Source: Candidatus Zambryskibacteria bacterium RIFOXYD1_FULL_40_13
Lineage (GTDB): Bacteria; Patescibacteriota; Minisyncoccia; Phycocordibacterales; DATDWN01
Direction of reading: 5' to 3'
NCBI GenBank assembly: GCA_001824295.1
Contig: MHWY01000008.1
Coordinates: forward strand, 52,261-116,260
DNA length: 64,000 nt
Of this stretch, positions 1 through 64,000 are shown piece after piece (within the stretch, counting starts at the first letter, position 1; the number at the start of each line of letters is the position of its first letter). The notes below the pieces were generated by a model that saw nothing but the letters and a program-made list of their open reading frames with translations, was not told where the DNA came from and did not search any database. Made by a program: the position numbers and the translations under genes.

Positions 1-881
1 TATCCTAGGAGTAATCATGAAAGCGATATCATCTTCTGTCACTGTGGTTTGGTTTATTTTGAGAAGGGAAAATAATTTCTGAAGACCCACCCTCGGACTT
101 TTCTGTAGCACCTTCATTCCGAAATATGAAAACACTCTGTTCTCACCCAGTAGAGGAACCATGTCTGACAGTGTTGCTAAACCAACCATGTCCAATAACC
201 ACTTTTCCCAACCAATTGGAAGACTGGATGAAATTTCCGGCTTCGAGTTTCTAATCTCTAAAATTAATGCTTGAATCACCTTAAATATTACCCCAGCACC
301 ACAAAGCATCTTCTCTGGATACTGACAATCTTTCTGTTTTGGGTTTATTATGGCGAAAGCTTTTGGTAATTTTTTTCCTGGAATATGGTGGTCGGTTATT
401 ATGGTCTCCATTCCATATTCGTTGGCAAACTTAATCTGTTCCACATCTGTGATGCCACAATCAATAGTGATGAGAAGTGTTACGCCTTCATTGTGCAAAC
501 TAGTAATAGCTTCATTGTTCAAACCGAAACCTTCCTCGTTGCGTAGTGGAATATAATTTACGAAGTTCGTATAATTTATTTTTTTAAAAAAATCGTGCAA
601 GACAACCGCACCAGGAATTCCATCCGCATCATAGTCACTATATATTCCGATTTTTTCGTTGTTCAAAACTGCCTTCAAAATTCTATCCACCACTTTTTTC
701 ATATCCTTCATAAGAAACGGATCATGAATTCCTGCTGTGTAATCTGGGAAGAGAAACCTTTGTGCGAGGCTTGTGTCACTTAGTCCCCTTGCATACAACA
801 AGCTCCTAACTAGAGGATGATACTCTTTTAGGCCTTCATGAGCGTTCTGAGGGATTGCGTCTCGGAGGGCATATTTTTTCA
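1..881 (-). CDS. recJ: Single-stranded-DNA-specific exonuclease RecJ, N-terminal part (gene runs off window start)
   Basis: Manual reverse-strand translation from ATG (complement of 879-881) gives MKKYALRDAIPQNAHEGLKEYHPLVRSLLYARGL...ITDHHIPG (DHH motif), typical of RecJ. Not in the ORF track because it reaches the window edge. Confidence 0.75.
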
Positions 882-1110
882 TTCCTCAAGTGTAACACAG
901 CTTAATTGGCGTGAATAACACTGAAATCTCGTTGAAGTAAAACCTTTTTCAGAGCATCCGCAACCCCCGAGCCGGTGTTGTCAATGACCCGAGTGAAACG
1001 AGGGCTCTTGACAACGAGGGGGTGAGGACCAGAACAAATTTTTCGCTGGAAAAATTTGTGTCTCTGAAAAGGTTTTGGTGAAAAAGAGATTTCGGTGTTA
1101 AAATATATGT

Positions 1111-1476
1111 ATGAAAGATTGTATATTTTGCAAAATAGTCAGTGGAGAAATTCCCTGCCATAAAGTTTATGAGAATGAAAAGTTTCTCGCCTTTCTTAGC
1201 ATTGAACCAGAATCCCCCGGACACACCCTGGTTATACCAAAGGAACATTATAGGTGGGTTTGGGACGTTCCAGAAGCTGGAGAATATTTTGAAGTCTCAA
1301 AAAAAATCGCCCTAGCTCAAAAAAAAGCTTTTGATACGGACTGGGTACTGTCAAAGGTGGTTGGAGAGGAAGTTCCTCATGCCCACATCTGGGTTTTTCC
1401 AAACGATAAAGTAATTGGCGACAAAAAAGATTTTGAGACCAATGCTGAAAAAATTAGAAAAGAATTATCTAAATAG
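1111..1476 (+). CDS. HIT-family (histidine triad) nucleotide hydrolase
   Basis: 121 aa; N-terminal CxxC-like CIFCKI and C-terminal HAHIWVFP histidine triad motif. Confidence 0.75.
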   Translation: MKDCIFCKIVSGEIPCHKVYENEKFLAFLSIEPESPGHTLVIPKEHYRWVWDVPEAGEYFEVSKKIALAQKKAFDTDWVLSKVVGEEVPHAHIWVFPNDKVIGDKKDFETNAEKIRKELSK

Positions 1477-2227
1477 AATCTACAAGCTTTATTATTTCAA
1501 TAAAATCTTTTGCATTCAAACTCTCTCTACCCACTAAGAGTCCAGAAACATTTCCTTCTTTTACGAGCTCGTCTGCATTAACCCTGTCGGCATCTCCTCC
1601 ATATAAAATCCTAGTACCATCTGCAGAAACTCCACACAAATCTTTCAAAACTTTTTTAATAAAAATTGTCATCTCGTGCAAATCTCTTGGTGAGATTGCT
1701 TCCCTTGCTCCCACTGCCCAGATAGGTTCATAGGCAATTATAATCTGTCCTAAAAGTTTTTTTGGAACATCTTTTAAGCTAGATAAAATTTGCTGTTTTA
1801 AAAACCCGTAAAAATCTCCATTGCTATCTCTCGTGCTCTCACCAATACATATTATTGCATTCATTCCACCACCAACAACTGACCTGACTTTTTTATTTAT
1901 TAGTTCATCGCTCTCTCCCATCTTTCTCCTCTCCGAATGTCCCAAAATAACATAATCCACCTTGAACTGAGAAAGCTCTGCAAAACTCACTTCTCCGGTA
2001 AACGAACCCACAGTCTCATGATTTGCATTCTGTGCACCAAGAAAAATATTCTCTCCAGTAAATCCAGATACAGCAGATAAATATATAAATGGCGGACAAA
2101 GTACAACCTCTGTTCTTTTTAAATTCCGGGTTGACCTCTTCACACTCAATACAAGTTTTTTCGCTTCTTCTAAGCTGGTCGGGTTCATTTTCCAATTTCC
2201 AACCACGAGTTTTTTTACCTTTTTCAT
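1469..2227 (-). CDS. tpiA: Triosephosphate isomerase
   Basis: 252 aa with VVGNWKMN, ILGHSERR, IICIGES, AYEPIWAVGAREA, YGGDA; these are TIM signatures. Confidence 0.9.
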   Translation of the reverse strand: MKKVKKLVVGNWKMNPTSLEEAKKLVLSVKRSTRNLKRTEVVLCPPFIYLSAVSGFTGENIFLGAQNANHETVGSFTGEVSFAELSQFKVDYVILGHSERRKMGESDELINKKVRSVVGGGMNAIICIGESTRDSNGDFYGFLKQQILSSLKDVPKKLLGQIIIAYEPIWAVGAREAISPRDLHEMTIFIKKVLKDLCGVSADGTRILYGGDADRVNADELVKEGNVSGLLVGRESLNAKDFIEIIKLVDSI

Positions 2228-2479
2228 GAATAGTATTGTACCACATTATGAATAACTGTTTTGAATCATAAAAAGTGCATTCATAAAACTTCCAAATTTG
2301 GATGAAATCCCCACGGATTTCAGATCCAAGATAATCAATTAAATTGCCGTGTATTATAAAACGCTCAAATTCAGATGCAATCCGCGAAGCAAGATTTTTT
2401 GGTGACCAAAACGTACAACAGTACGTTGCGTGGAACCAAAAAAGCGAGGCGACAAAGGAGTGCGTTGAATTTGAGTGTT

Positions 2480-3940
2480 TTATTTAACTTCCTCCCAAGA
2501 GACAATGGAGTACTGATCAGAGGTCAGTGGAAAACTTGGTGGTGGACCATACAAGAGATTCGCATCAAATATTATATTTCTAATATCATAGCCGGTGTTA
2601 TCGGTATAAGCAAAACCATATCGTAAATTTGTGCCAAGCATCCCATATAGTGTTATTGAGTTTCGAAGATATCCAGTTCCACAAGATGAAGAGTAGTGAT
2701 ATCTACCAACGCGACCGTTTTGAGCAATAAGGGCGGCGTCTATTCGTAAATCATTTGCACTACTTAACCCCACATTAATATCGTCCTGTGAAATAAGCGA
2801 AATCACATCTTGGCCATCATAATTCGTATACAAAAGATTGTTGTTTATAGTAATACTTGGTCGAGTACTTGGATTATCTGGAAATTTACCAGAAGCAAGC
2901 GTCACGCGAGCAGTGTTTATTTGGCCCTCAACCCAAACTTTATCTTCCACAAAAATAAGTCCATTTGTTGGAATAGCATAATTTGAAATAAATGTCTGAC
3001 TACTACCAGTCGTCTTTATGCTCCATGTTCCCCAGCCAGTCACATCTTCATCACAACTACCTGATGCAGATGTCAGAGTATTAACTCTATATAAATCAAA
3101 AGTATCATTAACTTTGAAAACAACACGATATCCCCTGGCGCCAGAACTTGATATATATCTACCTGCGGACTGAGCACCACTTTTTATCTGTGCCAAATCT
3201 GTTGTCAAACCAACAAAGTCTACTGCTGGTACAGGAAATGAACGCCCAACCTCAAACACATCTGGACGATTTGCTACGACGCTCGGTGGGGCTTCAGCTG
3301 ACCTGAATGAGTCGTTTACACCACTTCCTGGGGGTGGATTAACGTGGGTGTGCACACCAAACTCATTATTTCCAGTGTGGTCTGGATCATCATATTTATC
3401 CTTTGCACTTGTAATTAAGTTGTGGGCAAGACCATCAAAACGCAAACCGTTATTTGAGTGAATTGGCCCAAATACTTCTGTGCCTTCTCCAAAACGCATA
3501 TAGTCGTTTGCAACAATAGCGAATTTCGCAAAAGAAGGGATGGCCAACTGAACTAAAATGGAGCGAGACACTGCTGGGTCTGAAACCACCTTGCCTGTTG
3601 ATTTTATTTTTACAAGAGTAAAACCAGTTGCAGGTGGTGTAATATCAAGAGTAAATGTCCCTATTTTTACTCCATCTTTATCAAAAAAATCATGGGTATA
3701 CGGACCAGCTACACCTGTGCCATCCTTATAGTCCGTAGGAGCATGTGCCAAGTGCCATCTATAATAGTCTATCCCCGCTTCAGCTATCTGAAGTGCCTGT
3801 TCGCGATACAGGCCAACACGTGATGCCCTTATGTTTGTGCCCGCCCAACTAATAAGCGCCCCAATCATTACAATAGAAATAACACCAAAAAGAAAAGCCT
3901 GAATTAGAATTGAACCAGTTTGTAATGACTTGTTTTTCAT
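2480..3940 (-). CDS. Type IV pilus-associated protein, PilX-like (N-terminal TM anchor, large extracellular domain)
   Basis: 486 aa; N-terminal hydrophobic helix without a prepilin cleavage motif; sits immediately downstream of pilin genes in the same operon orientation. Confidence 0.4.
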   Translation of the reverse strand: MKNKSLQTGSILIQAFLFGVISIVMIGALISWAGTNIRASRVGLYREQALQIAEAGIDYYRWHLAHAPTDYKDGTGVAGPYTHDFFDKDGVKIGTFTLDITPPATGFTLVKIKSTGKVVSDPAVSRSILVQLAIPSFAKFAIVANDYMRFGEGTEVFGPIHSNNGLRFDGLAHNLITSAKDKYDDPDHTGNNEFGVHTHVNPPPGSGVNDSFRSAEAPPSVVANRPDVFEVGRSFPVPAVDFVGLTTDLAQIKSGAQSAGRYISSSGARGYRVVFKVNDTFDLYRVNTLTSASGSCDEDVTGWGTWSIKTTGSSQTFISNYAIPTNGLIFVEDKVWVEGQINTARVTLASGKFPDNPSTRPSITINNNLLYTNYDGQDVISLISQDDINVGLSSANDLRIDAALIAQNGRVGRYHYSSSCGTGYLRNSITLYGMLGTNLRYGFAYTDNTGYDIRNIIFDANLLYGPPPSFPLTSDQYSIVSWEEVK

Positions 3941-3941
3941 T

Positions 3942-4556
3942 CTATAAGTTATCTTTTAGATTACGCAGATTCACTTGAGATGTCACAACTATTTGGGCGG
4001 GAGAACGACCGGGATTTTTATCAATTATAGCAGTAACCTTAACAAGACGAACAGATTGAATGTTGACCGGATATGTGAGGGGGGCTGTAGATCCAGCATA
4101 GTCTGCAGGATAGTATTCAAAAAGTGGACGTGTTGAACTAGCAATAAAGTCGGAAATAACATTGGATATCTTCTCGTTCGCACTATTATATGTAAGTGGA
4201 TTTCCACTTGGAGCTATTATGCCCCTTTTAACATTTGTTCCACTAACATAATACCGAACCCTATCCCTCAAACCGTCATTGTTTACATCACTATAAAAAG
4301 TTATGCTTGTGGAACTAGCAGAAGCAATCGGATACGCACCAAGAGCAGATGGACCGGTTTCGCGCAACTCAGCAACCATTGTTTTCACCACGCGTCTAGC
4401 ACTCATTTGGGCACTTAGTCCGTTTTGTAAAGCAAAGTTCAAAGAAAAAACATCCCTTTGGAAGGTTGAGACTCCTAGGGTTAGGACACTCAGTATAAAA
4501 ATACTGATAAGCAGTTCTGAAATTGTGAATCCTTTTTTATAAAAATCCTTATTCAT
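3942..4556 (-). CDS. Type IV (pseudo)pilin, minor pilin-like
   Basis: 204 aa; N-terminal class III signal KGFTISELLISIFILSVL (G|FT(L/I)xE prepilin peptidase motif). Confidence 0.7.
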   Translation of the reverse strand: MNKDFYKKGFTISELLISIFILSVLTLGVSTFQRDVFSLNFALQNGLSAQMSARRVVKTMVAELRETGPSALGAYPIASASSTSITFYSDVNNDGLRDRVRYYVSGTNVKRGIIAPSGNPLTYNSANEKISNVISDFIASSTRPLFEYYPADYAGSTAPLTYPVNIQSVRLVKVTAIIDKNPGRSPAQIVVTSQVNLRNLKDNL

Positions 4557-4570
4557 TTGTTTTTTCTAAA

Positions 4571-6367
4571 TTAAATCGGGACAAAAACGATTTCCTTTGA
4601 AACCCAAGAAACACTTACTGGAACTGAAACATCCTGTGTAACATACCCACTTTTTTCCAAATGAAGAGAATATGTTCCCGAGGACAAACCACTAAAGGAA
4701 ATTTGCCCGGGCGGAGTACAGGAGGTAGTAAAGGTAAAGAATATATCAGAAATATTTGGTGTTGCTGTGGTTACCGCACTATCTAAATAAAGTTTATATC
4801 TAAGATATCTGTTGCCATTGTTACCAGAAAAAATATTTCTGTCAGCATTTGTGTAATATGTACTAGCTGTGCCGTCTGGACCAGTAAAATTCCACACACC
4901 CCCGTCGCTATTCGTAGCAATCTGAATCCTAACATTTGGATTTCCAGTGCTGACTGGCTGGTCGATTGGATTCCAGTTTATTTGTTGGAAGTTACTCGTT
5001 GCACCAGTATCAAAAGAGGACGATGTCAGATTTCCGCTCGGTACATAATCATCAAATATCTTTTTTAGTAAGACATCTCCGACGGGATTTTGGTTCTCAA
5101 TGTTTCCATCCGAAGAAAAGTACATGCTTAAGTCTGTTGATGTGGCCTGACCACTTCCTAAAGACCAGTCCGTTTGTCCGAGAAAACCACGCCCAGTTAT
5201 TCCGTTCGCACTAAAACCAGTTTTGGTTAATGTGACAGAGACATCTGACAAAGGTAACCCCGCCACACCATCTTTAACAATAACCAACAACGTATTGGGG
5301 TCTTTTGGTTCAACAATAATTTTTACATCCTGTGTACTACCAGGAGTTATGCTGGTTGGCAATAGTGGATTTGTTCCTACAACATTATGAGTAGCATCTA
5401 TTCCCGTAAATGTATAAGTGTCCCACTCCATATTGCTTAGCGTCAGTTCCCCTGCACCACTTGTCACTTTATTTTCGTCATATTTTAATACATCTGGATC
5501 GGTGCCTATTAGTTTGCTTCCTTGCAGTGAAAAATCAAATGACGAAACTGGGTCGCAGGTATTAGTTACAGAGCTGATATTAAAGATGCTCAGTCTGTCA
5601 ATTATGAAACTAAGCTGAGTTACTTGTTGTAGAACGATGGTTGCGTGTGGTTTTGTTGGGTTTGGATTTTCTGCTGTTATCTCTTTTGTTTCATCCGTAG
5701 AAAAGTTAGGCTTGGTAACTGTAATTTCGTAAGAATTAATTCCTGGTACTGCATCCACAATTTGCAACATTCCATTTAGGTTGGTTACATCGTCTATAAC
5801 TATTGGCGGATTAACATTATTATTCTCTATATGAACATTTGCATCTGAAACTGGGTTCCCGCTTGCATCAAAAACTCTTATAAAAAGTGCTCCGTTTGTA
5901 CTCGCCGTCTCAAGATTCTTTGGAGCAACTCTTGTAGTCACAACCATTGGGGTAAAGTTTTTGCAGTTTGAGCAATCAATTTCTATCTCAACAATTTTAA
6001 AATCTGCTGGAGACAAATCGTTTGGAGTTCCACCAATAGTCCCATCAAACGGATCGTCAATATTTCTGATTGTTGTTGTAACAGAATAGTGATAGGAATC
6101 CCGGTTAAGTATTTGAGAATGAATCAACTTACCCGTGGGAATACCAGAAACAAGGCCAACTTCTGAATACGGAAGGTTACGAGCAATCTCTAACTGTTCG
6201 TTTATTAAGGCTATTGCCTCTATTTTTGAACGACTAGCATAAACTACATTAAATACTCCCATGTAGGAATTATAAACAGCTACGATAATGACAAGAAAAA
6301 CAGCGATTCCGACAATAAGTTCAACCAAAGAAAAACCCTCTGTTTTATTTGTCTTTGTAATAATCAT
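4571..6367 (-). CDS. Large type IV pilin-like protein (prepilin N-terminus plus ~550 aa extracellular region)
   Basis: 598 aa; N-terminus EGFSLVELIVGIAVFLVIIVAVY (prepilin motif); the remainder is Thr/Asn/Ser-rich. Confidence 0.65.
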   Translation of the reverse strand: MIITKTNKTEGFSLVELIVGIAVFLVIIVAVYNSYMGVFNVVYASRSKIEAIALINEQLEIARNLPYSEVGLVSGIPTGKLIHSQILNRDSYHYSVTTTIRNIDDPFDGTIGGTPNDLSPADFKIVEIEIDCSNCKNFTPMVVTTRVAPKNLETASTNGALFIRVFDASGNPVSDANVHIENNNVNPPIVIDDVTNLNGMLQIVDAVPGINSYEITVTKPNFSTDETKEITAENPNPTKPHATIVLQQVTQLSFIIDRLSIFNISSVTNTCDPVSSFDFSLQGSKLIGTDPDVLKYDENKVTSGAGELTLSNMEWDTYTFTGIDATHNVVGTNPLLPTSITPGSTQDVKIIVEPKDPNTLLVIVKDGVAGLPLSDVSVTLTKTGFSANGITGRGFLGQTDWSLGSGQATSTDLSMYFSSDGNIENQNPVGDVLLKKIFDDYVPSGNLTSSSFDTGATSNFQQINWNPIDQPVSTGNPNVRIQIATNSDGGVWNFTGPDGTASTYYTNADRNIFSGNNGNRYLRYKLYLDSAVTTATPNISDIFFTFTTSCTPPGQISFSGLSSGTYSLHLEKSGYVTQDVSVPVSVSWVSKEIVFVPI

Positions 6368-6405
6368 TTTTAAAAGCGTAAGATTTCCTATTTTTGAAAT
6401 TTCTT

Positions 6406-7620
6406 CTATATAGCGTCAGCAAGTGAATATGTTGGTCCAAGCATTGATATGGCAAAGAATCCAACGGCCACACCAATAAATATCATTAGTACCGGCTCAA
6501 TAATTGAGGACATATCTTTTGTCTTCTGATCAACCTCATCTTCATAATAGACAGCAACCGATAGAAGCATCTCCCCTATCTTACCTGTCTCTTCACCCAC
6601 AGCCACCATTTCTCCAACAAATAGTGGATACAGTTTGTCATTTGAAGAAAAGACCACAGATATCTGCTCACCTTTCTGAATTATGTTCTGTATTTTTTCT
6701 AGCACCTCTTTGTAATATGAATTCTGTATCACATCCTTTGTAATACCAATAGCAACAACAATATCTACCCCAGATGAAATAAGTGAGGAAAGGGTTCGTG
6801 CAGTACGCGCTGAATTAATCTGTTTTACTATTTCATTGACTACTGGAATATGAAGTATCACCCAATCCAACATCCGTTTTCCTTTTTTTGTGCGCATAAA
6901 AATCGTTGACAAAAAACCAAAGGCCAACAAACCGACAGCAAGAAGCAAAAAGTATGATTTAAGAAAATCACTAATAGCAATAATAATTCTTGTGGCCAGC
7001 GGAAGTTTTATTCCTAATCCGATAAATGTTGCTGTAAGCGTAGGCACCATATATATCATCATCAGAACACCGATAATAATCATGAGAGAAAAGATTACCG
7101 CCGGATACATCAGGGCTCCTTTGATTTTTTTTGTTAACTGATATGACTTCTCCATCTGCATACTAACATTCTGTAGAGCCATAGACAGATTTCCTGATTC
7201 CTCCCCCGCCCTAGTCATTGATACAAACAAGACAGAGAAAACATCTGGATAATTCTTCATTGAATCACTAAATGTGGCACCCTCGGAAAGTGATTTGTTT
7301 AGCCCCATTAACACTTTTTTGAATTTACCCTTTGCCTGCCTTTCTAATATTGAAAGACCACGAGTAATCGGTAGCCCGGCGTCTATCATCTTTGAAAGAT
7401 TTCTGGCAAATATAATTTTGTCATGCGTTTTTACTCCACCAAGAAAAGAAAAAAGGCTAGATAGAGAAAGCGGGGTTTTGTTTTTTACTTCTTCGGCAAA
7501 AATAACAGTACCACCAGACTCCTTTATGGTGTGGTACAAAGCAAATTTATCTTTTGCATCTTGAGTACCCTCGGTCGTCTTACCCTCTTTATCAATTATT
7601 TTGTAGTGAAATAGTGTCAT
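6406..7620 (-). CDS. pilC: Type IV pilus assembly platform protein PilC (GspF family)
   Basis: 404 aa polytopic membrane protein with GspF-family architecture, directly downstream of pilB. Confidence 0.85.
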   Translation of the reverse strand: MTLFHYKIIDKEGKTTEGTQDAKDKFALYHTIKESGGTVIFAEEVKNKTPLSLSSLFSFLGGVKTHDKIIFARNLSKMIDAGLPITRGLSILERQAKGKFKKVLMGLNKSLSEGATFSDSMKNYPDVFSVLFVSMTRAGEESGNLSMALQNVSMQMEKSYQLTKKIKGALMYPAVIFSLMIIIGVLMMIYMVPTLTATFIGLGIKLPLATRIIIAISDFLKSYFLLLAVGLLAFGFLSTIFMRTKKGKRMLDWVILHIPVVNEIVKQINSARTARTLSSLISSGVDIVVAIGITKDVIQNSYYKEVLEKIQNIIQKGEQISVVFSSNDKLYPLFVGEMVAVGEETGKIGEMLLSVAVYYEDEVDQKTKDMSSIIEPVLMIFIGVAVGFFAISMLGPTYSLADAI

Positions 7621-7623
7621 GTT

Positions 7624-9375
7624 TTATTCTGATATTACTCTTAATACTTCCTCAATGGTGGTTATGCCTTGTACGGCCTTAAATATTCCATCTTCGTACA
7701 TTGTAAGCATTCCTTCCTTTTCTGCTTGAAGCTGGATGTCATCTGATGTCCCTGATTTCAAAATAATTTCTTTTATAGTTGGTGAAACCTTCAAAATCTC
7801 ATGAATTCCAACTCTCCCAGAAAAACCATCTTCAGATGAAACATCTTTCTTTATTCTCCAAAAAGGAACCTTATCCCAGGTGTCCGACTTTTCGACAACC
7901 TTTTCTTCCTTGAGTGTCTTAAGTACCTTGTCCAGATTGATAGACCTTCCAAGTGTATCTAGTTCTGCTTTTGATAGAAAATATTTTTCTTTCTGATCGG
8001 TCAGCTTTCTGACAAGCCTTTGTCCAATAATTATATTAATTGTTGATACAAGTAAAAATGGCTCAACTTTCATATCAATTAACCTTGGTATGGTTCCAGC
8101 AGCTGAATTGGTGTGAAGGGTGGACAGAACCACGTGTCCAGTAAGTGCCGCGTTGACAGCAAGAGAAGCGGTCTCGTTATCACGAATTTCACCAACCATA
8201 ATTATATCCGGATCTTGACGAACAAGAGTACGAAGTCCATTTGCAAAAGTAAATCCAATCTCTGGACGAACCTGTGTTTGATTAATCCTTTTCATCTGAT
8301 ACTCAATAGGATCTTCAATGGTTGAAATGTTAAGATCGGGAGTATTCAAAATATCTAAAATTGTATATAAGGTTGTTGTTTTTCCTGAACCAGTCGGACC
8401 AGTAGTCAAAATCATTCCTGTTGTTGATTTCACCGCCTTGTGTATTCTCTCCAGTCCCTCACCATGAAAAGAAAGGTACTCTAAAGTAAACCCCGAAACA
8501 TTTTCACGGAGGAGTCGCATCACAACCTTTTCACCATAATAGGTTGGCAAGGTGGAGACACGGAAAGATACCTTTTCGCCATCTGAGTCAATCTTAAATC
8601 TGCCGTCCTGAGGAAGACGTTTTTCGTCAAGCTTAAGACTTGATAATACTTTTATGCGGGCAACTACACTTGGAGCCATGTTTTTTGGTAATATCATGGC
8701 ATCGTGCAACAAACCATCAAGCCGATATCTGACCAATAATTCATGTTCCTGGGGCTCAATGTGAATATCAGAAGCATTTTGTAATATTGAATGCTTTAAT
8801 AGAGTATCTACAATACGAACGACTGGAACATCATCTGCTAATTTTCTAAGATTTTCTTCGCTTGTGTCAGACTCTGGATCATCAGCGATACTTTTTATTG
8901 AGTTAGCCTCTTTTTGAATTAAGTCTCCAAACTCCGCCTTGAGTGATTTCTGATATTGCAATATGGCGCTTTTCATTGAGTCCGTATCAGTAAGACGAGG
9001 AAGAATCTTTAGACCCACTTTCTTCTTTATAAAATCAATCGCTGTTAAGTCCTCTGTATCAAGCATGGCAACTTCAAGCGAAGTGTCGGTTTTTTTGAAG
9101 GCTACAATATTGTGATTACGAGCAATTGGTTCTGGAATAAGAGAAAGGACATCAAAAGGAAGTTTTTCTGTCTTGAGATTAACAAAAGGAATACCAAGGA
9201 TGTAGGCCTGCATACGACGAAGATCGTCTTCCGTCATCTTTCCTTTATTTACTAGTATTTTTCCAAGATTTCCACCGGTCTCTTTCTGTTCCTTCTCAGC
9301 AGTTTCAACATCTGCTCGTGAGACAAGCCCCGAGTCCAAGATAAATTCCTTTAATTGTGCTTCTTCAATATGCAT
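7624..9375 (-). CDS. pilB: Type IV pilus assembly ATPase PilB (GspE family)
   Basis: 583 aa; Walker A GPTGSGKTTTLYTIL; GspE-type ATPase core; N-terminal GspE_N-like region. Confidence 0.9.
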   Translation of the reverse strand: MHIEEAQLKEFILDSGLVSRADVETAEKEQKETGGNLGKILVNKGKMTEDDLRRMQAYILGIPFVNLKTEKLPFDVLSLIPEPIARNHNIVAFKKTDTSLEVAMLDTEDLTAIDFIKKKVGLKILPRLTDTDSMKSAILQYQKSLKAEFGDLIQKEANSIKSIADDPESDTSEENLRKLADDVPVVRIVDTLLKHSILQNASDIHIEPQEHELLVRYRLDGLLHDAMILPKNMAPSVVARIKVLSSLKLDEKRLPQDGRFKIDSDGEKVSFRVSTLPTYYGEKVVMRLLRENVSGFTLEYLSFHGEGLERIHKAVKSTTGMILTTGPTGSGKTTTLYTILDILNTPDLNISTIEDPIEYQMKRINQTQVRPEIGFTFANGLRTLVRQDPDIIMVGEIRDNETASLAVNAALTGHVVLSTLHTNSAAGTIPRLIDMKVEPFLLVSTINIIIGQRLVRKLTDQKEKYFLSKAELDTLGRSINLDKVLKTLKEEKVVEKSDTWDKVPFWRIKKDVSSEDGFSGRVGIHEILKVSPTIKEIILKSGTSDDIQLQAEKEGMLTMYEDGIFKAVQGITTIEEVLRVISE

Positions 9376-9383
9376 GAGAAAAA

Positions 9384-9418
9384 TTTCTAATTTCTAATTT
9401 CTAATTTCTAATTTCTAA
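9384..9418. repeat. Heptanucleotide tandem repeat (TTTCTAA)x5 in divergent pilB/nusA intergenic region
   Basis: Read directly: tttctaatttctaatttctaatttctaatttctaa, immediately upstream (antisense side) of the pilB start. Confidence 0.9.
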
Positions 9419-9765
9419 TCAATTTTCAATGATTAAATTATAAAATTAGAATTTTATTATCTGTATTATAACAAAAAATAAAACTTATTACATAAAGAAT
9501 GTGTATAAATATTGTTTGTTAAGAATAATATTCAAGTAAAAATTCTTCAAAATTACTTATTTGACAAGAATGCATGAACTGTGATAATATGGTGTTATTG
9601 AAGTTCGCCCACCCGGGCGGGCTAATTTTTTACAAGAAATTAACGAGCAAGGCGACTATAATTTACTAGTACCCCGTGAAATAACTTTGGCAAAGCCAAA
9701 GTTCCCGCAAAGCGGGATTTCACAGGGTGATGTTATTCTAATCGCTCCGCTCAAGAATAACTATC

Positions 9766-10920
9766 ATGTTAGATCTTAAAGTAATAAACTCAGTACTAGC
9801 TCAATTAGAGGAAGAGCGGGGTATCCCAAGAGAAAAAATATTGGAAGCTATCGAGCTCGCCTTGGCTACGGCCTACAAAAAAGAATATGGCAAAAAGGGC
9901 CAGATTGTTAGGGCTAAATTTGACATAAACACTGGAAAAACTGAAATGTTTCAGGTTAAAATTGCTGTGGATGAAAGCACTGTTCTCATGGAAGAACCAG
10001 AAGATGGTGAGATTCCAGAAGGAATGGACTTGTACAACCCAGAACACCATATGATGATAAGCGACGCTCGTCGTATAAAAAAAGATGTAGTACTTGGTGA
10101 AGAAATGATTTTTCCTCTTGAGGCACAGGATGACTACAGCCGTATCGCAGCCCAAACAGCAAAACAGGTAATTATGCAAAAAATTCGTGAGGCAGAAAAA
10201 GTCTCTGTTATGGCAGAATATGGTAAAAGAGAAGGAGAAATAGTAACTGGTACAGTACAGAGAATAGAAAGAGGAAATGTTTTTATAGATATGGGGCGAG
10301 CAACTGGCTTACTTCCATATGAGGAACAAATTCCTGGTGAGAGATTTGGCCAAGGAGAGAGAATCAGAGCCTATCTATATAGAGTAGAAGAGTCCGGAAA
10401 AGGTGTTTTCCTTAGACTTTCCCGCTCACATCCCAAATTACTTGAAAAATTATTTGAAGCTGAAGCTCCAGAAATTGCCAGTGGCGCTGTGGTTGTAAAA
10501 TCCATTGCCAGGGAGGCAGGAAGTAGAACAAAGATTGCCGTGAGTTCAACCGATTCACACATAGACCCAGTTGGTTCAATGGTTGGACAGAGAGGTGTTC
10601 GTGTTTCTACAGTTATGTCAGAGCTAGGTGGAGAAAAAATAGACATAATAGAGTGGTCAGAAGATCCAAAAAAGTTTATTGAGGACGCTCTTTCCCCAGC
10701 AAAAACACTATCCGTGGCACTTAACGAGGAGGAAAAACAAGCAACTGTTGTGGTTTCCGAGGAACAGCAATCTCTTGCAATCGGAAAAGGTGGTCAAAAT
10801 GTTCGACTTGCCGCAAAACTGACAGGTTGGAAAATTGACATACAGTCGGCAACAATCAAAGCAGATGCGCCGAAGGAAGAGGTGGTAGAAGATGACGAAC
10901 CAGAAGAGAGCATTGTCTAA
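9766..10920 (+). CDS. nusA: Transcription termination/antitermination factor NusA
   Basis: 384 aa; NusA N-terminal domain, S1 and tandem KH regions (GQRGVRV, GKGGQNVRLA). Confidence 0.9.
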   Translation: MLDLKVINSVLAQLEEERGIPREKILEAIELALATAYKKEYGKKGQIVRAKFDINTGKTEMFQVKIAVDESTVLMEEPEDGEIPEGMDLYNPEHHMMISDARRIKKDVVLGEEMIFPLEAQDDYSRIAAQTAKQVIMQKIREAEKVSVMAEYGKREGEIVTGTVQRIERGNVFIDMGRATGLLPYEEQIPGERFGQGERIRAYLYRVEESGKGVFLRLSRSHPKLLEKLFEAEAPEIASGAVVVKSIAREAGSRTKIAVSSTDSHIDPVGSMVGQRGVRVSTVMSELGGEKIDIIEWSEDPKKFIEDALSPAKTLSVALNEEEKQATVVVSEEQQSLAIGKGGQNVRLAAKLTGWKIDIQSATIKADAPKEEVVEDDEPEESIV

Positions 10921-10976
10921 CAAACAAAAATTGTCTATAGTTATTTTTAACAATAATTATTAATTAACTTAAAAAT

Positions 10977-12989
10977 ATGAACAGTTATCTAGTATTCGCC
11001 TTGATTTCTTCAGTAATTGCCATTGTCTACGGTTTGCTTTTGGCAAAGTCAATCTTAAAAAAGAGCCCTGGAAACGCCAGAATGCAAGAGATTGCAAAAG
11101 CTATCCAAGAAGGTGCTGGTGCATATCTAAATAAACAGTATAAAACTATCGGCATTATCGCTGTTGTGTTATTTTTCCTAATTGGTTTTATAGATAAACT
11201 TGGCTGGGTTATGGCTCTAGGATTCCTTGTTGGAGCAATCCTTTCTGCTCTCGCCGGATATATAGGTATGAATGTATCGGTTAGAGCGAACGTCAGAACA
11301 ACAGAAGCTGCCCGAGGAGGAATAAACGAGGCACTTTCCCTAGCTTTCAAGGGAGGAACCGTTACTGGACTCCTTGTGGTGGGACTTGCCTTGCTTGGTG
11401 TAACAGCCTTTTATGCAATTTTCAAAGACATAACAGCACTTGTTGGACTTGGTTTTGGAGCATCTCTTATTTCTGTTTTTGCCAGACTGGGTGGAGGAAT
11501 TTTTACCAAGGCAGCAGATGTTGGAGCTGATCTCGTAGGTAAACTTGAAGCCAATATCCCAGAGGACGACCCAAGAAACCCAGGAGTTATTGCCGATAAT
11601 GTTGGTGATAATGTCGGAGACTGTGCTGGTATGGCCGCAGACCTTTTTGAAACTTATGCCGTTACATCAGTTGCTACTATGCTTCTTGGTTCTCTTCTCT
11701 TCGCAGGTTTTGAAAACGCAGTTATCTATCCCCTAGCTATCGGAGGGATGGCAATATTTGCTTCTATAATAGGAACTTGGTTTGTTAAGCTTGGAAAATC
11801 TGGAAACATCATGGGCGCACTATATAAGGGCCTTATCGCTTCGGGTGTTATTGCTGGAGTAGCTTTCTACCCAATCACAAAAATGCTTATGGCTGATAAT
11901 GGTTTATTTTCAACAATGGACCTATTTATCTGTTCTCTCGTTGGTCTAGTTGTAACAGGAGCACTTGTGGTTATTACAGAGTACTTCACATCAACAAAAT
12001 ACTCACCAGTACAATCAATAGCCAAGGCTTCTGTTTCCGGTCACGGTACAAACGTCATCCAGGGTTTGGCCATCTCAATGAAATCAACAGCTTGGCCATT
12101 AATCACAATAGTTTTAGGAATTTTGGTTAGTTATCACTATGGCGGTCTTTATGGAATTGCCGTTGCTGCTATGTCTATGCTTTCGATGACAGGAATCATC
12201 GTTGCCATAGATGCTTACGGCCCGATTACGGATAATGCTGGTGGTATTGCAGAAATGGCAGAACTTCCAAAAGAAGTTCGAGATATTACCGACCCACTTG
12301 ATGCGGTTGGAAACACAACAAAAGCGGTGACAAAGGGGTACGCCATAGGTTCAGCAGGCCTAGCTTCTCTTGTTCTCTTTGCCTCATATACAGAAGAAAT
12401 CGTTAAGGCTGGAAAAAGTATTTCATTTGACCTAAGTAATCCCTACGTTATTGTTGGGCTGTTCCTAGGAGGTCTCTTGCCTTACTACTTCGGTGCACTA
12501 TGTATGGAAGCGGTAGGAAAAACAGCAGGAAAAGTCGTGGAAGAAATTCGCAGACAGTTTAGAGAGATAAAAGGTATTATGGAAGGTACAGCTAAGCCAG
12601 ACTATGCAAAAGCAGTTTCAATTATTACCGGTGCGGCCATAAAACAAATGATTCTTCCGGCCTTAATTCCTGTTTTGGCACCAATTCTAGTAATGGTAAT
12701 TTTTGGAAAAGATAATGGCCTTGTTGTACTTGGTGGCTTGCTAGTTGGTTCTATTATCACAGGACTATTTGTGGCAATATCAATGACTTCTGGTGGTGGA
12801 GCATGGGATAATGCCAAAAAACACATTGAGCAAGGCAACCACGGTGGAAAAGGAAGTGATGCTCACAAAGCAGCTGTTACTGGAGACACCGTTGGTGACC
12901 CATACAAGGATACAGCCGGTCCAGCCATGAATCCAATGATAAAAATACTAAACATCGTTGCCTTGATTATCGTTGCATTGATGCTTTAA
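10977..12989 (+). CDS. hppA: Membrane-bound ion-translocating pyrophosphatase (V-PPase)
   Basis: 670 aa, many TM helices; motifs [19 protein letters not shown] and GGAWDNAKK. Confidence 0.9.
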
Positions 12990-13091
12990 CTCCTGACATT
13001 TTCAAACAAATGACAAGTAAAAGACTCGGTTGCTATCCGAGTTTTTTACTATATAATTAATCTGATACAGATTACAATTAATCTAATCAAA

Positions 13092-13751
13092 ATGAATAAA
13101 ATTACATCAAATGTATTAATAGCCCTTATCCTTCTTCTTGGTTTTACAGCAGTTGTTTCTGCAGAAAATAGAAACCCATCTACAGGTGGGGTCATGTGCA
13201 CACAAGAAGCAAAACAGTGTCCGGATGGTTCTTATGTTGGCAGAACAGGACCCAGGTGTGAATTCGCAAAATGTCCGGGTTACGATGTAAACAGCCCAAG
13301 ACCACTACAAGATACGAGAGTAACACCAGAAAACAGAATCCAAAATAGAGTTGCAAGTTCCACAGCAAACAGACTTGAGAAAAGATTTGAGAAAATGACA
13401 AAAAGATATTTGTCCACGATTGAAAGAGAAGAAAAAATTACAAGCAAACTGGTTTCAAGAATAGAAAAAATAAAGTTAAATGGAGGAAATACCACTGAAG
13501 CAGAAAGGTTGGTGACAGAGGCAAAAACCCACCTAAGAGACGCAAGGGTTGCATACGAAATTCTAAAAACTTCATCTATAAAAGCAGACAGTGCAACCAC
13601 CACACAGAGAGAGACAATGAACGAAATGAGAAATTCTGTTAAAGTTATTGAAACTCACTTAAAAGAAGCTCACAAACTATTACAAAAAACGGTGGGGGTA
13701 TTGAGAGGAGTATCCCAGTTGCGCAACGCCACATCTACAAATGAAAACTAA
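13092..13751 (+). CDS. Hypothetical secreted protein (signal peptide, Cys-rich N-terminus, coiled-coil C-terminus)
   Basis: 219 aa; signal peptide then CTQEAKQCPDGSYVGRTGPRCEFAKCPG. Confidence 0.4.
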   Translation: MNKITSNVLIALILLLGFTAVVSAENRNPSTGGVMCTQEAKQCPDGSYVGRTGPRCEFAKCPGYDVNSPRPLQDTRVTPENRIQNRVASSTANRLEKRFEKMTKRYLSTIEREEKITSKLVSRIEKIKLNGGNTTEAERLVTEAKTHLRDARVAYEILKTSSIKADSATTTQRETMNEMRNSVKVIETHLKEAHKLLQKTVGVLRGVSQLRNATSTNEN

Positions 13752-13772
13752 TTATTAATCTAATAAACAATT

Positions 13773-14057
13773 ATGGAAGAAAATAAATCATCAGTAGGTT
13801 CAATCATCGGAACAATTATAATAATCGCCATAATTATTCTTGGTGGATTATATTTCTGGGGAAAAAGGATAGAAGAAAACAAAGCCAAAGAAAATCTGAT
13901 TACAACCTTTAGTGAACCAAGTACCAATAGCTCGGAAGCAAACGCCATCTCAAGCGTTACTGCTGAGGATGATTTAAATTCCATAGAAGCAGACCTAAAC
14001 GCAACAAACTTTGATAACCTGGATGCAGAGTTGAACTCAGAAGCAGAACTAGAATAG
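13773..14057 (+). CDS. Hypothetical small membrane protein
   Basis: 94 aa; single TM IIGTIIIIAIIILGGLYFW; acidic C-terminus. Confidence 0.35.
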   Translation: MEENKSSVGSIIGTIIIIAIIILGGLYFWGKRIEENKAKENLITTFSEPSTNSSEANAISSVTAEDDLNSIEADLNATNFDNLDAELNSEAELE

Positions 14058-14077
14058 TGTTTAGAATAGAGTCTGAA

Positions 14078-14106
14078 CAAAAACCACCATCTTGGTGGTT
14101 TTTGTG
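14078..14106 (+). terminator. Rho-independent terminator hairpin
   Basis: aaaaccaccatcttggtggtttttgtg; lies inside the 5' end of the annotated 14057 ORF, so the real tig start is downstream. Confidence 0.6.
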
Positions 14107-14152
14107 TTTCTGCTTGCAAAGAACGAACCCACAATATAGACTAGAAATCATC

Positions 14153-15226
14153 ATGACAACACAAAAAAACTACACCAATATTAAAATAACTTCTCTACCA
14201 GACAGAGAGCTAGAAATTCTTGGCACTATTGTTGCCGAAAAAATGACCCTAATGAGAGAGAAGGCCCTGGCTAAAATAAAACAAGACTTAGAACTACCAG
14301 GATTCAGAAAAGGCAATGCCCCAGATACTCTGGTTGCTCAAAAAGTGGGCGAAGGAAGACTTCTAGAAGAGGCGGCAGAAATTGCTCTTTCTGAGGAATA
14401 TCCCAACATACTAGGCGAACACAAAATAGATGCCATCGGTCGACCAGAAATAACCATAACCAAGATTGGTCTAGGTAGCACTCTCGAATTCAAAATCAAA
14501 ACCGCCTTGATGCCAGAAGTAAAACTAGCTGACTACAAAAAATTAGCAAAAAACCAGAACTCAAAGGAAACTAAAACCCCAGAGGTCACAGACAAGGAAA
14601 TAAATGATGTGATAGACAACATCAGAAAAAACATAGCTCATCAAAAAATGCATGCTGAAAGTGGAGAAGATGAACACACACACAACCATGCAGAGATAAA
14701 AGACGAAGATTTACCCGCCGTAGATAATGAATTCGCAAAAATGATTGGTGGTTTCAAAGATGTTCTCGATATGAGAGAGAAAGTAAAGGAAAATATCGCT
14801 CTAGAAAAAAGAATGAAGGAAAAAGATAAGAAAAGAACCGAGACACTTGAAGGAATCATGGGCGAATCAACTATTGAACTCCCAAAAATAATAGTTGATG
14901 GTGAAATGGAAAAAATGCTGGCTCAGTTTAAAGATGACATCGCCAGGGCTGGTGTAACCTATGAAGACTACCTGAAACACATAAAAAAGACTGAGGACGA
15001 CCTCAAGCTTGAGTGGAAAGACGTAGCTGTGAAACGAGCAAAATCACAAATCATATTAAATAACATAGCCAAAGCAGAGGGTCTTACTCCAAAAGAGGAG
15101 GATGTGAAGAAGGAAATGGAGCATATTCTTTCGCAATACAAAGATGCAGAACGTTTCCGAGTCAGAATGTATGTGGAGACCTTCCTCACCAACGAATTAG
15201 TATTTCAGTTTTTGGAAAATCAATAA
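14153..15226 (+). CDS. tig: Trigger factor (ribosome-associated chaperone/PPIase), short form
   Basis: GFRKGNAPD matches the TF signature GFRxGxxP. Start placed at the internal Met (MTTQKN) because a terminator occupies the first 50 nt of the longer ORF. Confidence 0.7.
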   Translation: MTTQKNYTNIKITSLPDRELEILGTIVAEKMTLMREKALAKIKQDLELPGFRKGNAPDTLVAQKVGEGRLLEEAAEIALSEEYPNILGEHKIDAIGRPEITITKIGLGSTLEFKIKTALMPEVKLADYKKLAKNQNSKETKTPEVTDKEINDVIDNIRKNIAHQKMHAESGEDEHTHNHAEIKDEDLPAVDNEFAKMIGGFKDVLDMREKVKENIALEKRMKEKDKKRTETLEGIMGESTIELPKIIVDGEMEKMLAQFKDDIARAGVTYEDYLKHIKKTEDDLKLEWKDVAVKRAKSQIILNNIAKAEGLTPKEEDVKKEMEHILSQYKDAERFRVRMYVETFLTNELVFQFLENQ

Positions 15227-15355
15227 AATCATTTCATCTGCGTTGTTGCAGTTCAATTTTGTTCATTCACTGTACATCTAGTACGGCTCACTCACAAAAT
15301 CTCCTGCGCCTAGCATCTGAAGTGATTTTATTGATTTTCAAAACTACAGGAATAA

Positions 15356-15385
15356 CAAAAAAGAGGCCTAACGGCCTCTTTTTTC
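15356..15385. terminator. Bidirectional rho-independent terminator between tig and the zinc-ribbon gene
   Basis: aaaaaagaggcctaacggcctcttttttc. Confidence 0.7.
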
Positions 15386-15388
15386 TTT

Positions 15389-15550
15389 CTATGCTTCTGG
15401 AGTTACTTCCGGTACTACTTCTGGTGTTACCTCTGGTGCTGGTGCTGGTGCTGGTGCTGGTTCTGCTACTGGTGCGCCACACTGTGGACATACCCCATTA
15501 ACCACGGCAACATTGCATGTCGGACACATTACTTCGTTTGTTGGTTCCAT
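15389..15550 (-). CDS. Small zinc-ribbon protein with Pro-Ala/Pro-Glu-Val repeat tail
   Basis: Manual translation: MEPTNEVMCPTCNVAVVNGVCPQCGAPVAEPAPAPAPAPEVTPEVVPEVTPEA. Two CxxC pairs; (GCACCA)x4 nucleotide repeat at 15438-15466; followed by a terminator. Not listed in the ORF track. Confidence 0.5.
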   Translation of the reverse strand: MEPTNEVMCPTCNVAVVNGVCPQCGAPVAEPAPAPAPAPEVTPEVVPEVTPEA

Positions 15551-15707
15551 AATTATTATTGTAGTTAGACTAATAAACGGGTTCGACTAACTAATCATGG
15601 CACAAATCGGTCCATAAGTACATGAGTGTGGGTGTGTTGACTGTGGATTTGGACCGTTAAAACGATATGATATAATTATGTTTCAATTATTAGCTTAATA
15701 ATAAAAA

Positions 15708-16583
15708 ATGAATCATAAAACATATTATATTTTAGTAGCGGTTTTACTTTTTGGTTTTACTGTTAATGCTAGTGCAATAGGCCTAGCGTACAGTGGAACA
15801 ATAAACGTAAATGGTATTGAGGTTGATGTTAAGGATATTGACCCAGATAAGATACAGTCGGTTGAAGTAAACGCTGCTGGTCAAGTAACTGGAGTGAGAG
15901 CAGATACAGGCGGTGTATCTGGAACTGTAAACGTTAATGGTACAATTGTAAGAGTTGATGATGTAGGTAGTGTTGATACAACAAAGTCTGTTAATGTAGC
16001 AACACCAGCGGGAACTGTTTCTATCCAGAGAAATGGCGGTGATGTTCTTATGGTGAGAAATAGTGCTGGAGAAAGTGTTAACTTGGACTTGAAGGCGGGT
16101 GGATTAAAACTCCAGGTTGAGTCTGGTAAAGTTGATGCGAATGTTAAGTCAGCTATTATTGACCTTTCTGGAGACTCAAAGCTACTTATTAAGACAGATG
16201 AGGACCTAAACACATATAATAGTATCGTTATAGAGAAAAGACCAAGTGTTCTTAATATAAATACCGAGGAAGGAAGGGTTATGGTTAGGTATAAACAACC
16301 AGCGAGGTTCCTTGGTATATTTGGTACAAACCTTGGAGCAACTGTTACAGTAAACGAAAGTGATGACAATGTAGATATAAAACTTCCTTGGTATAGCTTC
16401 TTATTTACGAAAAACACTGGAGATGTAAAAACGGCCATATCAGCTGGCGTAAAAAGTGAAGGTAACTCTTCAGTAGTTGTTACTGGAGCAAGCGCAGAGA
16501 CAAGCGCTTCTGTTAAGGTCCAGAAACAGGCAGGTGTGGTGAATGTAGTAACATCAGCAATTAACCTTCAGGTTTCAAGATAA
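15708..16583 (+). CDS. Hypothetical secreted repeat protein (signal peptide; VNVNGT / Val-Asn-Gly-Thr-rich repeats)
   Basis: 291 aa; N-terminal signal peptide; internal repeats GTINVNGIEVDV / GTVNVNGTIVRVDDV. Confidence 0.4.
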   Translation: MNHKTYYILVAVLLFGFTVNASAIGLAYSGTINVNGIEVDVKDIDPDKIQSVEVNAAGQVTGVRADTGGVSGTVNVNGTIVRVDDVGSVDTTKSVNVATPAGTVSIQRNGGDVLMVRNSAGESVNLDLKAGGLKLQVESGKVDANVKSAIIDLSGDSKLLIKTDEDLNTYNSIVIEKRPSVLNINTEEGRVMVRYKQPARFLGIFGTNLGATVTVNESDDNVDIKLPWYSFLFTKNTGDVKTAISAGVKSEGNSSVVVTGASAETSASVKVQKQAGVVNVVTSAINLQVSR

Positions 16584-16605
16584 CCAATTCTTAATATCAA
16601 AACTT

Positions 16606-16632
16606 AAAAACACCCAGGAGGGTGTTTTTAAG
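16606..16632. terminator. Bidirectional terminator hairpin
   Basis: aaaaacacccaggagggtgtttttaag between convergent genes. Confidence 0.7.
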
Positions 16633-17340
16633 TTACCCAAGTAGAAGCACACTCGACACAGCAATCCCCGCCGTCTCGGCACGGAGGATTTGAGTACCAA
16701 GGGAGATGATTGGAATGTTATATGATTTGAAAAGAGATATTTCTTTATCACTAAATCCTCCTTCTGGTCCAACAAATGTAGCAAATGACACAGCGTTTGT
16801 ACTATCTCTGTATTGTTTGAAAGAGATTCCGTCAGGGTGAAAAGCTATTTTTTCTTGTGGCAGGTTACCACTCGACAAAATATCTCCGAGCTTCATTATT
16901 TCATGAATAACAGGAATATCTCCCCTACCGGACTGCTCTGATGCTTCAACCGCTATTTTCTGCATCCTATCCATATTTAATTTTCTTTTCTCTGAGTGTT
17001 CACATATTACTGGCACAATATGATTTACTCCAAGCTCTGTAGCCTTCTGCACAACAAGCTCCAGGTTGTCCTTTTTTATAAGTGCCACACACAACCAGAT
17101 GTTTTTTCGAAGTGATGCATCTGACGTCTTTATTTTCTTAACCACAGAAACAGTCGCGCCTAAATTGCGTAGAGAGGTAATAACACAAAGGTAGTCAGTC
17201 CCAGAACCGTCAAACAAAATCACCTGGGAGCCCACATTATAGCGAAAAACACTTCTCCATTGGTGAACAAGCTCCCTATCTGTTATATCGAAATTGTCCG
17301 AAGATATTGGGGATTTTTGATAAAATCGATGGAATCTCAT
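16633..17340 (-). CDS. rsmE: 16S rRNA (uracil1498-N3)-methyltransferase RsmE
   Basis: MRFHRFY start, GPEGGFSDKEI...LGTQILRAETAGIAVSSVLL C-terminal SPOUT knot motifs; start moved to the internal Met of the longer ORF. Confidence 0.7.
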   Translation of the reverse strand: MRFHRFYQKSPISSDNFDITDRELVHQWRSVFRYNVGSQVILFDGSGTDYLCVITSLRNLGATVSVVKKIKTSDASLRKNIWLCVALIKKDNLELVVQKATELGVNHIVPVICEHSEKRKLNMDRMQKIAVEASEQSGRGDIPVIHEIMKLGDILSSGNLPQEKIAFHPDGISFKQYRDSTNAVSFATFVGPEGGFSDKEISLFKSYNIPIISLGTQILRAETAGIAVSSVLLLG

Positions 17341-17427
17341 AGCAGATAGATTGTACCAAACTTGACATTTTTTGTCATTGTTGCAAATATGTTTTGTGGA
17401 TAGTCCATCCAACAAGGAGAAGCCCAC

Positions 17428-17784
17428 ATGCCAGTAGTAAAAGTCTGGTGTCTTCCGGCGGATATTTCAGAAGACACTCTGCGAGCAATCCACAAGAGCA
17501 TCGTCGCGGCCACCATGTCCGTGGAAGAGTTTGGGGTCACAGACGAGAAGTCAATGACCACACTGTTCCCAAAGGACATGATGACCTATGGTCTCGGGAC
17601 TGAGATCATCATCGAGGTCCTCTCGAGAAGGTCCGCCAAGGTTCGGCCGGTAACGAGAGATCGATTGGCTGCGATCTTGGTGTCGGCTGTGTGTCCGTTC
17701 TTCCCTGATGCAATGGTGGAATGCCTCATTCTCCCATTTCGCGAGGAAGACGGCTTCTTTCACCTGGCAGGAACAAGGTCTTGA
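17428..17784 (+). CDS. GC-rich small protein, possibly tautomerase-superfamily-like (starts Met-Pro)
   Basis: 118 aa; ~52% GC versus ~38% in flanks; strong SD AAGGAG 8 nt upstream; own terminator at 17812-17846. The MPVVKVW N-terminus is reminiscent of Pro1 tautomerases; this is a weak assignment. Confidence 0.35.
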   Translation: MPVVKVWCLPADISEDTLRAIHKSIVAATMSVEEFGVTDEKSMTTLFPKDMMTYGLGTEIIIEVLSRRSAKVRPVTRDRLAAILVSAVCPFFPDAMVECLILPFREEDGFFHLAGTRS

Positions 17785-17958
17785 GATCTTGCCACGCAAC
17801 CCGCCCGTCACGGAGACCGCCCTGTCTCCCAGACGAGGCGGTTTTCCATATCAAATTTTACTATTTTTCACTTTCTGCTATACTGCAAACGAGTCTAAGG
17901 TCTACAAAGTCAAAGTCCCCAAAGTTGGTTTTAACTTTATAAACTTTCAACTAAAATT

Positions 17959-18528
17959 ATGTTAATACCAACAGTCATAGAAAAATCCCAATTCGGCGAG
18001 CGAGCATACGACATATACTCGAGACTTTTGCGTGAAAACATCATTTTCCTTGGTGGAGAAATAGATGACGACACAGCAAATATCGTCATCGCTCAGATGC
18101 TTTTCCTTCAATCAGAGGACTCAAAGAAAGACATTTCGCTTTACATAAACTCCCCTGGCGGATACATACACTCTGGATTAGCTATTCTAGACACAATGAA
18201 TCACATCAAAAATGATGTTTCAACCGTTTGTGTTGGCATCGCTGCCTCAATGGCTTCCGTCATACTATCGGCTGGTAAAAAAGGCAAAAGATTTATCTTA
18301 CCAAATGCAGAGGTCATGATTCACCAGCCTCACGGCGGAGCACAAGGGCAAGCAAGTGATATTGAAATATCTGCAAGACATATACTTAAGTCTAGAGAAA
18401 CCCTAAACAAAATGTTGGCCAAGAATACAGGCAAACCACTATCTCAAATAGAAAAGGATGTAGACCGAGATTTCTTTATGACCGCTGAGGAGGCTAAAAA
18501 ATACGGGATTGTTGACAAAATCTTGTAA
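17959..18528 (+). CDS. clpP: ATP-dependent Clp protease proteolytic subunit
   Basis: 189 aa; [15 protein letters not shown] (Ser), MIHQP (His) catalytic motifs. Confidence 0.95.
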
Positions 18529-18748
18529 AAATCGCCACTTTTGACTTTTTTGCGGTTTTCTTATACAATACAGACATTATTTATTTTAATTAAATAACTG
18601 ATTGTTTTCGTTTTTCTGATATATTTCTGTTCAAATTCGGATTACTTAACAAATTTTAGAGATAAAAACTTATTGCATGACTCATACTGATTACACATTG
18701 AATAAACTCTATATTTAGAAGAGCGAGAGCGGCTGTTATCCGCAAAAC

Positions 18749-20278
18749 ATGTCATTAAAAATAGTATTGCTGTTCGTCAGCATTGCATCACTTATATCAA
18801 TAGTGATTGGATACTATTTGCGTCTCATTGTTTCTTTGGGTCAGAAGGGTTCTATGGAGCTTGACCTAAAGAAAATGATGCTGGAAGCAAAGGATAAGGA
18901 GAAAGCAATCATTGATGAAGCAGAGAAAAAAGCTGAGGAGTTTTTGAAAAACGCAAGACAGGAGATAAAACAAAAAGAGGAAGATGCAAAGAAAACAGAA
19001 GAAAGACTTATCAAAAAAGATGAGCTTCTTTTGAATAGACAAACAGAGATTGATAAAGAGGTTGAGGAAATAAAAAAGAGAATTGAGGAAATAAAGTCTA
19101 TTAGAGAAAAAACCGAGCAAATTGAAGGCCAAAAGAAGGAGGAGCTCATAAAAATCGCCAAACTTACTCCAGAAGAAGCAAAACAAGAAATTCTAAAAAC
19201 CGTAGAGAAAGAAAGCGAGGAAGATATTTTGGTTAGAATGAAAAAGTTGGAAATAGACGGCGAGGAGAGATTAGAGGAAAAAGCAAAAGAAATTTTGACC
19301 ACATCTATTCAAAGATTGTCCAACTCTGTATCGTCAGACATGCTTACAACCCATGTGACTATTCCCAATGATGAGATTAAAGGAAAAATTATTGGAAAGG
19401 AAGGTAGAAACATAAAATCATTTGAAAGATGTACTGGGGTTGAAGTCATAGTAGACGATACTCCGGGCTCTATCACTATTTCTTCGTTTGATCCAGTTCG
19501 CAGACAAATCGCCAAGAGTGCTCTAGAGAAACTTATTGCTGATGGCCGTATCCAGCCAGCAAAAATTGAGGAGATGGTTCAGAAAGCCGAACAAGAAATT
19601 GCAAAAATAATAAAAGATAAGGGTGAAGAAGCTGTGTATGAAACGGGCGTTTTGGGTCTTGATTCAAGAATAGTTTCCATCCTTGGTAGACTACACTTCC
19701 GAACAAGTTATGGACAAAATGTCTTGGCTCACTCTGTTGAGATGGCCCACATTGCTGGAATGCTTGCGGAAGAAATCGGAGCAAATGTTCAAGTGGCGAA
19801 AGCAGGGGCTTTGGTACACGATATAGGCAAAGCCTTAGACCATGAGGTAGTGGGTACACACATTGAGATTGGAAGGAGAATTCTCCAGAAGTTTGGTGCG
19901 GATGAGGCCATAATCAAGGCAATGCAGGCACATCATGAGGAATACCCTTACGAAACATTAGAATCAATGATTGTTCAGTCAGCAGATGCCATATCTGGGG
20001 GTCGCCCAGGTGCCAGAAGAGACAGCGTAGAAAACTACTTGAAACGACTAAAGGAGTTGGAGGCCGTAGCAAGCTCATTTAAGGGGGTTGAGAAATCATA
20101 TGCCTTGCAGGCTGGGCGCGAAATAAGAATATTCGTCACACCAAGCGAGGTTACAGACCTAGAAGCAAAGAAAATGGCTAGAGATATAGCTGTAAAGATA
20201 GAAAGCGAGCTTAAATATCCAGGAGAAATCAAGGTAACCATTATCCGTGAGTCGAGAACTATCGAGTTTGCAAGGTAA
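18749..20278 (+). CDS. rny: Ribonuclease Y
   Basis: 509 aa; N-terminal TM, Lys/Glu-rich coiled coil, KH domain (IGKEGRNIKSFE), HD domain (HSVEMAHIAG...HDIGKA). Confidence 0.9.
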   Translation: MSLKIVLLFVSIASLISIVIGYYLRLIVSLGQKGSMELDLKKMMLEAKDKEKAIIDEAEKKAEEFLKNARQEIKQKEEDAKKTEERLIKKDELLLNRQTEIDKEVEEIKKRIEEIKSIREKTEQIEGQKKEELIKIAKLTPEEAKQEILKTVEKESEEDILVRMKKLEIDGEERLEEKAKEILTTSIQRLSNSVSSDMLTTHVTIPNDEIKGKIIGKEGRNIKSFERCTGVEVIVDDTPGSITISSFDPVRRQIAKSALEKLIADGRIQPAKIEEMVQKAEQEIAKIIKDKGEEAVYETGVLGLDSRIVSILGRLHFRTSYGQNVLAHSVEMAHIAGMLAEEIGANVQVAKAGALVHDIGKALDHEVVGTHIEIGRRILQKFGADEAIIKAMQAHHEEYPYETLESMIVQSADAISGGRPGARRDSVENYLKRLKELEAVASSFKGVEKSYALQAGREIRIFVTPSEVTDLEAKKMARDIAVKIESELKYPGEIKVTIIRESRTIEFAR

Positions 20279-20313
20279 AAACCCTCTCAAAACCTGTTTT
20301 CTAAGACACGCAT

Positions 20314-20335
20314 AAAGCCCTGTTGGGCTTTTGCT
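20314..20335 (+). terminator. Rho-independent terminator of rny
   Basis: aaagccctgttgggcttttgct. Confidence 0.7.
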
Positions 20336-20701
20336 ATGCTCGGAAATCAAGAAAATAATCTTCCTCAATGCTTTCCTTACAGGAACAGTACACCTTTCAC
20401 ACCTGATTATAGGTGTTCAAGGTTTTACGAAGTCGTAATACGACTTCTCACCCTTTCGCAAACTCGTCGCGGGTTACCGCTCCTCAAACAGTGCTTCGGG
20501 CTGGCGCATTTTGTCGTTATTTTCTAATTTCCTGTGCAATGTCTCAGAAAACAAGTTTTTCGTTCTAACGAGAATGAAATTTTTAGATTGTTTACACAAC
20601 TATTTTAATCCACAGTCAATATGTTGCTTTAAAAAAGCGTTGGTATATAATGTTCTTATAGTAGATAGTAAAAAATTATTAGGTAATTATTAAAATCAAA
20701 T

Positions 20702-20974
20702 ATGAATAAAGCATCAATCGTAGAGGCAGTGCACGAAAAACTTGGTGGCACAAAGGTCCAAGCAGAAGAGGTTGTTGATTTAGTTATTGATTCTATCGTT
20801 GGTACACTAAAGAAAGGTGGCGAAGTTTCAATCGCTGGTCTTGGAATCTTTTCAACAAAGACTCGAGCAGCAAGACAAGCTCGAAATCCACGAACAGGAG
20901 AGTCTATTTCTGTTCCATCAATGAAAGTTCCAAAGTTTCGTGCAGCAAAGGCTCTTAAAGAAGCTGTAAAATAG
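20702..20974 (+). CDS. hup: DNA-binding protein HU
   Basis: 90 aa; GLGIFSTKTRAARQARNPRTGESISVP beta-arm motif. Confidence 0.9.
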   Translation: MNKASIVEAVHEKLGGTKVQAEEVVDLVIDSIVGTLKKGGEVSIAGLGIFSTKTRAARQARNPRTGESISVPSMKVPKFRAAKALKEAVK

Positions 20975-21013
20975 TCGCTTGATTTAAATTTTTAAAAAAT
21001 TTTATTTGCGCAA

Positions 21014-21042
21014 TCAAAAAACCACCTCTTGGTGGTTTTTTG
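21014..21042 (+). terminator. Rho-independent terminator of hup
   Basis: caaaaaaccacctcttggtggttttttga. Confidence 0.75.
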
Positions 21043-21063
21043 ATTATGTGTAGTTATATATAC

Positions 21064-21387
21064 TTAAACCAACCTAAACGATATTATTTTCACTAATGTA
21101 TCTAACGTAACCTTCTCACCATAATATTCTTTGTAGTGTTTGAGCATATCTTCTTTATCTATAAATTTTTCATGCCCAGTATAATCTTGCTCTGTAACGT
21201 CACCCAATTTCTTTTCTGTTACATTAAGAATTATAGCCTTTGCAAATTCTACTAATGTTTCCTTCACAATCAAAACGAGCTCATCACCTACCTGCAAATT
21301 TTTGTCGTCAAAAAGTCTCCAGGTTACTGTTTTTTCTCCTTTTAAAACAAGCTCGGCTAAATTACTTCTAAACTTAAGTGTTTTCAT
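21064..21387 (-). CDS. ASCH-domain (PUA-like) protein
   Basis: 107 aa; small beta-barrel-type sequence with KTVTWRL and the length typical of ASCH; assigned by resemblance only. Confidence 0.4.
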   Translation of the reverse strand: MKTLKFRSNLAELVLKGEKTVTWRLFDDKNLQVGDELVLIVKETLVEFAKAIILNVTEKKLGDVTEQDYTGHEKFIDKEDMLKHYKEYYGEKVTLDTLVKIISFRLV

Positions 21388-21388
21388 G

Positions 21389-21459
21389 TGCGGGATACCG
21401 GAGTCGAACCGGTCACCACAGTTTGGAAAACTGTTATTTTACCGATAAACTAATCCCGC
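21389..21459 (-). tRNA. tRNA-Gly (anticodon UCC)
   Basis: Reverse complement GCGGGATTAGTTTATCGGTAAAATAACAGTTTTCCAAACTGTGGTGACCGGTTCGACTCCGGTATCCCGCA folds as a cloverleaf; anticodon stem ACAGT/ACTGT, loop TTTCCAA; T-loop TTCGACT; CCA not encoded. Confidence 0.85.
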
Positions 21460-21515
21460 AATGAGATTATACTAGCAGAAAAAACACATGTAGGCAAAAA
21501 TGTTATAATTCACCC

Positions 21516-22628
21516 ATGCGCAACATAATAAGCATAATATTTATATTCTTTGCCTTGTTTATCTTCGGTATTAGCTATATACCCGAGACAATTGCACCAA
21601 CAAATACAAATGTAGAAGATACAGCAACAAGCACAGAGGAAATTCTCCAAAGTGAACCTACTGTAGATAAAATTGATACACCCACACCAATAAAAAACAC
21701 AACAAAAGAAACAAAACCAACCGTTTCTCAAAAATCAGAAGCGGTAATTCCAATAATCATCCCAGAAGTGATAGAACCGACCCCAGACTTTGAAAAAATA
21801 AACGTATTTGCTAGAGAAGCCACAGTAAATATTTTGTGTTCAACAAAAAATAGTGAATTCTCCCCTATTTCCGGCACGGGAATAGTTATAAGTGCCGACG
21901 GACTTATTATAACCAACGCCCATGTTGCCCAATATTTTTTACTCCGTGACCTATACCAGAAAGATTTTATTGAATGCATAGTACGCACAGGCAACCCAGC
22001 GTATCCGAGGTATAAAGTTGGGTTGGTTTATGTGTCGCCGACCTGGATAAAGTTGCACAAGTCGGAAATAACATCTCAAGACCCGCTTGGCACAGGTGAA
22101 TACGACTACGCACTCCTTCGTATTGTGGGCAGAATAGACGGCTCGCCCCTCTCACCGCTACCACACATACCAGTGAATACAAGCGAAGATATTACAACAA
22201 ACAAACCTGTAATATTAGTTTCGTATCCAGCTGGTTTCCTTGGTGGACTATCTATTCTTCAAGGATTAAACCAAGCAAGCGCGATTACAACCATTCAAGA
22301 TGTTTTCACATTCAAAGAAAATGTTGTTGATGTTATATCGGTTGGCGGAACGATTGTTTCCCAAAAGGGCTCGTCTGGGGGTGCTGTCGTGGATGGCAAA
22401 TCCTCTCTAATTGGTATTATTTCAACTAGCTCAAACGGAGATACGACAGGTAGTAGGGACCTGAACGCCATTACAATGGCTTATATAAATAGAAGTATAA
22501 AAATTGAATCTGGAATGAGTTTGGATGAACTCCTTTCTCAAAATATAGGTGCTTTTGCTACACTCTTTCAAGAAAACACCTCTCCCGAACTGACAAAAAT
22601 GCTTACTGATGAAATAACCAAAAAATAA
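21516..22628 (+). CDS. Trypsin-like serine protease (S1 family) with N-terminal TM anchor
   Basis: 370 aa; ITNAHVAQ (His) and GSSGGAVVD (Ser) catalytic motifs. Confidence 0.6.
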   Translation: MRNIISIIFIFFALFIFGISYIPETIAPTNTNVEDTATSTEEILQSEPTVDKIDTPTPIKNTTKETKPTVSQKSEAVIPIIIPEVIEPTPDFEKINVFAREATVNILCSTKNSEFSPISGTGIVISADGLIITNAHVAQYFLLRDLYQKDFIECIVRTGNPAYPRYKVGLVYVSPTWIKLHKSEITSQDPLGTGEYDYALLRIVGRIDGSPLSPLPHIPVNTSEDITTNKPVILVSYPAGFLGGLSILQGLNQASAITTIQDVFTFKENVVDVISVGGTIVSQKGSSGGAVVDGKSSLIGIISTSSNGDTTGSRDLNAITMAYINRSIKIESGMSLDELLSQNIGAFATLFQENTSPELTKMLTDEITKK

Positions 22629-22632
22629 TAGA

Positions 22633-22935
22633 TTATTTAAAACTATTGTTAGCGCTTGTCTGCACAATAGCTTGAAAATTATCTCCCTTTCCCGTCTTGT
22701 TCGGTTTTTTCTGACCACATTTTTCACATTGATGAATAATGATATATTGCTTGCCTTTTTTCTCTATCATAACTGGCTTCATCATTCCTCCACAATTCCC
22801 TGCCCTGTCTCCAGGAAACACATCAACATGTTTGGACCACAAACACTCTGGGCAATGGTTTGTATACCCGTCACCCTTAATAGAGCATCCGCATTTCTCA
22901 CAAACAAAATCCTCAGTTTTACGAATAAATGTCAT
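22633..22935 (-). CDS. RNHCP-domain zinc-ribbon protein
   Basis: 100 aa; TNHCPECLWSKH matches the eponymous RNHCP motif plus additional CxxC pairs. Confidence 0.45.
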   Translation of the reverse strand: MTFIRKTEDFVCEKCGCSIKGDGYTNHCPECLWSKHVDVFPGDRAGNCGGMMKPVMIEKKGKQYIIIHQCEKCGQKKPNKTGKGDNFQAIVQTSANNSFK

Positions 22936-22954
22936 GTAAATAGTTTAAAACTCT

Positions 22955-22987
22955 GTCGGGGTGCCGGGATTCGAACTCGAAGTCGCC
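22955..22987 (-). pseudogene. tRNA 3'-half fragment (T-arm + acceptor 3' strand), near-identical to the 3' half of tRNA-Pro
   Basis: Reverse complement GGCGACTTCGAGTTCGAATCCCGGCACCCCGAC versus the tRNA-Pro 3' half GGCGACTTCGAGTTCGAATCTCGACACCCCGA (3 mismatches); no matching 5' half is adjacent. Confidence 0.7.
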
Positions 22988-22998
22988 TAAATTTTTAT

Positions 22999-23035
22999 TA
23001 AAAAATTTCCACAGATGCCCAACGGGCATCTGGAG
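22999..23035 (-). terminator. Hairpin plus T-run downstream of tRNA-Pro (minus strand)
   Basis: Reverse complement CCAGATGCCCGTTGGGCATCTGG followed by AAATTTTTTAAT. Confidence 0.5.
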
Positions 23036-23053
23036 GTTGTTTTCAACACTTCG

Positions 23054-23126
23054 TCGGGGTGTCGAGATTCGAACTCGAAGTCGCCTGTTCCCAAAACAGG
23101 AATGTTAGCCGTTACACCACACCCCG
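23054..23126 (-). tRNA. tRNA-Pro (anticodon UGG)
   Basis: Reverse complement CGGGGTGTGGTGTAACGGCTAACATTCCTGTTTTGGGAACAGGCGACTTCGAGTTCGAATCTCGACACCCCGA; anticodon loop TTTGGGA (UGG, G37); perfect 7-bp acceptor stem. Confidence 0.85.
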
Positions 23127-23145
23127 ACGAATTTTTTAAAACACC

Positions 23146-23187
23146 CTCCCCAAAAAGGAATGCTAGCCGTTACACTACACTCCGATA
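23146..23187 (-). pseudogene. tRNA 5'-half fragment (acceptor 5' strand + D-arm + degenerate anticodon arm), Pro-like
   Basis: Reverse complement CGGAGTGTAGTGTAACGGCTAGCATTCCTTTTTGGGGAGGG versus the tRNA-Pro 5' half CGGGGTGTGGTGTAACGGCTAACATTCCTGTTTTGGG; no T-arm/3' end follows. Confidence 0.6.
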
Positions 23188-23243
23188 TTCAATAAAGTAA
23201 CCCAAACAGTCTAACATAAACAAACAAAATAACAAATTTATTT

Positions 23244-23870
23244 TTACCTTGGAGTTAGATAATACGTTGAAACTTCAATACAAATTACAACCAACAACCA
23301 CAAATATGAGACTGGGTTTGTTGCAATCAGCCACCACAAAACCGAGGTAATTATCATTGCCACAAGATGAATATGCTTAATACTTCTTTTCACTCCCAAA
23401 ACCACAGGAATCGTTCTAACCCCCTCTTTTCTGTCTTTTTCTGTGTCCCTTAAGTCCCCCACAAGATTTCTTATAGTAATCACTATTGCCACAAAATATG
23501 GAATAAGTGACGAATATCCAATTATTCCAGCAACTATAAAGAAATATTGTAAACCTCGGAACACAGGACTCAAAAAGGCTCGTTCCTTGGTTTTTCTTGT
23601 GTATAAATAGCTGAAGAATAGATAAAACAAACCTTCAATCTTCCCAAAATAAACCAGTCCAGTCAATGCTAAAACACAAACAACCACAACTGGTACCTTT
23701 GCCCTGTATGGATGAGCATGCCTATGCTCTAAATATGCCAGAAAGGCAAGATGCAAAACAACAGCCCCAAAAAGCTGGTGATATCCCGTGCCCACAACTA
23801 CGAGCAATAAAACCAAATCAGTCAATGAGTACAGCCTTATTTGCCCAAGATAATTTATAAATATCTTCAT
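23244..23870 (-). CDS. UbiA-family prenyltransferase
   Basis: Polytopic membrane protein; NLVGDLRDTEKDRKEG Asp-rich motif. Start set at the internal MKIFINY so it does not overlap yraN. Confidence 0.5.
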   Translation of the reverse strand: MKIFINYLGQIRLYSLTDLVLLLVVVGTGYHQLFGAVVLHLAFLAYLEHRHAHPYRAKVPVVVVCVLALTGLVYFGKIEGLFYLFFSYLYTRKTKERAFLSPVFRGLQYFFIVAGIIGYSSLIPYFVAIVITIRNLVGDLRDTEKDRKEGVRTIPVVLGVKRSIKHIHLVAMIITSVLWWLIATNPVSYLWLLVVICIEVSTYYLTPR

Positions 23871-23877
23871 GTATAGA

Positions 23878-24291
23878 TTAAAGCACAACATCCTCCAAAA
23901 CTGAAACCTTGAGCAACCTCCCTTCTCGGTCAAGATAGACAGTAACCACATCAAATTGCCAGTCTATATCATCCGAAATATCCTTTTCCAATAGGTACGA
24001 CTGAATCGCCCTTCCCAGCCTCTGAAGCTTCCACGGATGCATATTATCTTCTGGTCTATAAATATCACCGGAAACAGCGCCCGACGTTACATGTGTAACA
24101 CTTTTAACCTCAACAAAATGAAGCAACTTACCCTTTCTGACCACAATGTCTATTTCTCCCCATTTTCTTAGGTAATTTCTACAGACATTAGTGTAACCAT
24201 TTTTGGTTAGATAGTCACAGGCATAATCCTCCCCTATTTTGCCAATTTTTTGTTTTTCGGTTGGCTCTTTTCTCTCTCTTTTGCCAAACAT
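23878..24291 (-). CDS. yraN: YraN-family (UPF0102) endonuclease-like protein
   Basis: 137 aa; GEIDIVVRKGKLLHFVEVKS core typical of YraN. Confidence 0.6.
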   Translation of the reverse strand: MFGKRERKEPTEKQKIGKIGEDYACDYLTKNGYTNVCRNYLRKWGEIDIVVRKGKLLHFVEVKSVTHVTSGAVSGDIYRPEDNMHPWKLQRLGRAIQSYLLEKDISDDIDWQFDVVTVYLDREGRLLKVSVLEDVVL

Positions 24292-24605
24292 CTGTAAATT
24301 GTACGCTATTTCTGCATTTGTTTCATGTAAAACATATAACCCAGTTTCACGTGAAACGTTACCTGCTTTTTATTAGAAACAGACACTTTTTGGACATGTC
24401 GTATTGATTGTGTCTATATTATAAGCCGTTTTTCTAAATAGACTAGTAACGGCCAGTAAATCAGACACGAGTTAAAGACCTGTCTTTAATACACATGTCC
24501 CCAGACTTATCCACAGTTGTGACCTATTTTAACTGTTTATTGCTTGTATATATTATCCCTTTTGTTTTTTTGAGTTATAGTATATGATTATTTTGTGTTT
24601 AAAAT

Positions 24606-24676
24606 GCGGGTATGGTTTAGTGGTAGAACACGTCCTTGCCAAGGACGAGATTCGGGTTCGATTCCCGGTACCCGCA
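24606..24676 (+). tRNA. tRNA-Gly (anticodon GCC)
   Basis: GCGGGTATGGTTTAGTGGTAGAACACGTCCTTGCCAAGGACGAGATTCGGGTTCGATTCCCGGTACCCGCA; anticodon stem CGTCC/GGACG, loop TTGCCAA. Confidence 0.9.
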
Positions 24677-24849
24677 CAAAAAATACTTGTCTTTTTTGTG
24701 CGGGTAGTGCAAAGCATGCTTTGCACAGGGAATCGAAAAGCGGAGCGGGCACCTAGTCAGCAGACTGGGTCGCGAGCTGCGGACACGACTTTTCCGAGCG
24801 ACGGCGAGGAAAAAGTCGCGGAAGATTCCCGGTATTCTTAAGTATTCTG
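24677..24849. other. GC-rich structured spacer between convergent tRNA-Gly and tRNA-Arg (candidate small ncRNA / paired terminators)
   Basis: Perfect palindrome GTGCAAAGCATGCTTTGCAC; hairpin CGACTTTTCC...GGAAAAAGTCG; ~60% GC in a ~38% GC genome. Confidence 0.35.
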
Positions 24850-24921
24850 TGCACCCGGAGGGACTCGAACCCCCAAAAACAGCTTCGAAGGCTGGCATGA
24901 TATCCATTTCATCACGGGTGC
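24850..24921 (-). tRNA. tRNA-Arg (anticodon UCG)
   Basis: Reverse complement GCACCCGTGATGAAATGGATATCATGCCAGCCTTCGAAGCTGTTTTTGGGGGTTCGAGTCCCTCCGGGTGCA; anticodon loop CTTCGAA; T-loop TTCGAGT; 7-bp acceptor stem. Confidence 0.75.
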
Positions 24922-24995
24922 TTTATGTCGCTTAATTATATATTTTATTGGGACATGTTGCAATTGAATTCGAATATTGTTAAAATATTCGAAGT

Positions 24996-25454
24996 ATGAC
25001 AACTATAATATGTAGCAAATGTAAGATACTTAAGCCAATTGAGGATTTTAATTTTAAAATAAAATCAAAGGGAATTTATCAGCGTCAGTGTAAAATCTGT
25101 ACGAGAACAAACATTAGAAACCACTATATCAAGAATAAAAAATATTATCTAAATAAGGCACAGAAAAGAAACTTGGGGCTGAGAACAGAAATAAACAAGT
25201 ATATATTAGACTATTTTAAGAATCATCATTGTATAGACTGTGGTGAATCAGATCCAGTGGTGTTAGAATTTGATCATAGAGATAGGTCAGAAAAAGACGC
25301 GCATGTATCAGGTTTTCTTAGGGCAATGAGATTAGATATGGTCAAAAGTGAAATTGAAAAATGTGATGTGCGTTGTGCTAATTGTCACAGGAAGAGGACA
25401 GCAAAGCAATTTCATTGGTTTAAGTTGATAAATACGAAAAATGAAAACATTTAA
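24996..25454 (+). CDS. HNH-family endonuclease-like protein with N-terminal zinc finger
   Basis: 152 aa; CSKC...CKIC then HHCIDCGESDPVVLEFDHRD...CANCHRKRT (HNH betabeta-alpha-Me motif). Confidence 0.5.
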   Translation: MTTIICSKCKILKPIEDFNFKIKSKGIYQRQCKICTRTNIRNHYIKNKKYYLNKAQKRNLGLRTEINKYILDYFKNHHCIDCGESDPVVLEFDHRDRSEKDAHVSGFLRAMRLDMVKSEIEKCDVRCANCHRKRTAKQFHWFKLINTKNENI

Positions 25455-26910
25455 CATTCCTAAAGAGGTTACACGTGTAACAGGTGAGCTTGAGAAGGCT
25501 GGCTTTGAGGCTTTTCTTGTGGGTGGATGCGTAAGAGACCTTGTGTTGGGGAGAGTGCCAAAGGACTGGGATGTTACAACCAATGCGGTGCCAGAAGAGA
25601 TAATTGCCTTATTTAGCAAGACATTTTATGAAAACACCTTTGGAACAGTTGGGGTTGTAAACGAAGAGTGTGAAGACGAAAGTCTAAAGGTTGTCGAGGT
25701 TACTCCGTATAGAATAGAAGGGAACTACACCGACAATAGACATCCGGATAATGTTGTTTTTAGCCAAAAACTAGAGGATGACTTAAAAAGACGGGATTTT
25801 ACCATGAATTCCTTGGCCTACTCTGTTTCACGAGAAACAATCACCGACTTGTACGACGGGGAAAAAGATATAAAAGACAAGGTTATTCGAACAGTAGGGA
25901 ATCCAGTGGACCGTTTCACAGAGGATGGTTTGCGTATGTTGCGTGCAATAAGACTAAGTGCTGAACTCTCTTTTGAAATAGAGCCGGAAACAGAGAAAGC
26001 TATATTTGAAAACACGGATTTACTTAAAAACATATCCCTAGAGCGTATTAGAGATGAATTTACAAAGGTGATTATGTCAGACAGGCCCATGGATGGCTTG
26101 CTGGCTATGAAAAAACTTGGGGTAATGAAATATGTAGTACCAGAACTTGAAGGCACTTACGGAGTTGAGCAAAATAGGGCCCATTCCTACGATGTTTGGG
26201 AGCATCTAATACGGTCAGTCCAGCATTCTGCTGATAAAAAATACCCACTAGAAGTCCGTTTGAGCGCCTTGTTTCACGACATTTCCAAACCTGAGTCTCG
26301 TAGGTGGGGGAAAGAGCAAGACACATGGACATTTTATGGCCATGAAGTGCTTGGAGCAAGAACAACCAGGAAAATACTGACAAACCTTCGATATCCGACA
26401 AAAACAATAGAAAAAACAGTAACACTAGTTAGGTGGCACATGTTCTTCTCTGATACAGAGCAGATTACGCTCTCTGCGGTCCGTAGGATGATTGTAAATG
26501 TTGGACGGGAGAATATATGGGATTTGATGGATATGCGCATATGCGACCGTATAGGCACTGGTAGGCCCAAGGAAGACCCATACCGCCTCCGCAAATATCA
26601 CGCCATGATAGATGAAGCCCTGCGTGACCCTATCTCAGTTGCTATGCTTAAGATTGATGGCAAAAGATTGATGGATGTTACACATGTAACACCGGGACCG
26701 AAGATTGGTTTCACATTACACGCACTCCTTGAGGAGGTTTTAGACGACCCAACAAAAAATGCTCTGGAATATTTGGAAAACCGTGCAAAAGAGCTTATTT
26801 TACTTCCAGAAAACGAGCTACAAAGTCTTGGGGAGCAAGGAAAAATGACAAAAGAAGAGGCTGATGAGGAAGAAATCAAAAAAATACGTGGTAAACATTG
26901 GGTGAAATAG
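25441..26910 (+). CDS. cca: CCA-adding tRNA nucleotidyltransferase (Pol-beta-like head + HD domain)
   Basis: 489 aa; FLVGGCVRDLVLGRVPKDWDVTT, RDFTMNSLAY, HDISKPE; consistent with tRNA genes here lacking an encoded CCA. Confidence 0.85.
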   Translation: MKTFNIPKEVTRVTGELEKAGFEAFLVGGCVRDLVLGRVPKDWDVTTNAVPEEIIALFSKTFYENTFGTVGVVNEECEDESLKVVEVTPYRIEGNYTDNRHPDNVVFSQKLEDDLKRRDFTMNSLAYSVSRETITDLYDGEKDIKDKVIRTVGNPVDRFTEDGLRMLRAIRLSAELSFEIEPETEKAIFENTDLLKNISLERIRDEFTKVIMSDRPMDGLLAMKKLGVMKYVVPELEGTYGVEQNRAHSYDVWEHLIRSVQHSADKKYPLEVRLSALFHDISKPESRRWGKEQDTWTFYGHEVLGARTTRKILTNLRYPTKTIEKTVTLVRWHMFFSDTEQITLSAVRRMIVNVGRENIWDLMDMRICDRIGTGRPKEDPYRLRKYHAMIDEALRDPISVAMLKIDGKRLMDVTHVTPGPKIGFTLHALLEEVLDDPTKNALEYLENRAKELILLPENELQSLGEQGKMTKEEADEEEIKKIRGKHWVK

Positions 26911-27021
26911 GAATACGAATATACGAATAATGCGAATCAACGAATGGCTACGAATATGGAGCTGGTATTTTGCATTTATTCGTATACATTCGCATATTCG
27001 TATTGTTTTTCATTCGCATAT
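26911..27021. repeat. Palindromic ACGAAT/ATTCGT-rich intergenic element, copy 1
   Basis: gaatacgaatatacgaataatgcgaatcaacgaatggctacgaat ... attcgtatacattcgcatattcgtatt; the arms are reverse-complementary; homologous to 48095-48204. Confidence 0.8.
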
Positions 27022-27440
27022 ATAAAAAACCGCCCAATAATGGGGGTCCGTGGCTAGCACAGGCACTCATGATTGGGCGGTTGGGGAGAAGAGTCATCCA
27101 GCTATCCAAATAAGCCAGTTACAATAACGAAGCTCAAAAAATAGTAGATAGTGTAGGATCGTTTAAGGCTGAGCCTACTGAAAACCAAATGACCTTCTAA
27201 AGAGGGGGACTCGGCCGAGTCCCAAATATATACGAAACGCATTTCGCGACAAGGAACAAATGTAAAAATTCCACCCGACAGACTTCACAATCTATCGGAC
27301 ATCCAATTTACGTCTGAAATAAGTTTATATTTTTTTCAAAGACATGTAAAGGACATATCTAAACAAAAAGTGGATAACTCTGGACATGCTTGGTAAAAAC
27401 AACTTATAATATATGTATTATTAAATAATAAATTAAAATT

Positions 27441-27644
27441 ATGCGAGGATTACACAAGTTGACATTTTTACTTATTTTAATCGGAGGCCTAAACTGGGGA
27501 CTTGAACTCTTTGGTTTGGCTCTTGGTTCTTGGGGATTACCAGAAATGCTTGTTAAAATAGTATATGCTCTGGTTGCCCTATCAGCTATTTATGAAATAT
27601 TTGCACACAAGAGTATGTGCAAATCTTGTGAGGCAGGCCAGTAA
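27441..27644 (+). CDS. DUF378-family small membrane protein
   Basis: 67 aa; IGGLNWGLELFG motif characteristic of DUF378. Confidence 0.5.
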   Translation: MRGLHKLTFLLILIGGLNWGLELFGLALGSWGLPEMLVKIVYALVALSAIYEIFAHKSMCKSCEAGQ

Positions 27645-27761
27645 ACCAATAAAGTTTGAGAAAATAAAAAGCGCCACTGTCTAGTTGCGGTTTTTATTTT
27701 ATTCCAAACAATTGGATAAGTGCTGTTGTTTGGATAAATTGGACACGAAAAACCCCCACTT

Positions 27762-27795
27762 GCGTACAAGTGGGGGGCTACCCTTGACCTCCAGG
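27762..27795 (-). terminator. Rho-independent terminator of the GC-rich pseudo-receiver gene
   Basis: Minus strand: cccccacttgtacgcaagtgggggttttt. Confidence 0.7.
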
Positions 27796-27841
27796 GTGAG
27801 GAGCTCTCTTTACGGCAAGAGCACGAATCCATTTCTGTGTG

Positions 27842-28258
27842 TCAGTCAGCGAGCTGACACTGACAAAGAACCTCTTCCCAAGTATCGCCATAGGGTTTGG
27901 GGCTATCGAACCTTCGAGGTAGATCTAGGAAAAAATACCTGTTAGAAGGCCGTACTGCCTTCAGTGCCTCGACGAGATCAACAACCACATGGCTCGCTGG
28001 GTGGTTTGAGTCCATTGACACCACCACATTCCTTACCCTGCCAAAAGCAGCAGTGATAAGTGCAACACCATCGGGCCACTGACTGAAAGATGGCAAAACA
28101 TCAACCATCATCAAGTCAAATCTTTCCGACTTGAGGTCTCTTAACGCCGACTCGTACGTGCCATCGACCGTCACTTCATGTGCTGGCCACAGAGAGAGAT
28201 TTCTGAGTGTGTTCAGAACCTCACCAAACGGACTCGCAACAAAAATTAGGACCTTCAT
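27842..28258 (-). CDS. GC-rich stand-alone receiver-like (CheY-like, degenerate) domain protein
   Basis: Start at MKVLIFVASPFG (SD GGGAGA 6 nt upstream); FDLMMVDVLPSFSQWPDG, LITAAFG, K-P near the C-terminus resemble REC motifs but the N-terminal acidic pair is absent; ~50% GC. Confidence 0.4.
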   Translation of the reverse strand: MKVLIFVASPFGEVLNTLRNLSLWPAHEVTVDGTYESALRDLKSERFDLMMVDVLPSFSQWPDGVALITAAFGRVRNVVVSMDSNHPASHVVVDLVEALKAVRPSNRYFFLDLPRRFDSPKPYGDTWEEVLCQCQLAD

Positions 28259-28425
28259 GGTATTCTCCCTTTCAAGAAACTGTTTACGAGACATCCCCCT
28301 TCCAGAATGGAAAGGGGTGGTGTTCGTAATCTGACATAAGGATAGCATGTGTTGATTTATATGTCAAGTGTTTATTACAAAAATGTGTTGTTAATCAAGG
28401 GTTAAATCTTTTTTGTGGGGTAAGT

Positions 28426-29250
28426 TTGACACAAATATATCTTTGGAATATAATGGTTTGTATGAAAAACGACACAAAGATAGACCAAAAAGGCCTCCTA
28501 GAATCACTTGTAAGATCTGGCCTGTCAGAAAACGAAAGTAGAGTGTTTTTAGTCCTATTAGAGCTTGGTCGTGGAACAGTAACACAAATAACAAGAAAGG
28601 CCGGCCTAAACAGAACAACAGGGTACGATATTTTAGATAGTTTAGTTGTAAAAGGTCTTGCTAGTATTTCTGGCAAGGAACCAAAGGAAGAATACCTGGC
28701 CGAATCTCCAGATAAAGTCGTTTTGTTGATTGAAAAGGAAATAAACGAAAAGAACGAACAGCTTCAGAATGTAAAAAAATTATTGCCAGAGATGAGGTCT
28801 ATTCATAATGTTGCTGGAAGACCAAAGATAAGATTTTATGAGGGAATGGAAGGGCTGAAAGATGTTTACGAAGATACCCTAACTTCACACGAGGAGATTA
28901 GAGCATACGCAACCGTTGATGACATGCACATGGCTATGCCTTCTTATTTTTCTACATATTACAAAAGAAGAACAGAAAAAAATATTTCTATTAGGGCAAT
29001 CATTCCTGCAACACTCACAGGAAAAGCAAGGGCAAGCAGAGACGCGGAAGAAAAAAGACAGTCTAAACTTATTCCCCCTGATAAATACTATTTTTCACCT
29101 GAAATAAATATATATGATAATAAAGTAATGATTGCTTCGTGGCGAGAAAAACTTGGAATAATTATTGAAAGTGCAGAAATTGCTGATGCAATGAAAAAAA
29201 CTTATGAACTAGCATGGATAGGAGCGGAAGAGGAAAGTAAAAAATTATAA
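28426..29250 (+). CDS. TrmB-family transcriptional regulator
   Basis: N-terminal wHTH LSENESRVFLVLLELGRGTVTQITRKAGLNRTTGYDILDSLVVKGL; the true start may be the internal Met at ~28465. Confidence 0.55.
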   Translation: MTQIYLWNIMVCMKNDTKIDQKGLLESLVRSGLSENESRVFLVLLELGRGTVTQITRKAGLNRTTGYDILDSLVVKGLASISGKEPKEEYLAESPDKVVLLIEKEINEKNEQLQNVKKLLPEMRSIHNVAGRPKIRFYEGMEGLKDVYEDTLTSHEEIRAYATVDDMHMAMPSYFSTYYKRRTEKNISIRAIIPATLTGKARASRDAEEKRQSKLIPPDKYYFSPEINIYDNKVMIASWREKLGIIIESAEIADAMKKTYELAWIGAEEESKKL

Positions 29251-30072
29251 TATCTCTAGTTGAATAGGGCAGTGGTCGGAGCCAAGTTCGCTTGCAAGGA
29301 TTTTGGAGGATTTTATTTTTGGCAATAAGTCCTTACTTGCAAAAAAATAATCAATACGCCAGCCGACATTGTTGGCCCTGGCGTTTGCCCATGGGGCCCA
29401 CCAGGTATAGTGGCCTTTTCCCTTTGTGAAATGACGAAATGTGTCGATAAATCCAGAAGATACCATTTTATCCATACCAATTCTTTCTTCCTTTGTGTAT
29501 CCATGCTTACCTTCGTTTGGTTTGGGATTAGCCAGGTCATCTTCTGTATGTGCCACATTCATATCACCACAAAATACAACAGGTTTGGTTTTCTCTAAGT
29601 TTCCAACATACTCCAGAAATACTGGGTCCCACTGCTTGTGGCGAAGGGGGAGGCGACTTAAATCTTCTTTGGAATTCGGAGTGTAAACATTCACAATATA
29701 TAAGTCTTTAAATTCTGCCGTCAAAACACGACCTTCTGTGTTTGGGTTGCCATATTCGTCGGCTAACTTATATTTTTTAAGTAAATCCTCTGGAAAGCCC
29801 AAAGCCACACTCAAAGGGGTTTCCCCGCCTGCTCCCGACTCGTGAGGGCGGGCAGGTCTTTTGCAAAAAATAGCGGTGCCACTGTAACCCGCTTTCTCTG
29901 CCGAGTTCCAATATTCCTCGTATTCTGGCAAATCAACTTCACTTTGATGTTGTTTTGCTTTTGTTTCTTGTAGACAAATAACATCTGGCTTGTATTTCTC
30001 CACAAAGGGCAAAAATAAACCCTTGTTATGCACAGCTCTTATTCCATTTACATTCCAGGAGATGATTTTCAT
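29245..30072 (-). CDS. xth: Exodeoxyribonuclease III (AP endonuclease)
   Basis: 275 aa; MKIISWNVNGIRA, ICLQETK, SDHCPI signatures. Confidence 0.9.
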   Translation of the reverse strand: MKIISWNVNGIRAVHNKGLFLPFVEKYKPDVICLQETKAKQHQSEVDLPEYEEYWNSAEKAGYSGTAIFCKRPARPHESGAGGETPLSVALGFPEDLLKKYKLADEYGNPNTEGRVLTAEFKDLYIVNVYTPNSKEDLSRLPLRHKQWDPVFLEYVGNLEKTKPVVFCGDMNVAHTEDDLANPKPNEGKHGYTKEERIGMDKMVSSGFIDTFRHFTKGKGHYTWWAPWANARANNVGWRIDYFFASKDLLPKIKSSKILASELGSDHCPIQLEIL

Positions 30073-30207
30073 CTCAATATTTTACCACAAACAAGAACAA
30101 GAGCTTAAAATGCCTCAGGTGCTAGGCGCAGGAAGTTTTGTGAAAGAGCCGTACTGTCGTACGGTGAATGAACAAAACTGAACTGCAACAACGCAGATGA
30201 GGTATTT

Positions 30208-31149
30208 TTAGCTCTTGTTATGAAACTTCTTGTGGATGTCACGGAGGTGTTTGTCAGTCACATGTGTATATATCTGTGTGGTAACAATACTTGAGTGTCC
30301 GAGCATGGCTTGGACGGAACGCAAGTCCGCCCCATTGCCGAGTAAATCTGTGGCAAAAAGGTGTCGTATTGTATGGGGTGTAACCTTTTTTGATATTCCA
30401 GCTTTGATTGCATGCTGTTTTACAATCCTCTCAATTGATCTGTTGTTCAGAAATCCATATTCTCTCGTACTGTTACTTTTAAAACTTTTTTCATCAACGG
30501 GGGTAAATAGGGCGTCACTAATATCCTTGCGTGCCTTCAAATATGCCCTGACACATTTCTTTGCCTCGTCAGAAAGGAAAACCACGCGAACCTTGCCCCC
30601 CTTACCACGAACAGACAGCTCGTCAGAATTAAGGTTTATGTCTCGTGTTAGAGACCGGAGCTCGGAAACACGAAGACCAGTAGAAAACAGCAGTTCGAGA
30701 ATGGCTTTGTCTCGCAAATCTTTCAGATTGCTCCCGTTGGGGGAATTGAGCATACGAGAGAGTTCCTCTGGAGTGATAAGGTCAAGAGACCTCTCGGAAA
30801 CCTTTGCTAGTTCTATCCTCTCGGCAGGCATGGTTTTAATTTCCTGCCTAGCTAGATATTTTAAAAAGGCCCGAAGAGCGATGAGATAGTAGTTCTGAGT
30901 TTTTCTGGACAATGTTTCATCGTTTCTCTTGCTGTGACCGGTCGGTTGCCTGTTGAGCCAGAGACGATACTGACGAACTACCTCATCCTTTATGTCGGCT
31001 GGGTTGTCAGTCTTGATGAAGTTCAAAAAACGAGTCAAATAGTGGTCATAATTCTCAACAGTTTTCACCGAACGGCCTCGTTCTATTTCTATGTATTCAA
31101 GAAACTGTTGTTTGAGTTGTTTGAGTGAAGACATGAAAATAGTTATCAA
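30208..31149 (-). CDS. Tyrosine site-specific recombinase, XerC/XerD family
   Basis: 313 aa; HTIRHLFATDLLGNGADLRSVQAMLGHSSIVTTQIYTHV C-terminal catalytic region (R..H..R..Y). Confidence 0.85.
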   Translation of the reverse strand: MITIFMSSLKQLKQQFLEYIEIERGRSVKTVENYDHYLTRFLNFIKTDNPADIKDEVVRQYRLWLNRQPTGHSKRNDETLSRKTQNYYLIALRAFLKYLARQEIKTMPAERIELAKVSERSLDLITPEELSRMLNSPNGSNLKDLRDKAILELLFSTGLRVSELRSLTRDINLNSDELSVRGKGGKVRVVFLSDEAKKCVRAYLKARKDISDALFTPVDEKSFKSNSTREYGFLNNRSIERIVKQHAIKAGISKKVTPHTIRHLFATDLLGNGADLRSVQAMLGHSSIVTTQIYTHVTDKHLRDIHKKFHNKS

Positions 31150-31219
31150 GTAGAAAGTTAAAAGTTATCAAGTTAATGCATAAATTATAACATGAAATCA
31201 TGTCGCACAATATTTTTAG

Positions 31220-31250
31220 ACAAGAAAAGACCGCCTCACGGGAGGCGGCC
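31220..31250 (-). terminator. Rho-independent terminator
   Basis: Minus strand: GGCCGCCTCCCGTGAGGCGGTCTTTTCTTGTC. Confidence 0.65.
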
Positions 31251-31481
31251 AAGGAAGAACAGGGTGGCCAGAACGCCGGCCACGAACGAGAGGATCTGGC
31301 GCCAGTACTGGCGCCAAGCTGAGCGAATGAAATGAGAGAGATGTCGGTACAGGAATCGGTCGATCGCTCTCCACACCCGCCCGACGGCCGGGGGGCCACC
31401 CACCAACAGCGCCAGGCCGGTGATGAGTAGCATGATGAGAACGGAAAGCGTGAAGAGCTCGTTGAGTAGCATCTGTAGCAC
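31236..31481 (-). CDS. GC-rich hypothetical small membrane protein (2 TM)
   Basis: 81 aa; ~60% GC; SD GAGGTG 7 nt upstream of the ATG; terminator directly downstream. Confidence 0.45.
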   Translation of the reverse strand: MLQMLLNELFTLSVLIMLLITGLALLVGGPPAVGRVWRAIDRFLYRHLSHFIRSAWRQYWRQILSFVAGVLATLFFLGRLP

Positions 31482-31644
31482 CTCGGTTCTTGGGTGGCCT
31501 GTGTGACCACCTCCTACCCCGTATTATATCATATAGAGGTGACAAAGTCAAGAATAAAACAGTTTCCTGGGATTTTTTGGCTATAACTAGGCCCAATAAA
31601 ATAACCTTGCAATGTAGTGGGTTTTGTGATATCCTATCGGAACA

Positions 31645-31911
31645 ATGTTAACAAAGACAAAAAAATCAAAAATCGTTAAAGATGTTCAAGTACACGATAC
31701 AGACACTGGCTCTCCGGAGGTTCAGATTGCTATTTTGAGTAAAAGAATAGACGAACTAGCCGTACACCTTAAGAAAAACGCAAAGGATAACCACTCTAGA
31801 CGCGGACTGTTGCAAATGGTTGCAGACAGAAAAGCTCACATGAAGTATCTCGAGAAAAAATCTCCAAAAAGATATAATTCTCTTACTAAGAAGCTTGGGT
31901 TGAAGAAGTAG
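31645..31911 (+). CDS. rpsO: 30S ribosomal protein S15
   Basis: 88 aa; GSPEVQIAILSKRIDELAVHLKKNAKDNHSRRGLLQMV. Confidence 0.9.
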   Translation: MLTKTKKSKIVKDVQVHDTDTGSPEVQIAILSKRIDELAVHLKKNAKDNHSRRGLLQMVADRKAHMKYLEKKSPKRYNSLTKKLGLKK

Positions 31912-32267
31912 GGACTCCTCATTAATAATTTCTTTCTTATTTGTCTCTTTCAGAGAGACACGCATAAATTCTTGCTAGAATTTTGCTTGAGTTCGTGCCG
32001 TCGCACTCACTAGTCTCTCCTCAAGTGACAAAACGACAAAATTATTAATTCGTCGTTAGTAGTTGGGTGTTTGTGATATAATTCTATTGTCGATTTTTTA
32101 TATTTGAATTCTTTTTTACTTTATTAACTTTACAAACTTTATAACTTTTAACTTAACAACATGTCAGTTATTAAACACCCCAGTACTAGAGCAAAGCTCA
32201 GTACGGGGCAGGAAGTGCTATTATTAGTTTAAGTAAGTTATTTATTCTTTAATTTTTATATACATTT

Positions 32268-32807
32268 ATGAGTGTAATTAAACACAAAAATCAGCGCGTT
32301 GGTATCTTTATTGATACACAAAACTTATACCATTGCGCAAAAAATATTTATGGCGCGAAGGTAAACTTCGACCAAGTAGTCAAAGACGGTCTAGCAGGAA
32401 GACAACTTATACGAGCTGTGGCTTATGTCATAACCACAGAGGCTGGGGACGAGAAAAACTTTTTTGAAGCACTAGAGAAAATGGGCATCGAAACGAAAAC
32501 AAAAAACCTCCAGATATTCTCTGGTGGTGCTAAAAAGGGGGATTGGGATGTTGGACTTGCTGTTGATGCAATAAAACTTGCACCAAAACTTGATGCAGTC
32601 ATCCTTGTAACGGGTGACGGCGACTTTGTTCCACTTGTAGAATACCTCCAGGTCAACGAAGGTTGTCAGGTAGAAGTTGTGTCGTTTGGTAAGTCTTCTT
32701 CGGCAAAACTTATTGAGGCTAGTGACGACTTCATTGACCTAGATGATAACCCGAGAAAATATCTAATCGGTTTCGGGGCAAACAAACGACCACGCAGAAC
32801 AATGTAA
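32268..32807 (+). CDS. NYN-domain (LabA-like/DUF88) protein
   Basis: 179 aa; VGIFIDTQNLYHCAK ... AVILVTGDGDFVPLV. Confidence 0.7.
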   Translation: MSVIKHKNQRVGIFIDTQNLYHCAKNIYGAKVNFDQVVKDGLAGRQLIRAVAYVITTEAGDEKNFFEALEKMGIETKTKNLQIFSGGAKKGDWDVGLAVDAIKLAPKLDAVILVTGDGDFVPLVEYLQVNEGCQVEVVSFGKSSSAKLIEASDDFIDLDDNPRKYLIGFGANKRPRRTM

Positions 32808-33081
32808 AATATTGTTGGTTGACTATAAGAACTGGATAGTATATTGTGGCTAAGCCAGCTGGGGCTGGCAAGCTACAACTCAAAAGGGGTGGCGCCGGTA
32901 ATCCCGATCCTCACGGGGGAAACTTGAAACCCGCGCCACCCCGAATGAGTTATCCAGTTCTTTGTGGCAAAAGCCACATTTCGTCGCAGTCTCTACGCAA
33001 ACCAGCACATTCAACAATGAGTGGCTGGTTGTTTTTGTAGAAAAATTTTTAATTCCAGTAAAATTTGTTACACTATAACAA

Positions 33082-33951
33082 ATGCCTCCAGAAAAAAAGA
33101 CAGAACAAGACGTGACGGGGGAGACAAAACCTTCGGTAAAGTCACTTCGCACATATCAAGGTGATGTTGAAGAAGCTGTACAAAAAAACAGTTTTTCGGC
33201 AACTACAATCCTCGTGGCAGAACAGAAAAGAAAGGAGGAAAACCCAGAAACAATAGACACACCTGAAGACGCGAGAGATAGAAACAAGTTTTTTGCTATG
33301 GCGGGAGGGATTCTGCTTATTCTTGGAGTTCTAACTGTTGCTTCTATATATTATATTAAGTCAAGAGAAGAGATTGCTGTTTTAGAACAAACCAAAACCT
33401 TGATGAGTTTTTCCAGAGAAAAGCTAATGCCTGTTACAGACCTAACAAGAGATGAGTTTATTGACAGTATCCTCACAGAAAAAAGAGCTTTTGACTTGCC
33501 AGTCAACTCTGTCTTGTATATTAATGTGGTAGATAAATTAAACAAACCAGAAAGCATAGATACATTACTGTCTTTACTCGGCCCACAAATGCCGTCTGCC
33601 CTAAAAAGAGCATTCGAGAAGGAATATATGCTTGGTGTTTATTCGTTTGAAGCAAACGAGCCATTTATTATTCTCAAAACAAAAGACTTCCCCTCAAGTT
33701 ACAGTGGCATGCTTAAGTGGGAGGAGAACATGGTCTTCGATATCGGTAGACTATTCTCCGTCCCCGAGGGAACAGCGGGGTTTGTGGATGAGGCTTTCCG
33801 CAACAAAGACCTTCGGGTTTTAAAAAATGACAATAAAAAAACCGTCCTTTTGTATTCATTTATAGATAAAAACACTTTAATTATTACTGCAAATGAAAAT
33901 GTTCTGATGGCCATAATAAGTAAATACACAGTTAGTGGTCAGATAAGGTAG
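33082..33951 (+). CDS. Hypothetical membrane-anchored protein
   Basis: 289 aa; charged N-terminus then a single TM (FFAMAGGILLILGVLTVASIYYI). Confidence 0.35.
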   Translation: MPPEKKTEQDVTGETKPSVKSLRTYQGDVEEAVQKNSFSATTILVAEQKRKEENPETIDTPEDARDRNKFFAMAGGILLILGVLTVASIYYIKSREEIAVLEQTKTLMSFSREKLMPVTDLTRDEFIDSILTEKRAFDLPVNSVLYINVVDKLNKPESIDTLLSLLGPQMPSALKRAFEKEYMLGVYSFEANEPFIILKTKDFPSSYSGMLKWEENMVFDIGRLFSVPEGTAGFVDEAFRNKDLRVLKNDNKKTVLLYSFIDKNTLIITANENVLMAIISKYTVSGQIR

Positions 33952-33991
33952 GGCAGGTTGCGTGGGGGTGGTTTTCTGTTACAATACGACT

Positions 33992-34354
33992 TATATGGAA
34001 CTAAATACACAACATTTTAAAGATTTATTATTAAAAGAGTCAGAGACTCTAGAGGAACAGCTTGCCTCTATAGGTAGAAAAAACCCAGATGATGCCGAGG
34101 ATTGGGAGGCGGTAGCCACGGATTTAGACGAAGATAATGCAGATGAGTTTGATGTTGCTGAGGATAAGGAAAATTTTGACAACAACAAGGCAGAGCTTGA
34201 CCAGCTTGAAATTCAACTGAACGAAGTGAAGTCGGCCCTTCAGAGAATAGAAGATGGTGAGTATGGAAAGTGTGAAATTTGTGATAAAGGAATTGAGGAG
34301 GATAGGTTGGAGGCAAACCCTTCCGCCAAGACATGTAAGGAACACATGAATTAA
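33992..34354 (+). CDS. DksA/TraR-family C4 zinc-finger protein
   Basis: Coiled-coil N-terminus, CEICDKGIEEDRLEANPSAKTCKEH C-terminus; start set at the internal MELNTQ. Confidence 0.65.
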   Translation, partial: YMELNTQHFKDLLLKESETLEEQLASIGRKNPDDAEDWEAVATDLDEDNADEFDVAEDKENFDNNKAELDQLEIQLNEVKSALQRIEDGEYGKCEICDKGIEEDRLEANPSAKTCKEHMN

Positions 34355-34513
34355 TCCTGGTCTTTTTGATTAATTTCTGCGTTGCTTGTTTTGTTTGTTC
34401 CACGCGCAGTACTATGTGTACAGCTTGGTCACAAACAAAACATCGCGCCTTGAACTAAATCAAAAATCCTCAGGATTTTATTTAATGAAATTAAAATTTA
34501 ATATTGAATCAGA

Positions 34514-36625
34514 ATGCAAACAAAAACTTATACAACTGATTTCGGAGGGAGAGAATTGAGTGTGGAGTTTAGTGACTTAGCAGACCAAGCGCACGGCTCC
34601 TGTTTTGTAAGATATGGAGACACTGTTGTTCTAGCTACTGCAGTTATGTCGAAGGAAGCAAAAGAAGGAACAGATTTCTTTCCACTAACAGTTGATTTTG
34701 AAGAAAAGTTTTACGCCACCGGGAAAATCCTCGGTGGTCGTTTTCAAAAAAGGGAAGGAAGGCCGTCGGAGGATGCTATTCTCTCTGGAAGAATAGTGGA
34801 CAGAACCATAAGACCACTTTTTGATAGCTGGATAAGAAATGAGATACAGGTTGTCGTAACTGTTCTTTCTATCGGTGAAGATGACCCAGATATATTATCC
34901 GTCTTGGCGGCATCTGTTGCCTTGGGCACATCACACATACCATGGAATGGACCAGTTGGAGCAATCAGAATTGGTAAAAATGGAGATTTTAAGATTAATC
35001 CAACCTATACAGAAAGGAGTACAGAAAACTACAACCTAGACATGCTTGTTTGTATAAAAGACGACAAAGTAAACATGATTGAGATTGGAAGTTCCGAAAT
35101 ACCTGAGGAGGAAATACTTAAAGCTATGGATTTGGCCAAGATTGAGTTGAGTAAACTACAAAAATTTCAAGAAAAAATATTTGCTGAAATTGGGAAAGAG
35201 AAGGTAAAAGTTCCAAAACCAACACTTACACCAGCTACCCTTGCACTTTTCAAAGAAAAAATTGAACCTATATTTATGCAAAGGGTTTTTTCTGGCAACC
35301 CAGGTAAAGATGACCTATCGTATCTTGCAACACTCTGGGCAGAAGAAGCAAAAATTATTGAGGATGAGAATGAGTACGCTCTGGCTATGGATTACTTGCA
35401 GGAGAAAATAGACCACGCTATTCACAACGAAATAATTGATAACAAAAATCGTCCAGACAAAAGAGGGATGGATGAACTTCGTCCGCTCATGGCCTCTGCT
35501 GGAGGACTTTCAAGAATCTTGCACGGCTCGGGAATCTTCTATCGAGGTGGAACGCATGTCTTGTCAGTTCTAACTCTAGGTTCACCAAGTGATGCACAGC
35601 TTATAGACAATATGGAGCCACAAGATGGTCACAAAAGATTTATGCTTCATTATAACTTTCCACCATACTCCGTTGGTGAGGTTGGAAGAATGGGGGGAAC
35701 AAACCGCAGAATGATAGGCCACGGTGCCCTAGCAGAAAAAGCTCTTTTCTCTGTTTTACCCAAGAAAGAAGACTTTCCTTATACGATTCGCTTAGTTGCA
35801 GAATCAATGGCGTCCAACGGCTCAACATCTATGGCCTCTGTCTGTGCTGGCTGTATAGCTCTCATGGACGGTGGTGTTCCTATCAAGAGACCGGTTGCTG
35901 GAATAGCTTCAGGACTCATGATGCGTGACGACAAAAATTATGTTGTTCTGACAGATATTCAGGGACCAGAAGACCATCACGGCGACATGGATTTCAAGGT
36001 TGCTGGAACAGAGGTGGGGGTAACGGCAGTTCAAATGGATGTGAAAGTCGCTGGCATTCCACTTCATATTTTGAAAGAGGCGTTTGAAAAAGCAAAGTCA
36101 GCTAGACTTCAAATCTTGAAAGTTATGACTGACGAAATAGCAAAACCTCGTGAAAACATTTCTGAATATGCTCCAAAAATTGTTTCAATAAAAGTAAAAC
36201 AAGACCAGATAGGGCTTGTTATCGGAACAGGTGGAAAAACAATTAAGGAAATAAAGGAACATACAGGGGTAGACGCGATTGATATTGATGACGATGGAAC
36301 AGTATTCATCACAGGTAAGGGTGATACATGTGAAAAAGCCAAGAAAATAATTGAAGAGATGACCCATGAATTCCTAGTGGGGGATAAGATGCGAGCGGAG
36401 GTTGTAAAAATTACCGACTTTGGAATCTTTGTTAGTCTCGGAGGTGGGGCAGAAGGCTTGGTACACATTTCAGAGATTGTTCCACGAAGAATCCAGTCAG
36501 CAAGTGAGGTGGTAAAGGTTGGTGACATCGTCCCTGTAGTTGTAAAAGAAATAGATGAACGAGGACGACTAAAACTATCTATTAAAGATATCGCACCGCA
36601 ATGGTTTGATACAAAGAAAGAATAG
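34514..36625 (+). CDS. pnp: Polyribonucleotide nucleotidyltransferase (PNPase)
   Basis: 703 aa; two RNase PH domains, KH (GLVIGTGGKTIKEIKEHTGV) and S1 domains. Confidence 0.95.
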   Translation: MQTKTYTTDFGGRELSVEFSDLADQAHGSCFVRYGDTVVLATAVMSKEAKEGTDFFPLTVDFEEKFYATGKILGGRFQKREGRPSEDAILSGRIVDRTIRPLFDSWIRNEIQVVVTVLSIGEDDPDILSVLAASVALGTSHIPWNGPVGAIRIGKNGDFKINPTYTERSTENYNLDMLVCIKDDKVNMIEIGSSEIPEEEILKAMDLAKIELSKLQKFQEKIFAEIGKEKVKVPKPTLTPATLALFKEKIEPIFMQRVFSGNPGKDDLSYLATLWAEEAKIIEDENEYALAMDYLQEKIDHAIHNEIIDNKNRPDKRGMDELRPLMASAGGLSRILHGSGIFYRGGTHVLSVLTLGSPSDAQLIDNMEPQDGHKRFMLHYNFPPYSVGEVGRMGGTNRRMIGHGALAEKALFSVLPKKEDFPYTIRLVAESMASNGSTSMASVCAGCIALMDGGVPIKRPVAGIASGLMMRDDKNYVVLTDIQGPEDHHGDMDFKVAGTEVGVTAVQMDVKVAGIPLHILKEAFEKAKSARLQILKVMTDEIAKPRENISEYAPKIVSIKVKQDQIGLVIGTGGKTIKEIKEHTGVDAIDIDDDGTVFITGKGDTCEKAKKIIEEMTHEFLVGDKMRAEVVKITDFGIFVSLGGGAEGLVHISEIVPRRIQSASEVVKVGDIVPVVVKEIDERGRLKLSIKDIAPQWFDTKKE

Positions 36626-36629
36626 GTCA

Positions 36630-36657
36630 CAAAAACCGCCATCTCTGGCGGTTTTTT
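36630..36657 (+). terminator. Rho-independent terminator of pnp
   Basis: aaaaaccgccatctctggcggttttttg. Confidence 0.8.
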
Positions 36658-36672
36658 GAAGAAACTGTTGGT

Positions 36673-37641
36673 CTAGTTAGCTTTCGTCTCGAATGAATTT
36701 TCTGAAGAAAGAGTGACATTTCCAGATGCATCAGTGCTTGATACAACATAGAAGTACTTGGTACTTGTTGCTAAGTTAGACAAGTTCAGGCTGTGAAAGA
36801 TAGACACTGAGGCAGATGATGCTGTTGGAGAGGCGGTAGTGTCAACTGGCGATTTCTCACTTACCCAAACTTTTGCATTTGATGCTTCGTTGGTTAACCA
36901 AATTATATTTGACGATATTCCGGTTTTCTTAAGTGCTGTAACAAATAGAATTTTTGGACCTGAGGCATCAATTTCTGTAGCTGACTTTGTCTCAAACTTA
37001 TGAATCTTTGTTCTCAAGACATTATTATTTTCATCTTTATACTCTATGAAATAATAATACTTGGTGTCCAAAGAAAGCCCCGATAAAACAACAGAGTGTT
37101 TAGTTGATAAGTTGTTATCGGCAACAAGTGAAGCGGTGGTTGTACCTAAGAGAAGAGACTCATTGCTTGAGAAGTAAACCTTACCAGTTGTTTTAATGTT
37201 CGACTCCCAGTTAACAGTGGCTGTAGTTGTTGCACTCTTGGCTACATGAACACCAAAAACCTTGGTTTCACTCTTGTTCTTATTAAAGAACTTCAAGAAC
37301 CAATCAAATCTTCGATGTTCGTTGTCTCTATTGTTATCCTTATTGTTGCTGTTATTAACTTTTACATCTACACTGCTCTTTGACTCAAACTTATTGCTAA
37401 ATTTTGAATCATCATCGTTTTTGAACGACTTATCTGCGTCTGCAGAAGCATTTGCTTGATTCCTTACTTCAAGTTTCACTGCCTCTCTTTTGTCGTTAGA
37501 CTCAGATTTTAATGAAGCATCAACATCTAAATTTGTTTTGCTGTTCAAGCCAAGAAAGAGGCTTGCGTCGGTTGATAACGGTAACAAAACCAGACCGAGA
37601 ACACTTAATACTAAGAGATATGACTTAATTTTTTTAATCAT
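36673..37641 (-). CDS. Hypothetical secreted protein with FN3/Ig-like beta-sandwich repeats
   Basis: 322 aa; signal peptide MIKKIKSYLLVLSVLGLVLLPLSTDA; Asn/Asp-rich linker; repeated YYF...V...D.SGN segments. Confidence 0.4.
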   Translation of the reverse strand: MIKKIKSYLLVLSVLGLVLLPLSTDASLFLGLNSKTNLDVDASLKSESNDKREAVKLEVRNQANASADADKSFKNDDDSKFSNKFESKSSVDVKVNNSNNKDNNRDNEHRRFDWFLKFFNKNKSETKVFGVHVAKSATTTATVNWESNIKTTGKVYFSSNESLLLGTTTASLVADNNLSTKHSVVLSGLSLDTKYYYFIEYKDENNNVLRTKIHKFETKSATEIDASGPKILFVTALKKTGISSNIIWLTNEASNAKVWVSEKSPVDTTASPTASSASVSIFHSLNLSNLATSTKYFYVVSSTDASGNVTLSSENSFETKAN

Positions 37642-37795
37642 GTTTGGTTTAATTAATGTTAATTGGTGTGCTTAACACACACTATCTATAACGCTACAGC
37701 CCCTCTTTTCTTACATTTTGAGCCATCTTCTACGAGCATGCTATAATGATAATTCACCGTTTTGGTAAGAAAAGAAGATTTTAAGCGTTATTATT

Positions 37796-38320
37796 ATGGA
37801 GGATATAGAGAAAGAATTTCTTGAAGCGTATAACACACACTCCAATCAAATTTTCCGATTTGTCTTTTTCAGGTTGAATGACCGAGAAAAAGCCAAAGAA
37901 CTTACCCAAGAAACTTTTCTAAAAACTTGGGTGTATATCTCAAAAACGGGTGCTATGAAAAACATTAGGGCCTTTCTCTATAAGGTCGCGAGCAACCTGG
38001 TAGTTGACGAATACAGGAGAGGAGGGAGAGCAAAGATAACCTCTCTGGATTTGGCAATGGAAAATGGCCACGACTTTGCAGTGGAGGAAAAGGAATCTCT
38101 GCTGGACAAATTGGACGGTTCACAAATCCTTGAATTAGTTAAGTTATTGCCAAAATCATACGCCGATGTCCTGTATATGAAATATGTTGAAGATATGAGT
38201 ATATCCGAGATAGCTGAGGCAATAGATGGGTCAAACAATGTTGTCTCTGTTAGAATAAACAGGGGAATAGTGAAACTGAAAAAGATAGTCAGCCAAAAAA
38301 TGAAACAAAATGAATACTGA
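37796..38320 (+). CDS. ECF-subfamily RNA polymerase sigma factor
   Basis: 174 aa; sigma-70 region 2 (FLKTWVYISK...FLYKVASNLVVDEYRR) and region 4 (LPKSYADVLYMKYVEDMSISEIAEAIDGSNNVVSVRINRG). Confidence 0.8.
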   Translation: MEDIEKEFLEAYNTHSNQIFRFVFFRLNDREKAKELTQETFLKTWVYISKTGAMKNIRAFLYKVASNLVVDEYRRGGRAKITSLDLAMENGHDFAVEEKESLLDKLDGSQILELVKLLPKSYADVLYMKYVEDMSISEIAEAIDGSNNVVSVRINRGIVKLKKIVSQKMKQNEY

Positions 38321-39185
38321 TTTTTTCAAAAAAATAAAAATGGAAAACCTTACGCAAGAAGAAAAGGCGGAGGGTTTGTTGAATTTGAAAAGTTTTATGG
38401 CTTCTCATCCTGCAAGACAAAAAACATTTGGCAATAATTTAACAGGGTGGTTGTTTTACTCTCCGTGGTTTACTAAAAACAGAATGGTGGTGGGGAGTGC
38501 TTTTGCTCTCGTCATCTTCTTTGCTGGTGGTGGAGTAATGCTCGCAGCAAACTCGGCCCTGCCTGGAGACCTACTCTATCCAGTAAAAATACATGTCAAC
38601 GAAAAAGTTGAGTCGGCAACAGCCATAGGACAGAAAAAAAAGGCTGAGGTAATCGTAAAACAAGCTATCACTAGACTAGATGAAGCGGAGAAACTCTCCT
38701 CTGAACACAGACTAACCGAGGATTCCAAAAAAACCATCAATGCTGTATTTTCCACACAGCTTGAAGAGGGTTCTAAGAACATAGATGAGCTTAAAAAGAC
38801 TGGCAAAGAGAGAGAGGCAACAGAAATCGACCTTGCTCTGAAAGAAGCTTTGAGTAAACACCATCTAATCCTGTCAGAATTACTAGAAGACGACCGAGAA
38901 GATAGGGAAGAAAAAACAAAACAACGAGAGGAAAATGCAAAAACAAGAAGAAAAATAAGGAGTTGGGGTGGTTTCGATGTGGAGACAAAGGCAACCACCA
39001 CCGAATCAGTTATAGAATGGGCCACAACCACAACCGAATCACGAGTTGAAATTGAGGCCACAAACACACTGGATAAAACAATAAAAGATGATTCGGATGA
39101 AAAGAAACCGGACGATGAAAAAAATTTACTTGATATTGAGCAGGTGATTCCTAAGATTGACATTCCACATATCAAAGAAATCTAA
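38310..39185 (+). CDS. Putative anti-sigma factor (single TM, follows ECF sigma with 11-nt overlap)
   Basis: 291 aa; cytoplasmic N-terminus, TM VVGSAFALVIFFAGGGVMLAA, extracytoplasmic Glu/Lys-rich domain; assigned on genomic context. Confidence 0.45.
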   Translation: MNTDFFKKIKMENLTQEEKAEGLLNLKSFMASHPARQKTFGNNLTGWLFYSPWFTKNRMVVGSAFALVIFFAGGGVMLAANSALPGDLLYPVKIHVNEKVESATAIGQKKKAEVIVKQAITRLDEAEKLSSEHRLTEDSKKTINAVFSTQLEEGSKNIDELKKTGKEREATEIDLALKEALSKHHLILSELLEDDREDREEKTKQREENAKTRRKIRSWGGFDVETKATTTESVIEWATTTTESRVEIEATNTLDKTIKDDSDEKKPDDEKNLLDIEQVIPKIDIPHIKEI

Positions 39186-39230
39186 ACTGTTGTTTTATTT
39201 TTATCTCAAACATATTACAATTAAGAAATC

Positions 39231-40808
39231 ATGGCTGTTTCAAAAATTTACAGCGCACAGACCACACTCCTTTCGGCGCAAATAATTGATATTGAAGTTG
39301 ACCTGTCAAAAGGTTTGCATAGCTTTAATGTTGTGGGGCTGGCAGATAAATCGGTAGACGAAAGTAAGGATAGGGTTGGAGCCGCCATAAAAAACTCTGG
39401 ATTCAAGTCACCTAAAAACAAAAATCAAAAAATCGTGGTCTCTCTTGCCCCAGCGGACATAAAAAAGGAGGGTCCGCTTTTTGATTTACCAATTGCTATT
39501 GCATACCTTTTGGCTTCGGAAGATATAAAAGCGGACACTGAAAAAAGACTTTTTGTTGGTGAACTATCTCTTGATGGGGAACTAAGGCCGATAAAAGGGG
39601 CTTTACCTATAACACAAAAAGCCAAAAAGGATGGTTTCAAAGAGATATTCCTACCAATTGAGAATGCAGAGGAAGCAGTAAGTATAGAAGGTATCAAGGT
39701 TTACGGAGCAGGAAGTTTAAAAGAAGTTTTACAACATATAAATACAAAGAAGATGGACGAATCGGATGATACAAAGGTGTTTATTCCTCATGTTGAGATT
39801 ATTCCTCACAAGAAATCCAAGAAAAAGAAAGTGGTGCGAGAAATTGACATTGATTTCGCAGACATTAAGGGTCAAGAATCAGCCAAAAGAGGATTGGAAA
39901 TCGCCGCAGCAGGTGGACACAACATAATAATGTATGGTCCTCCCGGCACAGGCAAGACTATGCTGGCCAAAGCTTTCACGCATTTACTTCCACCGCTTTC
40001 CTTTGACGAAATGCTTGAGGTCACTTCTATTTATTCTATTGGCGGAATGCTCTCCGAGGGCCTCATTGAACACCCACCCTTCCGCTCTCCACACCACACT
40101 GCATCTTATGTCTCTCTCGTGGGTGGTGGAACAAATTTGAAACCAGGAGAAGTTACCCTGGCCCACAAAGGGGTTTTATTCATGGACGAGTTTCCAGAAT
40201 TTGATAAGAAAGTGCTGGAAAGTTTGCGTCAGCCCTTGGAAGATAGGGTAGTAACAATTTCCCGAGCAAAGGGAAGTGCACGATATCCCGCACATTTTAT
40301 TCTTATTGCCACAATGAACCCATGCCCATGTGGAAATTATGGAGTGAAGGGTAAAGAATGTATCTGTTCTGCGCAAAATATAGAAAAGTATAAAAGAAAA
40401 ATGTCAGGACCGATTATAGACAGAATAGATATGTGGGTAGAAGTCTCAAAGGTTGAGCACGAGAAACTAACTGATGCTAGAGAGCTTCAAGAGGGAACGG
40501 GTGTGATGAAACCGAGAGTAGAGAAGGCCAGAAAAATGGCAGAGCAAAGATACAAAAAGTTGGGACTAAAAACAAAAACGAACGCCGAGCTCTCGCCAAA
40601 AGATTTAGTCAAACATATTACTCTTTCCGATAAGGTTAAGGAAGTTTTGAATAAATCAGCCAAACAGCTAGACCTTTCGGCCCGCTCATATCACAGGATA
40701 ATAAAACTGGCTCGCACGATTGCAGATATGGAAGGAGCAAGTGATGTAGCAGAAAACCATATACTAGAAGCACTACAGTATAGACCAAAAAAATATCAGA
40801 ATGGATAG
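39231..40808 (+). CDS. YifB/ComM-family Mg-chelatase-like AAA+ ATPase
   Basis: 525 aa; Lon-like N-terminal domain; Walker A GPPGTGKTMLAKAF; Walker B VLFMDEFPEF; C-terminal zinc motif CPCGNYG...C.C. Confidence 0.85.
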   Translation: MAVSKIYSAQTTLLSAQIIDIEVDLSKGLHSFNVVGLADKSVDESKDRVGAAIKNSGFKSPKNKNQKIVVSLAPADIKKEGPLFDLPIAIAYLLASEDIKADTEKRLFVGELSLDGELRPIKGALPITQKAKKDGFKEIFLPIENAEEAVSIEGIKVYGAGSLKEVLQHINTKKMDESDDTKVFIPHVEIIPHKKSKKKKVVREIDIDFADIKGQESAKRGLEIAAAGGHNIIMYGPPGTGKTMLAKAFTHLLPPLSFDEMLEVTSIYSIGGMLSEGLIEHPPFRSPHHTASYVSLVGGGTNLKPGEVTLAHKGVLFMDEFPEFDKKVLESLRQPLEDRVVTISRAKGSARYPAHFILIATMNPCPCGNYGVKGKECICSAQNIEKYKRKMSGPIIDRIDMWVEVSKVEHEKLTDARELQEGTGVMKPRVEKARKMAEQRYKKLGLKTKTNAELSPKDLVKHITLSDKVKEVLNKSAKQLDLSARSYHRIIKLARTIADMEGASDVAENHILEALQYRPKKYQNG

Positions 40809-40840
40809 AAACTTGACTCGTATGTTATAATACAGCCAAT

Positions 40841-41593
40841 ATGATAGAAAAATATCTAGAAGATGCTGGGTTAAGCGACAAAGAAGTTAAAATATATCTG
40901 CAATTAATACAAATGGAGAAAGCTTCTGTGGTAGATTTGGCAAATAAAACAAAGATTAAAAGACCGACTGTTTATACAATACTTGATTCTCTGGCAAAAA
41001 AGGGGTTGGTAAGTCAGATAGATGAGGACAAAAAAACCAGATATTTTGCTGAATCTCCTGATAAATTAAATTTGTTTGTAGAAAGGAAGGAGCAATCCCT
41101 AAAAGAACTGAAAGAAAGATTTGTTAACGACATTATTCCTCAAATAAAAAGTTTACAGAGAGAATCTGGAGAAAAACCTATCGTGAAGTTTTTCTCAGGT
41201 AAAGAAGGAATTGTAAGTGCCCACGATAATGTTTTTTATGGAAAACCAGATGGGTCACCAACATATATAATATATTCCAAGGATTTAGTTGATGAATCAT
41301 TCAAAAACGAGGAGACAAATAAATACCGCAACACTAGAATAGAGCTTGGTATAAAAGCAAAAACCATATACAACTGGTCAAAGGGGGTCAAGGAATCTGA
41401 CGAGATGGCCGAAAGAATAAAAGTTGATGAAAAAAAATATCCCTTTTTTACTGATATTACTATTTATAAAGATAGGGTGAGAATTAACATTTTGGGCAAG
41501 AAATTATCTGGTATTTATATTGAGAGTAAGGATTTAGCTGAAACTCTAAAAAGCCTGTTCAACCTAGCTTTTGATAACCTAAAAAACAAATAG
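40841..41593 (+). CDS. TrmB-family transcriptional regulator (paralog of 28426)
   Basis: 250 aa; LSDKEVKIYLQLIQMEKASVVDLANKTKIKRPTVYTILDSLAKKGLV wHTH. Confidence 0.55.
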   Translation: MIEKYLEDAGLSDKEVKIYLQLIQMEKASVVDLANKTKIKRPTVYTILDSLAKKGLVSQIDEDKKTRYFAESPDKLNLFVERKEQSLKELKERFVNDIIPQIKSLQRESGEKPIVKFFSGKEGIVSAHDNVFYGKPDGSPTYIIYSKDLVDESFKNEETNKYRNTRIELGIKAKTIYNWSKGVKESDEMAERIKVDEKKYPFFTDITIYKDRVRINILGKKLSGIYIESKDLAETLKSLFNLAFDNLKNK

Positions 41594-41606
41594 CAACAGA
41601 TATGGT

Positions 41607-41950
41607 GAAGGCCTGACGGGGGAATTGAATCCCCCCGCCAGGCCTTTGTCGAAGCCGAAGCTCCGTGGTCTTAGCCCTTTCGGGCCGTGTTGTTGGTAGT
41701 CTTTCGAGCTACCGTCCGTCCCAACCCGCATAGCGTGGTTGTGACGAACAAACGATAACTACTAGTCGAACACGGCCCCGCCTCCTTTCTGGAAAGGGCC
41801 CCGAACGAGACACTACCCGGATCAAACCCCACCGGCTCTGCTTGGGATGCCCTATCGCACCCCAAGTTCGCCCGCCGGGTTAGTCCCACATCCTCGCCTC
41901 CCTTGAACTGGGTTGACGTACCAACATAGAGTATACACCCTATGTTTATT
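41607..41950. other. GC-rich structured non-coding segment; begins with a tRNA-like minihelix hairpin
   Basis: GGCCTGACGGGGGAATTGAATCCCCCCGCCAGGCC (acceptor-like stem enclosing a T-arm-like hairpin); further hairpins GCCCTTTCGGGC, GGTAGTCTTTCGAGCTACC; ~58% GC; no ORF. Confidence 0.35.
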
Positions 41951-42093
41951 TTGTCAAATACGAATTTCAAAACAGATTAATTCTGTGTCAATTTAGTTAT
42001 GTTTGTGTCAGTCTCATTTATAATCAATATTATAATAAACGGCCTTATTATGGGCTGTTTTCATTATTCGTATAGATGATTTGTCAGAACTCC

Positions 42094-42122
42094 TTGACAA
42101 AAAATAGGACTTAGTATATACT
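42094..42122 (+). promoter_or_regulatory. Near-consensus sigma70-type promoter (TTGACA-17-TATACT) driving the 42259 gene
   Basis: ttgaca aaaaataggacttagta tatact read directly; followed by a ~125-nt leader containing a long hairpin GGATAACTTTCGCTTCC...GGGAGCGAAAGTAACCC. Confidence 0.6.
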
Positions 42123-42258
42123 ACTTCCAGAATCAAATAAACAAAAAGTCAGTTGGCTTTGACATCGGATAACTTTCGCTTCCACTTTGGTTGGTCCGGA
42201 TCGCACATATTACTTGCGAGGGACCCCAAAGCGGGAGCGAAAGTAACCCACATTTGAG

Positions 42259-42582
42259 GTGAGTATGAAACGAGTGGTCTGTGCAGTCGTGCTAGTCCTC
42301 GCGGTCATGGCCACCGCTTGCAATGGGATGGTCCCCAAGCGAGAGGTGGTTCGGGACTACTGTGACACAGAGGTGGCGTACACCCTGTGGAAACAGGAGT
42401 CCGGGTACTGGCTCAATCTTCATGTTGGACCAGCCACCACGACCGTCTATTCCTCCAACCCTGGAAGGACACGGATGGTCAACTTGTCGCAGAAAGTTTC
42501 CTCTCCCGAGGAAGCCGACAAGTTGGTAAGAGAAACTCAGCAAGCCCTTGCCGAGAAACTCGCTAAGGCACGCCGAAAGTAG
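42259..42582 (+). CDS. GC-rich small secreted/lipoprotein-like protein
   Basis: 107 aa; signal peptide with Cys (VLAVMATAC); SD GAGGTGA; ~55% GC. Confidence 0.5.
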   Translation: MSMKRVVCAVVLVLAVMATACNGMVPKREVVRDYCDTEVAYTLWKQESGYWLNLHVGPATTTVYSSNPGRTRMVNLSQKVSSPEEADKLVRETQQALAEKLAKARRK

Positions 42583-42703
42583 TGCCGTGTAGACCAATCC
42601 CAAGTCTACAGAATTAGAAACTGGGACAACAATACTTCGGGGAAGTACCGAAGCGCCTACCAAGCGGTCACTGATCGTCCTCCAGAACGCCATCCTGGAT
42701 CCG

Positions 42704-42925
42704 AGGAAACCATAAATCCTCGGGTTTCCTTAAAAGCGAATCACCAGAATATAGACCGTGGTTTTCTTTTAAGGGAAGAGAGAAGGTGGTGACAGTGTGG
42801 CACTGAAGCGTCACAGTCGTAAGACTTCGGATGTTTTGTCCCAAGCAGACGAACCGCCGAATGTCACACCACCCCTTCTCCTTCCCAGCGTCATAGTCCA
42901 GGCCGGTGCAGCGGCCAGAGGACGC
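42704..42925 (+). ncRNA. Structured RNA-like element, copy A (strand uncertain)
   Basis: Hairpins GGAAACC...GGTTTCC, CCTTAAAAG...CTTTTAAGG, GGCCGgtgcagCGGCC; purine tract GGGAAGAGAGAAGG pairs with CCTTCTCCTTCCC; homologous to copy B with compensatory changes. Confidence 0.45.
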
Positions 42926-43358
42926 GAGAGTGAAATTCTCCACCTTTAAGTGAACTCTCCACTACTCCTTCAGGGAGTAGAAGGTGGACGGCGAGAGAAA
43001 CTCGTCATCGGGGATTAAAACACGGGTGGCCACCATGTTCTACAAAACAAGGAGGTCGGCCAAGCCCGCAAAAAACACCCCGAACTGCACTCGTTCTTTT
43101 CATAAACAATCTTTCGAAACCAAAGGTATGAGGTAGGTGTGGACAGACACCATAACCGAGTAGTGATGTGATTTGATAAGTACACCCTGAAAGGGTGTAA
43201 GTAACAGATGATCCACCAGCAGTGGGAATGGAGTGATGCTCTCCAGTCATCGTGTTGCCACATCCTATAAAATGGATGGGGCTCTCCTGAGCTTCCGTTC
43301 AGCGGAGACAAGATCCGCACTGTCCTTGCTTCGGAAGGTTGTGCCTAAACCTTGCCCT

Positions 43359-43540
43359 GAGGAACCTTGAGTTTCTCGGGGTTCCTTAAAAGCAAATCAC
43401 TAAACATAGACTGTGGTTTTCTTTTAAGGGAAGAGGGAGTACACGAGGGCTAAAATGATGCGCCTCATAAAGGCTGTCCCCTGATGTATGGAAACTTCTT
43501 CCCAAGTTACTCGTCCAGGCCTGTGCAGAGGCCAAAGGAC
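43359..43540 (+). ncRNA. Structured RNA-like element, copy B (strand uncertain)
   Basis: Same architecture as copy A: GGAACC...GGTTCC (covaries with A), CCTTAAAAG...CTTTTAAGG (identical stem), GGCCTgtgcagAGGCC (covaries with A); the variable middle domain differs. Confidence 0.45.
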
Positions 43541-43791
43541 TGTGGGGTGGTATGTATCCGTCCGAACCGAGAACCCCCCCGTACTCTGCAAGAGTAAAGG
43601 ACGGATGGTGAAGACTTACATTCATCATTGGGTAAAATGCCCCTCTAATGGGCAGTCATCCGTGGGGATTGTTGAGTGGAAACACCGCACCCTATTGACC
43701 CCAAACTGCACACCGCTCTTTTTGGAACGGCTCTACGGTTAAGGCTTCGCAAGCTACCATCGTGGGGCCTTTTTCGTATTAAAATTACACC

Positions 43792-44151
43792 CTACTCACC
43801 TTTTTGCCAATACATATTTAAATAGGCTGCTAGTCTGTGATATTTATCAGAAATAGACATCCCAGTTTCTTCATCAATTTTTTCATCACCAAGAGAAAAT
43901 CCATCTAGGGCCCCGAGCGAATTCTTGAACAACCTACCTCCAACCATAAAAGATTCTACCCCATCTTTAGATTTATATGAATCAATAAAATCCTGGGCTT
44001 CTTGTCTAGTTAACCCGCCTTCTTCACCCCATTTTATTGCTTCTTCAATAAATTTTTTTCTTCTGGCAGTTTTTTCTTTTTCTGTGTCACCCATCATAGA
44101 TTCTGCCTGTAAAATTTCTTCCTCTGTTGGTGTGTATTTATCTATACTCAT
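43792..44151 (-). CDS. Hypothetical protein (AT-rich, native-looking)
   Basis: 119 aa, acidic, no recognisable motifs. Confidence 0.35.
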   Translation of the reverse strand: MSIDKYTPTEEEILQAESMMGDTEKEKTARRKKFIEEAIKWGEEGGLTRQEAQDFIDSYKSKDGVESFMVGGRLFKNSLGALDGFSLGDEKIDEETGMSISDKYHRLAAYLNMYWQKGE

Positions 44152-44291
44152 AAATTTTATACTAGTTACTAATAGGTAATATTATACAATAAATGACCGG
44201 TGATGCCACACAACTTCTTGCGTAATAATAAAATTGACAAATTAAATGGTGAGAGTAGATTTAAAATCAGATAACCAACCTGGGAGGCAGT

Positions 44292-44618
44292 GTGGGCCTG
44301 AAGGCAAAGATGTCGTTGCGTATCGAGATTCCCTTTCTCACGGAGAACCCTCTCCGACACCTGATTGAGGTTGAGCTTGACCTCGATCTTGATCGAGGAA
44401 CCACAGTCCGGGGAAAGATTCCGGAGGAATTCACCATCGGCCCACAAAGGGTGTTTGTAGGCAAGGGAAAAGGACTCCTTGGTGCGATGGTAGACTGGCT
44501 CAAGCAGGTTGATTCTTCGGTGGAGTACCTTCCTGCCCACTGCAAGGTGGAGGACGAGAAGCGACGCCAAGCGGCCGAACAAAGACTCAAGGAAATGGGT
44601 CTATGGCCGATGCTCTAA
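44292..44618 (+). CDS. GC-rich hypothetical protein (GTG start)
   Basis: 108 aa; ~52% GC; SD GGGAGG 4 nt upstream of GTG; terminator at 44627-44663 (ccccgtgtggcccaaaaggccaccggggcttttt). Confidence 0.4.
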   Translation: MGLKAKMSLRIEIPFLTENPLRHLIEVELDLDLDRGTTVRGKIPEEFTIGPQRVFVGKGKGLLGAMVDWLKQVDSSVEYLPAHCKVEDEKRRQAAEQRLKEMGLWPML

Positions 44619-44826
44619 TGTACACTCCCCCGTGTGGCCCAAAAGGCCACCGGGGCTTTTTGGTTTATAAAATTTACACCACCACAGACAGTAAGTTTGG
44701 AAAATAGCTCGGTGAGTTTTTGTTCGAGTTCAAGGCGGAATGAGAAAATGCGAGGAGCCTTACTTGTCGTAAGGTGATGAGAATTTTTGAAATTCCAACG
44801 CAGAAATCGGAAAAAAGACCCGAGCG

Positions 44827-45861
44827 TTAGAAAGGATTCCTTGCGCCTCTAATTTCGAAATGTAGATGTACACCAGTCAGCCCCTTAACCCTCCCCGTAT
44901 TTCCCATTTTACCTATAACCTGACCCTGCTCAACAGAATCTCCAACATTTACTGACACTCCAGAAAGGTGAGCATAAACCGTCTGTGTGCCGTTACTGTG
45001 TTTAATAACAATATAAGAGCCATAACCACCATTCCAACCAGAACCCTTTGAAACAATCACCTGGCCAGAAGCTGACGCAAGAATATTTGAGCCATAGGAA
45101 GAAGCCAAGTCAACTGCATACCTGTCGTGCAAACCCTGTGTCCTTATTCCTCCAACAATCGGTCGCATGTAATAACCTTCGTACGTTGGATAAGATGTGG
45201 TTTTCTTTGTAGAACTGCTACCGCCCGATGAAACTTGGATAGCCTCACCACCAGGCACAACGATAATATCTCCTATAGCAAGTTTAGAATTTTTACTTAG
45301 GTTGTTATACATTAAAACTTCTTCAAAATCTCCTTTGTATAACTTGGTTATGCTTTGAAGAGTATCACCAGACTTGACCTTGTGTTGTATTCCAGATATT
45401 GGCAAGATAACCAATGTTTGACCCACAGAAATAGTGCTTCCTTTTATATCATTACTCCACCTTACTGTGTTTACCGAGACCCCAAACATCTTGGCGATTG
45501 CTGGTAAGGTATCGCCTTTTCTAACGACATACAAGCTAATTTGGTCTTCATCTACGGTCTTTGAGTCATCAAATTTTTGAACTTCTGGTAGAAGAAATGC
45601 ACCATCAACGATGGTGATTTCCTCCTCGGCAGTAGTCGAGCTCTGGTTAGGAGATATTGTGGCCTGGAGCAAGGCCATATTCTGGGAATTTAGCTCAAAC
45701 TCCTCTGTCTGGGCCTCAGCTTTTGAGAAAAAACCTGTGAAGAAAGAAATAACCCCGGCCTTTGCAGAAACGGGGACAGACAAACATATAAAAATAATTA
45801 CAGAAAAAACACCGTTGGTTAGTAACCTACTTATGTTCACCGCTGATTTGTCTGATCCCAC
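44827..45861 (-). CDS. LysM-domain M23-family peptidoglycan endopeptidase
   Basis: 344 aa; signal/TM; two LysM repeats (YVVRKGDTLPAIAKMFGVSVNTVRWSN; HKVKSGDTLQSITKLYKGD); M23 motifs HDRYAVDL ... GVHLHFEIR. Confidence 0.85.
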   Translation of the reverse strand: MGSDKSAVNISRLLTNGVFSVIIFICLSVPVSAKAGVISFFTGFFSKAEAQTEEFELNSQNMALLQATISPNQSSTTAEEEITIVDGAFLLPEVQKFDDSKTVDEDQISLYVVRKGDTLPAIAKMFGVSVNTVRWSNDIKGSTISVGQTLVILPISGIQHKVKSGDTLQSITKLYKGDFEEVLMYNNLSKNSKLAIGDIIVVPGGEAIQVSSGGSSSTKKTTSYPTYEGYYMRPIVGGIRTQGLHDRYAVDLASSYGSNILASASGQVIVSKGSGWNGGYGSYIVIKHSNGTQTVYAHLSGVSVNVGDSVEQGQVIGKMGNTGRVKGLTGVHLHFEIRGARNPF

Positions 45862-46159
45862 TGGGCTACATTTTGAGAATGATTTGCCGCCCGTGCTTTT
45901 AAGACCTGACCCTAACCGCGGATCTTGTTGTGAGCTTATAATAAGCTAAAAATTAAAATATATTCTGGTTGTCAGTGGCAAATATGGCTCTACTAGACCA
46001 TATTTTAGTCTCCTTAGTTCAGTACTCCTAAAGTATATACCTGCAGGCTGTGGGGTCAATAGGGGTTACACACAGCAAGCAATAGTCCGTAAAGTTCATA
46101 AAGTTGAAAGTTTATAAAGAAAATTCGGGAATTAAAAAGAAAAATGCTAAAATCAAGCA

Positions 46160-48088
46160 ATGAATTATCTTGATGGATTAAATAAAGAGCAGAAAGAAGC
46201 TGTTTTGGCTACCGAGGGACCCGTTTTAATCGTGGCTGGGGCAGGAGCTGGCAAGACAAAGACCATAACCCATAGAATTCTACATCTTATTTTAAGTGGG
46301 CAGAGGCCCGACAACATCCTGGCAATTACCTTTACAAACAAAGCCGCCAAAGAGATGAGGGAGAGAGTAATGAATCTAATTGTGGGTTCAGCCGAAAGAC
46401 GTGGGGTGCCATTTGTCAGCACCTTCCATTCTCTGGGGGTACAAATTCTGAAGGAAAACTCGGAACTACTCAAGCTTCCAAGACATTTCAACATCTTCGA
46501 CAAAGCCGACTCAAAGAAAGCTCTAAAGGATGCTATTGTGTCTCTTGGGCTAGATCCCAAAGAACATTTGGATAAAGTTCAACACATAATATCTGGTGAA
46601 AAGGGCAGGGGGGTAGATATAAAAGAGTATTTGGAAAAGGAAAGCTACGACTACACATCGGAACTTACAAAAAGGGTGTGGACAAAATATGAAGAAACCC
46701 TGGTAAAGGAAAACGCTCTTGATTTTGATGATTTGTTACTGAAGACACTAAAACTTCTAAAAAAATATCCCGAGGTTCTGGAAAAATATCAAAACCGCTT
46801 TTTATACATTCATATAGACGAATACCAGGACACAAACAAGGTACAAAACGCCATTGTTGAGCTTCTAGCAAAAAAACATAGAAATTTGTGCGTGGTGGGG
46901 GATACTGACCAGAACATTTACAGCTGGCGTGGAGCAGAAATAAAAAACATGTTGCATTTTGAAAAAACCTATCCTGAAGTACAAACTTTCTTTCTGGAAC
47001 AGAATTACCGATCAACAAAAAATATTTTAGCCGTAGCAAATGAGATTATTGAAAAAAATAATTTCCGTATTCCCAAAAAACTATTTACAGAAAACGTTGA
47101 GGGAGAGAAGGTGGGTTTGTTTAGGGGTAGAAACGAAATAGATGAGGCCCACTTTATCGCCATGAAATCAAAAGAGTTAATATCATCTGGAACTACGGAT
47201 GAAAACATAGCCGTACTCTATAGGGCCAACTTTCAATCAAGAGTTTTGGAGGATGCATTTCTTTCGCACGGGGTGCCGTACCAAATGCTCGGCACAAAAT
47301 TTTTTGAGAGAAAAGAAATCAAGGATGTGGTTGGTTATATCAAAGCATCGCTCAATTCAAATGATGTTGGTAATTTCATTCGGACAATCAACATCCCACC
47401 AAGGGGTATAGGAAAAACCACCGTACAGAAAATCATCCAAGGACTGGAAAAGGACTTGCCTGAAAATACAAGGTCTAAAATAAACAACTTTAGAAACATG
47501 CTTGGAGATTTCAACGCCGTACTTAAAAATCAAAAACCAAGTGATGCAATAAAATACATCATAAAGACTTCGGGCATAGAGATTTTGTACGAAACAAAAT
47601 CCGAAGAAGATTTAGACAGATTGGAAAACATTATGGAGCTTGTTTCACTTGCAAAAAAATATGACAACTTAGAGCCAGAAGAAGGTATTGAAAAATTCTT
47701 AACCGATGCTTCGCTGGTTTCTGACCAAGATTCACTCAGCGAAAAAAGGGGTGGTGTAAAACTTATGACTGTCCATTCCTCAAAAGGCCTTGAGTTCGAC
47801 TACGTTTTTGTATCCGGACTAGAAGCCGACCTTTTTCCACACAAGAAAATGTTTGAATCAAAAAAGAGTGGCGAGGACAAGGAGGAGGAACGACGTTTGT
47901 TCTACGTGGCAGTTACTAGGGCTGGGAAAAAACTGTTTTTGACATTGGCAGACACCCGTACTATATTTGGAAATACAGAAATAAATTCACCCTCGGAATT
48001 TATAGACGACATTCCAGAAAAATACGTTGAGACCGAATCATTTGTATCTGAAACAAAAAAAGAACCGTTGTTTAGTATAGATTTTTAA
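46160..48088 (+). CDS. UvrD/PcrA/Rep-family SF1 DNA helicase
   Basis: 642 aa; Walker A AGAGAGKTKTITHRI; helicase motifs VDEYQDTN, QNYRST, VTRA. Confidence 0.9.
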   Translation: MNYLDGLNKEQKEAVLATEGPVLIVAGAGAGKTKTITHRILHLILSGQRPDNILAITFTNKAAKEMRERVMNLIVGSAERRGVPFVSTFHSLGVQILKENSELLKLPRHFNIFDKADSKKALKDAIVSLGLDPKEHLDKVQHIISGEKGRGVDIKEYLEKESYDYTSELTKRVWTKYEETLVKENALDFDDLLLKTLKLLKKYPEVLEKYQNRFLYIHIDEYQDTNKVQNAIVELLAKKHRNLCVVGDTDQNIYSWRGAEIKNMLHFEKTYPEVQTFFLEQNYRSTKNILAVANEIIEKNNFRIPKKLFTENVEGEKVGLFRGRNEIDEAHFIAMKSKELISSGTTDENIAVLYRANFQSRVLEDAFLSHGVPYQMLGTKFFERKEIKDVVGYIKASLNSNDVGNFIRTINIPPRGIGKTTVQKIIQGLEKDLPENTRSKINNFRNMLGDFNAVLKNQKPSDAIKYIIKTSGIEILYETKSEEDLDRLENIMELVSLAKKYDNLEPEEGIEKFLTDASLVSDQDSLSEKRGGVKLMTVHSSKGLEFDYVFVSGLEADLFPHKKMFESKKSGEDKEEERRLFYVAVTRAGKKLFLTLADTRTIFGNTEINSPSEFIDDIPEKYVETESFVSETKKEPLFSIDF

Positions 48089-48094
48089 GATAAA

Positions 48095-48204
48095 CATACG
48101 AATATGCGAATAATGCAAATATACGAATGGATACGAATGAAAGGGCGCCTCTTTTGTATTATTCGTAGTCATTCGCATCATTCGTTAATTCGTATATTCG
48201 TATG
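48095..48204. repeat. Palindromic ACGAAT/ATTCGT-rich intergenic element, copy 2 (right arm overlaps the rsmA start codon)
   Basis: acatacgaatatgcgaataatgcaaatatacgaatggatacgaat ... attcgtagtcattcgcatcattcgttaattcgtatattcgtatg; homologous to 26911-27021. Confidence 0.8.
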
Positions 48205-48984
48205 ATCAAAAAAAAATCATTAGGTCAGCATTTCTTAAATTCTCCAAAAATAATTTCTGATATTGTTTCTGCTGGAAAGGTGGGCGCGAATGATGTTGTT
48301 GTTGAGATAGGCCCGGGCGAGGGAACATTAACCTCTGCGCTTCTTAAGACCGGTGCGCGTATTATGGCGGTTGAGAAAGATGATAGGCTCATTCCTTTCT
48401 TGCAAGAAAAATTTGAAAATGAGATTTCATCTGGGAAACTCATTCTCATACACACAGACATTCTCCTTTGTGACGTAGAAAAAATCATCCGTGGACCATA
48501 CAAACTTGTAGCCAACATACCATACTACATAACAGGGCAAATAATACGAATGTTTCTAGAAAGCAAAAACCAGCCAAAACTAATGACACTACTTGTTCAA
48601 AAAGAGGTGGCCGAGAGAATCGTCGCAGGGAATAAAAAGGAAAGTTTGCTATCACTATCAGTAAAAATTTATGGTGAGCCTAAACTAGTCAGAGCCGTTG
48701 GACGAGGAGCATTCAGTCCTCAACCAAATGTAGATTCTGCTGTATTAAATATTGAAAATATATCAAGAAAAAAATTGGAAGGGGTAGAAGATAAAAAATT
48801 TTTCGAAATGATTCACGCCGGGTTTGCCCACAAACGAAAACAACTTCTTCCAAATCTTGGCGACTTATATAAAAAAGAAGATTTAATCTCGGCTTTCGAA
48901 AAATGCGGGTTGGACCCAAAGTCCAGAGCGGAAGATGTTTCTCTTGAGACATGGATAAAATTTTGTAATACAATACTGAGATGA
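48202..48984 (+). CDS. rsmA: 16S rRNA (adenine1518/1519-N6)-dimethyltransferase RsmA/KsgA
   Basis: 260 aa; LGQHFL, VVEIGPGEGTLT (SAM-binding), NIPYYIT. Confidence 0.9.
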   Translation: MIKKKSLGQHFLNSPKIISDIVSAGKVGANDVVVEIGPGEGTLTSALLKTGARIMAVEKDDRLIPFLQEKFENEISSGKLILIHTDILLCDVEKIIRGPYKLVANIPYYITGQIIRMFLESKNQPKLMTLLVQKEVAERIVAGNKKESLLSLSVKIYGEPKLVRAVGRGAFSPQPNVDSAVLNIENISRKKLEGVEDKKFFEMIHAGFAHKRKQLLPNLGDLYKKEDLISAFEKCGLDPKSRAEDVSLETWIKFCNTILR

Positions 48985-50624
48985 TGAATAAAATATTAGA
49001 GTCAATCAAAAACCAACCGATTACTGTTAGTCAATGGGTTGTTGGATTTGTTGGAATATTGTCAGTACGTTTCATCTTGGAAGCTTTTTCTAGCCCAACC
49101 ACTTCGGGAATAATTCCGTCTGACCCATTTACACTAGTGCACTACCTGCTTTTCTTTCTGTCTGTTATCCTGGGTATTGCTTGTATTGTTGGTTTCTTTA
49201 CAAAAAAATATGCTGAGACAGTAAAACTTCTACTTTTTGCTCTACCCATAACGTGGATTGCACCAATTTTGGATATAATAATTAGTTCAGGAACTGGTTA
49301 TCGCATGTCATATGTTTTTAATAGCCACAAGGAGCTTCTCCTTGATTTTTTTAGGTTTTTTAGTCCACAAATCATGCAGTGGGCCACCTATGGCATGCGA
49401 GTGGAAATATTGATTATTCTCTGTGGAATAGGTTGGTACGTGTGGACACAGAGAAAGAAAATACTCCCCGTTGTCTTATCGGTTATTGCTACATATTTTT
49501 TGATTTTTTTAATCGGTTCGACACCAGGAATCCTATACACCGTGACCAACCCCAATGCAGAAGTCACAGAAACTTCTTATGGTACTTTTTACTATGTTGC
49601 CGAATTAGTAACAGAGTCAAATATTTTTCACAACACCCTGCATGAAACGGCCTTCTCTGTTCCACCAATTAGATTTTTTGAGCTTGGTTTTAATAAACTG
49701 ATGTCCCAGATATTATTTGTTCTTTCTATTTTATTTAGCGCAATCTTATTCTGGAATATAGATAAACAAAAATTCAAGGCGGTGTTAAAAAACTCACGGG
49801 GGGAACGAATACTTTTTTATCTGACTCTCTTGGTTTTAGGAATGTGTGGTGCGTATCTTCTTGGCAACAAGCTTGGTTCTTGGGTAGATATTCTTAGTAT
49901 TGTTTGTCTTATGTTTGCCTGGATTGGAATCTGGCTATATGCAGTACAAGTAAATGATATCGAAGATATAGATATAGACAAAATTTCAAATCAAGAAAGG
50001 CCCTTAGTACAACATACTATCACCGCAAGTGAAGCAAAGGAAATCGGGTATATATGGCTTATTGTAGCCCTGGCTGGCTCGTGGTCTGTTGGTTTCTATC
50101 CCTTCTATATGTGCCTTGTAGCAATTATAATTTCTTATGTTTATTCTGTGCCTCCATTACGGTTAAAGAGAGTGACAGCACTCTCCACATTTCTAATCAG
50201 CATAGCTTGTCTTGTAACAATACTTGCTGGATTCTTCTTTGTTTCAATAAATAAGGTTGTGGCAACTTTTCCAGTATTGTTTGTAATAAAAATATTAATC
50301 ATCTTTACACTTGGAGTAAGTATTAAAGATATGAAGGATGTGGAAGGAGATGGAGTAAACGGAATAAAAACTGTGCCAGTGATATTTGGTAAAAATGGCC
50401 CGTGGGTTGTTGGTGTTTTTTTTGGTCTTAGTGTTTTGCTTGTTCCAATATTCATATCATTCTATCTGTTGTATATCATTGCTATACCAACGGCCATTAT
50501 TGGATACAAACTAGTTACAAAAACACCATACAAAGAGAAATCTGTGTTTATTTTATATTTTTCTTATCTAATACTATCAGTAATATTATTTGCAATTACC
50601 CCTTGGGTTGTCAGTTTATTCTAA
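48981..50624 (+). CDS. Polytopic membrane protein with C-terminal UbiA-family prenyltransferase domain
   Basis: 547 aa; Asp-rich motifs NDIEDIDID and KDMKDVEGD in a TM context typical of UbiA; extra ~300-aa N-terminal membrane domain. Confidence 0.5.
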   Translation: MMNKILESIKNQPITVSQWVVGFVGILSVRFILEAFSSPTTSGIIPSDPFTLVHYLLFFLSVILGIACIVGFFTKKYAETVKLLLFALPITWIAPILDIIISSGTGYRMSYVFNSHKELLLDFFRFFSPQIMQWATYGMRVEILIILCGIGWYVWTQRKKILPVVLSVIATYFLIFLIGSTPGILYTVTNPNAEVTETSYGTFYYVAELVTESNIFHNTLHETAFSVPPIRFFELGFNKLMSQILFVLSILFSAILFWNIDKQKFKAVLKNSRGERILFYLTLLVLGMCGAYLLGNKLGSWVDILSIVCLMFAWIGIWLYAVQVNDIEDIDIDKISNQERPLVQHTITASEAKEIGYIWLIVALAGSWSVGFYPFYMCLVAIIISYVYSVPPLRLKRVTALSTFLISIACLVTILAGFFFVSINKVVATFPVLFVIKILIIFTLGVSIKDMKDVEGDGVNGIKTVPVIFGKNGPWVVGVFFGLSVLLVPIFISFYLLYIIAIPTAIIGYKLVTKTPYKEKSVFILYFSYLILSVILFAITPWVVSLF

Positions 50625-50650
50625 TTAAGTAGATGTGATATAATTTTTAG

Positions 50651-51466
50651 ATGCCAAATAACAAAATTCTATTTGTCTTGATTCTTTGTGTTGGAGTAGT
50701 GACTTCGGTTTTTTTGTTTTCAAGAAATAAAAGTGCTGGCACAAACACAGAGAACACAGCGAACATCACACCAAAGTCGTACAGAAACATTGATGAAAAC
50801 ACAAACAAAGACTGGAAAAATATATTAGTAAATGTTGATACAAGCGAAAGCGCTACAACTATTCTGACCAACGATGACGAAAATTCATTTAACGAAACAA
50901 CACTTACAGCACAAATGTCGCGCGATTTCCTTTCCCAATATTTGTTAGCAATAAAAAACGGGCCCCTAACAACAGAGGATTCAGATGCAATAGCTAGAAA
51001 CACACTTTCCATTGAGGGGTATACAAACATATCTGGAGCAAAATATTTAGCCACAAACCTACACATAACAACGAAATCAGACCAAGTTACACTTCAAAAA
51101 TACGAAGATACCGTAAATAAAATGCTAAAAATCCGTTCATTAGAGGTAAAAGAAGACCCAACCACCATTTTTCAAGACTCAATAAACAGCGCAAGTGAAG
51201 TACGGCTCGCAAAGCTTGACCCAATTATCCTTTCAAACAAAGGTTTTTTGACAGACTTGCTCAGTGTTGAGGTTCCAGAGAAAGCCGTAACGGTCCACTT
51301 AGCTCTTCTCAACGCTTCAAGCAACATATTGTCTGACCTAGAGGGAATGAGATTGGTTTTTGTTGACCCAGTTAGAAGCTTGACTGCTGTTGGACAATAC
51401 AACAACCATATCTCGGATTTGAAAACTGCCGTAGAAAACATTGCGGGGTTTTTTGCTCAAAATTAA
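50651..51466 (+). CDS. Hypothetical membrane-anchored/secreted protein
   Basis: 271 aa; N-terminal TM/signal; no motifs recognised. Confidence 0.35.
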   Translation: MPNNKILFVLILCVGVVTSVFLFSRNKSAGTNTENTANITPKSYRNIDENTNKDWKNILVNVDTSESATTILTNDDENSFNETTLTAQMSRDFLSQYLLAIKNGPLTTEDSDAIARNTLSIEGYTNISGAKYLATNLHITTKSDQVTLQKYEDTVNKMLKIRSLEVKEDPTTIFQDSINSASEVRLAKLDPIILSNKGFLTDLLSVEVPEKAVTVHLALLNASSNILSDLEGMRLVFVDPVRSLTAVGQYNNHISDLKTAVENIAGFFAQN

Positions 51467-51567
51467 TTTTTCTTTGGTTAATACTTTTCAACAGAAACCC
51501 TAGTATTTAAGGGACTTGTTAATGTATAATAAACTTAATAAAAAGTATTTTATACTTAATAAAATCC

Positions 51568-54267
51568 ATGTCATATAAAAAAGTAATTGTTGGGATAATT
51601 ATCATCTCCTTTTCTGTTTTTTTTGTTCCACAGAAGAGTTACGCGCAGTATATTGACCCCGCACAGTTTGTAAAGGAATTTGCACTTGACACAATTGCAG
51701 TGGTTATTGGAAAAATAATGTTAAAAAAACTGACTTCTCAAACAGTCAACTGGATTAACTCTGGATTTCAAGGAAACCCCGCATATGTGACAGATCCAGG
51801 CCAATTCTTTCTTGATGTTGGAGACAATACTGCGGCCAAGTACCTGTCTGAAACCCAACTAAACAAGCTCTGTAGTCCATTCAAGGCAAATGTACGGCTG
51901 GCTCTGGTCAAAAACTATATTGAAGATACCAATAATTATTCCTGTACACTCGGCACTCTTGAACAAAACTACGAAGCATTCACTAACGATTTTACTCAAG
52001 GAGGATGGGATGGATGGTTTCAGATGACTCAGACCAGTGGAGGAAATCCATACAGTGCATATTTTGCAGCTGAAAGCACCTTGCTTGCAGGAATTAATGA
52101 CCAAAAGACAAAAAAAGAGACCGAGTTAAGTCAGGGTGATGGATTTTTGTCAGCACAAAAATGTAAAGCAGGAACAGCTTTCACCCAGGCAGATGTGGAC
52201 TATTGGGGGGAAATGGGTATATGGGTAGATATTGGGGAATGTTTTGAGGAAGATAAGGAAACAGTTACCCCAGGCAGTACAATAAACAAATCCTTAGGAG
52301 ATGCCCTTGGTTCCGGCTGGAAACAGCTTGAAGCTGCAGACGAACTAAACGAAGTTGTTACTGCACTTGTAACCCAACTGATTCAAAGGGTTGTTGGTGG
52401 TGTTGGTGATGGGTTAAGAGGAGCAAGCAAGTCTTCAGCAACCGGAGGAACTTCCTACACCGATCAACTAAGAGATGAGCCTCAGCCAGACCCTGTCAAT
52501 CCCGGAGAACTGCAACTCAGTGAAACCACCATGGTTTGTTTAGAATTCACAGAAGGTGCCTGTACAAAATGGGGGGTAAACCCAGGCCAAATATCCGGAC
52601 CGCCATGGCTTCCACCAATTGACGTTGAGACACCAACCCCAACCAAACCGGCAGAATGTCTCCAAAAAAACGGCAACTATGCAGGTGATCTAATGGGAGC
52701 AATGAACACTGTCTTGTCAGCAAACCCAACCCTGGCTGGCTCACCAAACACTACCGCAAACAGTTTTGCCTTCCTGGCTTTAGTTGCACAAAACCCACCC
52801 TCTGGATTTAATGTCACGGACCAGGTTTTGAACGGAAACGATAATACAAATAGAGGAGACTTGTTGGCTATATGGAAAAACGGTGATTCAAAAATGGAAA
52901 GATATGACGTGATTGCTTCATCTGGAGAAGGAGACAGAACAATCTCTTCTGCTGTATACACCGGCTTCACTGGATCAATTGCACTTAATTGTACCGCCTC
53001 TGGAGGCGGAAAGGGCTGTCACTGTGAATACGCACCAACAGAACCGTTACCACCAGAACCAACCAAAGAAAACCCATCAGTAACATCAATCAACCCAAAC
53101 CCTATTATGGTTTGGAATACACTAGAGATAACTGGTAAAAACCTAACAACAGTAGTTCAGTTTATTGATAGTGCGGGGACAAAAAACACAGAAGTGGGTC
53201 AAGGCGGTGGAACAAAAACAACAATCTTGGTGCCAAAATATTTGAAACCTGGTAATTATACGGTAAAAATCTACAAATCTGCTGATTCTATTTCCAATGG
53301 AGTTCCATTGGTTATAAAAGGAAAAACAGAACCAACAATTCCAACAATTCCAACAACGAGTAAGTGGACACCACCACAAACAAATGGTTTTGGTTGGTGG
53401 GCAAAGTTATCTCCAGATGGAAAATATGTAACATATGGGAATGGAGAAAGTTGGGTAACAAATCTCGAAACGAAACAGAGTTGGGACCTTAAGAAGGCCA
53501 TTGTTGGATTACCAGCAACTGCCGGTTGTTATGCTGGACAATGGATGTCAAACACAGTAATTTCGATTAAGTGTGATGATGACCCAACCAGCAAAGAAGA
53601 CAAATCGTACAGATATGAGGTTACGGTTGGTGAGTGGATTCCGAGAAAAACAAGTGATTCCTCAAACTTAGTTGCAAGTAACTGGATGGTAGTAGCAGAT
53701 GGACACTGGACTGGTTTTTTGGCGAGTTCTGGAAGAATTGTTCAAGATAATAAAGTTATAATTTCTGGTGTTGGTGGTGCAATCTCAGCAAGTAAAAATA
53801 AAATTGTCCACGCATGTGACAATACCAACAAAGAGATTTGTATAAGAAACAACGACGGAACTTTATATAAAAAATATTCTGTAAAAACTCCAAACCATGG
53901 AACAGCAACGCTTGACGAATATGTGGCCTATGGCGGATACGGATTGGTTCGTGGAATAACTCCACTTGGAACAGACATCAATTTAACTGTCGTTCCATGG
54001 AACAATGAGGGGGTTGGCCCAGGTGGACTGTTTTATGTTGGAAATGCCCTTTGGGTGGCCACTGTAAGTTGGGACAATGACACAGGAAATGGGTTTGCAC
54101 TACTAAGACCTTGGGGAGACATGAGGGCCCTAGCGGTTGTTGCTGACGCCGTTGATGTAAGTGTGGCCATAAGGGGTAATGATTTTGTTATCGCCTACTT
54201 CAGTGATATAGGAAAGTTAGAGGTTGTTACTGTGCCAACAAATTCCGAGAGAAAAACCTTGAATTAG
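51568..54267 (+). CDS. Large secreted protein (signal peptide; IPT/Ig-like and beta-propeller-like regions), first gene of T4SS-like cluster
   Basis: 899 aa; signal peptide; SVTSINPNPIMVWNTLEITGKNL (IPT-like); Trp/Gly-rich C-terminal repeats. Confidence 0.4.
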   Translation: MSYKKVIVGIIIISFSVFFVPQKSYAQYIDPAQFVKEFALDTIAVVIGKIMLKKLTSQTVNWINSGFQGNPAYVTDPGQFFLDVGDNTAAKYLSETQLNKLCSPFKANVRLALVKNYIEDTNNYSCTLGTLEQNYEAFTNDFTQGGWDGWFQMTQTSGGNPYSAYFAAESTLLAGINDQKTKKETELSQGDGFLSAQKCKAGTAFTQADVDYWGEMGIWVDIGECFEEDKETVTPGSTINKSLGDALGSGWKQLEAADELNEVVTALVTQLIQRVVGGVGDGLRGASKSSATGGTSYTDQLRDEPQPDPVNPGELQLSETTMVCLEFTEGACTKWGVNPGQISGPPWLPPIDVETPTPTKPAECLQKNGNYAGDLMGAMNTVLSANPTLAGSPNTTANSFAFLALVAQNPPSGFNVTDQVLNGNDNTNRGDLLAIWKNGDSKMERYDVIASSGEGDRTISSAVYTGFTGSIALNCTASGGGKGCHCEYAPTEPLPPEPTKENPSVTSINPNPIMVWNTLEITGKNLTTVVQFIDSAGTKNTEVGQGGGTKTTILVPKYLKPGNYTVKIYKSADSISNGVPLVIKGKTEPTIPTIPTTSKWTPPQTNGFGWWAKLSPDGKYVTYGNGESWVTNLETKQSWDLKKAIVGLPATAGCYAGQWMSNTVISIKCDDDPTSKEDKSYRYEVTVGEWIPRKTSDSSNLVASNWMVVADGHWTGFLASSGRIVQDNKVIISGVGGAISASKNKIVHACDNTNKEICIRNNDGTLYKKYSVKTPNHGTATLDEYVAYGGYGLVRGITPLGTDINLTVVPWNNEGVGPGGLFYVGNALWVATVSWDNDTGNGFALLRPWGDMRALAVVADAVDVSVAIRGNDFVIAYFSDIGKLEVVTVPTNSERKTLN

Positions 54268-54280
54268 TGCTTGAATCACA

Positions 54281-56410
54281 ATGCGTAAATTTTTTCCATA
54301 TATTTTAATAATAATTATTTTGTTTGGACTGTTTAGCCCGCTAAGTAATGTCTCCGCTGATGTAGCAAGTGTTGTAAACTATCTACTCCCTGCCCCAAAA
54401 GCGGGTGAGTGTTCAATTCTAAGTGGAGAAGGTATATGGAATTGTTTTGGGTGGGTTGGTGAAAGAATCGCCTACTATGCCATACTAGTACCCGCTTCGT
54501 GGCTAGTCTGGTTCTCTGGTATGCTTCTTGATTTTGTTATTAACTGGACTGTTGTGGGTATGAGGGAACATGTTGCCGAAATGACAGGAATAAATACTGC
54601 ATGGAAAGTTGTTCGCGACATCATGAACATTGCTTTTATATTTCTCTTAGTATACGAAGGTATAAAAACAATCCTAGGATTAAGCGAACTAAAAGAAATA
54701 AAGAAGTTTATAAGTATGGTTATCTTAGCTTCTCTGCTTGTAAACTTTAGTTTGTTTTTTACAAAGGTGATGATAGACGCATCCAACATTGTAACTGTTG
54801 GGATTTACAATGCGATTATAGATACCGATAAATTCTCAATCCACGGGCAGACAAATGAGATTGGCGGGTTATCTGTGCCATTTATGAATGCTGTCGGTGT
54901 TACGGGTTTCTACTCAGCACAAACCTTTGGTGAGGTGTCAGCAGACGCGGGTGGCCATAGTAACGCGATGATTTTCTATATTGGTGGGGCGGTTATTTTA
55001 GTAATACTCTCTTTTGTTTTCTTTGCAGTCGCAACCATGTTTGCTATTAGATATGTTACTTTACTGATTCTCCTTATGCTGTCCCCGGTTGCTTATATGG
55101 GAATGGCACTGCCTTTTGTTAAACCATATGCCACAAAATGGTGGAAGGCCCTGAATAGCCAACTACTTTTCGCTCCTATTTATATGATAATGACTTCGGT
55201 TGTTCTAACCCTTATGACAAGTGAGAACTTTCTTAAGAGTAGCGGTAGTTGGGATGGTTTGGTTAAGGGTGGCAGTACGGCACCTGGAGGACTCGGACTT
55301 ATATTTAACTTCTTTGTTGTCATTGCTCTAGCCATCGCTTCTTTGGTCATTTCAAAAAGTACTTCGGTAGATGGGTCAAATTACATCAAAGACGCAACGA
55401 CCAAGTTTTCTGCCTTTGCCGGTGGGGCTGTTATGAATAGTGCAGGAAGAGTAGGAAGGGGTAGTGTCGGTAGGGTTGGGGACATGGTCACAAACAGCGA
55501 AACCGCAAAAAACATGGCAACATCCCAAGGACATTGGTACTCTGGTTTTAATAGAACCGTGGGTAAGGTTGCACTAAAGACAGGAAACAAGGCAGCAACA
55601 AGTACATTTGATGCAAGAAATACCGGTGCTTTTGGAATGCTATCAAGTTCAACAGATGTAAAATTTGGAAAAGGGGCCGATGCTAAGAAGGTAAACTTCC
55701 AGAAAGACCTTGAAGCCAAAGCAACCAAACAGGCAGATTATGCAAAACTATTAAAACCTTCTGACACAGCAAAAGAAAGGGTAACTGCCGAGGAGGAGGA
55801 AAAAGTGAGAATAGCTGATGCACAACACGCTAACGCACAAACAGCACTTGATGCATTAAACAAGAAACGGAAAATGCTTGAGGAAAAAAGAAACAACGCA
55901 AGCGGTGTTATGGATCGCCTTGACATTCAAAAAGAAATTGATGCATTAAACAAAGAAATTCAAACAAAGAATGCTGGGGTAGCAAAGTTAAAAACCGCAA
56001 GTGACGCCGCAGTAAAGGCAAAAGAGGGCGCAGAAAAAGAGATGGCTGGGTTGTGGGAAAAAAGAGTTAATGCTTATGCATCAACCTTTAGTGATGAATC
56101 TGGTGTAGCAAAAACAGGTAGATACATAGCAAATATACTTAAGGCTGGCGGGGTAGCGGGGGCAGGACTATCACTTGGCTTTGGAGGTGTGGTAAGCGGA
56201 ATGGGTGGCGCTTCTGTAATAACAACTAAAGGGGATAAAAAGGTAATAGCAAGAAAAATAAAAGGGGTAATAAAAGACAAAAAAACAAAAATGACAAAAG
56301 AGGAGCGCAAGGAGTTAATAGACAAACTTGCAAATGCTGAGGATTCGGATGAGCCAGCACCCGTTGATACACCAGCACCAGAAACACCTCCGGCCCCACC
56401 AACAACATAA
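54281..56410 (+). CDS. Polytopic membrane protein, VirB6/TrbL-like, with C-terminal coiled-coil and Pro-rich tail
   Basis: 709 aa; signal peptide + >=6 TM; long Lys/Ala/Glu-rich coiled coil; PAPVDTPAPETPPAPPTT tail; position in the T4SS-like cluster. Confidence 0.35.
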   Translation: MRKFFPYILIIIILFGLFSPLSNVSADVASVVNYLLPAPKAGECSILSGEGIWNCFGWVGERIAYYAILVPASWLVWFSGMLLDFVINWTVVGMREHVAEMTGINTAWKVVRDIMNIAFIFLLVYEGIKTILGLSELKEIKKFISMVILASLLVNFSLFFTKVMIDASNIVTVGIYNAIIDTDKFSIHGQTNEIGGLSVPFMNAVGVTGFYSAQTFGEVSADAGGHSNAMIFYIGGAVILVILSFVFFAVATMFAIRYVTLLILLMLSPVAYMGMALPFVKPYATKWWKALNSQLLFAPIYMIMTSVVLTLMTSENFLKSSGSWDGLVKGGSTAPGGLGLIFNFFVVIALAIASLVISKSTSVDGSNYIKDATTKFSAFAGGAVMNSAGRVGRGSVGRVGDMVTNSETAKNMATSQGHWYSGFNRTVGKVALKTGNKAATSTFDARNTGAFGMLSSSTDVKFGKGADAKKVNFQKDLEAKATKQADYAKLLKPSDTAKERVTAEEEEKVRIADAQHANAQTALDALNKKRKMLEEKRNNASGVMDRLDIQKEIDALNKEIQTKNAGVAKLKTASDAAVKAKEGAEKEMAGLWEKRVNAYASTFSDESGVAKTGRYIANILKAGGVAGAGLSLGFGGVVSGMGGASVITTKGDKKVIARKIKGVIKDKKTKMTKEERKELIDKLANAEDSDEPAPVDTPAPETPPAPPTT

Positions 56411-56414
56411 AAAT

Positions 56415-57371
56415 ATGAACGAAGATATATTAAAAGACCAACCAGAATATGTAAAAAACTTACCCAAGCCCATCCAAGACTTTATATTTAATAGTGCCTG
56501 GAGTGAAAGGGTAGAAGAGATAGCAAAAAAATATACACTCAATGAAACCCAGACGGAGGACTTGGTAGATAATGTACTGCTTCTACTCATCGGTCTATTA
56601 GAACCAAAAGAGCTTCTCGGCACAATCATTGCTGAGCTGAATATTTCGCAACTCTTGGCTGAACAACTAGTAGATGATCTAGAAGTACGGGTCTTTGACT
56701 ATGCTCTAAAAAGCATGCAAAACAAAGAAAAAGGGCTTATTCTCCCAGCTGAAAACACCAAATCAGAGATGCCTCCTGTGCCAACCACACCCAAGAGCGT
56801 TCTCGATATTCAAAACGACCTACCAGAGATAAGGCCAGAAATTACTCCATTGGTTGAGCTAGGGGAGACTGCTCACACAAACCCCGTGCTAACCACACAA
56901 AAAGAGGCAACGCCACAAAGGGTCTATAAGTACGGACCGCAAGACCCCGTGAAAACTGAACAGGTGGCACCAATACATATTCCAGAGTCACCAAAGCTTT
57001 CTCCCGAGCAAATTCAAAAACCTTTTTCCGTACCGCGATATATTGGTGAAGATGGTGAGGTTAAACCAGAAACAGAAATGCTACAAAAGCCAGCACGAAT
57101 AAGTTACGGCGGAACTTCCACTACCAGCGAATTACCAGAAGCAGAATCATTTATGGACCTAAATACTGGCGGGGAAATGAAAAAGACCGCTTATATACCA
57201 AGTTACAACAAAACACAGCCCGAAGAACCAGCAAAACCGCAAGAGATAAAAGCAACAGAAACCAAACCAGTTGCCGAGGTTAAACCAGAAGAACCACCGA
57301 AAATACCAGAACCCATCACACCGCCAGTTAAAAGATATGACGTTGACCCATACAGAGAACCGTTGGAGTAG
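56415..57371 (+). CDS. Hypothetical Pro/Glu-rich protein (start moved to MNEDILKDQ)
   Basis: The longer ORF at 56328 overlaps the preceding gene by 80 nt; the ATG at 56415 follows the stop at 56410. Confidence 0.4.
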   Translation: MNEDILKDQPEYVKNLPKPIQDFIFNSAWSERVEEIAKKYTLNETQTEDLVDNVLLLLIGLLEPKELLGTIIAELNISQLLAEQLVDDLEVRVFDYALKSMQNKEKGLILPAENTKSEMPPVPTTPKSVLDIQNDLPEIRPEITPLVELGETAHTNPVLTTQKEATPQRVYKYGPQDPVKTEQVAPIHIPESPKLSPEQIQKPFSVPRYIGEDGEVKPETEMLQKPARISYGGTSTTSELPEAESFMDLNTGGEMKKTAYIPSYNKTQPEEPAKPQEIKATETKPVAEVKPEEPPKIPEPITPPVKRYDVDPYREPLE

Positions 57372-57477
57372 TTCATAAAGTCTATAAAGTCAAAAGTTTT
57401 TAAAGTAAAACACAATAAATGCTATACTTCTTAAGACTTTATGAACTTTATAACTTTACAAACTTTATAACTCTGCC

Positions 57478-57912
57478 ATGCGCTATCAAGTACCCCAATT
57501 TATTGAAATAGAAGACAAAATAATAGGTCCTCTAACCTTAAAGCAATTCGTATACTTAGTTGGTGGAGCTGGCATGTCTTTTATCATGTACAACTTCTTG
57601 CCGTTAATTGTTGCACTGTTGCTAATTGCCATTATTATTCCAATTTCTCTTGCCCTAGCTTTCTATAAAATAAACAATAAACCTTTTATTGATTTTATGG
57701 AATCTGCCTTCGCGTTCTATACAAAACAAAATCTATACATCTGGAAAAAAGAAGAGAAGATTGTTGAGGCAAAAAAAGCAGAGGCAACCACAGAAGCCCA
57801 AGTTTATGTACCAAGACTGTCTGATAGCAAGCTAAAAGAGTTGTCGTGGTCACTTGATATCAACGAAAATCTCAATCCACTTACTGGAGAAGATGGAAAG
57901 AGTACGAGATAA
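57478..57912 (+). CDS. PrgI-family / VirB3-like small membrane protein
   Basis: 144 aa; VPQFIEIEDKIIGPLTLKQFVYLVGGAG followed by two TM helices; lies upstream of VirB4 as in Gram-positive T4SS. Confidence 0.5.
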   Translation: MRYQVPQFIEIEDKIIGPLTLKQFVYLVGGAGMSFIMYNFLPLIVALLLIAIIIPISLALAFYKINNKPFIDFMESAFAFYTKQNLYIWKKEEKIVEAKKAEATTEAQVYVPRLSDSKLKELSWSLDINENLNPLTGEDGKSTR

Positions 57913-57949
57913 ATAAATTTTGGTTTAGGACTATGTTATAATCATCAAT

Positions 57950-58588
57950 ATGGCTGTAAATTCCAAAGCAACACAAGAGTTTGTCCCAATAAAAGAAGTG
58001 CGTGATGGCATTGTCGTCTTGAAAGATGGTTCAATGCGAGGGATTGTTCTGTCTTCCTCTGTAAACTTTTCCTTGAAATCAGAAGATGAGAGAAATGCCA
58101 TAATAATGCAATTCCAAGATTTTTTAAACTCTTTGGACTTTGTTGTCCAAATCTGTGTGGAGTCAAGAAGGCTAGATATTAGGCCATATATTGCACTTTT
58201 GGAAGAAAGGTATAAAGAGCAAGTAAACGACTTAATGAAGATACAAACCCGTGAATATATTGAGTTTATTAAAAAATTTACAGAATCCACAAATATAATG
58301 ACAAAAAGTTTCTTTATTGTTGTATCTTATGACCCAGCAATGATTAATGTTAAGGGCGGAGTAGCTGGAGGATTTTTTAAGAAAAAAACCGCGGCAGAAG
58401 AGCTGGAAAATAAACGGGCAAGTTTTGAAGAAAACAGAACACAGCTTGAACAAAGGGTCTCTGTTGTTGAGCAAGGTCTGTCACGATGTGGAATAAGAGT
58501 GGTAAGACTTGGAACAGAAGAGGTGGTAGAGTTATTTTATAAGATATTTAATCCAGGAGACACAGAGAAACCAATTAAGATTTCATAG
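57950..58588 (+). CDS. VirB4 N-terminal-domain-like protein (possible detached N-terminal part of the VirB4/PrgJ ATPase)
   Basis: 212 aa; VPIKEVRDGIVVLKDGSMRGIVLSSSVNFSLKSEDERNAIIMQFQDFLNSLDFVVQICVESRRLD resembles the N-terminal region of long Gram-positive VirB4 homologues. Confidence 0.4.
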   Translation: MAVNSKATQEFVPIKEVRDGIVVLKDGSMRGIVLSSSVNFSLKSEDERNAIIMQFQDFLNSLDFVVQICVESRRLDIRPYIALLEERYKEQVNDLMKIQTREYIEFIKKFTESTNIMTKSFFIVVSYDPAMINVKGGVAGGFFKKKTAAEELENKRASFEENRTQLEQRVSVVEQGLSRCGIRVVRLGTEEVVELFYKIFNPGDTEKPIKIS

Positions 58589-58631
58589 TTTGTAAAGTTA
58601 AAAGTTTTTAAAGTTTATAAAGTAAAATACA

Positions 58632-58976
58632 ATGAAAATTGAAAGATTTGAAGATATCATAGCTTGGCAAAAAGGAAAAATGTTGGCCGTTGATATATAT
58701 GAGTGTTTCAAACCCTGTAAAGACTTTAGTTTTCGAGATCAGATTCAAAGAGCGGTTATAAGTATTTCAAACAACATAGCTGAAGGTTTTGAAAGACAAA
58801 GTAATAAGGAACTATCAAAATTTTTATTTATTGCGAAAGGTTCTTGTGCAGAGGTTAGGTCAATGCTGTATATTGCGTTAGAATTAAAATACATAACAAA
58901 AAAGGATTTTAAGGGCTTTTACTTAACAAGTCAGGAAATTTCTAAAATTCTTTCTGGTCTTATTAAAACTTTATGA
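58632..58976 (+). CDS. Four-helix-bundle protein (23S rRNA intervening-sequence protein / DGR Avd family)
   Basis: 114 aa; RAVISISNNIAEGFERQSNKELSKFLFIAKGSCAEVRSMLYIALELKYI is the family hallmark. Confidence 0.8.
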   Translation: MKIERFEDIIAWQKGKMLAVDIYECFKPCKDFSFRDQIQRAVISISNNIAEGFERQSNKELSKFLFIAKGSCAEVRSMLYIALELKYITKKDFKGFYLTSQEISKILSGLIKTL

Positions 58977-59009
58977 ACCTTATAACTTTACAAACTTTAT
59001 AACTCTGCT

Positions 59010-60827
59010 ATGGGAATATTTGATTTTTTCAAAACAAAAAAAGAGGAACAGCGCGTCTCAACAATCCTTCCGCAGGAGATATATGACTCCAACTCCTTGG
59101 AATTGAAGGATATTATTGCTCCAAGTGCCCTAAAGATAACACCGAAAGAAATAAACTTGGGGGAAAAGGTTCTAAGAAGTTTCTTTGTTATCTCTTACCC
59201 GAGATATCTGAGCGAAAACTGGTTTGCCCCAATAATTAATCTAGACAAGGTGTTTGATGTTTCTATCTTTATTTCACCCATAGAAACAGCCCAGGTTCTC
59301 AAGACATTTCAAAAGAAAGTTGCGGAGGTACAAAGCCAGATAAACACCCGCGAAGCCAAGGGTTTGGTCAGAAATCCAATGCTTGATACCGCCTACCAAG
59401 ACCTAGAGAATCTCCGAGACCAACTGCAACAAGCTCAAGAAAAGCTTTTTGATGTTGGACTATATATCACAATATATGCCGAATCAAGTGATGCTTTAGA
59501 CAAAATCGAGTCAGAAATTAAGTCAATACTTGAATCAAAAATGGTTTATGTTAAACCAGCATTATTTCAGCAGGAGCAAGGATTCAAAACAACCATACCT
59601 CTCGGCACAGATACTTTGGAAGTTAAAAGCAAACTAAACTCATCTCCACTATCATCTCTCTTTCCTTTCGTCTCCTTTGACCTGACCTCTGACAAGGGAA
59701 TTCTATATGGAATAAACAGGCACAACTCTTCTCTTATTTTATTTGATAGATTCTCTTTGGAAAACTACAACTCTATAACTTTTGCAAAATCTGGTTCTGG
59801 AAAATCCTTCATGACAAAGCTAGAAATACTTCGTACTCTTATGTTTGATGCAGATGTTTTAGTTATAGACCCAGAGAATGAATACGAATACTTGGCCGAG
59901 GCTGTTGGTGGAAGATATTTTAATATTTCTCTAAACTCAGAACACCACATCAATCCATTTGAGCTGTCAGCTCCAGGAGAAGGGGAGTCATTTGCTAGTG
60001 TTTTGCGCTCAAACATAATCAACCTAGTTGGTTTGTTCCGTATTATGATGAACGGACTAACCCCAGAGGAAGACGCTATTATTGACCGCGCAATAACAGA
60101 GACATACGCACTGAAAGATATAACCGCCGACTCAAACTTTGAAAACGCAGAACCACCACTTATGTCTGACTTTGAACTTGTCCTCTCTGGTATGGAAGGC
60201 GGAGACTCACTAGCTCAACGCCTAACAAAATACACCAAGGGAACATGGGCTGGTTTTATTAATAGGCCAAGTAACGTAGATATAAACCAAAAATTCATCG
60301 TATTTTGTATACGTGATATGGAGGACGAGCTCAAACCGATAGCCATGTATATTATCATGCACTATATATGGAACATGATACGAAAGAAACTGAAAAAGAG
60401 ACTGCTTGTTATTGATGAGGCGTGGTTTATGATGAAATCAGATGATACCGCATCTTTCCTCTTGTCCCTAGCAAAGAGAGGAAGAAAATACTATCTCGGC
60501 CTTGCAACTATTACCCAAGATGTGGATGACTTCCTGAAATCTCCATATGGCCTACCCATTATCACCAACTCCTCTATTCAAATACTGCTAAAACAATCTG
60601 CAAGTACGGTAGATAAACTCCAAACAACATTCAACCTAACTGACGAAGAAAAGTACTTACTACTAGAGTCCGATGTGGGTGAGGGAATATTCTTTGCTGG
60701 TTTAAAACATGTTGCGATAAAAGTTATAGCATCCTACACCGAGGAACAAATCATCACCTCCGACCCATCACAGGTTTTGGCAATCAAGGCGGCAAAAAGA
60801 GACCTTGAAAACAGTGCTCAGCAATAA
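59010..60827 (+). CDS. VirB4/TrbE/PrgJ-family type IV secretion ATPase
   Basis: 605 aa; Walker A AKSGSGKSFMTK; Walker B LLVIDEAWFMM; CagE/TrbE/VirB N-terminal region (FFVISYPRYLSENWFAPIINLD). Confidence 0.8.
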   Translation: MGIFDFFKTKKEEQRVSTILPQEIYDSNSLELKDIIAPSALKITPKEINLGEKVLRSFFVISYPRYLSENWFAPIINLDKVFDVSIFISPIETAQVLKTFQKKVAEVQSQINTREAKGLVRNPMLDTAYQDLENLRDQLQQAQEKLFDVGLYITIYAESSDALDKIESEIKSILESKMVYVKPALFQQEQGFKTTIPLGTDTLEVKSKLNSSPLSSLFPFVSFDLTSDKGILYGINRHNSSLILFDRFSLENYNSITFAKSGSGKSFMTKLEILRTLMFDADVLVIDPENEYEYLAEAVGGRYFNISLNSEHHINPFELSAPGEGESFASVLRSNIINLVGLFRIMMNGLTPEEDAIIDRAITETYALKDITADSNFENAEPPLMSDFELVLSGMEGGDSLAQRLTKYTKGTWAGFINRPSNVDINQKFIVFCIRDMEDELKPIAMYIIMHYIWNMIRKKLKKRLLVIDEAWFMMKSDDTASFLLSLAKRGRKYYLGLATITQDVDDFLKSPYGLPIITNSSIQILLKQSASTVDKLQTTFNLTDEEKYLLLESDVGEGIFFAGLKHVAIKVIASYTEEQIITSDPSQVLAIKAAKRDLENSAQQ

Positions 60828-60848
60828 GATTCGTGCCAAAGTAATGTT

Positions 60849-61547
60849 ATGAAAGAAACACCTCAAACAAAAGGATTGCAGAGCATCCGAAATGATCTTG
60901 GTGACGTTCCTGGTGTCAAAAACTTTAATGATGTTCGGCGTGGAATAAAGGAATCAAGGGAAACAATAAGGCAGGCATCTGGTACAATAAAAAAGGAAGC
61001 TACCAAACAGATTTTAGACGGAGTTAATAGTGAAGGAACAAGAATTAGAAACGAATTTGAAACGTCTAGTGGAATACCTTTGACCGAGATTCAAAACAGA
61101 TTCAGTAAGGTTGGCAAGATGATGCAGGACTCAAAAGCAAGATTTGAAAAGAGAAACCGGGTGACAAAAACGACTATAGTATTAATGGTTACTGTGGCCC
61201 TAAGCTACGACACAGCTCAGTTTTTTTTAAACTGGCTTCCGTTTCTGGGCACAATATTAGCATCACTTGTTGGTATATATGCCTGGCTAACATTCTATGT
61301 GTGGACATCTATTAAGGGATGGGGGATGTCTGACTCAATTAACAAATTCATTGTTTCTAAGGTTCTTCCTTTTATAGGCTGTATTGGGGTTTTAAATGTC
61401 GGGCCAGAAATAACCGCGGGGGTAGTATTCACCATACTTATTGTTAAGTCGGAGGATTTCATTTATAACAAAACAAAAGGTAGGTTAGATGAAGCGGTAA
61501 TAATTGAGGGATCAAAAACTCTCAAGTATTTAAAAAAGTTGGTCTAG
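60849..61547 (+). CDS. Hypothetical membrane protein of T4SS-like cluster
   Basis: 232 aa; charged N-terminal half, 3-4 TM helices in the C-terminal half. Confidence 0.35.
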   Translation: MKETPQTKGLQSIRNDLGDVPGVKNFNDVRRGIKESRETIRQASGTIKKEATKQILDGVNSEGTRIRNEFETSSGIPLTEIQNRFSKVGKMMQDSKARFEKRNRVTKTTIVLMVTVALSYDTAQFFLNWLPFLGTILASLVGIYAWLTFYVWTSIKGWGMSDSINKFIVSKVLPFIGCIGVLNVGPEITAGVVFTILIVKSEDFIYNKTKGRLDEAVIIEGSKTLKYLKKLV

Positions 61548-61550
61548 GTT

Positions 61551-62618
61551 TTGGTTATAAACATTTTTGTGCTTGTGTATAAATGTATATTTAGAGCTTG
61601 TTCGTGTGTTACAATAAAACCAATGAGATATTCTGTCTATATTTTGTTTTTCTGTTTTTTGGGGTTTTTTGCTGTAGCAGATGCACAACTTAGTGCACTA
61701 CCCCAAACAGAAATAATCGCAACAATAACTCCAGAAAATCCAAAAGCAAATGAACTAGTATATGTTGCCCTTACCAGTTACGGAACAAACATAAACACGG
61801 CTAAAATAACTTGGGCGACAGATGGGAAAGTCCAGAAGTCTGGGATAGGTGAAAAGTCATTCACTTTCAAGGCTGGAGCACTCAACACAAGTACCATGCT
61901 GGAAATCACAATTGAAACCCAAGAGGGTGAAACTATAGAAAAAACCCTTAATATAAAGCCTGTTTTGGTAGATTTGATTTGGGAAAGTGATGGTGTAACG
62001 CCCCCTTTCTATAGAGGCAAGTCACTTTTCAGTCATCAAAACAAGCTAACCTTTATTGCCTTACCACACATAGCACCATCTGGAGGCGCGGAAATAAGTG
62101 CAAAAAACCTTGTATACAAATGGAAGAAAAACGGCTCTGTTGTTGACAGCGCATCTGGCTTTGGAAAAAACACCTATACTTTTGTTTCCTCTCTAATTTC
62201 AAGACCTGTTAAGGTTGAGGTAGAAGTGACAACAACAGACAGTTCGGGGTTTGGTTATGCTTCTTCGGATATGGCTCCAATAGAACCATTAGTTATTTTA
62301 TACAAAAAAGATCCAATATATGGTCTTGAGCTACAAAAAATCCTACAGAACACACTTACTCTCACCGATTCAAAAGAGATAATGGTAGTTGGTGTGCCTT
62401 TGTTTTTTAACAAAACAAATTTTGATAGAAACGAGCTAACTTACAAATGGTCAATAAATGGCATTACCATAGAGAATGAGTCATATCAGTCTACCCAAGT
62501 CTTCAGACAGAAGGAGGGTGTAGCAGGAACATCAAGGATTGGTCTTTCAATTGAAAACCCCAGTAAAATATTGCAGTACTCAACAACTGCCTTCAATTTG
62601 ATGTTTAATAACAATTAA
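61551..62618 (+). CDS. Hypothetical secreted protein (Ig-like repeats); probable start at internal Met ~61624
   Basis: Signal peptide MRYSVYILFFCFLGFFAVADA after an internal Met; repeated beta-rich segments. Confidence 0.35.
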   Translation: MVINIFVLVYKCIFRACSCVTIKPMRYSVYILFFCFLGFFAVADAQLSALPQTEIIATITPENPKANELVYVALTSYGTNINTAKITWATDGKVQKSGIGEKSFTFKAGALNTSTMLEITIETQEGETIEKTLNIKPVLVDLIWESDGVTPPFYRGKSLFSHQNKLTFIALPHIAPSGGAEISAKNLVYKWKKNGSVVDSASGFGKNTYTFVSSLISRPVKVEVEVTTTDSSGFGYASSDMAPIEPLVILYKKDPIYGLELQKILQNTLTLTDSKEIMVVGVPLFFNKTNFDRNELTYKWSINGITIENESYQSTQVFRQKEGVAGTSRIGLSIENPSKILQYSTTAFNLMFNNN

Positions 62619-62622
62619 TTAT

Positions 62623-63513
62623 ATGAAGAAGCTACTACTTTCAATTACCTACTTAACAATGCTTTCGTTTTTTATTTTTCCTGTGTTTTCTACTGTCTAT
62701 GCCCAAACACAGACTGAGGTAAAAGAGTATGCAGTGCTTGCTCCACTACCAGGTATAACTGACGAAGGTTGTGTTGGAGATGCCTGCAAAACAACCCTTG
62801 AAAGATACCTCCCAAACATGTTTAACTTAATGGTTGGAATAGCAGTCACCCTGGCTTTTATTATGATTGCCTGGGGAGGGTTTACATACGCAACCTCTGA
62901 TGCACTAATGGAAAAGCAGGATGGTAAGGGTCATATAGAAAGCGGAATATATGGTCTGCTTATCGTAATTGGCGCTTGGCTAATATTGTATACAATTAAT
63001 CCACAAATTCTTAACTTTGATTTAATTATAGCTAGACCAGATATTAAGGCCGGGGTTCCAACAGTGACTGCCGGAGTGCCAATGAAAGCGGAGGAAATTG
63101 CAGAAAGCAAAAAAATCCAGTCGGAACTGGCGGGGAAAGGGGTTTATGCATACAAAGGACCATGTGAACAGGGCCAAACAACCCAATGTGTAAATCTAAA
63201 TGGCCTACCACAAAACGCCATTTCTGGTTTACTTGGAACAAAGAAGGCTTGTGGTGATTGCAGTATTGTTATAACCGGTGGAACAGAGGGTGGACACGCC
63301 ACCCATGGTGCTGGGGCACCTGTAGTTGATTTAAGACCTGGTGGTGGTTTAAATGCTTACTTGAAAGTAAATAACCCCGTTGATGGAACAAAGATATTTA
63401 CTTCTCCAAACGGCGCAATTAAAGGCCCGCGTGCAACATATGTATATGAAACCGCCGGAGGAAACAGTCAAGGAACATCGACTGGTGCTCATTGGCATGT
63501 AATATATCAATAA
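62623..63513 (+). CDS. Membrane protein with VirB2/TrbC-like two-helix region and C-terminal H...D / HxH metal-site-like motifs (possible cell-wall hydrolase)
   Basis: 296 aa; signal peptide; two TM helices (MVGIAVTLAFIMIAWGGF; GLLIVIGAWLILYTI); C-terminal GGHATHGAGAPVVDLR ... GAHWHV. Confidence 0.3.
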   Translation: MKKLLLSITYLTMLSFFIFPVFSTVYAQTQTEVKEYAVLAPLPGITDEGCVGDACKTTLERYLPNMFNLMVGIAVTLAFIMIAWGGFTYATSDALMEKQDGKGHIESGIYGLLIVIGAWLILYTINPQILNFDLIIARPDIKAGVPTVTAGVPMKAEEIAESKKIQSELAGKGVYAYKGPCEQGQTTQCVNLNGLPQNAISGLLGTKKACGDCSIVITGGTEGGHATHGAGAPVVDLRPGGGLNAYLKVNNPVDGTKIFTSPNGAIKGPRATYVYETAGGNSQGTSTGAHWHVIYQ

Positions 63514-63516
63514 AAT

Positions 63517-64000
63517 GTCAAAAAAACTTTTTATAATCATACTTTCTATTGTTTTGGGATTATTCCTTACTAGTCTGGTTGGCTACTACTTTATTCTCCA
63601 AAGTAGTAACGCCACGGAACCAGGTGGAATAAGTAGCACGTTTAGAAATTTCTTTCCTTTTGGAAACAACACGAGCACAACAACAGAAATCGTGGAACCT
63701 ATTACAACAGAGCCAAACCAGTCAGGGCAACCACAGAACTACACTCAAAAATTACGAAAACTATCATCAGAACCAGTTGCAGGAGCTGGACTATTGGATG
63801 TTAAAGCAGGAACACTTGTCAGACACATAGAAAAAGCCACTGGTCATATATATGAAACGGAGCTTTTCTCACCAAACCAAAACCGTATTTCAAACACGAC
63901 CATACCACTCACTTATGATGCAATATGGGGCAACAAAAACAATGCTTTGGTTGCTAGATATTTGACAGAAGACAATAAAACAATAGAAACTTATGGGTTG
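63517..64000 (+). CDS. Hypothetical membrane-anchored protein (partial, runs off window end)
   Basis: ATG at 63517 (MSKKLFIIILSIVLGLFLTSLVGYYF...); open to the end of the window. Confidence 0.35.

What the first reader, a model, noticed from the sequence alone, without database searches (positions are those of the whole stretch)
17428..44618. Five scattered GC-rich small ORFs, each with its own strong Shine-Dalgarno and hairpin terminator, in an AT-rich, largely SD-less genome
The ORFs are at 17428-17784, 27842-28258(-), 31236-31481(-), 42259-42582 and 44292-44618. They are 50-60% GC against ~38% background. Each is preceded by AAGGAG/GGGAGA/GAGGTG/GGGAGG at canonical spacing, and most are followed by a GC-stem terminator. 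Native housekeeping genes here (nusA, pnp, clpP, rny) have no recognisable SD. This compositional and translational-signal contrast suggests recent horizontal acquisition of compact autonomous gene cassettes. The source could be a GC-richer donor, conceivably a host bacterium if this organism is an episymbiont. Products are small: a Met-Pro tautomerase-like protein, a degenerate receiver domain, a 2-TM peptide, a lipoprotein-like protein and an unknown.
Basis: partly seen in the sequence, partly recalled or inferred. Interest (0 to 1): 0.65.

Follow-up and report, generated by a model that had tools for sequence, protein, structure and literature searches.

The report
GC-rich SD-led accessory cassettes in Parcubacteria

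Summary
All five ORFs lie at the stated coordinates, with GC 0.49-0.61 and GC3 0.50-0.78, against native GC3 of 0.34±0.045. Each has a canonical Shine-Dalgarno (SD) sequence, and four have their own terminator. Native genes have no SD, and about 40% look leaderless.

The organism is a Candidatus Zambryskibacteria (Paceibacteria). The interpretation of recent import from a GC-rich donor or host is only partly supported.
- Synteny shows that four cassettes sit in variable insertions within a conserved backbone.
- ORF1, ORF3 and ORF4 have homologues in the same lineage, some at the same locus, and ORF1 and ORF4 are under purifying selection (dN/dS 0.16-0.25).
- ORF4 keeps GC3 of 0.66-0.70 although synonymous sites are saturated.
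- ORF2 and ORF5 are orphans.

Across 79 related loci, GC-rich ORFs carry SDs far more often than native ones (24% versus 4%).

The cassette transcripts are unusually structured. Two further GC-rich units are non-coding RNAs. ORF4 lies in a locus next to a TrmB-family regulator gene, with a conserved leader hairpin, a 1.2-kb structured RNA and, in relatives, hammerhead ribozymes.

Best reading: a lineage-wide, SD-dependent, structured-RNA accessory gene pool. The state of the organism's 16S anti-SD is untested and would be decisive.

The parts
17361..17848 (+). ORF1 cassette. It has a TTGACA -35 at 17361-17366, a leader, SD AAGGAG at 17414-17419, the CDS at 17428-17784 (118 aa, tautomerase-superfamily fold) and a terminator at 17822-17848.
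   Evidence: Sequence; terminator. The family has 26 homologues. The AF2 model has pLDDT 90.6, and Foldseek matches fused 4-OT, cis-CaaD and MIF. The whole cassette is 81% identical in nucleotides to L087 at the same rsmE-clpP site. dN/dS is 0.16.
27748..28367 (-). ORF2 cassette. It has a promoter at 28367-28339, a leader of about 75 nt, SD GGGAGA at 28269-28264, the CDS at 28258-27842 (138 aa orphan, receiver-like topology), a conserved 3' element at 27837-27780 and a terminator at 27776-27748.
   Evidence: The only database hits are to itself. AF2 on the single sequence gives pLDDT 60 with (beta-alpha)5 topology, and Foldseek matches CheY and CpaE receivers at TM about 0.5. The 3' element is 86% identical to one in L053, which follows an unrelated GC-rich ORF next to a trmB gene. 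The transcript has MFE z = -5.2.
28426..29250 (+). TrmB-family regulator gene (trmB1). It is AT-rich, has no SD and is divergent from ORF2. It is part of the same insertion relative to L012, L013 and L016.
   Evidence: Pfam TrmB, E = 4e-14; synteny.
31224..31551 (-). ORF3 cassette. It has a promoter at 31551-31523 (TTGACT-17-TATAAT), a 5' SD-like GGAGGTGG inside a hairpin, SD GAGGTG at 31484-31479, the CDS at 31472-31236 (78 aa, two hydrophobic segments) and a terminator at 31250-31224.
   Evidence: Homologues of 28-35% identity occur in L016, L011 and L008, all GC-rich relative to their genomes, on the same side of pnp. L016 was confirmed at the same intergenic site. The cassette is absent at this site in L012, L013 and L009.
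32819..33040 (+). It has a promoter at 32819-32847, an RNA of about 185 nt and a terminator.
   Evidence: No gene is called here on the source contig. There is no Rfam hit.
40841..41593 (+). TrmB-family regulator gene (trmB2). It is AT-rich and lies immediately upstream of the GC-rich island.
   Evidence: Pfam TrmB, E = 1e-14. It is 80% identical in L007. trmB-like genes adjoin GC-rich segments in 11 of 19 cases.
41600..41957 (-). Autonomous GC-rich non-coding RNA of about 325 nt. It has a promoter at 41957-41930 (TTGACA-16-TATACT) and a bidirectional terminator hairpin at 41606-41645. Its only ORF is SD + ATG TGG GAC TAA.
   Evidence: MFE z = -8.2. The 5' part is 84% conserved in L007. The same design occurs in L168 and L170. 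There is no Rfam hit.
42094..43785 (+). ORF4 transcription unit. It comprises a promoter at 42094-42122, a conserved 27-bp leader hairpin at 42173-42243, SD GAGGTG, the CDS at 42265-42582 (105-aa lipoprotein), then 1.2 kb of structured RNA. That RNA holds two copies of a two-hairpin motif (42694-42800, 43350-43455). The terminator is near 43727-43780.
   Evidence: The leader has 5 covarying pairs across 4 genomes. The ORF4 family has 25 representatives, with an invariant lipobox Cys in the 22 sequences aligned. dN/dS is 0.25 against L007. MFE z-scores are -7.3, -7.1 and -3.9.
44234..44665 (+). ORF5 cassette. It has a promoter at 44234-44261 (TTGACA-16-TAGATT), SD GGGAGG at 44282-44287, the CDS at 44292-44618 (108-aa orphan) and a terminator at 44626-44662.
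   Evidence: The only hits are to itself, on 47 contigs. Codon-position GC is 0.66/0.35/0.61, which supports coding. The cassette is absent from L007.

Best explanation
**What the five ORFs are.** They are real small-protein genes carried on self-contained expression units. Each unit has a sigma-70 promoter with a -35 box, a 30-130-nt structured leader, a Shine-Dalgarno site, a GC-rich ORF and usually an intrinsic terminator.

**Where they belong.** Together with several GC-rich non-coding RNAs, they form a flexible, GC-rich, SD-dependent accessory pool. This pool occupies intergenic sites of an otherwise conserved, AT-rich, leaderless/SD-less backbone in Zambryskibacteria and other Paceibacteria (Parcubacteria).

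**Shown.**
- The units differ sharply from native genes in composition and expression signals.
- They are present or absent among syntenic relatives.
- Three of the five have homologues inside the same lineage, and the two tested (ORF1, ORF4) are under purifying selection.
- The GC-rich/SD-led class recurs across dozens of related genomes.
- The transcripts fold far more stably than composition predicts.

**Inferred.**
- The pool circulates within Patescibacteria. GC-richer, SD-using members of the group exist and could act as donors.
- Cargo ORFs are swapped between conserved flanking RNA modules, often beside TrmB-family regulators.
- High GC and the SD belong together functionally. A stably folded, leadered mRNA cannot use the host's leaderless or unstructured-leader initiation route, so it needs an SD to recruit the 30S subunit. 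This gives the genes a separate translational regime that can be regulated on its own.
- The products point to cell-surface or host-interaction accessory roles. They are a lipoprotein, a two-segment membrane peptide, a small tautomerase-fold enzyme, a receiver-like protein and one unknown.
For: **Composition and SD contrast.**

**Leaderless native starts.** 19 of 49 native genes against 3 of 49 in the control.

**Synteny.** ORF2+trmB1, ORF3 and the trmB2 island are insertions relative to L012 and L013; L016 lacks all but the ORF3 cassette.

**Same-lineage homologues.**
- ORF1 in L087 sits at the same locus and is 81% identical. Its dN/dS is 0.16, and its dS is 0.68 against 2.8-3.9 in the neighbouring genes.
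- ORF3 has homologues in L016, L011 and L008.
- ORF4 occurs in L007 and L168 at the same comM-trmB-...-M23 peptidase locus, and in L170.
- ORF4 has dN/dS 0.25 and keeps GC3 at 0.66/0.70 at dS 1.8.

**Generality.**
- In 79 loci (1334 ORFs), a strong SD sits at 4.3% of native starts, below the 5.8% internal background.
- It sits at 23.7% of GC3-rich ORF starts, against a background of 8.4% (binomial P = 4e-7).
- About 35 of 46 ORF1-family genes keep a strong SD (duplex energy -7.4 kcal/mol or lower), and many of them lie in loci whose native genes lack an SD. This holds even where their GC3 has fallen to host level.

**RNA structure.** MFE z-scores are -2.1 to -7.3 for the cassettes and -8.2 for the 41.6-kb RNA. 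Native genes score -1.2 to +1.8.

**Conserved flanks with variable cargo.**
- The leader hairpin follows trmB in four genomes with different downstream ORFs.
- The ORF2 3' element recurs in L053 after an unrelated ORF beside trmB.
- In L007 a terminator is duplicated around an extra cassette.

**Possible donors.** Some GC-richer relatives (48-51% GC) use an SD at 40-64% of genes.
Against: - No transfer event or vector has been identified. There are no convincing target-site duplications or terminal repeats, only 12-13-nt imperfect direct repeats around ORF2 and ORF5 that may be chance.
- ORF2 and ORF5 have no homologues and no sequence variants. Their coding status rests on the SD, codon-position periodicity and, for ORF2, a low-confidence fold.
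- Whether this organism's 16S rRNA carries an anti-SD is unknown. The literature suggests that many uL1-lacking Parcubacteria, which include Paceibacteria, lack the CCUCCU motif (PMC9297842, PMC12641178). If it is absent here, the SD-dependence step fails.
- The maintained-GC argument rests on a single orthologue pair (ORF4) with 47% amino-acid identity. It could instead reflect repeated allele replacement.
- The trmB association is modest (11 of 19 cases against about 30% expected, P = 0.01).
- Excess RNA structure is uneven among GC-rich homologues (z from -0.6 to -6.2).
Confidence: 0.5

Rival explanations
1. Recent horizontal acquisition from a GC-richer foreign donor, such as the host bacterium. 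On this view the cassettes still carry the donor's codon usage and SD because they have not had time to ameliorate.
For: - GC3 lies 3.6-9.9 SD above native values.
- The cassettes are insertions relative to syntenic relatives.
- ORF2 and ORF5 are confined to one species.
- ORF1's dS against L087 is much lower than that of its neighbours. This could mean a recent shared import or allele exchange.
- In the ORF1 family tree, GC3 is patchy, which is consistent with repeated transfers.
Against: - ORF1, ORF3 and ORF4 have homologues in the same lineage at the same loci.
- ORF4 and ORF3 homologues stay GC-rich despite 28-47% amino-acid identity and saturated dS.
- The same GC-rich/SD class is present in many Paceibacteria.
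- The adjacent trmB genes are compositionally native.
- No donor lineage was found for any cassette.
Confidence: 0.12
2. Moron-like remnants of phages or other mobile elements of CPR bacteria. On this view they are autonomous promoter-gene-terminator units dropped into the chromosome by an element with about 50-55% GC.
For: - The anatomy is exactly that of a moron: own promoter and terminator, and foreign composition.
- Most products are 'dark matter' with no Pfam family.
- Type III hammerhead ribozymes lie in the orthologous islands of L007, L168, L167 and L169. From general knowledge, bacterial hammerheads are often associated with phages.
- Partial tRNA-Pro duplications occur at 22.9-23.2 kb.
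Against: - There are no hits in IMG/VR, INPHARED, PLSDB, PHROGs or PADLOC.
- The neighbours are housekeeping genes (rsmE, clpP, rpsO, xerC-like, comM, M23 peptidase).
- The only integrase-family gene (30208-31149) is conserved in L009, L012 and L013, which lack the ORF3 cassette.
- No target-site duplications or terminal inverted repeats were found.
Confidence: 0.13
3. Native, lineage-specific regulon. On this view the genes are old residents whose high GC, strong RNA structure and SD are kept by selection. They would be controlled by the adjacent TrmB-family regulators and structured leaders for conditional expression, for example on host contact or stress. Lateral transfer would not be needed to explain their composition.
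For: - GC3 is maintained at saturated dS.
- Folding z-scores are strong and the leaders show covariation.
- The SD is kept in ORF1 homologues whose GC3 has fallen to host level, inside SD-less genomes.
- trmB genes are adjacent.
- dS for ORF1 is lower than for its neighbours, which is consistent with constraint on synonymous sites.
Against: - The units are present or absent among close relatives, and unrelated cargo ORFs sit at equivalent sites.
- ORF1 homologues in very AT-rich genomes have lost the high GC (GC3 0.18-0.32) and still persist, so GC-richness is not required for function.
- GC3 is distributed patchily on the family tree.
Confidence: 0.2
4. Some of the 'ORFs', notably ORF5 and ORF2, are not genes. 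On this view they are chance reading frames inside GC-rich structured non-coding RNAs like those at 41.6, 42.6-43.8 and 32.8 kb.
For: - ORFs of this length arise by chance in such GC-rich DNA (P = 0.16 for ORF5, 0.02 for ORF2).
- Overlapping antisense ORFs of 107-137 aa exist in the same places.
- Neither ORF has homologues or sequence variants.
- The neighbouring GC-rich units are demonstrably non-coding.
Against: - An SD sits at canonical spacing before both ORFs.
- Codon-position GC periodicity is strong: 0.66/0.35/0.61 and 0.58/0.39/0.50.
- ORF2 folds into a regular (beta-alpha)5 topology that resembles receiver domains.
- The ORF5 CDS has no excess RNA structure (z = -1.0).
Confidence: 0.05

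Closest known systems
Phage 'morons' (Hendrix-type autonomous promoter-gene-terminator insertions)
   Same: Each unit is a single small gene with its own promoter and intrinsic terminator. It is wedged between unrelated genes, and its nucleotide composition differs clearly from its surroundings.
   Different: The units sit between chromosomal housekeeping genes, not phage genes. They have no phage-family hits. Several units are non-coding RNAs. The flanking leader and terminator modules are conserved while the cargo varies. The contrast also extends to the mode of translation initiation, SD-led against leaderless/SD-less.
Genomic islets from horizontal gene transfer with atypical GC
   Same: GC and codon usage are atypical, the units are present or absent among close relatives, and many products are orphans.
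   Different: The closest homologues are within the same lineage and at the same loci. High GC persists over saturating divergence. No mobility genes or insertion scars were found. The adjacent regulators have native composition.
SD-poor lineages with a few SD-led genes (for example Bacteroidota, where the anti-SD is sequestered and rpsU keeps a strong SD). This comparison comes from general knowledge and was not tested here.
   Same: The genome is largely SD-less, and a small, special set of genes retains strong canonical SDs. This implies a separate translational regime.
   Different: Here the SD-led genes are accessory, GC-rich and variable, not a ribosomal autoregulatory gene. The native regime appears largely leaderless. 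Whether the anti-SD is present at all in this organism is unknown.
Type I toxin-antitoxin modules (considered for ORF3 only)
   Same: ORF3 encodes a small hydrophobic peptide on a stable, structured mRNA. The 5' hairpin involves SD-like and anti-SD-like sequences.
   Different: At 78 aa with two hydrophobic segments, ORF3 is longer than typical type I toxins. No antisense RNA or promoter was identified. The other four products are not membrane peptides.
Ro60/Y-RNA loci and ribozyme-processed multi-RNA transcripts
   Same: The ORF4 locus is dense in RNA. In L170 it holds a TROVE/Ro60 gene flanked by structured RNAs. In L007 and L168 it holds type III hammerhead ribozymes that would cut a long transcript into units.
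   Different: The window itself has no Ro60 gene and no hammerhead. There are no Rfam Y-RNA hits. The link is by locus homology only.

Membership tests
Recently acquired foreign (host-derived) HGT islet | Composition is atypical for the recipient genome. | tested here: met
   GC3 z-scores are 3.6-9.9 against 49 native ORFs.
Recently acquired foreign (host-derived) HGT islet | The islet is absent from the orthologous site in close relatives. | tested here: met
   The ORF2+trmB1 block and the trmB2 island are absent in L012, L013 and L016. The ORF3 unit is absent in L012, L013 and L009, but L016 carries an ORF3 homologue at that site. ORF5 is absent in L007. ORF1 could be compared only with L087, where it is present.
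Recently acquired foreign (host-derived) HGT islet | The closest homologues lie in a different, donor lineage. | tested here: not met
   The closest homologues of ORF1, ORF3 and ORF4 that could be placed lie in Zambryskibacteria/Paceibacteria relatives. Most other ORF1-family loci are unplaced metagenome contigs. ORF2 and ORF5 have none.
Recently acquired foreign (host-derived) HGT islet | The foreign composition decays with residence time (amelioration). | tested here: not met
   ORF4 has GC3 of 0.66 and 0.70 in the window and L007 at dS 1.8. ORF3 homologues are still GC-rich at 28-35% identity. Some ORF1 homologues in AT-rich hosts have ameliorated.
Phage moron | The unit has its own promoter and terminator around a single gene. 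| tested here: met
   Consensus-like promoters and terminators are present for ORF2, ORF3 and ORF5. ORF1 has a partial promoter. ORF4 shares a longer unit.
Phage moron | The unit is located inside a prophage, between phage genes. | tested here: not met
   The neighbours are rsmE, clpP, rpsO, CCA-adding enzyme, comM and an M23 peptidase. There are no PHROG, IMG/VR or INPHARED hits.
Integron gene cassette | Promoterless cassettes lie in an array next to intI, each ending in an attC site. | tested here: not met
   The units are scattered singly over 27 kb and each has its own promoter. No shared attC-like repeat was found. The only tyrosine recombinase gene is conserved in L009, L012 and L013, which lack the ORF3 cassette.
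Tautomerase superfamily (ORF1) | Beta-alpha-beta fold, here fused into two repeats. | tested here: met
   The AF2 model has pLDDT 90.6. Foldseek matches fused 4-OT, cis-CaaD, Cg10062 and MIF at probability 1.0 and TM 0.55-0.71.
Tautomerase superfamily (ORF1) | An N-terminal proline directly follows the initiator Met. | tested here: met
   20 of the 25 family members with an intact N-terminus start Met-Pro. The following KVWCLP block is nearly invariant.
Tautomerase superfamily (ORF1) | Sequence-level membership (Pfam Tautomerase models) and catalytic activity. | tested here: not met
   There is no Pfam hit at E <= 1. Catalytic activity cannot be tested here.
Response-regulator receiver domain (ORF2) | (beta-alpha)5 fold with the conserved acidic pocket (DD...D...T/S...K). 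| tested here: inconclusive
   The single-sequence AF2 model has pLDDT 60 with the right topology. Foldseek matches CheY, PmrA and CpaE receivers at TM about 0.5. There is no Pfam Response_reg hit. The N-terminal acidic pair reads Ala-Ser in the sequence.
Bacterial lipoprotein (ORF4) | An N-terminal hydrophobic segment ends in a lipobox with an invariant Cys. | tested here: met
   Cys19 is invariant in 22 family members. It is preceded by [LVF][AGST][AGS].
Type I toxin-antitoxin (ORF3) | A small hydrophobic toxin peptide plus an overlapping or adjacent antisense RNA antitoxin. | tested here: inconclusive
   The peptide is hydrophobic but 78 aa long. The scan found only one weak 9-of-12 opposing-strand match (31503-31532), overlapping the cassette's own promoter, and no antisense RNA was identified. 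There are no expression data.
Known structured RNA families (Rfam 15) | A covariance-model hit at or above the gathering threshold. | tested here: not met
   Only four tRNAs were found in the window. Nothing scored at E <= 1 in 41400-44900 apart from a spurious miRNA hit.

The most novel reading that the evidence does not exclude
Paceibacteria may run two separate gene-expression regimes in one cell.

- **Core regime.** The AT-rich genome is translated leaderless or without an SD. Its ribosomes are reported to often lack the canonical anti-SD.
- **Accessory regime.** A GC-rich pool of highly structured RNAs and small-protein mRNAs depends on a conserved SD. It is exchanged as cargo between conserved RNA 'expression platforms': a TrmB-linked promoter, a leader hairpin, two-hairpin leader motifs, hammerhead processing sites and shared terminators.

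If this is right, the SD/anti-SD interaction has been repurposed as a private channel for a mobile, host-interaction gene set. The GC-rich islands would then be a previously undescribed type of RNA-centred accessory locus in CPR bacteria.
Probability: 0.2. Interest if true: 0.85.

Novelty: new variant of a known kind. Interest (0 to 1): 0.62.

Why it matters
CPR bacteria make up a large share of bacterial diversity, yet their gene regulation is almost unstudied. This analysis adds three things.

- **A marker for the accessory genome.** An SD-less, largely leaderless core coexisting with a recurrent class of GC-rich, SD-led, strongly folded cassettes gives a simple sequence signature for the flexible genome of these episymbionts. 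That genome includes secreted and membrane proteins likely to touch the host.
- **A testable question about translation.** Do ribosomes reported to lack an anti-SD still read SD-led mRNAs, and is that a regulatory switch?
- **Candidate new RNA elements.** These are a TrmB-linked leader hairpin, a two-hairpin leader motif, a roughly 325-nt RNA carrying a conserved mini-ORF, and loci processed by hammerhead ribozymes. None matched any Rfam 15 family at its gathering score.

The finding also corrects a tempting but unsupported story of genes captured from the host.

Tried and rejected
**Family and collection searches with no informative hits**
- Pfam, PHROGs and PADLOC on the five ORFs and on other GC-rich ORFs from relatives gave no informative hits.
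- Single-protein scans of IMG/VR with ORF1, ORF2 and ORF4, and two conserved RNA motifs, found nothing.
- tblastn of ORF1 against phage and plasmid collections found nothing.
- PDB sequence searches for ORF2 and ORF5 found nothing meaningful.
- Rfam at gathering and relaxed thresholds found nothing in the window islands.

**Searches for mobility or insertion signatures**
- Flanking direct and inverted repeats were checked. Only short (10-13 nt) imperfect repeats appeared, overlapping promoter -35 boxes. They were judged indistinguishable from chance.
- The integron model was rejected: no array, no attC, and each unit has its own promoter.

**Missing or uninformative data**
- A 16S rRNA 3' end was sought in all 170 fetched loci to read the anti-SD. 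None was present.
- Cluster members of ORF2 and ORF5 were checked for variants to test selection. All were identical apart from start-codon calls.
- ORF length was tested as evidence of coding and is not significant in this GC-rich DNA.

**Ideas considered and set aside**
- The 41.6-kb RNA might be RNase P, SRP, 6S or tmRNA. It lacks their conserved motifs and has no Rfam or ARAGORN hit.
- The islands might be assembly chimeras. This was rejected because the same proteins occur on 29-47 independent contigs, including NCBI and JGI assemblies.
- An alignment with the window strand reversed was discarded and redone.

Full report
**1. What organism and what was checked**

The window (39.8% GC) comes from a Candidatus Zambryskibacteria genome in class Paceibacteria, the 'Parcubacteria' of the candidate phyla radiation.
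- ORF1 is 99% identical to a hypothetical protein of 'Parcubacteria group bacterium GW2011_GWB1_40_5'.
- ORF5 is annotated in Zambryskibacteria MAGs.
- The window's PNPase matches a 210-kb JGI contig exactly.
- The closest species representatives by PNPase are Paceibacterota and Zambryskibacteria MAGs, at 74-87% identity.

**2.

*Composition.* All five ORFs are present at the stated coordinates. Their GC is 0.49-0.61 and their GC3 0.50-0.78. The 49 native ORFs of at least 100 aa have GC3 0.340±0.045 with a maximum of 0.455. The five are therefore 3.6-9.9 standard deviations out.

*Shine-Dalgarno (SD) sites.* Each ORF has an SD at canonical spacing.

*Terminators and promoters.* Intrinsic terminators follow ORF1, ORF2, ORF3 and ORF5. 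ORF4 has none of its own. ORF2 to ORF5 also have near-consensus sigma-70 promoters with a -35 box. ORF1 has TTGACA with a weak -10.

*Native genes.* They lack an SD.
- Duplex energies with the anti-SD at their first start codons are mostly above -3 kcal/mol.
- In a wider survey the SD rate at native starts (4.3%) is below the rate at internal start-like codons (5.8%).
- 19 of 49 native genes have a -10 box, often TG-extended, that ends 4-12 nt before the start codon, against 3 of 49 in a shifted control. This indicates widespread leaderless mRNAs.

*Caveat.* ORFs of this length are not improbable in such GC-rich DNA (shuffle P 0.02-0.47). Coding status therefore needs other evidence.

**3. Are they genes?**

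| ORF | Evidence | Verdict |
|---|---|---|
| ORF1 | Conserved family: 26 word-index hits and about 137 metagenomic loci. dN/dS 0.16 against the syntenic orthologue in L087. Confident AlphaFold model (pLDDT 90.6) matching fused 4-oxalocrotonate tautomerase, cis-CaaD and MIF. Met-Pro start in 20 of the 25 members with an intact N-terminus. | Gene.
| ORF4 | Family of 25 representative clusters. Invariant lipobox cysteine and two further conserved cysteines in the 22 sequences aligned. dN/dS 0.25 against L007. | Gene; a small lipoprotein. |
| ORF3 | Homologues of 28-35% identity on the same side of pnp in L016, L011 and L008. | Gene. |
| ORF2 | No relatives among 5.8 billion clusters and no sequence variants. 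SD present and codon-position GC periodicity. Low-confidence (beta-alpha)5 model resembling receiver domains. | Probably coding, but unproven. |
| ORF5 | No relatives and no sequence variants. SD present and strong codon-position GC periodicity. | Probably coding, but unproven. |

**4. Are they insertions, and from where?**

*Insertions.* PNPase-anchored loci from relatives are collinear with the window.
- Between the CCA-adding enzyme and exonuclease genes, L012, L013 and L016 have about 370-400 bp. The window has 2.3 kb there, holding a small AT-rich gene, ORF2 and trmB1.
- Between the xerC-like gene and rpsO, L012, L013 and L009 have about 70-130 bp. The window and L016 carry an ORF3-type cassette.
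- Between comM and the M23 peptidase gene, L012, L013 and L016 have 25-190 bp. The window has 4 kb: trmB2, the GC-rich island with ORF4, one AT-rich gene and ORF5. L007 has 3.5 kb.

The units are therefore accessory insertions.

*Origin.* The homologues found, where they can be placed, lie within the lineage.
- ORF1 sits at the same rsmE-clpP site in L087. The whole cassette, including promoter and terminator, is 81% identical in nucleotides.
- ORF4 sits at the same locus in L007 and L168.
- Viral, phage, plasmid, PHROG and PADLOC searches were all negative.
- No convincing insertion scars were found.

*High GC is not a fading signature.*
- ORF4 has GC3 of 0.66 in the window and 0.70 in L007, although dS is 1.8, as saturated as in the neighbouring genes.
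- ORF3 homologues are GC-rich in all four genomes at 28-35% identity.
- ORF1 has dS of 0.68, while its neighbours clpP and rny have 2.8-3.9. This fits either constraint on synonymous sites or a more recent exchange of the allele.

This contradicts 'recent import from a host'.

**5. The pattern is general**

- In 79 loci from related genomes with at most 45% GC (1334 ORFs), a strong SD is present at 4% of compositionally native starts. It is present at 24% of starts of ORFs whose GC3 exceeds the locus median by more than 0.12, against a background of 8.4% (P = 4e-7).
- Many of these GC-rich, SD-led genes have no Pfam family.
- In the ORF1 family about 35 of 46 genes with enough flanking sequence have a strong SD (duplex energy -7.4 kcal/mol or lower), whatever the host GC (27-57%).
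- Gene GC regresses only half-way to host GC (slope 0.51). Members in very AT-rich hosts have host-like GC3 yet keep the SD.
- GC3 is patchy on the family tree.
- Some GC-richer relatives (48-51% GC) do use an SD at 40-64% of genes. They are plausible in-phylum donors.

**6. RNA structure and the wider anatomy**

*Folding.* The cassette transcripts fold much more stably than dinucleotide shuffles.

| Transcript | MFE z-score |
|---|---|
| ORF1 | -4.2 |
| ORF2 | -5.2 |
| ORF3 | -2.9 |
| ORF4 leader + CDS | -7.3 |
| ORF5 | -2.1 |
| Native gene segments | -1.2 to +1.8 |

GC-rich homologues elsewhere average about -2.4.

*The 41.6-43.8 kb region is mostly non-coding.*
- A roughly 325-nt RNA lies on the minus strand (41600-41925). 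It has its own consensus promoter and terminator and z = -8.2. Its only ORF is a conserved SD plus three codons.
- After ORF4 comes 1.2 kb of structured RNA (z -7.1 and -3.9). It has two copies of a two-hairpin motif and blocks 92-100% identical in L007 and L170.
- Upstream of ORF4 is a 27-bp leader hairpin. It is conserved, with five compensatory pairs, in the window, L007, L011 and L018, always downstream of a trmB-like gene but followed by different cargo ORFs.
- Another GC-rich promoter-to-terminator RNA lies at 32853-33037.

*TrmB association.* TrmB-family regulator genes of native composition adjoin GC-rich segments in 11 of 19 cases (P about 0.01). In L053 a trmB gene faces an unrelated GC-rich ORF. 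That ORF is followed by the same 60-nt 3' element as ORF2.

*Features of orthologous islands.* They contain type III hammerhead ribozymes with intact cores in L007, L168 (three copies), L167 and L169, at E about 1e-6, below Rfam's gathering score. L170 holds a Ro60/TROVE gene. The window itself has no hammerhead.

**7. Interpretation**

*Best-supported account.* The best account (confidence about 0.5) is a lineage-wide accessory pool of GC-rich, strongly folded, autonomously transcribed units. Some units encode small proteins and some are non-coding. They occupy intergenic sites of a conserved backbone and appear to exchange cargo between conserved RNA modules.

*Coupling of high GC and the SD (inference).* A folded, leadered mRNA cannot use the host's leaderless or unstructured-leader route, so it needs an SD. 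The conservation of the SD in long-resident ORF1 homologues argues that it is functional.

*The weak point.* Published surveys report that the CCUCCU anti-SD motif is undetected in about half of Parcubacteria, largely the uL1-lacking group (PMC9297842). Paceibacteria lack uL1 (PMC12641178). No 16S gene was available here.

*Rivals.*

| Rival explanation | Confidence |
|---|---|
| Recent foreign or host HGT | 0.12 |
| Phage or mobile-element morons | 0.13 |
| Purely native regulon with selected GC and structure | 0.20 |
| Spurious ORFs in non-coding RNAs (ORF2 and ORF5 only) | 0.05 |

**8. Verdict**

- The HGT-from-host interpretation is not supported. The 'autonomous accessory cassette' part is supported.
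- The phenomenon is a new variant of known kinds: morons and genomic islets, and SD-poor genomes with a special SD-led gene set. The RNA elements are undescribed in Rfam.
- Interest is 0.62. It is surprising and testable, but the mechanism and origin remain inferential.

Noticed in passing
window 41600-41957 (-): An autonomous GC-rich RNA of about 325 nt. It has a TTGACA-16-TATACT promoter and a bidirectional terminator, and its MFE z-score is -8.2. Its only ORF is a strong SD followed by ATG TGG GAC TAA, which is conserved in L007. The equivalent RNA in L170 also has an SD plus a four-codon ORF, and L168 has an RNA of similar layout. There is no Rfam hit.
   Followed up: partly
window 42583-43785 (+): A 1.2-kb structured RNA that appears to be co-transcribed after ORF4. 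It contains two copies of a two-hairpin motif (42694-42800, 43350-43455). The motif also occurs in L007 and twice in L168, where it directly precedes SD-led small ORFs. A 54-nt block (42619-42672) is 92-94% identical in L007 and L170. A 65-nt block around 43025-43090 contains AAGGAGG and is nearly identical in L007.
   Followed up: partly
L007 16903-16966; L168 3519-3572, 2742-2791, 2337-2387; L167 856-910; L169 1-32; L051 about 1015: Type III hammerhead ribozymes with intact catalytic cores lie in the orthologous trmB-linked GC-rich islands, flanking ORF4 homologues. The best score 40-43 bits (E about 1e-6), below Rfam's gathering score. None is present in the window.
   Followed up: partly
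L170 1994-3676: A GC-rich TROVE/Ro60 gene lies between a trmB gene and an ORF4 homologue. Tandem structured RNA modules precede it. This hints that the locus type is linked to RNA quality control. PNPase is encoded 5 kb upstream of the island in the window.
   Followed up: no
window 32819-33040 (+): A further GC-rich unit with promoter, an RNA of about 185 nt and a terminator, but no plausible ORF and no Rfam hit. Relatives carry unrelated inserts of different length at the same intergenic site. L012 has a 490-bp GC-rich one.
   Followed up: partly
window 15211-15343 and 30115-30210; L010 16834-16943: A palindromic element of about 100-130 nt with terminal inverted repeats. It occurs twice in the window, in opposite orientations and at 88% identity, and once in a relative. 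It could be a MITE-like element or a structured small RNA.
   Followed up: no
window 22944-22988, 23053-23126, 23147-23185: tRNA-Pro(UGG) is flanked on both sides by 87%-identical partial copies of its own 3' and 5' halves. This may be a scar of integration or excision, or a decayed duplicate.
   Followed up: no
window 44717-44818 (-): A 100-nt element immediately 3' of the M23/LysM peptidase gene is 87-90% identical in L013 and L014, whereas the protein is only 71-74% identical. It is predicted to form a long hairpin with one compensatory change.
   Followed up: partly
window-wide, for example 21516, 40841, 50651, 57950: Many native genes have a TGnTAnAAT extended -10 box that ends 5-9 nt before the ATG. 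This implies leaderless transcription and translation as the default mode. The rsmE start is probably at 17340, not at the GTG at 17427 that abuts ORF1.
   Followed up: partly
L007 17636-18076: An extra GC-rich cassette (promoter, AGGAGGTGG, a 66-aa basic ORF) is bracketed by a direct duplication of the 57-nt terminator module that ends the ORF4 unit. This suggests that cassettes are gained through recombination at shared terminator sequences.
   Followed up: no

Follow-up and report, generated by a model that had tools for sequence, protein, structure and literature searches.

Between a 5′ and a 3′ fragment of tRNA-Pro sequence, the genome of a groundwater bacterium of the candidate phyla radiation (CPR), Candidatus Zambryskibacteria bacterium, carries an intact gene for tRNA-Pro(UGG). 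This locus is most likely the scar of a rearrangement, not the footprint of an integrase attachment site. The reading that we prefer, and hold with moderate confidence, is that a second tRNA-Pro unit came to be nested within a resident tRNA-Pro gene and split it in the anticodon arm, probably by template switching or illegitimate recombination, and that the two fragments (hereafter stumps) are dead relics of the resident gene. If this is true, nothing new works at this locus, which would consist of one active tRNA gene and two fossil stumps, and the value of the case would be evolutionary and practical. It would mean that, in streamlined CPR bacteria, a tRNA gene that exists in one copy and is presumably essential can give way at its own site to a nested copy. 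It would also imply that tRNA fragments beside tRNA genes are not always integrase footprints, and it would alert annotators to the fact that 5′ stumps can hide inside the leader of a tRNA.

Organization of the locus

All positions given here refer to the window, by which we mean the whole stretch of 64,000 nucleotides that was analysed. The features of interest lie on its minus strand (Table 1), where they follow one another in the order promoter, 5′ stump (W5), intact tRNA-Pro(UGG), hairpin terminator and 3′ stump (W3). A previous sequence-only reading had described a complete tRNA-Pro(UGG) between a 5′-half and a 3′-half fragment, which is confirmed by ARAGORN, Rfam and our alignments; the range that it gave, 22955-23187, is too wide by a few bases. 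Ten independent assemblies (from NCBI, JGI, ENA and Logan) agree in every base of the 308-nt spacer, and an assembly artefact can therefore be dismissed. That the host is bacterial is evident from its gene content (RNase Y, HU, trigger factor) as well as from the identity of its tRNA-Pro, which has a C1-G72 pair.

Table 1. Features of the tRNA-Pro locus and of its neighbours, with positions in the window.
Feature	Positions	Strand	Basis
UbiA-family prenyltransferase gene, upstream neighbour	23244..23870	-	Pfam PF01040; gene call in L001
Likely promoter: -35 TTGTTA (23235..23230), 16-nt spacer, TGn and -10 TAGACT (23213..23208)	23208..23235	-	sequence reading, relatives
5′ stump W5, tRNA-Pro positions 1-38, CGGAGTGTAGTGTAACGGCTAGCATTCCTTTTTGGGG; no gene alone	23148..23184	-	alignments; no Rfam tRNA match
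Leader, left inverted-repeat arm; with the last two stump bases reads GGAGGGTGTTTTAAAAAATTCGT	23127..23147	-	inverted repeat, predicted helix
Intact tRNA-Pro(UGG), C1-G72, A73, no encoded CCA	23054..23126	-	ARAGORN; Rfam RF00005, 59.8 bits
Trailer R1, CGAAGTGTTGAAAACAACCTCC, right inverted-repeat arm	23032..23053	-	inverted repeat, pairing with leader
Terminator-like hairpin CAGATGCCC-GTT-GGGCATCTG (23032..23012), GTGGAAA, T run (23005..23000)	23000..23032	-	terminator scan, fold
3′ stump W3, tRNA-Pro positions 41-73, AGGCGACTTCGAGTTCGAATCCCGGCACCCCGA	22956..22988	-	alignments
W3 trailer, CAGAGTTTTAAA, starts with CA	22944..22955	-	8/12 match to the intact gene's trailer
RNHCP-domain zinc-ribbon gene, downstream neighbour, starts 20 nt past W3	22633..22935	-	Pfam PF12647, E = 2e-28
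Junction strings: TTTTTGGGGAGGGTGTTTT and AAAAATTTAGGCGACTTCGAG			
Predicted empty-site string behind the UbiA gene: CCTGTTTTGGGAACAGGCGACTCCGGG			

The sequences that separate the intact gene from W5 (21 nt) and from W3 (65 nt) are non-coding, the longer of the two being made up of the terminator hairpin and an A/T-rich stretch. The insert between the stumps amounts to about 160 nt without an ORF, of which 73 nt are tRNA. Both fragments stand out clearly in alignments, scoring 54 and 60, as compared to 26 for the best chance tRNA alignment elsewhere in the 64-kb window. Neither of them alone scores as a tRNA in Rfam, even at E <= 10. A 17-nt string resembling an anticodon arm is found inside the UbiA gene (23411..23394) and is also present in the related locus L011; it is best read as a coincidence of the coding sequence.

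The intact gene and its flanks

The central copy has the properties of a functional gene, with a full cloverleaf whose stems are all paired (ARAGORN), the proline identity elements C1-G72, A73 and G37, and an Rfam score of 59.8 bits, where the gathering score is 29. The leader and the trailer that flank it belong to the two arms of an inverted repeat (23149-23119 / 23062-23032), which is 31 nt long and 87% complementary. Leader and trailer form 19 Watson-Crick pairs out of 23 in register with the acceptor stem (P = 1.5e-8), and folding predicts a closing helix between them (z = -4.4). We considered whether such pairing might be a general pre-tRNA trait of this host, but rejected this, since the other tRNAs of the window and of L011 display no similar pairing. 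Further copies of the leader, the trailer or the hairpin were not found within the 64-kb window, where only short, A/T-rich chance matches were seen.

The 3′ part of the trailer R1 resembles the 5′ arm of the terminator (AAACCTCC) that is found after tRNA-Pro in relatives. The trailer of the intact gene begins with CG, whereas that of W3 and those of all seven stump-less relatives begin with CA. The terminator hairpin has a stem of 9 bp, which the terminator scan placed on the plus strand because the stem is a palindrome. A similarity of the T-tract behind the hairpin to the leader and to the terminator of L011 was marginal (p~0.04) and was given no weight.

The two stumps

W5 occupies the ancestral start of the tRNA, at a conserved distance behind a promoter that is common to the relatives. 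This likely promoter lies 23 nt upstream of W5, and its layout (TTGxxA, 16 nt, TGnTAnAnT, then 14-23 nt to tRNA position 1) is found before tRNA-Pro(UGG) in L011, L026, L023 and L028, and also before the 5′ stump of a further relative, L029. It was missed by a generic sigma-70 scan because only 8 of the 12 positions plus the TG match. The upstream flank of W5 furthermore aligns with the corresponding sequences of L011 (p<0.005) and L026 (p~0.02). The intact gene, on the other hand, begins 58 nt past the start of W5, and only the 21 nt directly ahead of it are new sequence.

In a global alignment, W5 agrees with the intact tRNA in 33 of 38 columns, one gap column included (87-88% ungapped; blastn-short E = 1.5e-6), and it is closer to the working tRNA-Pro(UGG) of L028, with 35/38. 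The sequence-only reading had called the fragments near-identical to the corresponding tRNA halves, which overstates the likeness of the 5′ fragment. W3 matches the intact tRNA at 31 of 33 positions (E = 1e-10), with a weaker similarity that extends 12 nt into the trailer; descent from a decayed tRNA-Pro(CGG) was rejected for it, since it shares only 23 of 33 positions with the CGG gene of L011. The T-stem of W3 is mismatched (TCGAG / CCCGG) and is a mosaic, with a 5′ strand like that of the intact neighbour and a 3′ strand like that of L025 and L028.

W5 (1-38) and W3 (41-73) are complementary in extent, with a gap or an overlap of at most 3 nt, and their acceptor strands, CGGAGTG and CACCCCG, are complementary apart from one A:C mismatch, as had been observed earlier. 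Because A4 of W5 and C69 of W3 are thus unpaired, the stumps are an imperfect match as halves of a single gene. Seven differences set the stumps apart from the intact gene, and five of these (A4, A9, G22, C62, G65) occur in working tRNA-Pro(UGG) genes of relatives. Taken with the greater proximity of W5 to L028, the stumps therefore look like a different allele and not like a decayed recent copy. An A38-to-G change is common to both stumps.

Related loci

A comparable arrangement exists in L029, a diverged relative with amino-acid identities of 56% in UPF0102 and 71% in RNHCP. Here, the promoter is followed by a 5′ stump (31 nt, 96.8%, E = 5e-12), then by a leader that can pair with the trailer, and finally by the intact tRNA, while a 3′ stump is lacking. 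Leader and trailer of L029 are complementary at 12 of 20 positions (P = 0.002), as compared to only 3-9 of 20 at seven stump-less tRNA-Pro loci, which argues that the stump and the inverted-trailer leader go together. The junction (…TTTTGGGG followed by A…), the extent of the stump and the leader-trailer pairing are the same in L029 and in the lineage of the window. The L029 stump differs from its neighbour at positions that resemble random decay.

According to the sequence-only reading, two intact tandem tRNA-Pro genes in relatives would have spoken for simple decay. Such a pair is literally present in one lineage, L011, where a UGG gene is followed by a CGG gene; the stumps in the window, however, are of the UGG type. 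L011 also carries two tandem 3′-end repeats. The terminator after tRNA-Pro in relatives is a long palindrome that reaches the tRNA 3′ end, with arms of 24 nt in L023 and a perfect palindrome of 32+32 nt in L024. As compared to L023, L024 has a 136-nt insert at the 3′ end of tRNA-Pro, with a direct repeat of 9 bp on either side, and the relatives vary in the genes that lie between tRNA-Pro and RNHCP. These stumps, 3′-end repeats and palindromes, the 136-nt indel and the variable genes, along with inversions of the whole unit, support the notion that tRNA-Pro(UGG) and its palindromic terminator may constitute a recurrent hot spot of rearrangement.

Closer relatives were sought by way of UbiA, but the genome-contig scan returned none, and the protein search gave none between 64% and 100% identity; several UbiA homologues were rejected as comparison loci, since they are not syntenic. 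A DNA pattern for an ancestor-like intact gene, run against metagenome and genome contigs, matched only the L011 lineage.

Origin of the nested arrangement

We propose that this lineage started out with one tRNA-Pro(UGG) gene, located immediately downstream of the promoter that comes after the UbiA gene. This gene would have been broken between about position 38 and position 41-43 by a tRNA-Pro(UGG) unit of about 160 bp that was placed inside the resident, and this unit would have comprised the complete tRNA, its trailer and the hairpin terminator, preceded by a leader that copies this trailer in inverted form. The halves of the old gene would have persisted as W5 and W3, both of them decaying. 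The most likely mechanism would be copy-choice during replication or repair (template switching), or else illegitimate insertion, at the palindrome-rich tRNA-terminator unit, with the acceptor-stem palindrome of the tRNA providing the microhomology for strand switching. A switch at this palindrome would account for the reverse complementarity of leader and trailer in the precise register of the acceptor stem. Today, the old promoter would drive the intact tRNA with a segment of about 81 nt ahead of it, which consists of tRNA-derived sequence and spacer (W5 plus the 21 nt). The 5′ end would be trimmed by RNase P, the 3′ end would be matured and receive its CCA from the CCA-adding enzyme encoded 2.3 kb away, and transcription would end at the hairpin, ahead of W3.

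The disruption of a second tRNA-Pro gene by the functional copy had already been put forward as an alternative to attachment-site remnants, and it fits the locus better than these do: W5 sits at the ancestral start, W3 has a trailer of the ancestral type, the extents of the two are complementary, and the intact copy has flanks of its own. Some observations nevertheless count against our preferred reading. The lack of a 3′ stump in L029 means either that this stump was lost there or that the 5′ and 3′ stumps of the window go back to separate events and are complementary in extent by coincidence. The mosaic nature of W3 needs an extra gene-conversion step or an integrase-like crossover in the T-loop, the A4:C69 mismatch would speak against the origin of both stumps from a single gene, and the proposed switch points offer no more than 2-3 nt of microhomology. 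A donor copy of the inserted unit was not found within the 64-kb window, and scans of public DNA gave only the L011 lineage.

Remnants of att sites, as the fragments had been interpreted, are not supported at this locus. W3 and the 12 nt of trailer behind it do repeat the 3′ part of the tRNA in direct orientation, but element DNA with a tyrosine or serine integrase was not found between or beside the copies, whose neighbours are the UbiA and RNHCP genes; the gaps measure a mere 21 and 65 nt, cargo is lacking, and the duplication is not confined to 3′ portions with the promoter left on the original 5′ part, W5 being an atypical 5′ fragment between the promoter and the intact gene. A tyrosine recombinase does exist within 8 kb, as had been pointed out, but it is a full-length enzyme of the XerC/XerD type that is encoded 7 kb off, beyond the genes for tRNA-Gly, tRNA-Arg, the CCA-enzyme and an exonuclease. 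The HNH endonuclease that was said to accompany it could not be traced, since no HNH domain was present in any ORF tested within about 8 kb. The search for an att partner yielded no attP-like match in viral, phage and plasmid collections; patterns specific for the fragments had a sole match in viral contigs, an unrelated tRNA-Pro(CGG) (L027), and BLAST against phages and plasmids revealed only generic tRNA-Pro similarity. We also regard as rather improbable a broader kind of integration scar, in which an element of the tRNA-dependent-lysogeny type entered the anticodon loop with its own tRNA-Pro, did not rebuild the host tRNA and eroded to the essential tRNA, or in which two att-type partial duplications stayed behind when their elements were deleted. 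It is documented that phages can disrupt a host tRNA and supply a substitute of the same isotype (PMC10865867), and a split tRNA with a same-isotype tRNA inside is what W5 and W3 around tRNA-Pro(UGG) represent. The break lies in the anticodon arm, a common crossover site of tRNA-targeting integrases, and the mosaic T-arm of W3 would be expected if two alleles had crossed over in the T-loop. In L002, a strain of the same species, foreign DNA that carries a transposase and CCA-encoding tRNAs is joined inside tRNA-Gly(GCC), 1.5 kb away, and the 136-nt insert of L024 with its direct repeat as well as the variable genes before RNHCP would also be in line with integration. Against this stand the absence of integrase, prophage and cargo genes between or beside the fragments, the XerC/D type of the nearby recombinase, the failure to find attP in the above collections, and junctions that have at most AGG in common and hence no repeated common core longer than 3 nt. 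Moreover, a 5′ fragment is unusual as a product of tRNA-targeting integrases, and the inverted-trailer leader in two lineages would be left unexplained.

A decayed tandem array we consider unlikely. The tRNA and its palindromic terminator would have been duplicated to two or three units and then have suffered independent deletions, such that the first unit lost positions 38-73 and the 5′ arm of its terminator, the 3′ arm of which would now be the leader, and the last unit lost positions 1-40. Since the terminator palindrome of L023 and L024 continues into the 3′ end of the tRNA, the last bases of its 3′ arm mimic the 5′ end of the tRNA and could serve to prime unequal exchange. Leader (GGAGGGTGTTTT) and trailer (AAAACAACCTCC) look like the two arms of this conserved terminator, and the solitary 5′ stump of L029 and the repeats of L011 would also agree with such an array. 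However, at least three events would be required, two deletion end-points would have to fall within 3 nt by chance, the differences between the stumps and the intact gene look allelic, unlike the decay of recent copies, and the downstream flank of W3 is homologous to the trailer of the intact gene for 12 nt only. In its simple form, tandem duplication followed by decay was rejected on a flank test, in which the leader showed no relation to the sequence before W5 (p~0.8) and the W3 flank matched at 8/12 positions over those 12 nt only. We regard it as very unlikely that the arrangement is functional, be it that the stump and the leader form a conserved pre-tRNA leader that acts as processing scaffold or decoy, or that W5 and W3 make up a split or nested tRNA whose inner tRNA is an 'intron' released by RNase P and RNase Z (an ungapped W5 would have a Pro-GGG anticodon loop, UUGGGGA). 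The recurrence in two diverged lineages of streamlined genomes, the A38-to-G change in both stumps and the predicted closing helix could be taken in favour of a function, but the terminator separates W3 from the inner tRNA, the joined halves have no proper 3′ strand of the anticodon stem (there is no match to CCTTT or CCT-T) and carry A4:C69 and A52:C62 mismatches, the arrangement is absent from 5 of 7 related lineages, and the differences in the L029 stump look like random decay. ARAGORN accepted artificially joined halves in 87 of 116 joins, so that this test does not discriminate and was dropped as evidence for function; its intron and low-threshold modes, applied in search of split or permuted genes as had been suggested, detected no outer or permuted tRNA and, besides the intact gene, gave just one call, which is antisense and spurious. 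We know of no pathway for the ligation of tRNA halves in bacteria. An idea that we consider improbable to a high degree is that the leader-tRNA-trailer unit with its inverted repeat of 20-30 nt is a mobile, 'self-replacing' tRNA-Pro cassette, a selfish unit that repeatedly enters the resident anticodon arm in Zambryskibacteria-like bacteria, or that the stump and the leader are a functional pre-tRNA leader. It bears on this idea that the junction, the stump extent and the pairing are the same in two lineages whose neighbouring proteins are 56-71% identical. A mobile cassette or a functional leader, if real, would represent a selfish or regulatory tRNA element of a novel type.

Comparison with known systems

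As Williams reportedly set out in 2002, the anticodon arm is a common crossover site of tRNA-targeting integrases, and displaced tRNA fragments are said to lie at the ends of islands and prophages. The role of the anticodon arm is also stated in PMC10865867, and both Islander (PMC4383910) and van der Gulik et al. 2023 (PMC9897764) deal with displaced fragments of tRNA genes that mark the ends of genomic islands and prophages. Our locus is like such att fragments in that a partial direct repeat lies beside an intact copy, and W3 extends from the anticodon arm to slightly past the tRNA end, as does a typical common core of 30-45 bp. Unlike them, it has no island or integrase between the repeats, a 5′ fragment is present, and an inverted repeat brackets the intact gene. 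In the tRNA-dependent lysogeny of actinobacteriophages (Guerrero-Bustamante & Hatfull 2024; PMC10865867), a prophage that eroded to its essential tRNA would likewise leave an intact tRNA between a 5′ half and a 3′ half. However, an integrase, prophage genes and a recognisable common core are absent here and the host belongs to the CPR, such that the link is a structural one only.

Group I introns have been reported in the anticodon loops of tRNA genes of Patescibacteria (Nakagawa et al. 2026; PMC13011429), and they share with our case the phylum and an insertion in the anticodon region that is missed by standard finders. Nonetheless, the 160-nt insert described here has no group I core and is for the most part a complete tRNA with a terminator, and the halves cannot be rejoined to a canonical tRNA. 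We therefore rejected a group I intron, since Rfam revealed no ribozyme core and the exons do not rejoin canonically; a cmscan of positions 20500-25500 at E <= 10 detected no intron, tmRNA or other family in the insert.

Split and permuted tRNA genes occur in Archaea and red algae, for instance in Nanoarchaeum equitans and Cyanidioschyzon merolae. They resemble our locus in having separate 5′ and 3′ halves with complementary acceptor strands. The archaeal type relies on a splicing endonuclease, a ligase and a bulge-helix-bulge motif where the halves meet. In our case, though, the host is a bacterium, and halves of the same orientation surround a full gene, contain stem mismatches and are separated by a terminator. 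To our knowledge, there is no splicing machinery for such bacterial tRNA halves.

Our preferred reading, finally, has its parallel in quasipalindrome or template-switch mutagenesis and in templated insertions mediated by microhomology, as reportedly described by Ripley in 1982 and by Hastings and colleagues in 2009. The resemblance is read from the end product alone, and the microhomologies are short. Yet both feature an inverted copy of neighbouring sequence whose joint lies at a palindrome, which in our locus is the acceptor stem, beside a direct partial duplication, and long perfect palindromes, like those found at the same tRNA in relatives, are typical products of this kind of mutagenesis.

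Structure of the tRNA-Pro spacer

The spacer between the UbiA-family and RNHCP genes (308 nt, read on the minus strand) holds an intact tRNA-Pro(UGG) gene between a 5′ stump (tRNA positions 1-38) and a 3′ stump (positions 41-73). Of the 38 columns aligned between the 5′ stump and the intact gene, 33 match and one is a gap; the 3′ stump matches in 31 of 33, continuing into the trailer, i.e., the 3′ flank of the intact gene (8/12). Because of these matches, the gap in tRNA alignment score between the fragments (54 and 60) and the next best site in the window (26), and a spacer sequence without any difference among ten independent public assemblies, the tRNA halves described in the sequence-only reading are real and not an artefact.

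Features of the tRNA-Pro locus and related elements
Feature	Position	Strand	Remark
UbiA-family gene	23870..23244	minus	upstream border of spacer
Promoter-like motif, TTGTTA + 16 nt + TGTTAGACT	23235..23208	minus	
5′ stump	23184..23148	minus	5′ tRNA fragment
Spacer, 5′ stump to intact gene	between 23148 and 23126	minus	21 nt
Intact tRNA-Pro(UGG)	23126..23054	minus	
Trailer of intact gene	directly 3′ of intact gene	minus	22 nt
9-bp hairpin + T run	23032..23000	minus	
A/T-rich stretch	between hairpin/T run and 3′ stump	minus	
3′ stump	22988..22956	minus	3′ tRNA fragment
RNHCP zinc-ribbon gene	22935..22633	minus	start codon 20 nt past 3′ stump
CCA-adding enzyme gene	25441..26910		
GC-rich two-hairpin element	24725-24825	plus	between tRNA-Gly(GCC) and tRNA-Arg(UCG)
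GC-rich two-hairpin element, other sites	L011:4774-4856; L023/L024:2269-2287		
L029 tRNA-Pro locus	L029:2240-2420		GCA_021733565.1, JAKFZD010010350.1

The neighborhood is one of bacterial housekeeping genes (trigger factor, ClpP, RNase Y, HU, CCA-adding enzyme, exonuclease III, ribosomal protein S15), with three other tRNAs nearby, none of which encodes CCA. A tyrosine recombinase and an HNH endonuclease had been proposed to lie close by. The former exists at 30208..31149, matches the models for XerD (245 bits) and XerC (242 bits) over their whole length and is separated from tRNA-Pro by conserved genes; the latter was not recovered, with no HNH domain among the ORFs tested within ~8 kb of tRNA-Pro. 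A long, A/T-flanked hairpin between the HU gene and an ASCH-domain gene (20975-21048, AAAACCACC…GGTGGTTTT), probably a bidirectional terminator, gave nothing better in Rfam than weak, sub-threshold matches to unrelated sRNA families. Within the UbiA coding sequence lies a string (ATTCCTGTGGTTTTGGGA, 23394-23411, minus strand) that resembles the anticodon arm of tRNA-Pro (ATTCCTGTTTTGGGA); since it recurs in the related locus L011 (4461-4478), it is probably a coding-sequence coincidence.

Two sets of flanks and two possible alleles

The flank upstream of the 5′ stump aligns with that upstream of the intact tRNA-Pro(UGG) in L011 (p<0.005) and in L026 (p~0.02), and the distance from the stump start to the TGnTAnAnT motif is the conserved one, so this stump lies where the original gene began. 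Jointly, the stumps span a single gene, with 3 nt either missing or shared between them. The flanks of the intact gene are its own, distinct from theirs: its trailer starts with CG, as in L029, and that of the 3′ stump with CA, as in every related locus without a 5′ stump. Its leader, the 21-nt 5′ flank, is an inverted copy of its trailer and pairs with it in register with the acceptor stem (19/23 pairs, P = 1.5e-8); the two form a 31-nt inverted repeat with a predicted closing helix (z = -4.4). This pairing is absent from the other tRNAs compared. Since it is found in the window and in L029 (12/20, P = 0.002), but not at seven stump-less tRNA-Pro loci (3-9/20), the inverted-trailer leader is linked to the 5′ stump.

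An alignment of all copies shows seven positions at which stumps and intact gene disagree. At five of them (A4, A9, G22, C62, G65), the stump has a state that also occurs in relatives with a functional tRNA-Pro(UGG) gene; only the other two (loss of G30, A38-to-G) look like decay. The 5′ stump is closer to the tRNA of L028 (35/38) than to its neighbor (33/38). These sequences fit an intact gene that descends from another source than the resident allele preserved in the stumps; a recent local copy fits less well. The 3′ stump is a mosaic, its TCGAG strand resembling the intact neighbor and its CCCGG strand L025 and L028, which needs gene conversion from the neighbor or a crossover in the T-loop.

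The tRNA-Pro locus in relatives

No genome above ~60-70% protein identity turned up in the searched collections, and the comparison covers seven syntenic lineages. Their common gene order is CCA-enzyme, tRNA-Arg, tRNA-Gly, UPF0102, tRNA-Pro(UGG), variable genes, RNHCP and protease; their tRNA-Pro loci are strikingly unlike one another. L026 has a single clean gene. L011, whose lineage was also sampled as L021 and L022, carries tRNA-Pro(UGG), a GC-rich insert of ~97 nt, two direct copies of the tRNA 3′ end (the last 16-18 nt, one with ~30 nt of trailer) and an intact tRNA-Pro(CGG), in that order (4718-4936). In L025 (2297-2370) and L028 (2865-2938), promoter, tRNA-Pro(UGG) and terminator are inverted as a whole with respect to the conserved neighbors UPF0102 and RNHCP. 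L023 and L024 have identical RNHCP and UPF0102 proteins, yet L024, compared with L023 (L023:2183-2234), has an additional 136-nt insertion at the tRNA-Pro 3′ end, bordered by a 9-bp direct repeat derived from that end (ACCCCGACA). Palindromes include the tRNA-Pro 3′ end in both, of 24 nt in L023 and of 32+32 nt in L024, the latter a perfect 64-bp palindrome without spacer that takes in the last 12 nt of the tRNA (2041-2104).

L029, a diverged relative, is a second lineage with a 5′ stump. Its layout is that of the window through the intact gene: conserved promoter, stump, leader (~18-20 nt), intact tRNA-Pro(UGG) and trailer. The stump (2278-2308, 31 nt) is 96.8% identical to the neighboring intact tRNA (E = 5e-12) and shares the A38-to-G change with that of the window; a 3′ stump is absent from this locus.

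Beside tRNA-Gly(GCC), L023 (1137-1209) and L024 (907-979) have different DNA despite their identical RNHCP and UPF0102 proteins: a 150-aa ORF and tRNA-Arg(UCG) on one strand give way to another tRNA-Arg(UCG) allele on the opposite strand. In another strain of the same species (L002:900-1330, GCA_003520815.1; window ~24606-25040), different DNA is joined within tRNA-Gly(GCC), creating a hybrid tRNA. The joined DNA brings in a transposase gene (Transposase_mut, IS256-type) together with additional tRNA-Gly(GCC) and tRNA-Arg(UCG) genes, whose CCA ends are encoded, unlike those of the host tRNAs. The arrangement resembles an island, or a foreign segment, integrated at a tRNA, with assembly chimerism as a further possibility. 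Furthermore, a GC-rich element of ~85-100 nt with two hairpins lies on the same strand 3′ of tRNA genes, at different loci in different genomes. The window and L011 versions are 83% identical, and changes in the second hairpin come in pairs. The element folds with z = -4.2, has no Rfam match and may represent either a small RNA of an undescribed type or a small mobile element.

Origin of the nested arrangement

We see about an even chance that the resident gene took up a second tRNA-Pro unit in its anticodon arm. Insertion would have been by copy-choice or illegitimate recombination at a palindrome-rich unit, with synthesis switching back to the direct strand at the acceptor stem. The sequence-only reading had offered such disruption of a second tRNA-Pro gene by the functional copy as its alternative, and the intact gene's own flanks and the 5′ stump at the original start speak for it. 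Its first suggestion, remnants of integrase-mediated recombination at att sites, would account for the 3′ stump and the hot-spot behavior of the locus, and is not too remote for this species, given the foreign DNA in the strain L002. Moreover, tRNA-dependent lysogeny is a known phage strategy (PMC10865867); erosion of such a prophage would leave the two halves of the old tRNA gene on either side of a replacement tRNA. However, the locus has no integrase, cargo or common core, no attP was found in viral, phage or plasmid collections, and the inverted-trailer leader of two lineages is left unexplained; for these reasons we favor nested insertion and regard an integration scar as rather unlikely.

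Simple tandem duplication is rejected, since the spacers share no homology. A decayed tandem array appears unlikely. Group I introns are known in anticodon loops of Patescibacteria tRNAs (PMC13011429), but one is excluded here by the lack of a ribozyme match, an insert of only 160 nt that is mostly tRNA, and exons that cannot rejoin. That the nested tRNA or its leader arrangement is itself functional we consider very improbable.

Present function and comparison with known loci

We infer that the central gene is the only functional copy. Its transcription presumably starts at the old promoter, such that ~81 nt (5′ stump and spacer) would lie between start site and mature 5′ end. The transcript would terminate at the hairpin, before the 3′ stump, the tRNA would be excised by RNase P and a 3′ nuclease, and CCA would be added by the enzyme encoded nearby. 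tRNA fragments adjoining tRNA genes are well known (PMC9897764; PMC4383910). What is unusual here is the nesting of an intact gene between a 5′ and a 3′ stump, the location of a 5′ stump within the leader of tRNA-Pro(UGG), a leader that is the inverted trailer, and the recurrence of stump and inverted-trailer leader in a second lineage, L029.

Follow-up and report, generated by a model that had tools for sequence, protein, structure and literature searches.

The window (the whole stretch of DNA analysed, 64,000 nt) carries two ACGAAT-rich palindromes, both wedged between genes (Table 1). Copy 1 directly follows the TAG stop (26908–26910) of a CCA-adding enzyme gene, and has a left arm of five RCGAAT hexamers (26913–26955), a loop (26956–26977) and a right arm of four ATTCGY hexamers (26978–27017). 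Copy 2 (left arm 48095–48138, loop 48139–48160, right arm 48161–48204) takes up the entire spacer between the UvrD and RsmA genes. Their common design is four to five RCGAAT hexamers spaced 8–10 nt apart, a 22-nt loop that contains no ORF, and an inverted ATTCGY array. Both lie where the original prediction placed them, with the common left arm (88% identity over 43 nt) and the reverse-complementary right arm (77% complementarity between the arms of copy 2) that it described.

Table 1. Coordinates of the repeat elements and associated features in the window.
Feature	Position	Strand	Remarks
Tandem AATTTCTA array, five repeats	9381–9425	.	Beside a gene start
ACGAAT element, copy 1	26911–27021	.	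Type A, without ORF
Solo ACTTTA arm, right type	32101–32154	.	
Solo TAAAGT arm, left type	46083–46133	.	Upstream of the uvrD start
UvrD stop codon (TAA)	48086–48088	+	6 nt 5′ of the copy 2 stem base (CAT at 48095)
ACGAAT element, copy 2	48089–48208	.	Type A, without ORF; terminal sequence GATAAACAT
RsmA start codon (ATG)	48202–48204	+	Final triplet of the copy 2 right arm; predicted stem pairs ATG with CAT 48095–48097
TAAAGT/ACTTTA hairpin of the sister family, without ORF	57369–57480	.	Gene absent from loop
Full-length TAAAGT element	58586–59012	+	TAAAGT arm 58586–58631, 23S_rRNA_IVP gene, ACTTTA arm 58959–59012
TAAAGT cargo gene, 23S_rRNA_IVP (four-helix-bundle)	58632–58976	+	114 aa; PF05635 (E = 5.9e-33), TIGR02436

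A profile built from 12 related elements matched the window at exactly copies 1 and 2 (E = 1.7e-28 and 1.7e-24). The predicted folding energies are −34.3 kcal/mol for copy 1 and −42.9 kcal/mol for copy 2 (z = −4.6 and −7.0 relative to shuffled sequences); both stems are A+U-rich and interrupted by internal loops, and the outer helix of copy 2 is predicted at about 21 bp. That the similarity is accidental, or stems from a local duplication in this genome alone, is hardly credible. Nothing favours this except that the window has just two copies, and against it at least five RCGAAT in 41 nt would be expected about 5e-7 times in the window by chance, mononucleotide shuffles of the window gave no array of four or more periodic 5-mers, and at least 119 loci occur elsewhere. 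The flanks of the two copies are unrelated, and an overall identity of only 73% rules out a recent local duplication.

A third copy had also been claimed, but this was not borne out; at ~41960–42071 just the terminal octamers ATACGAAT (41958) and ATTCGTAT (42066) are present, and a facing pair of hexamers is expected 0.47 times by chance. Internal motifs were not found between them when one mismatch was tolerated, and a profile search with filters off (E ≤ 10) returned nothing in this region. It is at most a fully decayed relic.

The uvrD-rsmA junction can be compared between relatives. It is empty at locus L134, which reads GATTTTTAATATGATA (TAA-T-ATG), and both L135 and the window carry a type A hairpin at exactly that point. 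The L135 element, at the orthologous site, is also the one most similar to copy 2 (82% identity). Two lineages are occupied here, the RsmA of each being 66% identical to that of the window. Presence of the element in one relative and its absence from another mark it as an insertion without which the cell can live, and both ACGAAT palindromes are real, dispensable insertions between genes. The empty site (TTTTAA-T-ATGAT) and the occupied site (TTTTAA-GATAAACAT...ATTCGT-ATGAT) show no evident direct repeat, in genomes that share only 66% RsmA identity, and neither a target-site duplication nor any other sign of transposition was seen for the elements. The ATG of RsmA lies within the terminal palindrome (CAT...ATG) of copy 2, which fits the earlier proposal that the arm supplies this start codon; its origin in the arm cannot be proved, however, since an ATG is present at the identical point of the empty site too. 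In Taylorbacteria (L055), rsmA likewise adjoins a CGAAT hairpin.

The proposed search for further copies of the arm consensus was borne out by a pattern scan over one genome per species (species representatives), which listed at least 119 loci elsewhere. These span CPR lineages, Nitrospinota, Anaerolineae, Bacteroidota, Calditrichia and others, and most of those listed are hairpins of the form CGAAT ×4–5, loop, ATTCG ×4–5. Related genomes carry multiple CGAAT hairpins, some of them identical. The elements usually lie 0–30 nt from an ORF on both sides, in every gene orientation, including divergent and convergent pairs. Across the family, conservation is restricted to the 5–6-nt motif and its 8–10-nt spacing. 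The spacers are not conserved, and those of opposite arms are not complementary (48% within an element against 52 ± 4% between elements). Covariation was not found in the stems, where all consensus pairs (26/26) fall inside invariant motifs, nor was there a fold bias towards the sense strand, which folds better in 10 elements and the antisense strand in 14. With free spacers, no covariation and no strand bias, there is no demonstrated selection on RNA structure. Some loops carry nested inserts, a CAAAT/ATTTG hairpin within a type A loop (L113) and other nested palindromes (L089, L017).

The proposal that the palindromes act as large bidirectional terminators fails on several counts: neither copy has a T-run or a match to a terminator pattern, copy 2 is flanked by two genes arranged like an operon, and in a relative the same site works without the element. 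A conventional terminator-like hairpin is present downstream of copy 1, at ~27029–27085. More broadly, the hairpin might be an RNA element serving the host (3′-end stabiliser, processing site or bidirectional terminator) and retained for tuning the expression of its neighbours. The stability of the predicted stems, their placement directly after stop codons, the occupation of one junction in two lineages (RsmA 66% identical in each case) and the Taylorbacteria example would agree with such a role. It is nevertheless quite unlikely, given the lack of a U-tract or terminator-like match, the separate terminator-like hairpin 3′ of copy 1, the empty junction of L134, the absence of both strand bias and covariation, and the divergent and convergent contexts in which these elements also occur.

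Longer relatives of the hairpins encode only GxxExxY (PF13366) or 23S_rRNA_IVP (PF05635) proteins, and no transposase family was matched in them. A GxxExxY gene (PD-(D/E)XK-fold) lies between CGAAT arms at five loci (L054, L030, L159, L160 and L163), which represent three lineages or more; a single Sumerlaeota assembly supplies both L054 and L159, as separate contigs. Four of these loci have unrelated flanking genes, and the flanks of L054 are unannotated. The L054 arm matches gene-less Nitrospinota hairpins (type B), and the 3′ end of its ORF, CGAATagtaaactaaaat, is similar to the loop start of those hairpins, CGAATaaaaactaaaat. Among 120 listed GxxExxY homologues, many have annotated N-termini of the kind MEHELHEYTNGTNEE, which can be read as a translated CGAAT arm; this reading was checked on DNA for L159, L160 and L163. 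The copies in the window have the features of CGAAT cassette arms, with inverted arrays of four to five CGAAT at an 8–10-nt period fitted tightly between host genes. No GxxExxY gene was found in the window by tblastn (E ≤ 1), and no type A element (the CPR-type, with five motifs) was found to carry cargo. What putatively ties the window copies to GxxExxY is a common motif and design, together with the type B and Bacteroidota examples.

The window also contains a sister family with TAAAGT arms, which escaped the original prediction, as did the cargo genes and the connection with the intervening sequences (IVSs) of rRNA. In the full-length element, the TAG at 58586–58588 ends the upstream gene and the ATG at 59010 starts a VirB4-like gene, and the stop codon of the cargo gene lies inside the innermost right-arm motif (ACTTTATGA). 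The gene-less hairpin is placed in the same way, its left-end TAG (57369–57371) ending the upstream gene and its right-end ATG (57478) starting a PrgI gene. Its loop retains remnants of both ends of an IVS-protein gene: aaaacacaAT, to be compared with aaaatacaATG before and at the start of the gene, and the last IVS-protein codons. At the corresponding site, L122 has a gene-bearing element (72% identity), and it lacks the full-length element found in the window.

Hairpin-armed mini-elements, built like rRNA IVSs and normally carrying one small gene, form a widespread and apparently undescribed class. The ACGAAT palindromes are best explained, with a probability of roughly 0.6, as gene-less, decayed members of such a class of IVS-like selfish cassettes. 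An intact cassette consists of two inverted arms, each of four to five copies of a short motif at 8–10 nt, with one small gene between them: CGAAT arms are paired with a GxxExxY gene, and AAAGT arms with a gene for the four-helix-bundle protein of 23S rRNA IVSs. Cassettes are placed exactly between host genes, sometimes within genes, and deletion of the cargo gene would leave the arms as a hairpin of ~110 nt. The element would be co-transcribed with its neighbours, and its arms are predicted to pair in the mRNA as a stem, long but imperfect, which RNase III would probably cleave, by analogy with rRNA IVSs of like design, for which cleavage has been shown experimentally. The stem base has the upstream stop on its 5′ side and the downstream ATG on its 3′ side; a ribosome terminating upstream would open this base and free the ATG. 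The stop-start coupling of the empty site would be kept, and insertion would therefore be near neutral.

The order of events could instead be reversed, the hairpins being primary or a favoured target and the GxxExxY and IVS genes secondary invaders that home into loops, so that gene-less hairpins were never occupied. Loops do accept foreign inserts, as in L113, L089 and L017, known rRNA IVSs have been described in helices of 23S rRNA (PMC4990558), and in the CGAAT sample gene-less hairpins far outnumber gene-bearing ones. This order is unlikely, as the gene-less TAAAGT loop retains the pre-start region and last codons of the IVS-protein gene, type B loops are similar to the 3′ end of the GxxExxY ORF, and arms and cargo occur together in unrelated gene contexts.

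Compatible with the reading as decayed cassettes is a role of the periodic motifs as a protein-binding array on DNA or RNA, each arm being bound by an oligomer, either of a host factor or of the cargo protein that a full-length relative supplies in trans, and this binding driving mobility or regulation. Motif and spacing alone are conserved, with free spacers, no covariation between arms and no strand bias, which suggests an array for protein binding more than a mere helix. Families with different cargo differ in motif (AAAGT, AAATTA, CGAAT, CGCGGAC) and share period and copy number, and IVS-family proteins form homopentamers (XCC0516 = 2gsc, and 2rld, with five chains each; PMC4990558), close to the four to five motifs per arm. 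The array remains putative, the window is without a cognate GxxExxY gene, and GxxExxY genes about 40% identical to the L054 query carry CGAAT or other motifs, so that protein and motif do not match cleanly; the idea is possible but doubtful.

Among known systems, the closest likeness is to IVSs with an S23p/23S_rRNA_IVP ORF (Coxiella, Leptospira and Xanthomonas type). The Coxiella 23S IVS has three to four tandem heptamers (GACAGAT ×3–4) in a stem beside the S23p ORF start, and a decaying ORF in the loop; RNase III cleaves the stem at the first repeat (PMC4990558). The sporadic distribution of such IVSs suggests horizontal spread, and no transposase is known (PMC4990558). Common to both are a long stem built from terminal inverted repeats (the arms of copy 2 being 77% complementary), tandem repeats in the stem by the ORF start, a single small ORF in the loop that is prone to deletion, sporadic distribution and no known transposase, and the full-length TAAAGT element carries the same protein family. 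Unlike IVSs, both ACGAAT copies lie between protein-coding genes and not in rRNA helices; they are without an ORF, and their full-length CGAAT relatives carry GxxExxY and not S23p. They differ further in having a stop and a start codon where the stem begins and ends, and RNase III cleavage here is a prediction. No rRNA gene was detected by Rfam in the window, or by conserved rRNA probes in the window and L001–L142, and the link to IVSs is therefore one of design and cargo family.

The original description as REP/MITE-like holds for dispersed, small, ORF-less palindromes with many copies per genome in relatives and an empty/occupied junction; it does not extend to formal membership. REP or MITE assignment was rejected, there being no GTAG/CTAC head, no RAYT gene seen and no visible target-site duplication, and the relatives encoding GxxExxY or IVS proteins. 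Like MITEs, these are ~110-nt elements with inverted ends and no ORF, present in several copies per genome, variably present between relatives and apparently derived from longer gene-bearing relatives by internal deletion. They differ from MITEs in that no target-site duplication is evident and no transposase was recognised among the genes of their parents; each arm is an array of a short periodic motif, not a single terminal inverted repeat, and phyla share the motif but not the remainder of the arm, which varies freely. REP/BIME elements are RAYT-associated palindromes of 20–40 nt with a GTAG/CTAC head, transcribed within operons and thought to affect mRNA ends. They too are intergenic imperfect palindromes that occur within operons and in many copies per genome, but the elements described here are three times longer (~110 nt), have the ends AACATACGAAT...ATTCGTATGTT with no GTAG head, contain a periodic internal motif and are associated with GxxExxY and IVS-protein genes, with no RAYT seen. 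TRAP, a ring oligomer, binds 11 GAG/UAG triplets separated by free spacers of 2–3 nt. As an analogy only, it shares with the arms a short conserved motif, non-conserved spacers of near-fixed length and a repeat number near that of the ring subunits (four to five motifs and the IVS-family pentamer), but here two inverted arrays lie within an insertion, not a regulated leader, and binding is putative.

A more speculative proposal, and one we hold only tentatively, is that GxxExxY and the IVS four-helix-bundle proteins, both very abundant small families, are the cargo of one unrecognised class of minimal mobile cassettes. The periodic arms would be read by an oligomer of the cargo (for example, five motifs per arm by a pentameric ring), hairpin loops and gene junctions would be invaded, rRNA IVSs would be the rRNA-resident subset, and insertions would be near neutral owing to RNase III processing and to the stem base carrying a stop and a start codon. 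Near-neutrality would then explain how the cassettes spread to different phyla and why they often split operons, and even genes such as recG (L008).

If the cassette reading is right, the unexplained 23S rRNA IVS and GxxExxY protein families would share a common genomic explanation. IVS-protein genes have been reported between cas genes (PMC3936711), and would be insertions there and not functional partners. Intervening sequences in rRNA would be one niche of a broader element class, making their origin testable. For annotation, many GxxExxY proteins in databases appear to have a spurious N-terminal extension that is the translated arm, and arms may supply or hide the start codons of neighbouring genes. 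In small CPR genomes, the elements would be a measurable source of operon remodelling.

Arms without a partner are also found in the window. The solo TAAAGT and ACTTTA arms are each probably a half-decayed element. Arms surrounding a distant IVS-protein gene in L113 share their motif class with the AATTTCTA array, which is possibly the solo arm of a third family.

Two palindromic elements in the window have arms built of a regularly repeated ACGAAT motif (copy 1 and copy 2 in the table). Copy 1 begins directly after the stop codon of the CCA-adding enzyme gene (cca), and copy 2 takes up the whole spacer between the UvrD and RsmA genes and ends with the rsmA ATG. Their left arms are 88% identical across 43 nt (repeat search), and the two arms of copy 2 are 77% complementary. 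At the window's background rate of the hexamer, five motifs in 41 nt have a chance expectation of about 5e-7 per window, and arrays of four or more periodic 5-mers were absent from shuffled windows. A profile built from 12 related elements and run with filters off matched the window at these two copies only (E = 1.7e-28 and 1.7e-24), so that profile search, motif density and shuffles agree that both are genuine. Both are predicted to fold stably as RNA (copy 1, -34.3 kcal/mol, z = -4.6; copy 2, -42.9 kcal/mol, z = -7.0). At the Rfam gathering threshold the window returned four tRNAs only, and no known RNA family at either copy.

Coordinates of palindromic elements, solo arms and neighbouring genes in the window
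Feature	Position	Details
cca (CCA-adding enzyme)	25441-26910	Pfam
Copy 1	26911-27021	5 RCGAAT hexamers at 26915-26955; 4 ATTCGY at 26978-27017
Solo TAAAGT-family arm (ACTTTA)	32101-32154	
Solo TAAAGT-family arm	46083-46133	
UvrD gene	46160-48088	Pfam
Copy 2	48095-48204	Left, 4 exact RCGAAT and 1 GCAAAT; right, 5 ATTCGY
RsmA gene	48202-48984	Pfam
Gene-less TAAAGT hairpin	57369-57480	Left-end TAG is the upstream gene's stop; right-end ATG is the PrgI start
Gene-bearing TAAAGT element	58586-59012	Arms around a 114-aa ORF

A weaker third copy, originally predicted at about 41965-42080, was rejected. The same profile, with filters off, finds nothing there at E <= 10, and the site consists of terminal octamers alone (ATACGAAT at 41958 and ATTCGTAT at 42066), with no motif in the interior even at one mismatch; a facing hexamer pair has a chance expectation of 0.47. 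The ORF-poor stretch between 41.6 and 44.8 kb, which is without long ORFs, also contains a direct repeat of about 90 nt (42694-42783 and 43350-43438; 75-92% identical, 655 nt apart). A permissive Rfam scan of 41.5-46.2 kb, including the direct repeat region, gave nothing credible.

With one genome taken per species, a scan for the pattern ACGAATATRCGAATN{3,4}CGAAT located at least 119 loci of the same design in other genomes, and the reading of the palindromes as repeat elements was right. The loci come from CPR bacteria (Saccharibacteria, Zambryskii-, Uhr-, Moran- and Taylorbacteria, and other groups) and, beyond these, from Nitrospinota, Anaerolineae/Chloroflexota, Bacteroidota, Calditrichia, Gammaproteobacteria and more. 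Among the matches listed, most are hairpins of three to five CGAAT motifs, a loop, and three to five ATTCG motifs, the loop measuring about 20-22, 15-16 or 44-45 nt depending on the subtype. Subtypes are lineage-specific and present in several copies per genome, some of them identical (e.g., both in locus L110). The window copies belong to a CPR subtype, type A, with ends AAGATAAACATACGAAT...ATTCGTATGTTTATCTT. Most CGAAT elements have an ORF within 0-30 nt on either side, and the flanking genes may be co-directional, convergent or divergent. Phages were considered as a vector, and a scan of viral contigs gave 16 loci, mainly plain tandem arrays or single arms. A distinct Bacteroidota subtype (L007, L023, L030, L075, L076) has longer arrays of 8-18 tandem units with higher-order repeats, placed on either side of a roughly 40-nt conserved core (ggggtgctaatacgagtggttactaacttgataagtagcg). 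At three loci (L113, 2249-2482; L089, 6467-6612; L017, 595-740) the loop of a CGAAT hairpin holds a palindrome with another periodic motif (e.g., CAAAT/ATTTG), which suggests that hairpin loops are preferred insertion points.

The uvrD-rsmA junction was compared among RsmA relatives from metagenomes. In one relative (L134, RsmA 66% identical) the sequence is GATTTTTAATATGATAAAAAAG, in which a single base separates stop and start, whereas in another (L135, also 66% identical) and in the window a type A hairpin occupies precisely the interval from stop to ATG. No target-site duplication was evident between these empty and occupied junctions. The L135 element is the nearest to copy 2 (82%); copy 2 and copy 1 are just 73% identical. 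Judged from these junction sequences, the element is an insertion that the cell can do without. In Taylorbacteria, a different CPR lineage, an rsmA gene (L055, 3359-4257) likewise has CGAAT elements at both ends, and it opens with ATG ATT CGT, codons that belong to the arm; rsmA junctions may be a hot spot, or the recurrence may be coincidental.

Some full-length elements carry a small gene between their arms. Among the matches listed, two have CGAAT arms around GxxExxY genes (TIGR04256, E = 1.4e-42; PF13366), one from Sumerlaeota (L054) and one from Bacteroidota (L030). With the L054 protein as query, 876 homologues were found, and many of the best 120 have called N-termini such as MEHELHEYTNGTNEE, MTRINESTRID or MARMARM, which read as translations of the CGAAT arm, in one or another of the three frames. 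This was confirmed in the DNA of three more loci (L159, L160 and L163), all arranged as GGAACA-(CGAAT N4 CGAAT N3 CGAAT N4 CGAAT)-gene-(ATTCG x3-4)-TGTTC; their flanking genes are mutually unrelated, and L159 and L054 are from one assembly. The arms of these three match those of gene-less Nitrospinota hairpins, and the 3' end of the GxxExxY ORF (CGAATagtaaactaaaat) resembles the start of the Nitrospinota hairpin loops (CGAATaaaaactaaaat). Many GxxExxY entries among homologues P0121-P0240 are about 136 aa long, gene callers having run the ORF through the left arm; the error is apparently a systematic one of annotation, and it makes the arm motif visible in protein sequences. No solved structure for GxxExxY was found by sequence.

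Other GxxExxY genes have arms of equal period with other motifs: a GCGGCG-type motif in L030, and CGCGGAC/GTCCGCG in a Saccharibacteria contig (L008, CAZVQM010000090.1, 600-1500), where the cassette lies within a recG-like gene and separates its DEQHRFGV and ATPIPRT helicase motifs. Further along L008 is a separate CGAAT x6 array, apparently translated in frame as part of the protein. No gene for a 23S rRNA intervening sequence (IVS) protein was found beside CGAAT arms in any of the fetched loci (searched with tblastn and with an HMM built from 120 homologues); the sole new match was a distant IVS-protein gene in L113, located between scpA and scpB with AAATTA/TAATTT arms. In the window, five tandem units of AATTTCTA (9381-9425), directly upstream of the start of an unannotated minus-strand gene (7624-9375), are of the same motif class as the arms of that L113 gene (6383-6766).

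A sister family with TAAAGT/ACTTTA arms, likewise of 8-10 nt period, was located in the window by repeat search. The 114-aa ORF of its gene-bearing element encodes a 23S_rRNA_IVP / four-helix-bundle protein (PF05635, E = 5.9e-33; TIGR02436). The element has the termini CATAG...CTATG; the upstream gene stops at the left-end TAG and a VirB4-like gene starts at the right-end ATG. All relatives of this protein (about 67-72% identical in tblastn) have AAAGT/ACTTT arms on either side of the gene, and three different contexts are represented. One of these (L122) has a gene-bearing element between a 270-aa gene and PrgI, the site of the gene-less hairpin in the window, and reads just TAAcaagtaaattaacATG at the position of the window's gene-bearing element. 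Sequence from just ahead of the start codon (aaaacacaAT) survives in the loop of the gene-less hairpin, as do the final codons (cttcttaagACTTTATGA), and gene-less hairpins are probably deletion products of gene-bearing elements. A type IV secretion-like operon (54281-62618; PrgI, TraC-like, VirB4/TraG P-loop) hosts two hairpin elements, and another junction of this operon carries the IVS-protein cassette in relatives. Between 32101 and 32300, the solo ACTTTA arm is followed by a 23-codon ORF beginning ATG TCA GTT ATT AAA CAC (MSVIKH...); about 100 nt further on, gene 32268-32807 begins ATG AGT GTA ATT AAA CAC (MSVIKH...), and the matching starts indicate that the 5' end of the gene was duplicated beside the element remnant.

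The ACGAAT palindromes had also been read as bidirectional terminators, a reading without support, as no terminator pattern was matched at copy 1 or copy 2. Conservation among ACGAAT-type elements is limited to the motif and its spacing. Complementarity of the spacers between arms is 48% within elements versus 52 +/- 4% between elements. Chimeric hairpins fold almost as well as real ones, which have a mean z of -0.5 against them (the two in the window, -0.2 and -0.1). The RNAalifold consensus has 26 pairs, every one inside the invariant motifs, and shows no covariation. In 24 co-directional contexts there was no bias towards folding of the sense strand (better on the sense strand in 10, on the antisense strand in 14). 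The predicted stem can form, and selection on an RNA helix found no support in the folding, complementarity and covariation tests. With only motif and spacing conserved and no covariation, a protein-binding array would fit the pattern at least as well.

On the features tested, the elements fail formal membership of terminators, REPs and MITEs. The most fitting place for the ACGAAT elements is among selfish palindromes of the IVS-like or MITE-like kind, of which they form a new variant. The Coxiella 23S rRNA IVS is a 428-nt selfish element with an S23p ORF in its loop and three or four tandem heptamers (GACAGAT) ahead of the ORF start, the first of which is cut by RNase III; the ORF is decaying, and one strain has a 176-bp deletion (PMC4990558). 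The elements described here share this design and differ in location and, for those with CGAAT arms, also in cargo; eight conserved rRNA probes, with two mismatches allowed, gave 0 matches in any locus. S23p-family proteins are homopentamers of four-helix bundles (PMC4990558), and the structures matching the window's IVS protein (PDB 2gsc and 2rld) have five chains each. ORFs for 23S_rRNA_IVP, a protein whose function is given as unknown, are present in rRNA insertions of CPR bacteria (PMC11270868). IVS-protein genes between cas genes were reported as a possible functional association (PMC3936711), for which insertion is a simpler account. Literature searches, incomplete in coverage, gave no description of periodic arms (including under the protein family names), gene-less hairpins or a GxxExxY link, no paper with the motif strings, and none on palindromic repeat elements in Patescibacteria. 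The wider pattern of periodic-motif arms, GxxExxY or IVS-protein cargo, cross-phylum spread and rRNA intervening sequences merits follow-up.

The comparisons establish the anatomy of the elements, their family, dispensability and cargo association, and their decay to gene-less and solo-arm forms. The element would be co-transcribed with neighbouring genes and its stem would form in the mRNA, where RNase III may cleave it, by analogy with the rRNA IVS. The layout would preserve coupling. At its 5' base the stem has the upstream stop 0-10 nt away, and its 3' base lies at or close to the downstream ATG; by opening the base of the stem, a terminating ribosome would make the ATG accessible, giving a situation like the stop-T-ATG of the empty site. 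GxxExxY, which has a PD-(D/E)XK nuclease fold, may act on the arms.

The window also contains two copies of an element of about 130 nt (15211-15343, plus strand; 30096-30219, minus strand), in which an outer stem encloses a conserved core of roughly 95 nt. Neither copy matches Rfam at the gathering threshold. The stem sequence differs between the copies while pairing is kept, pointing to compensatory change. The element has no relation to the ACGAAT family and may be a structured non-coding RNA.
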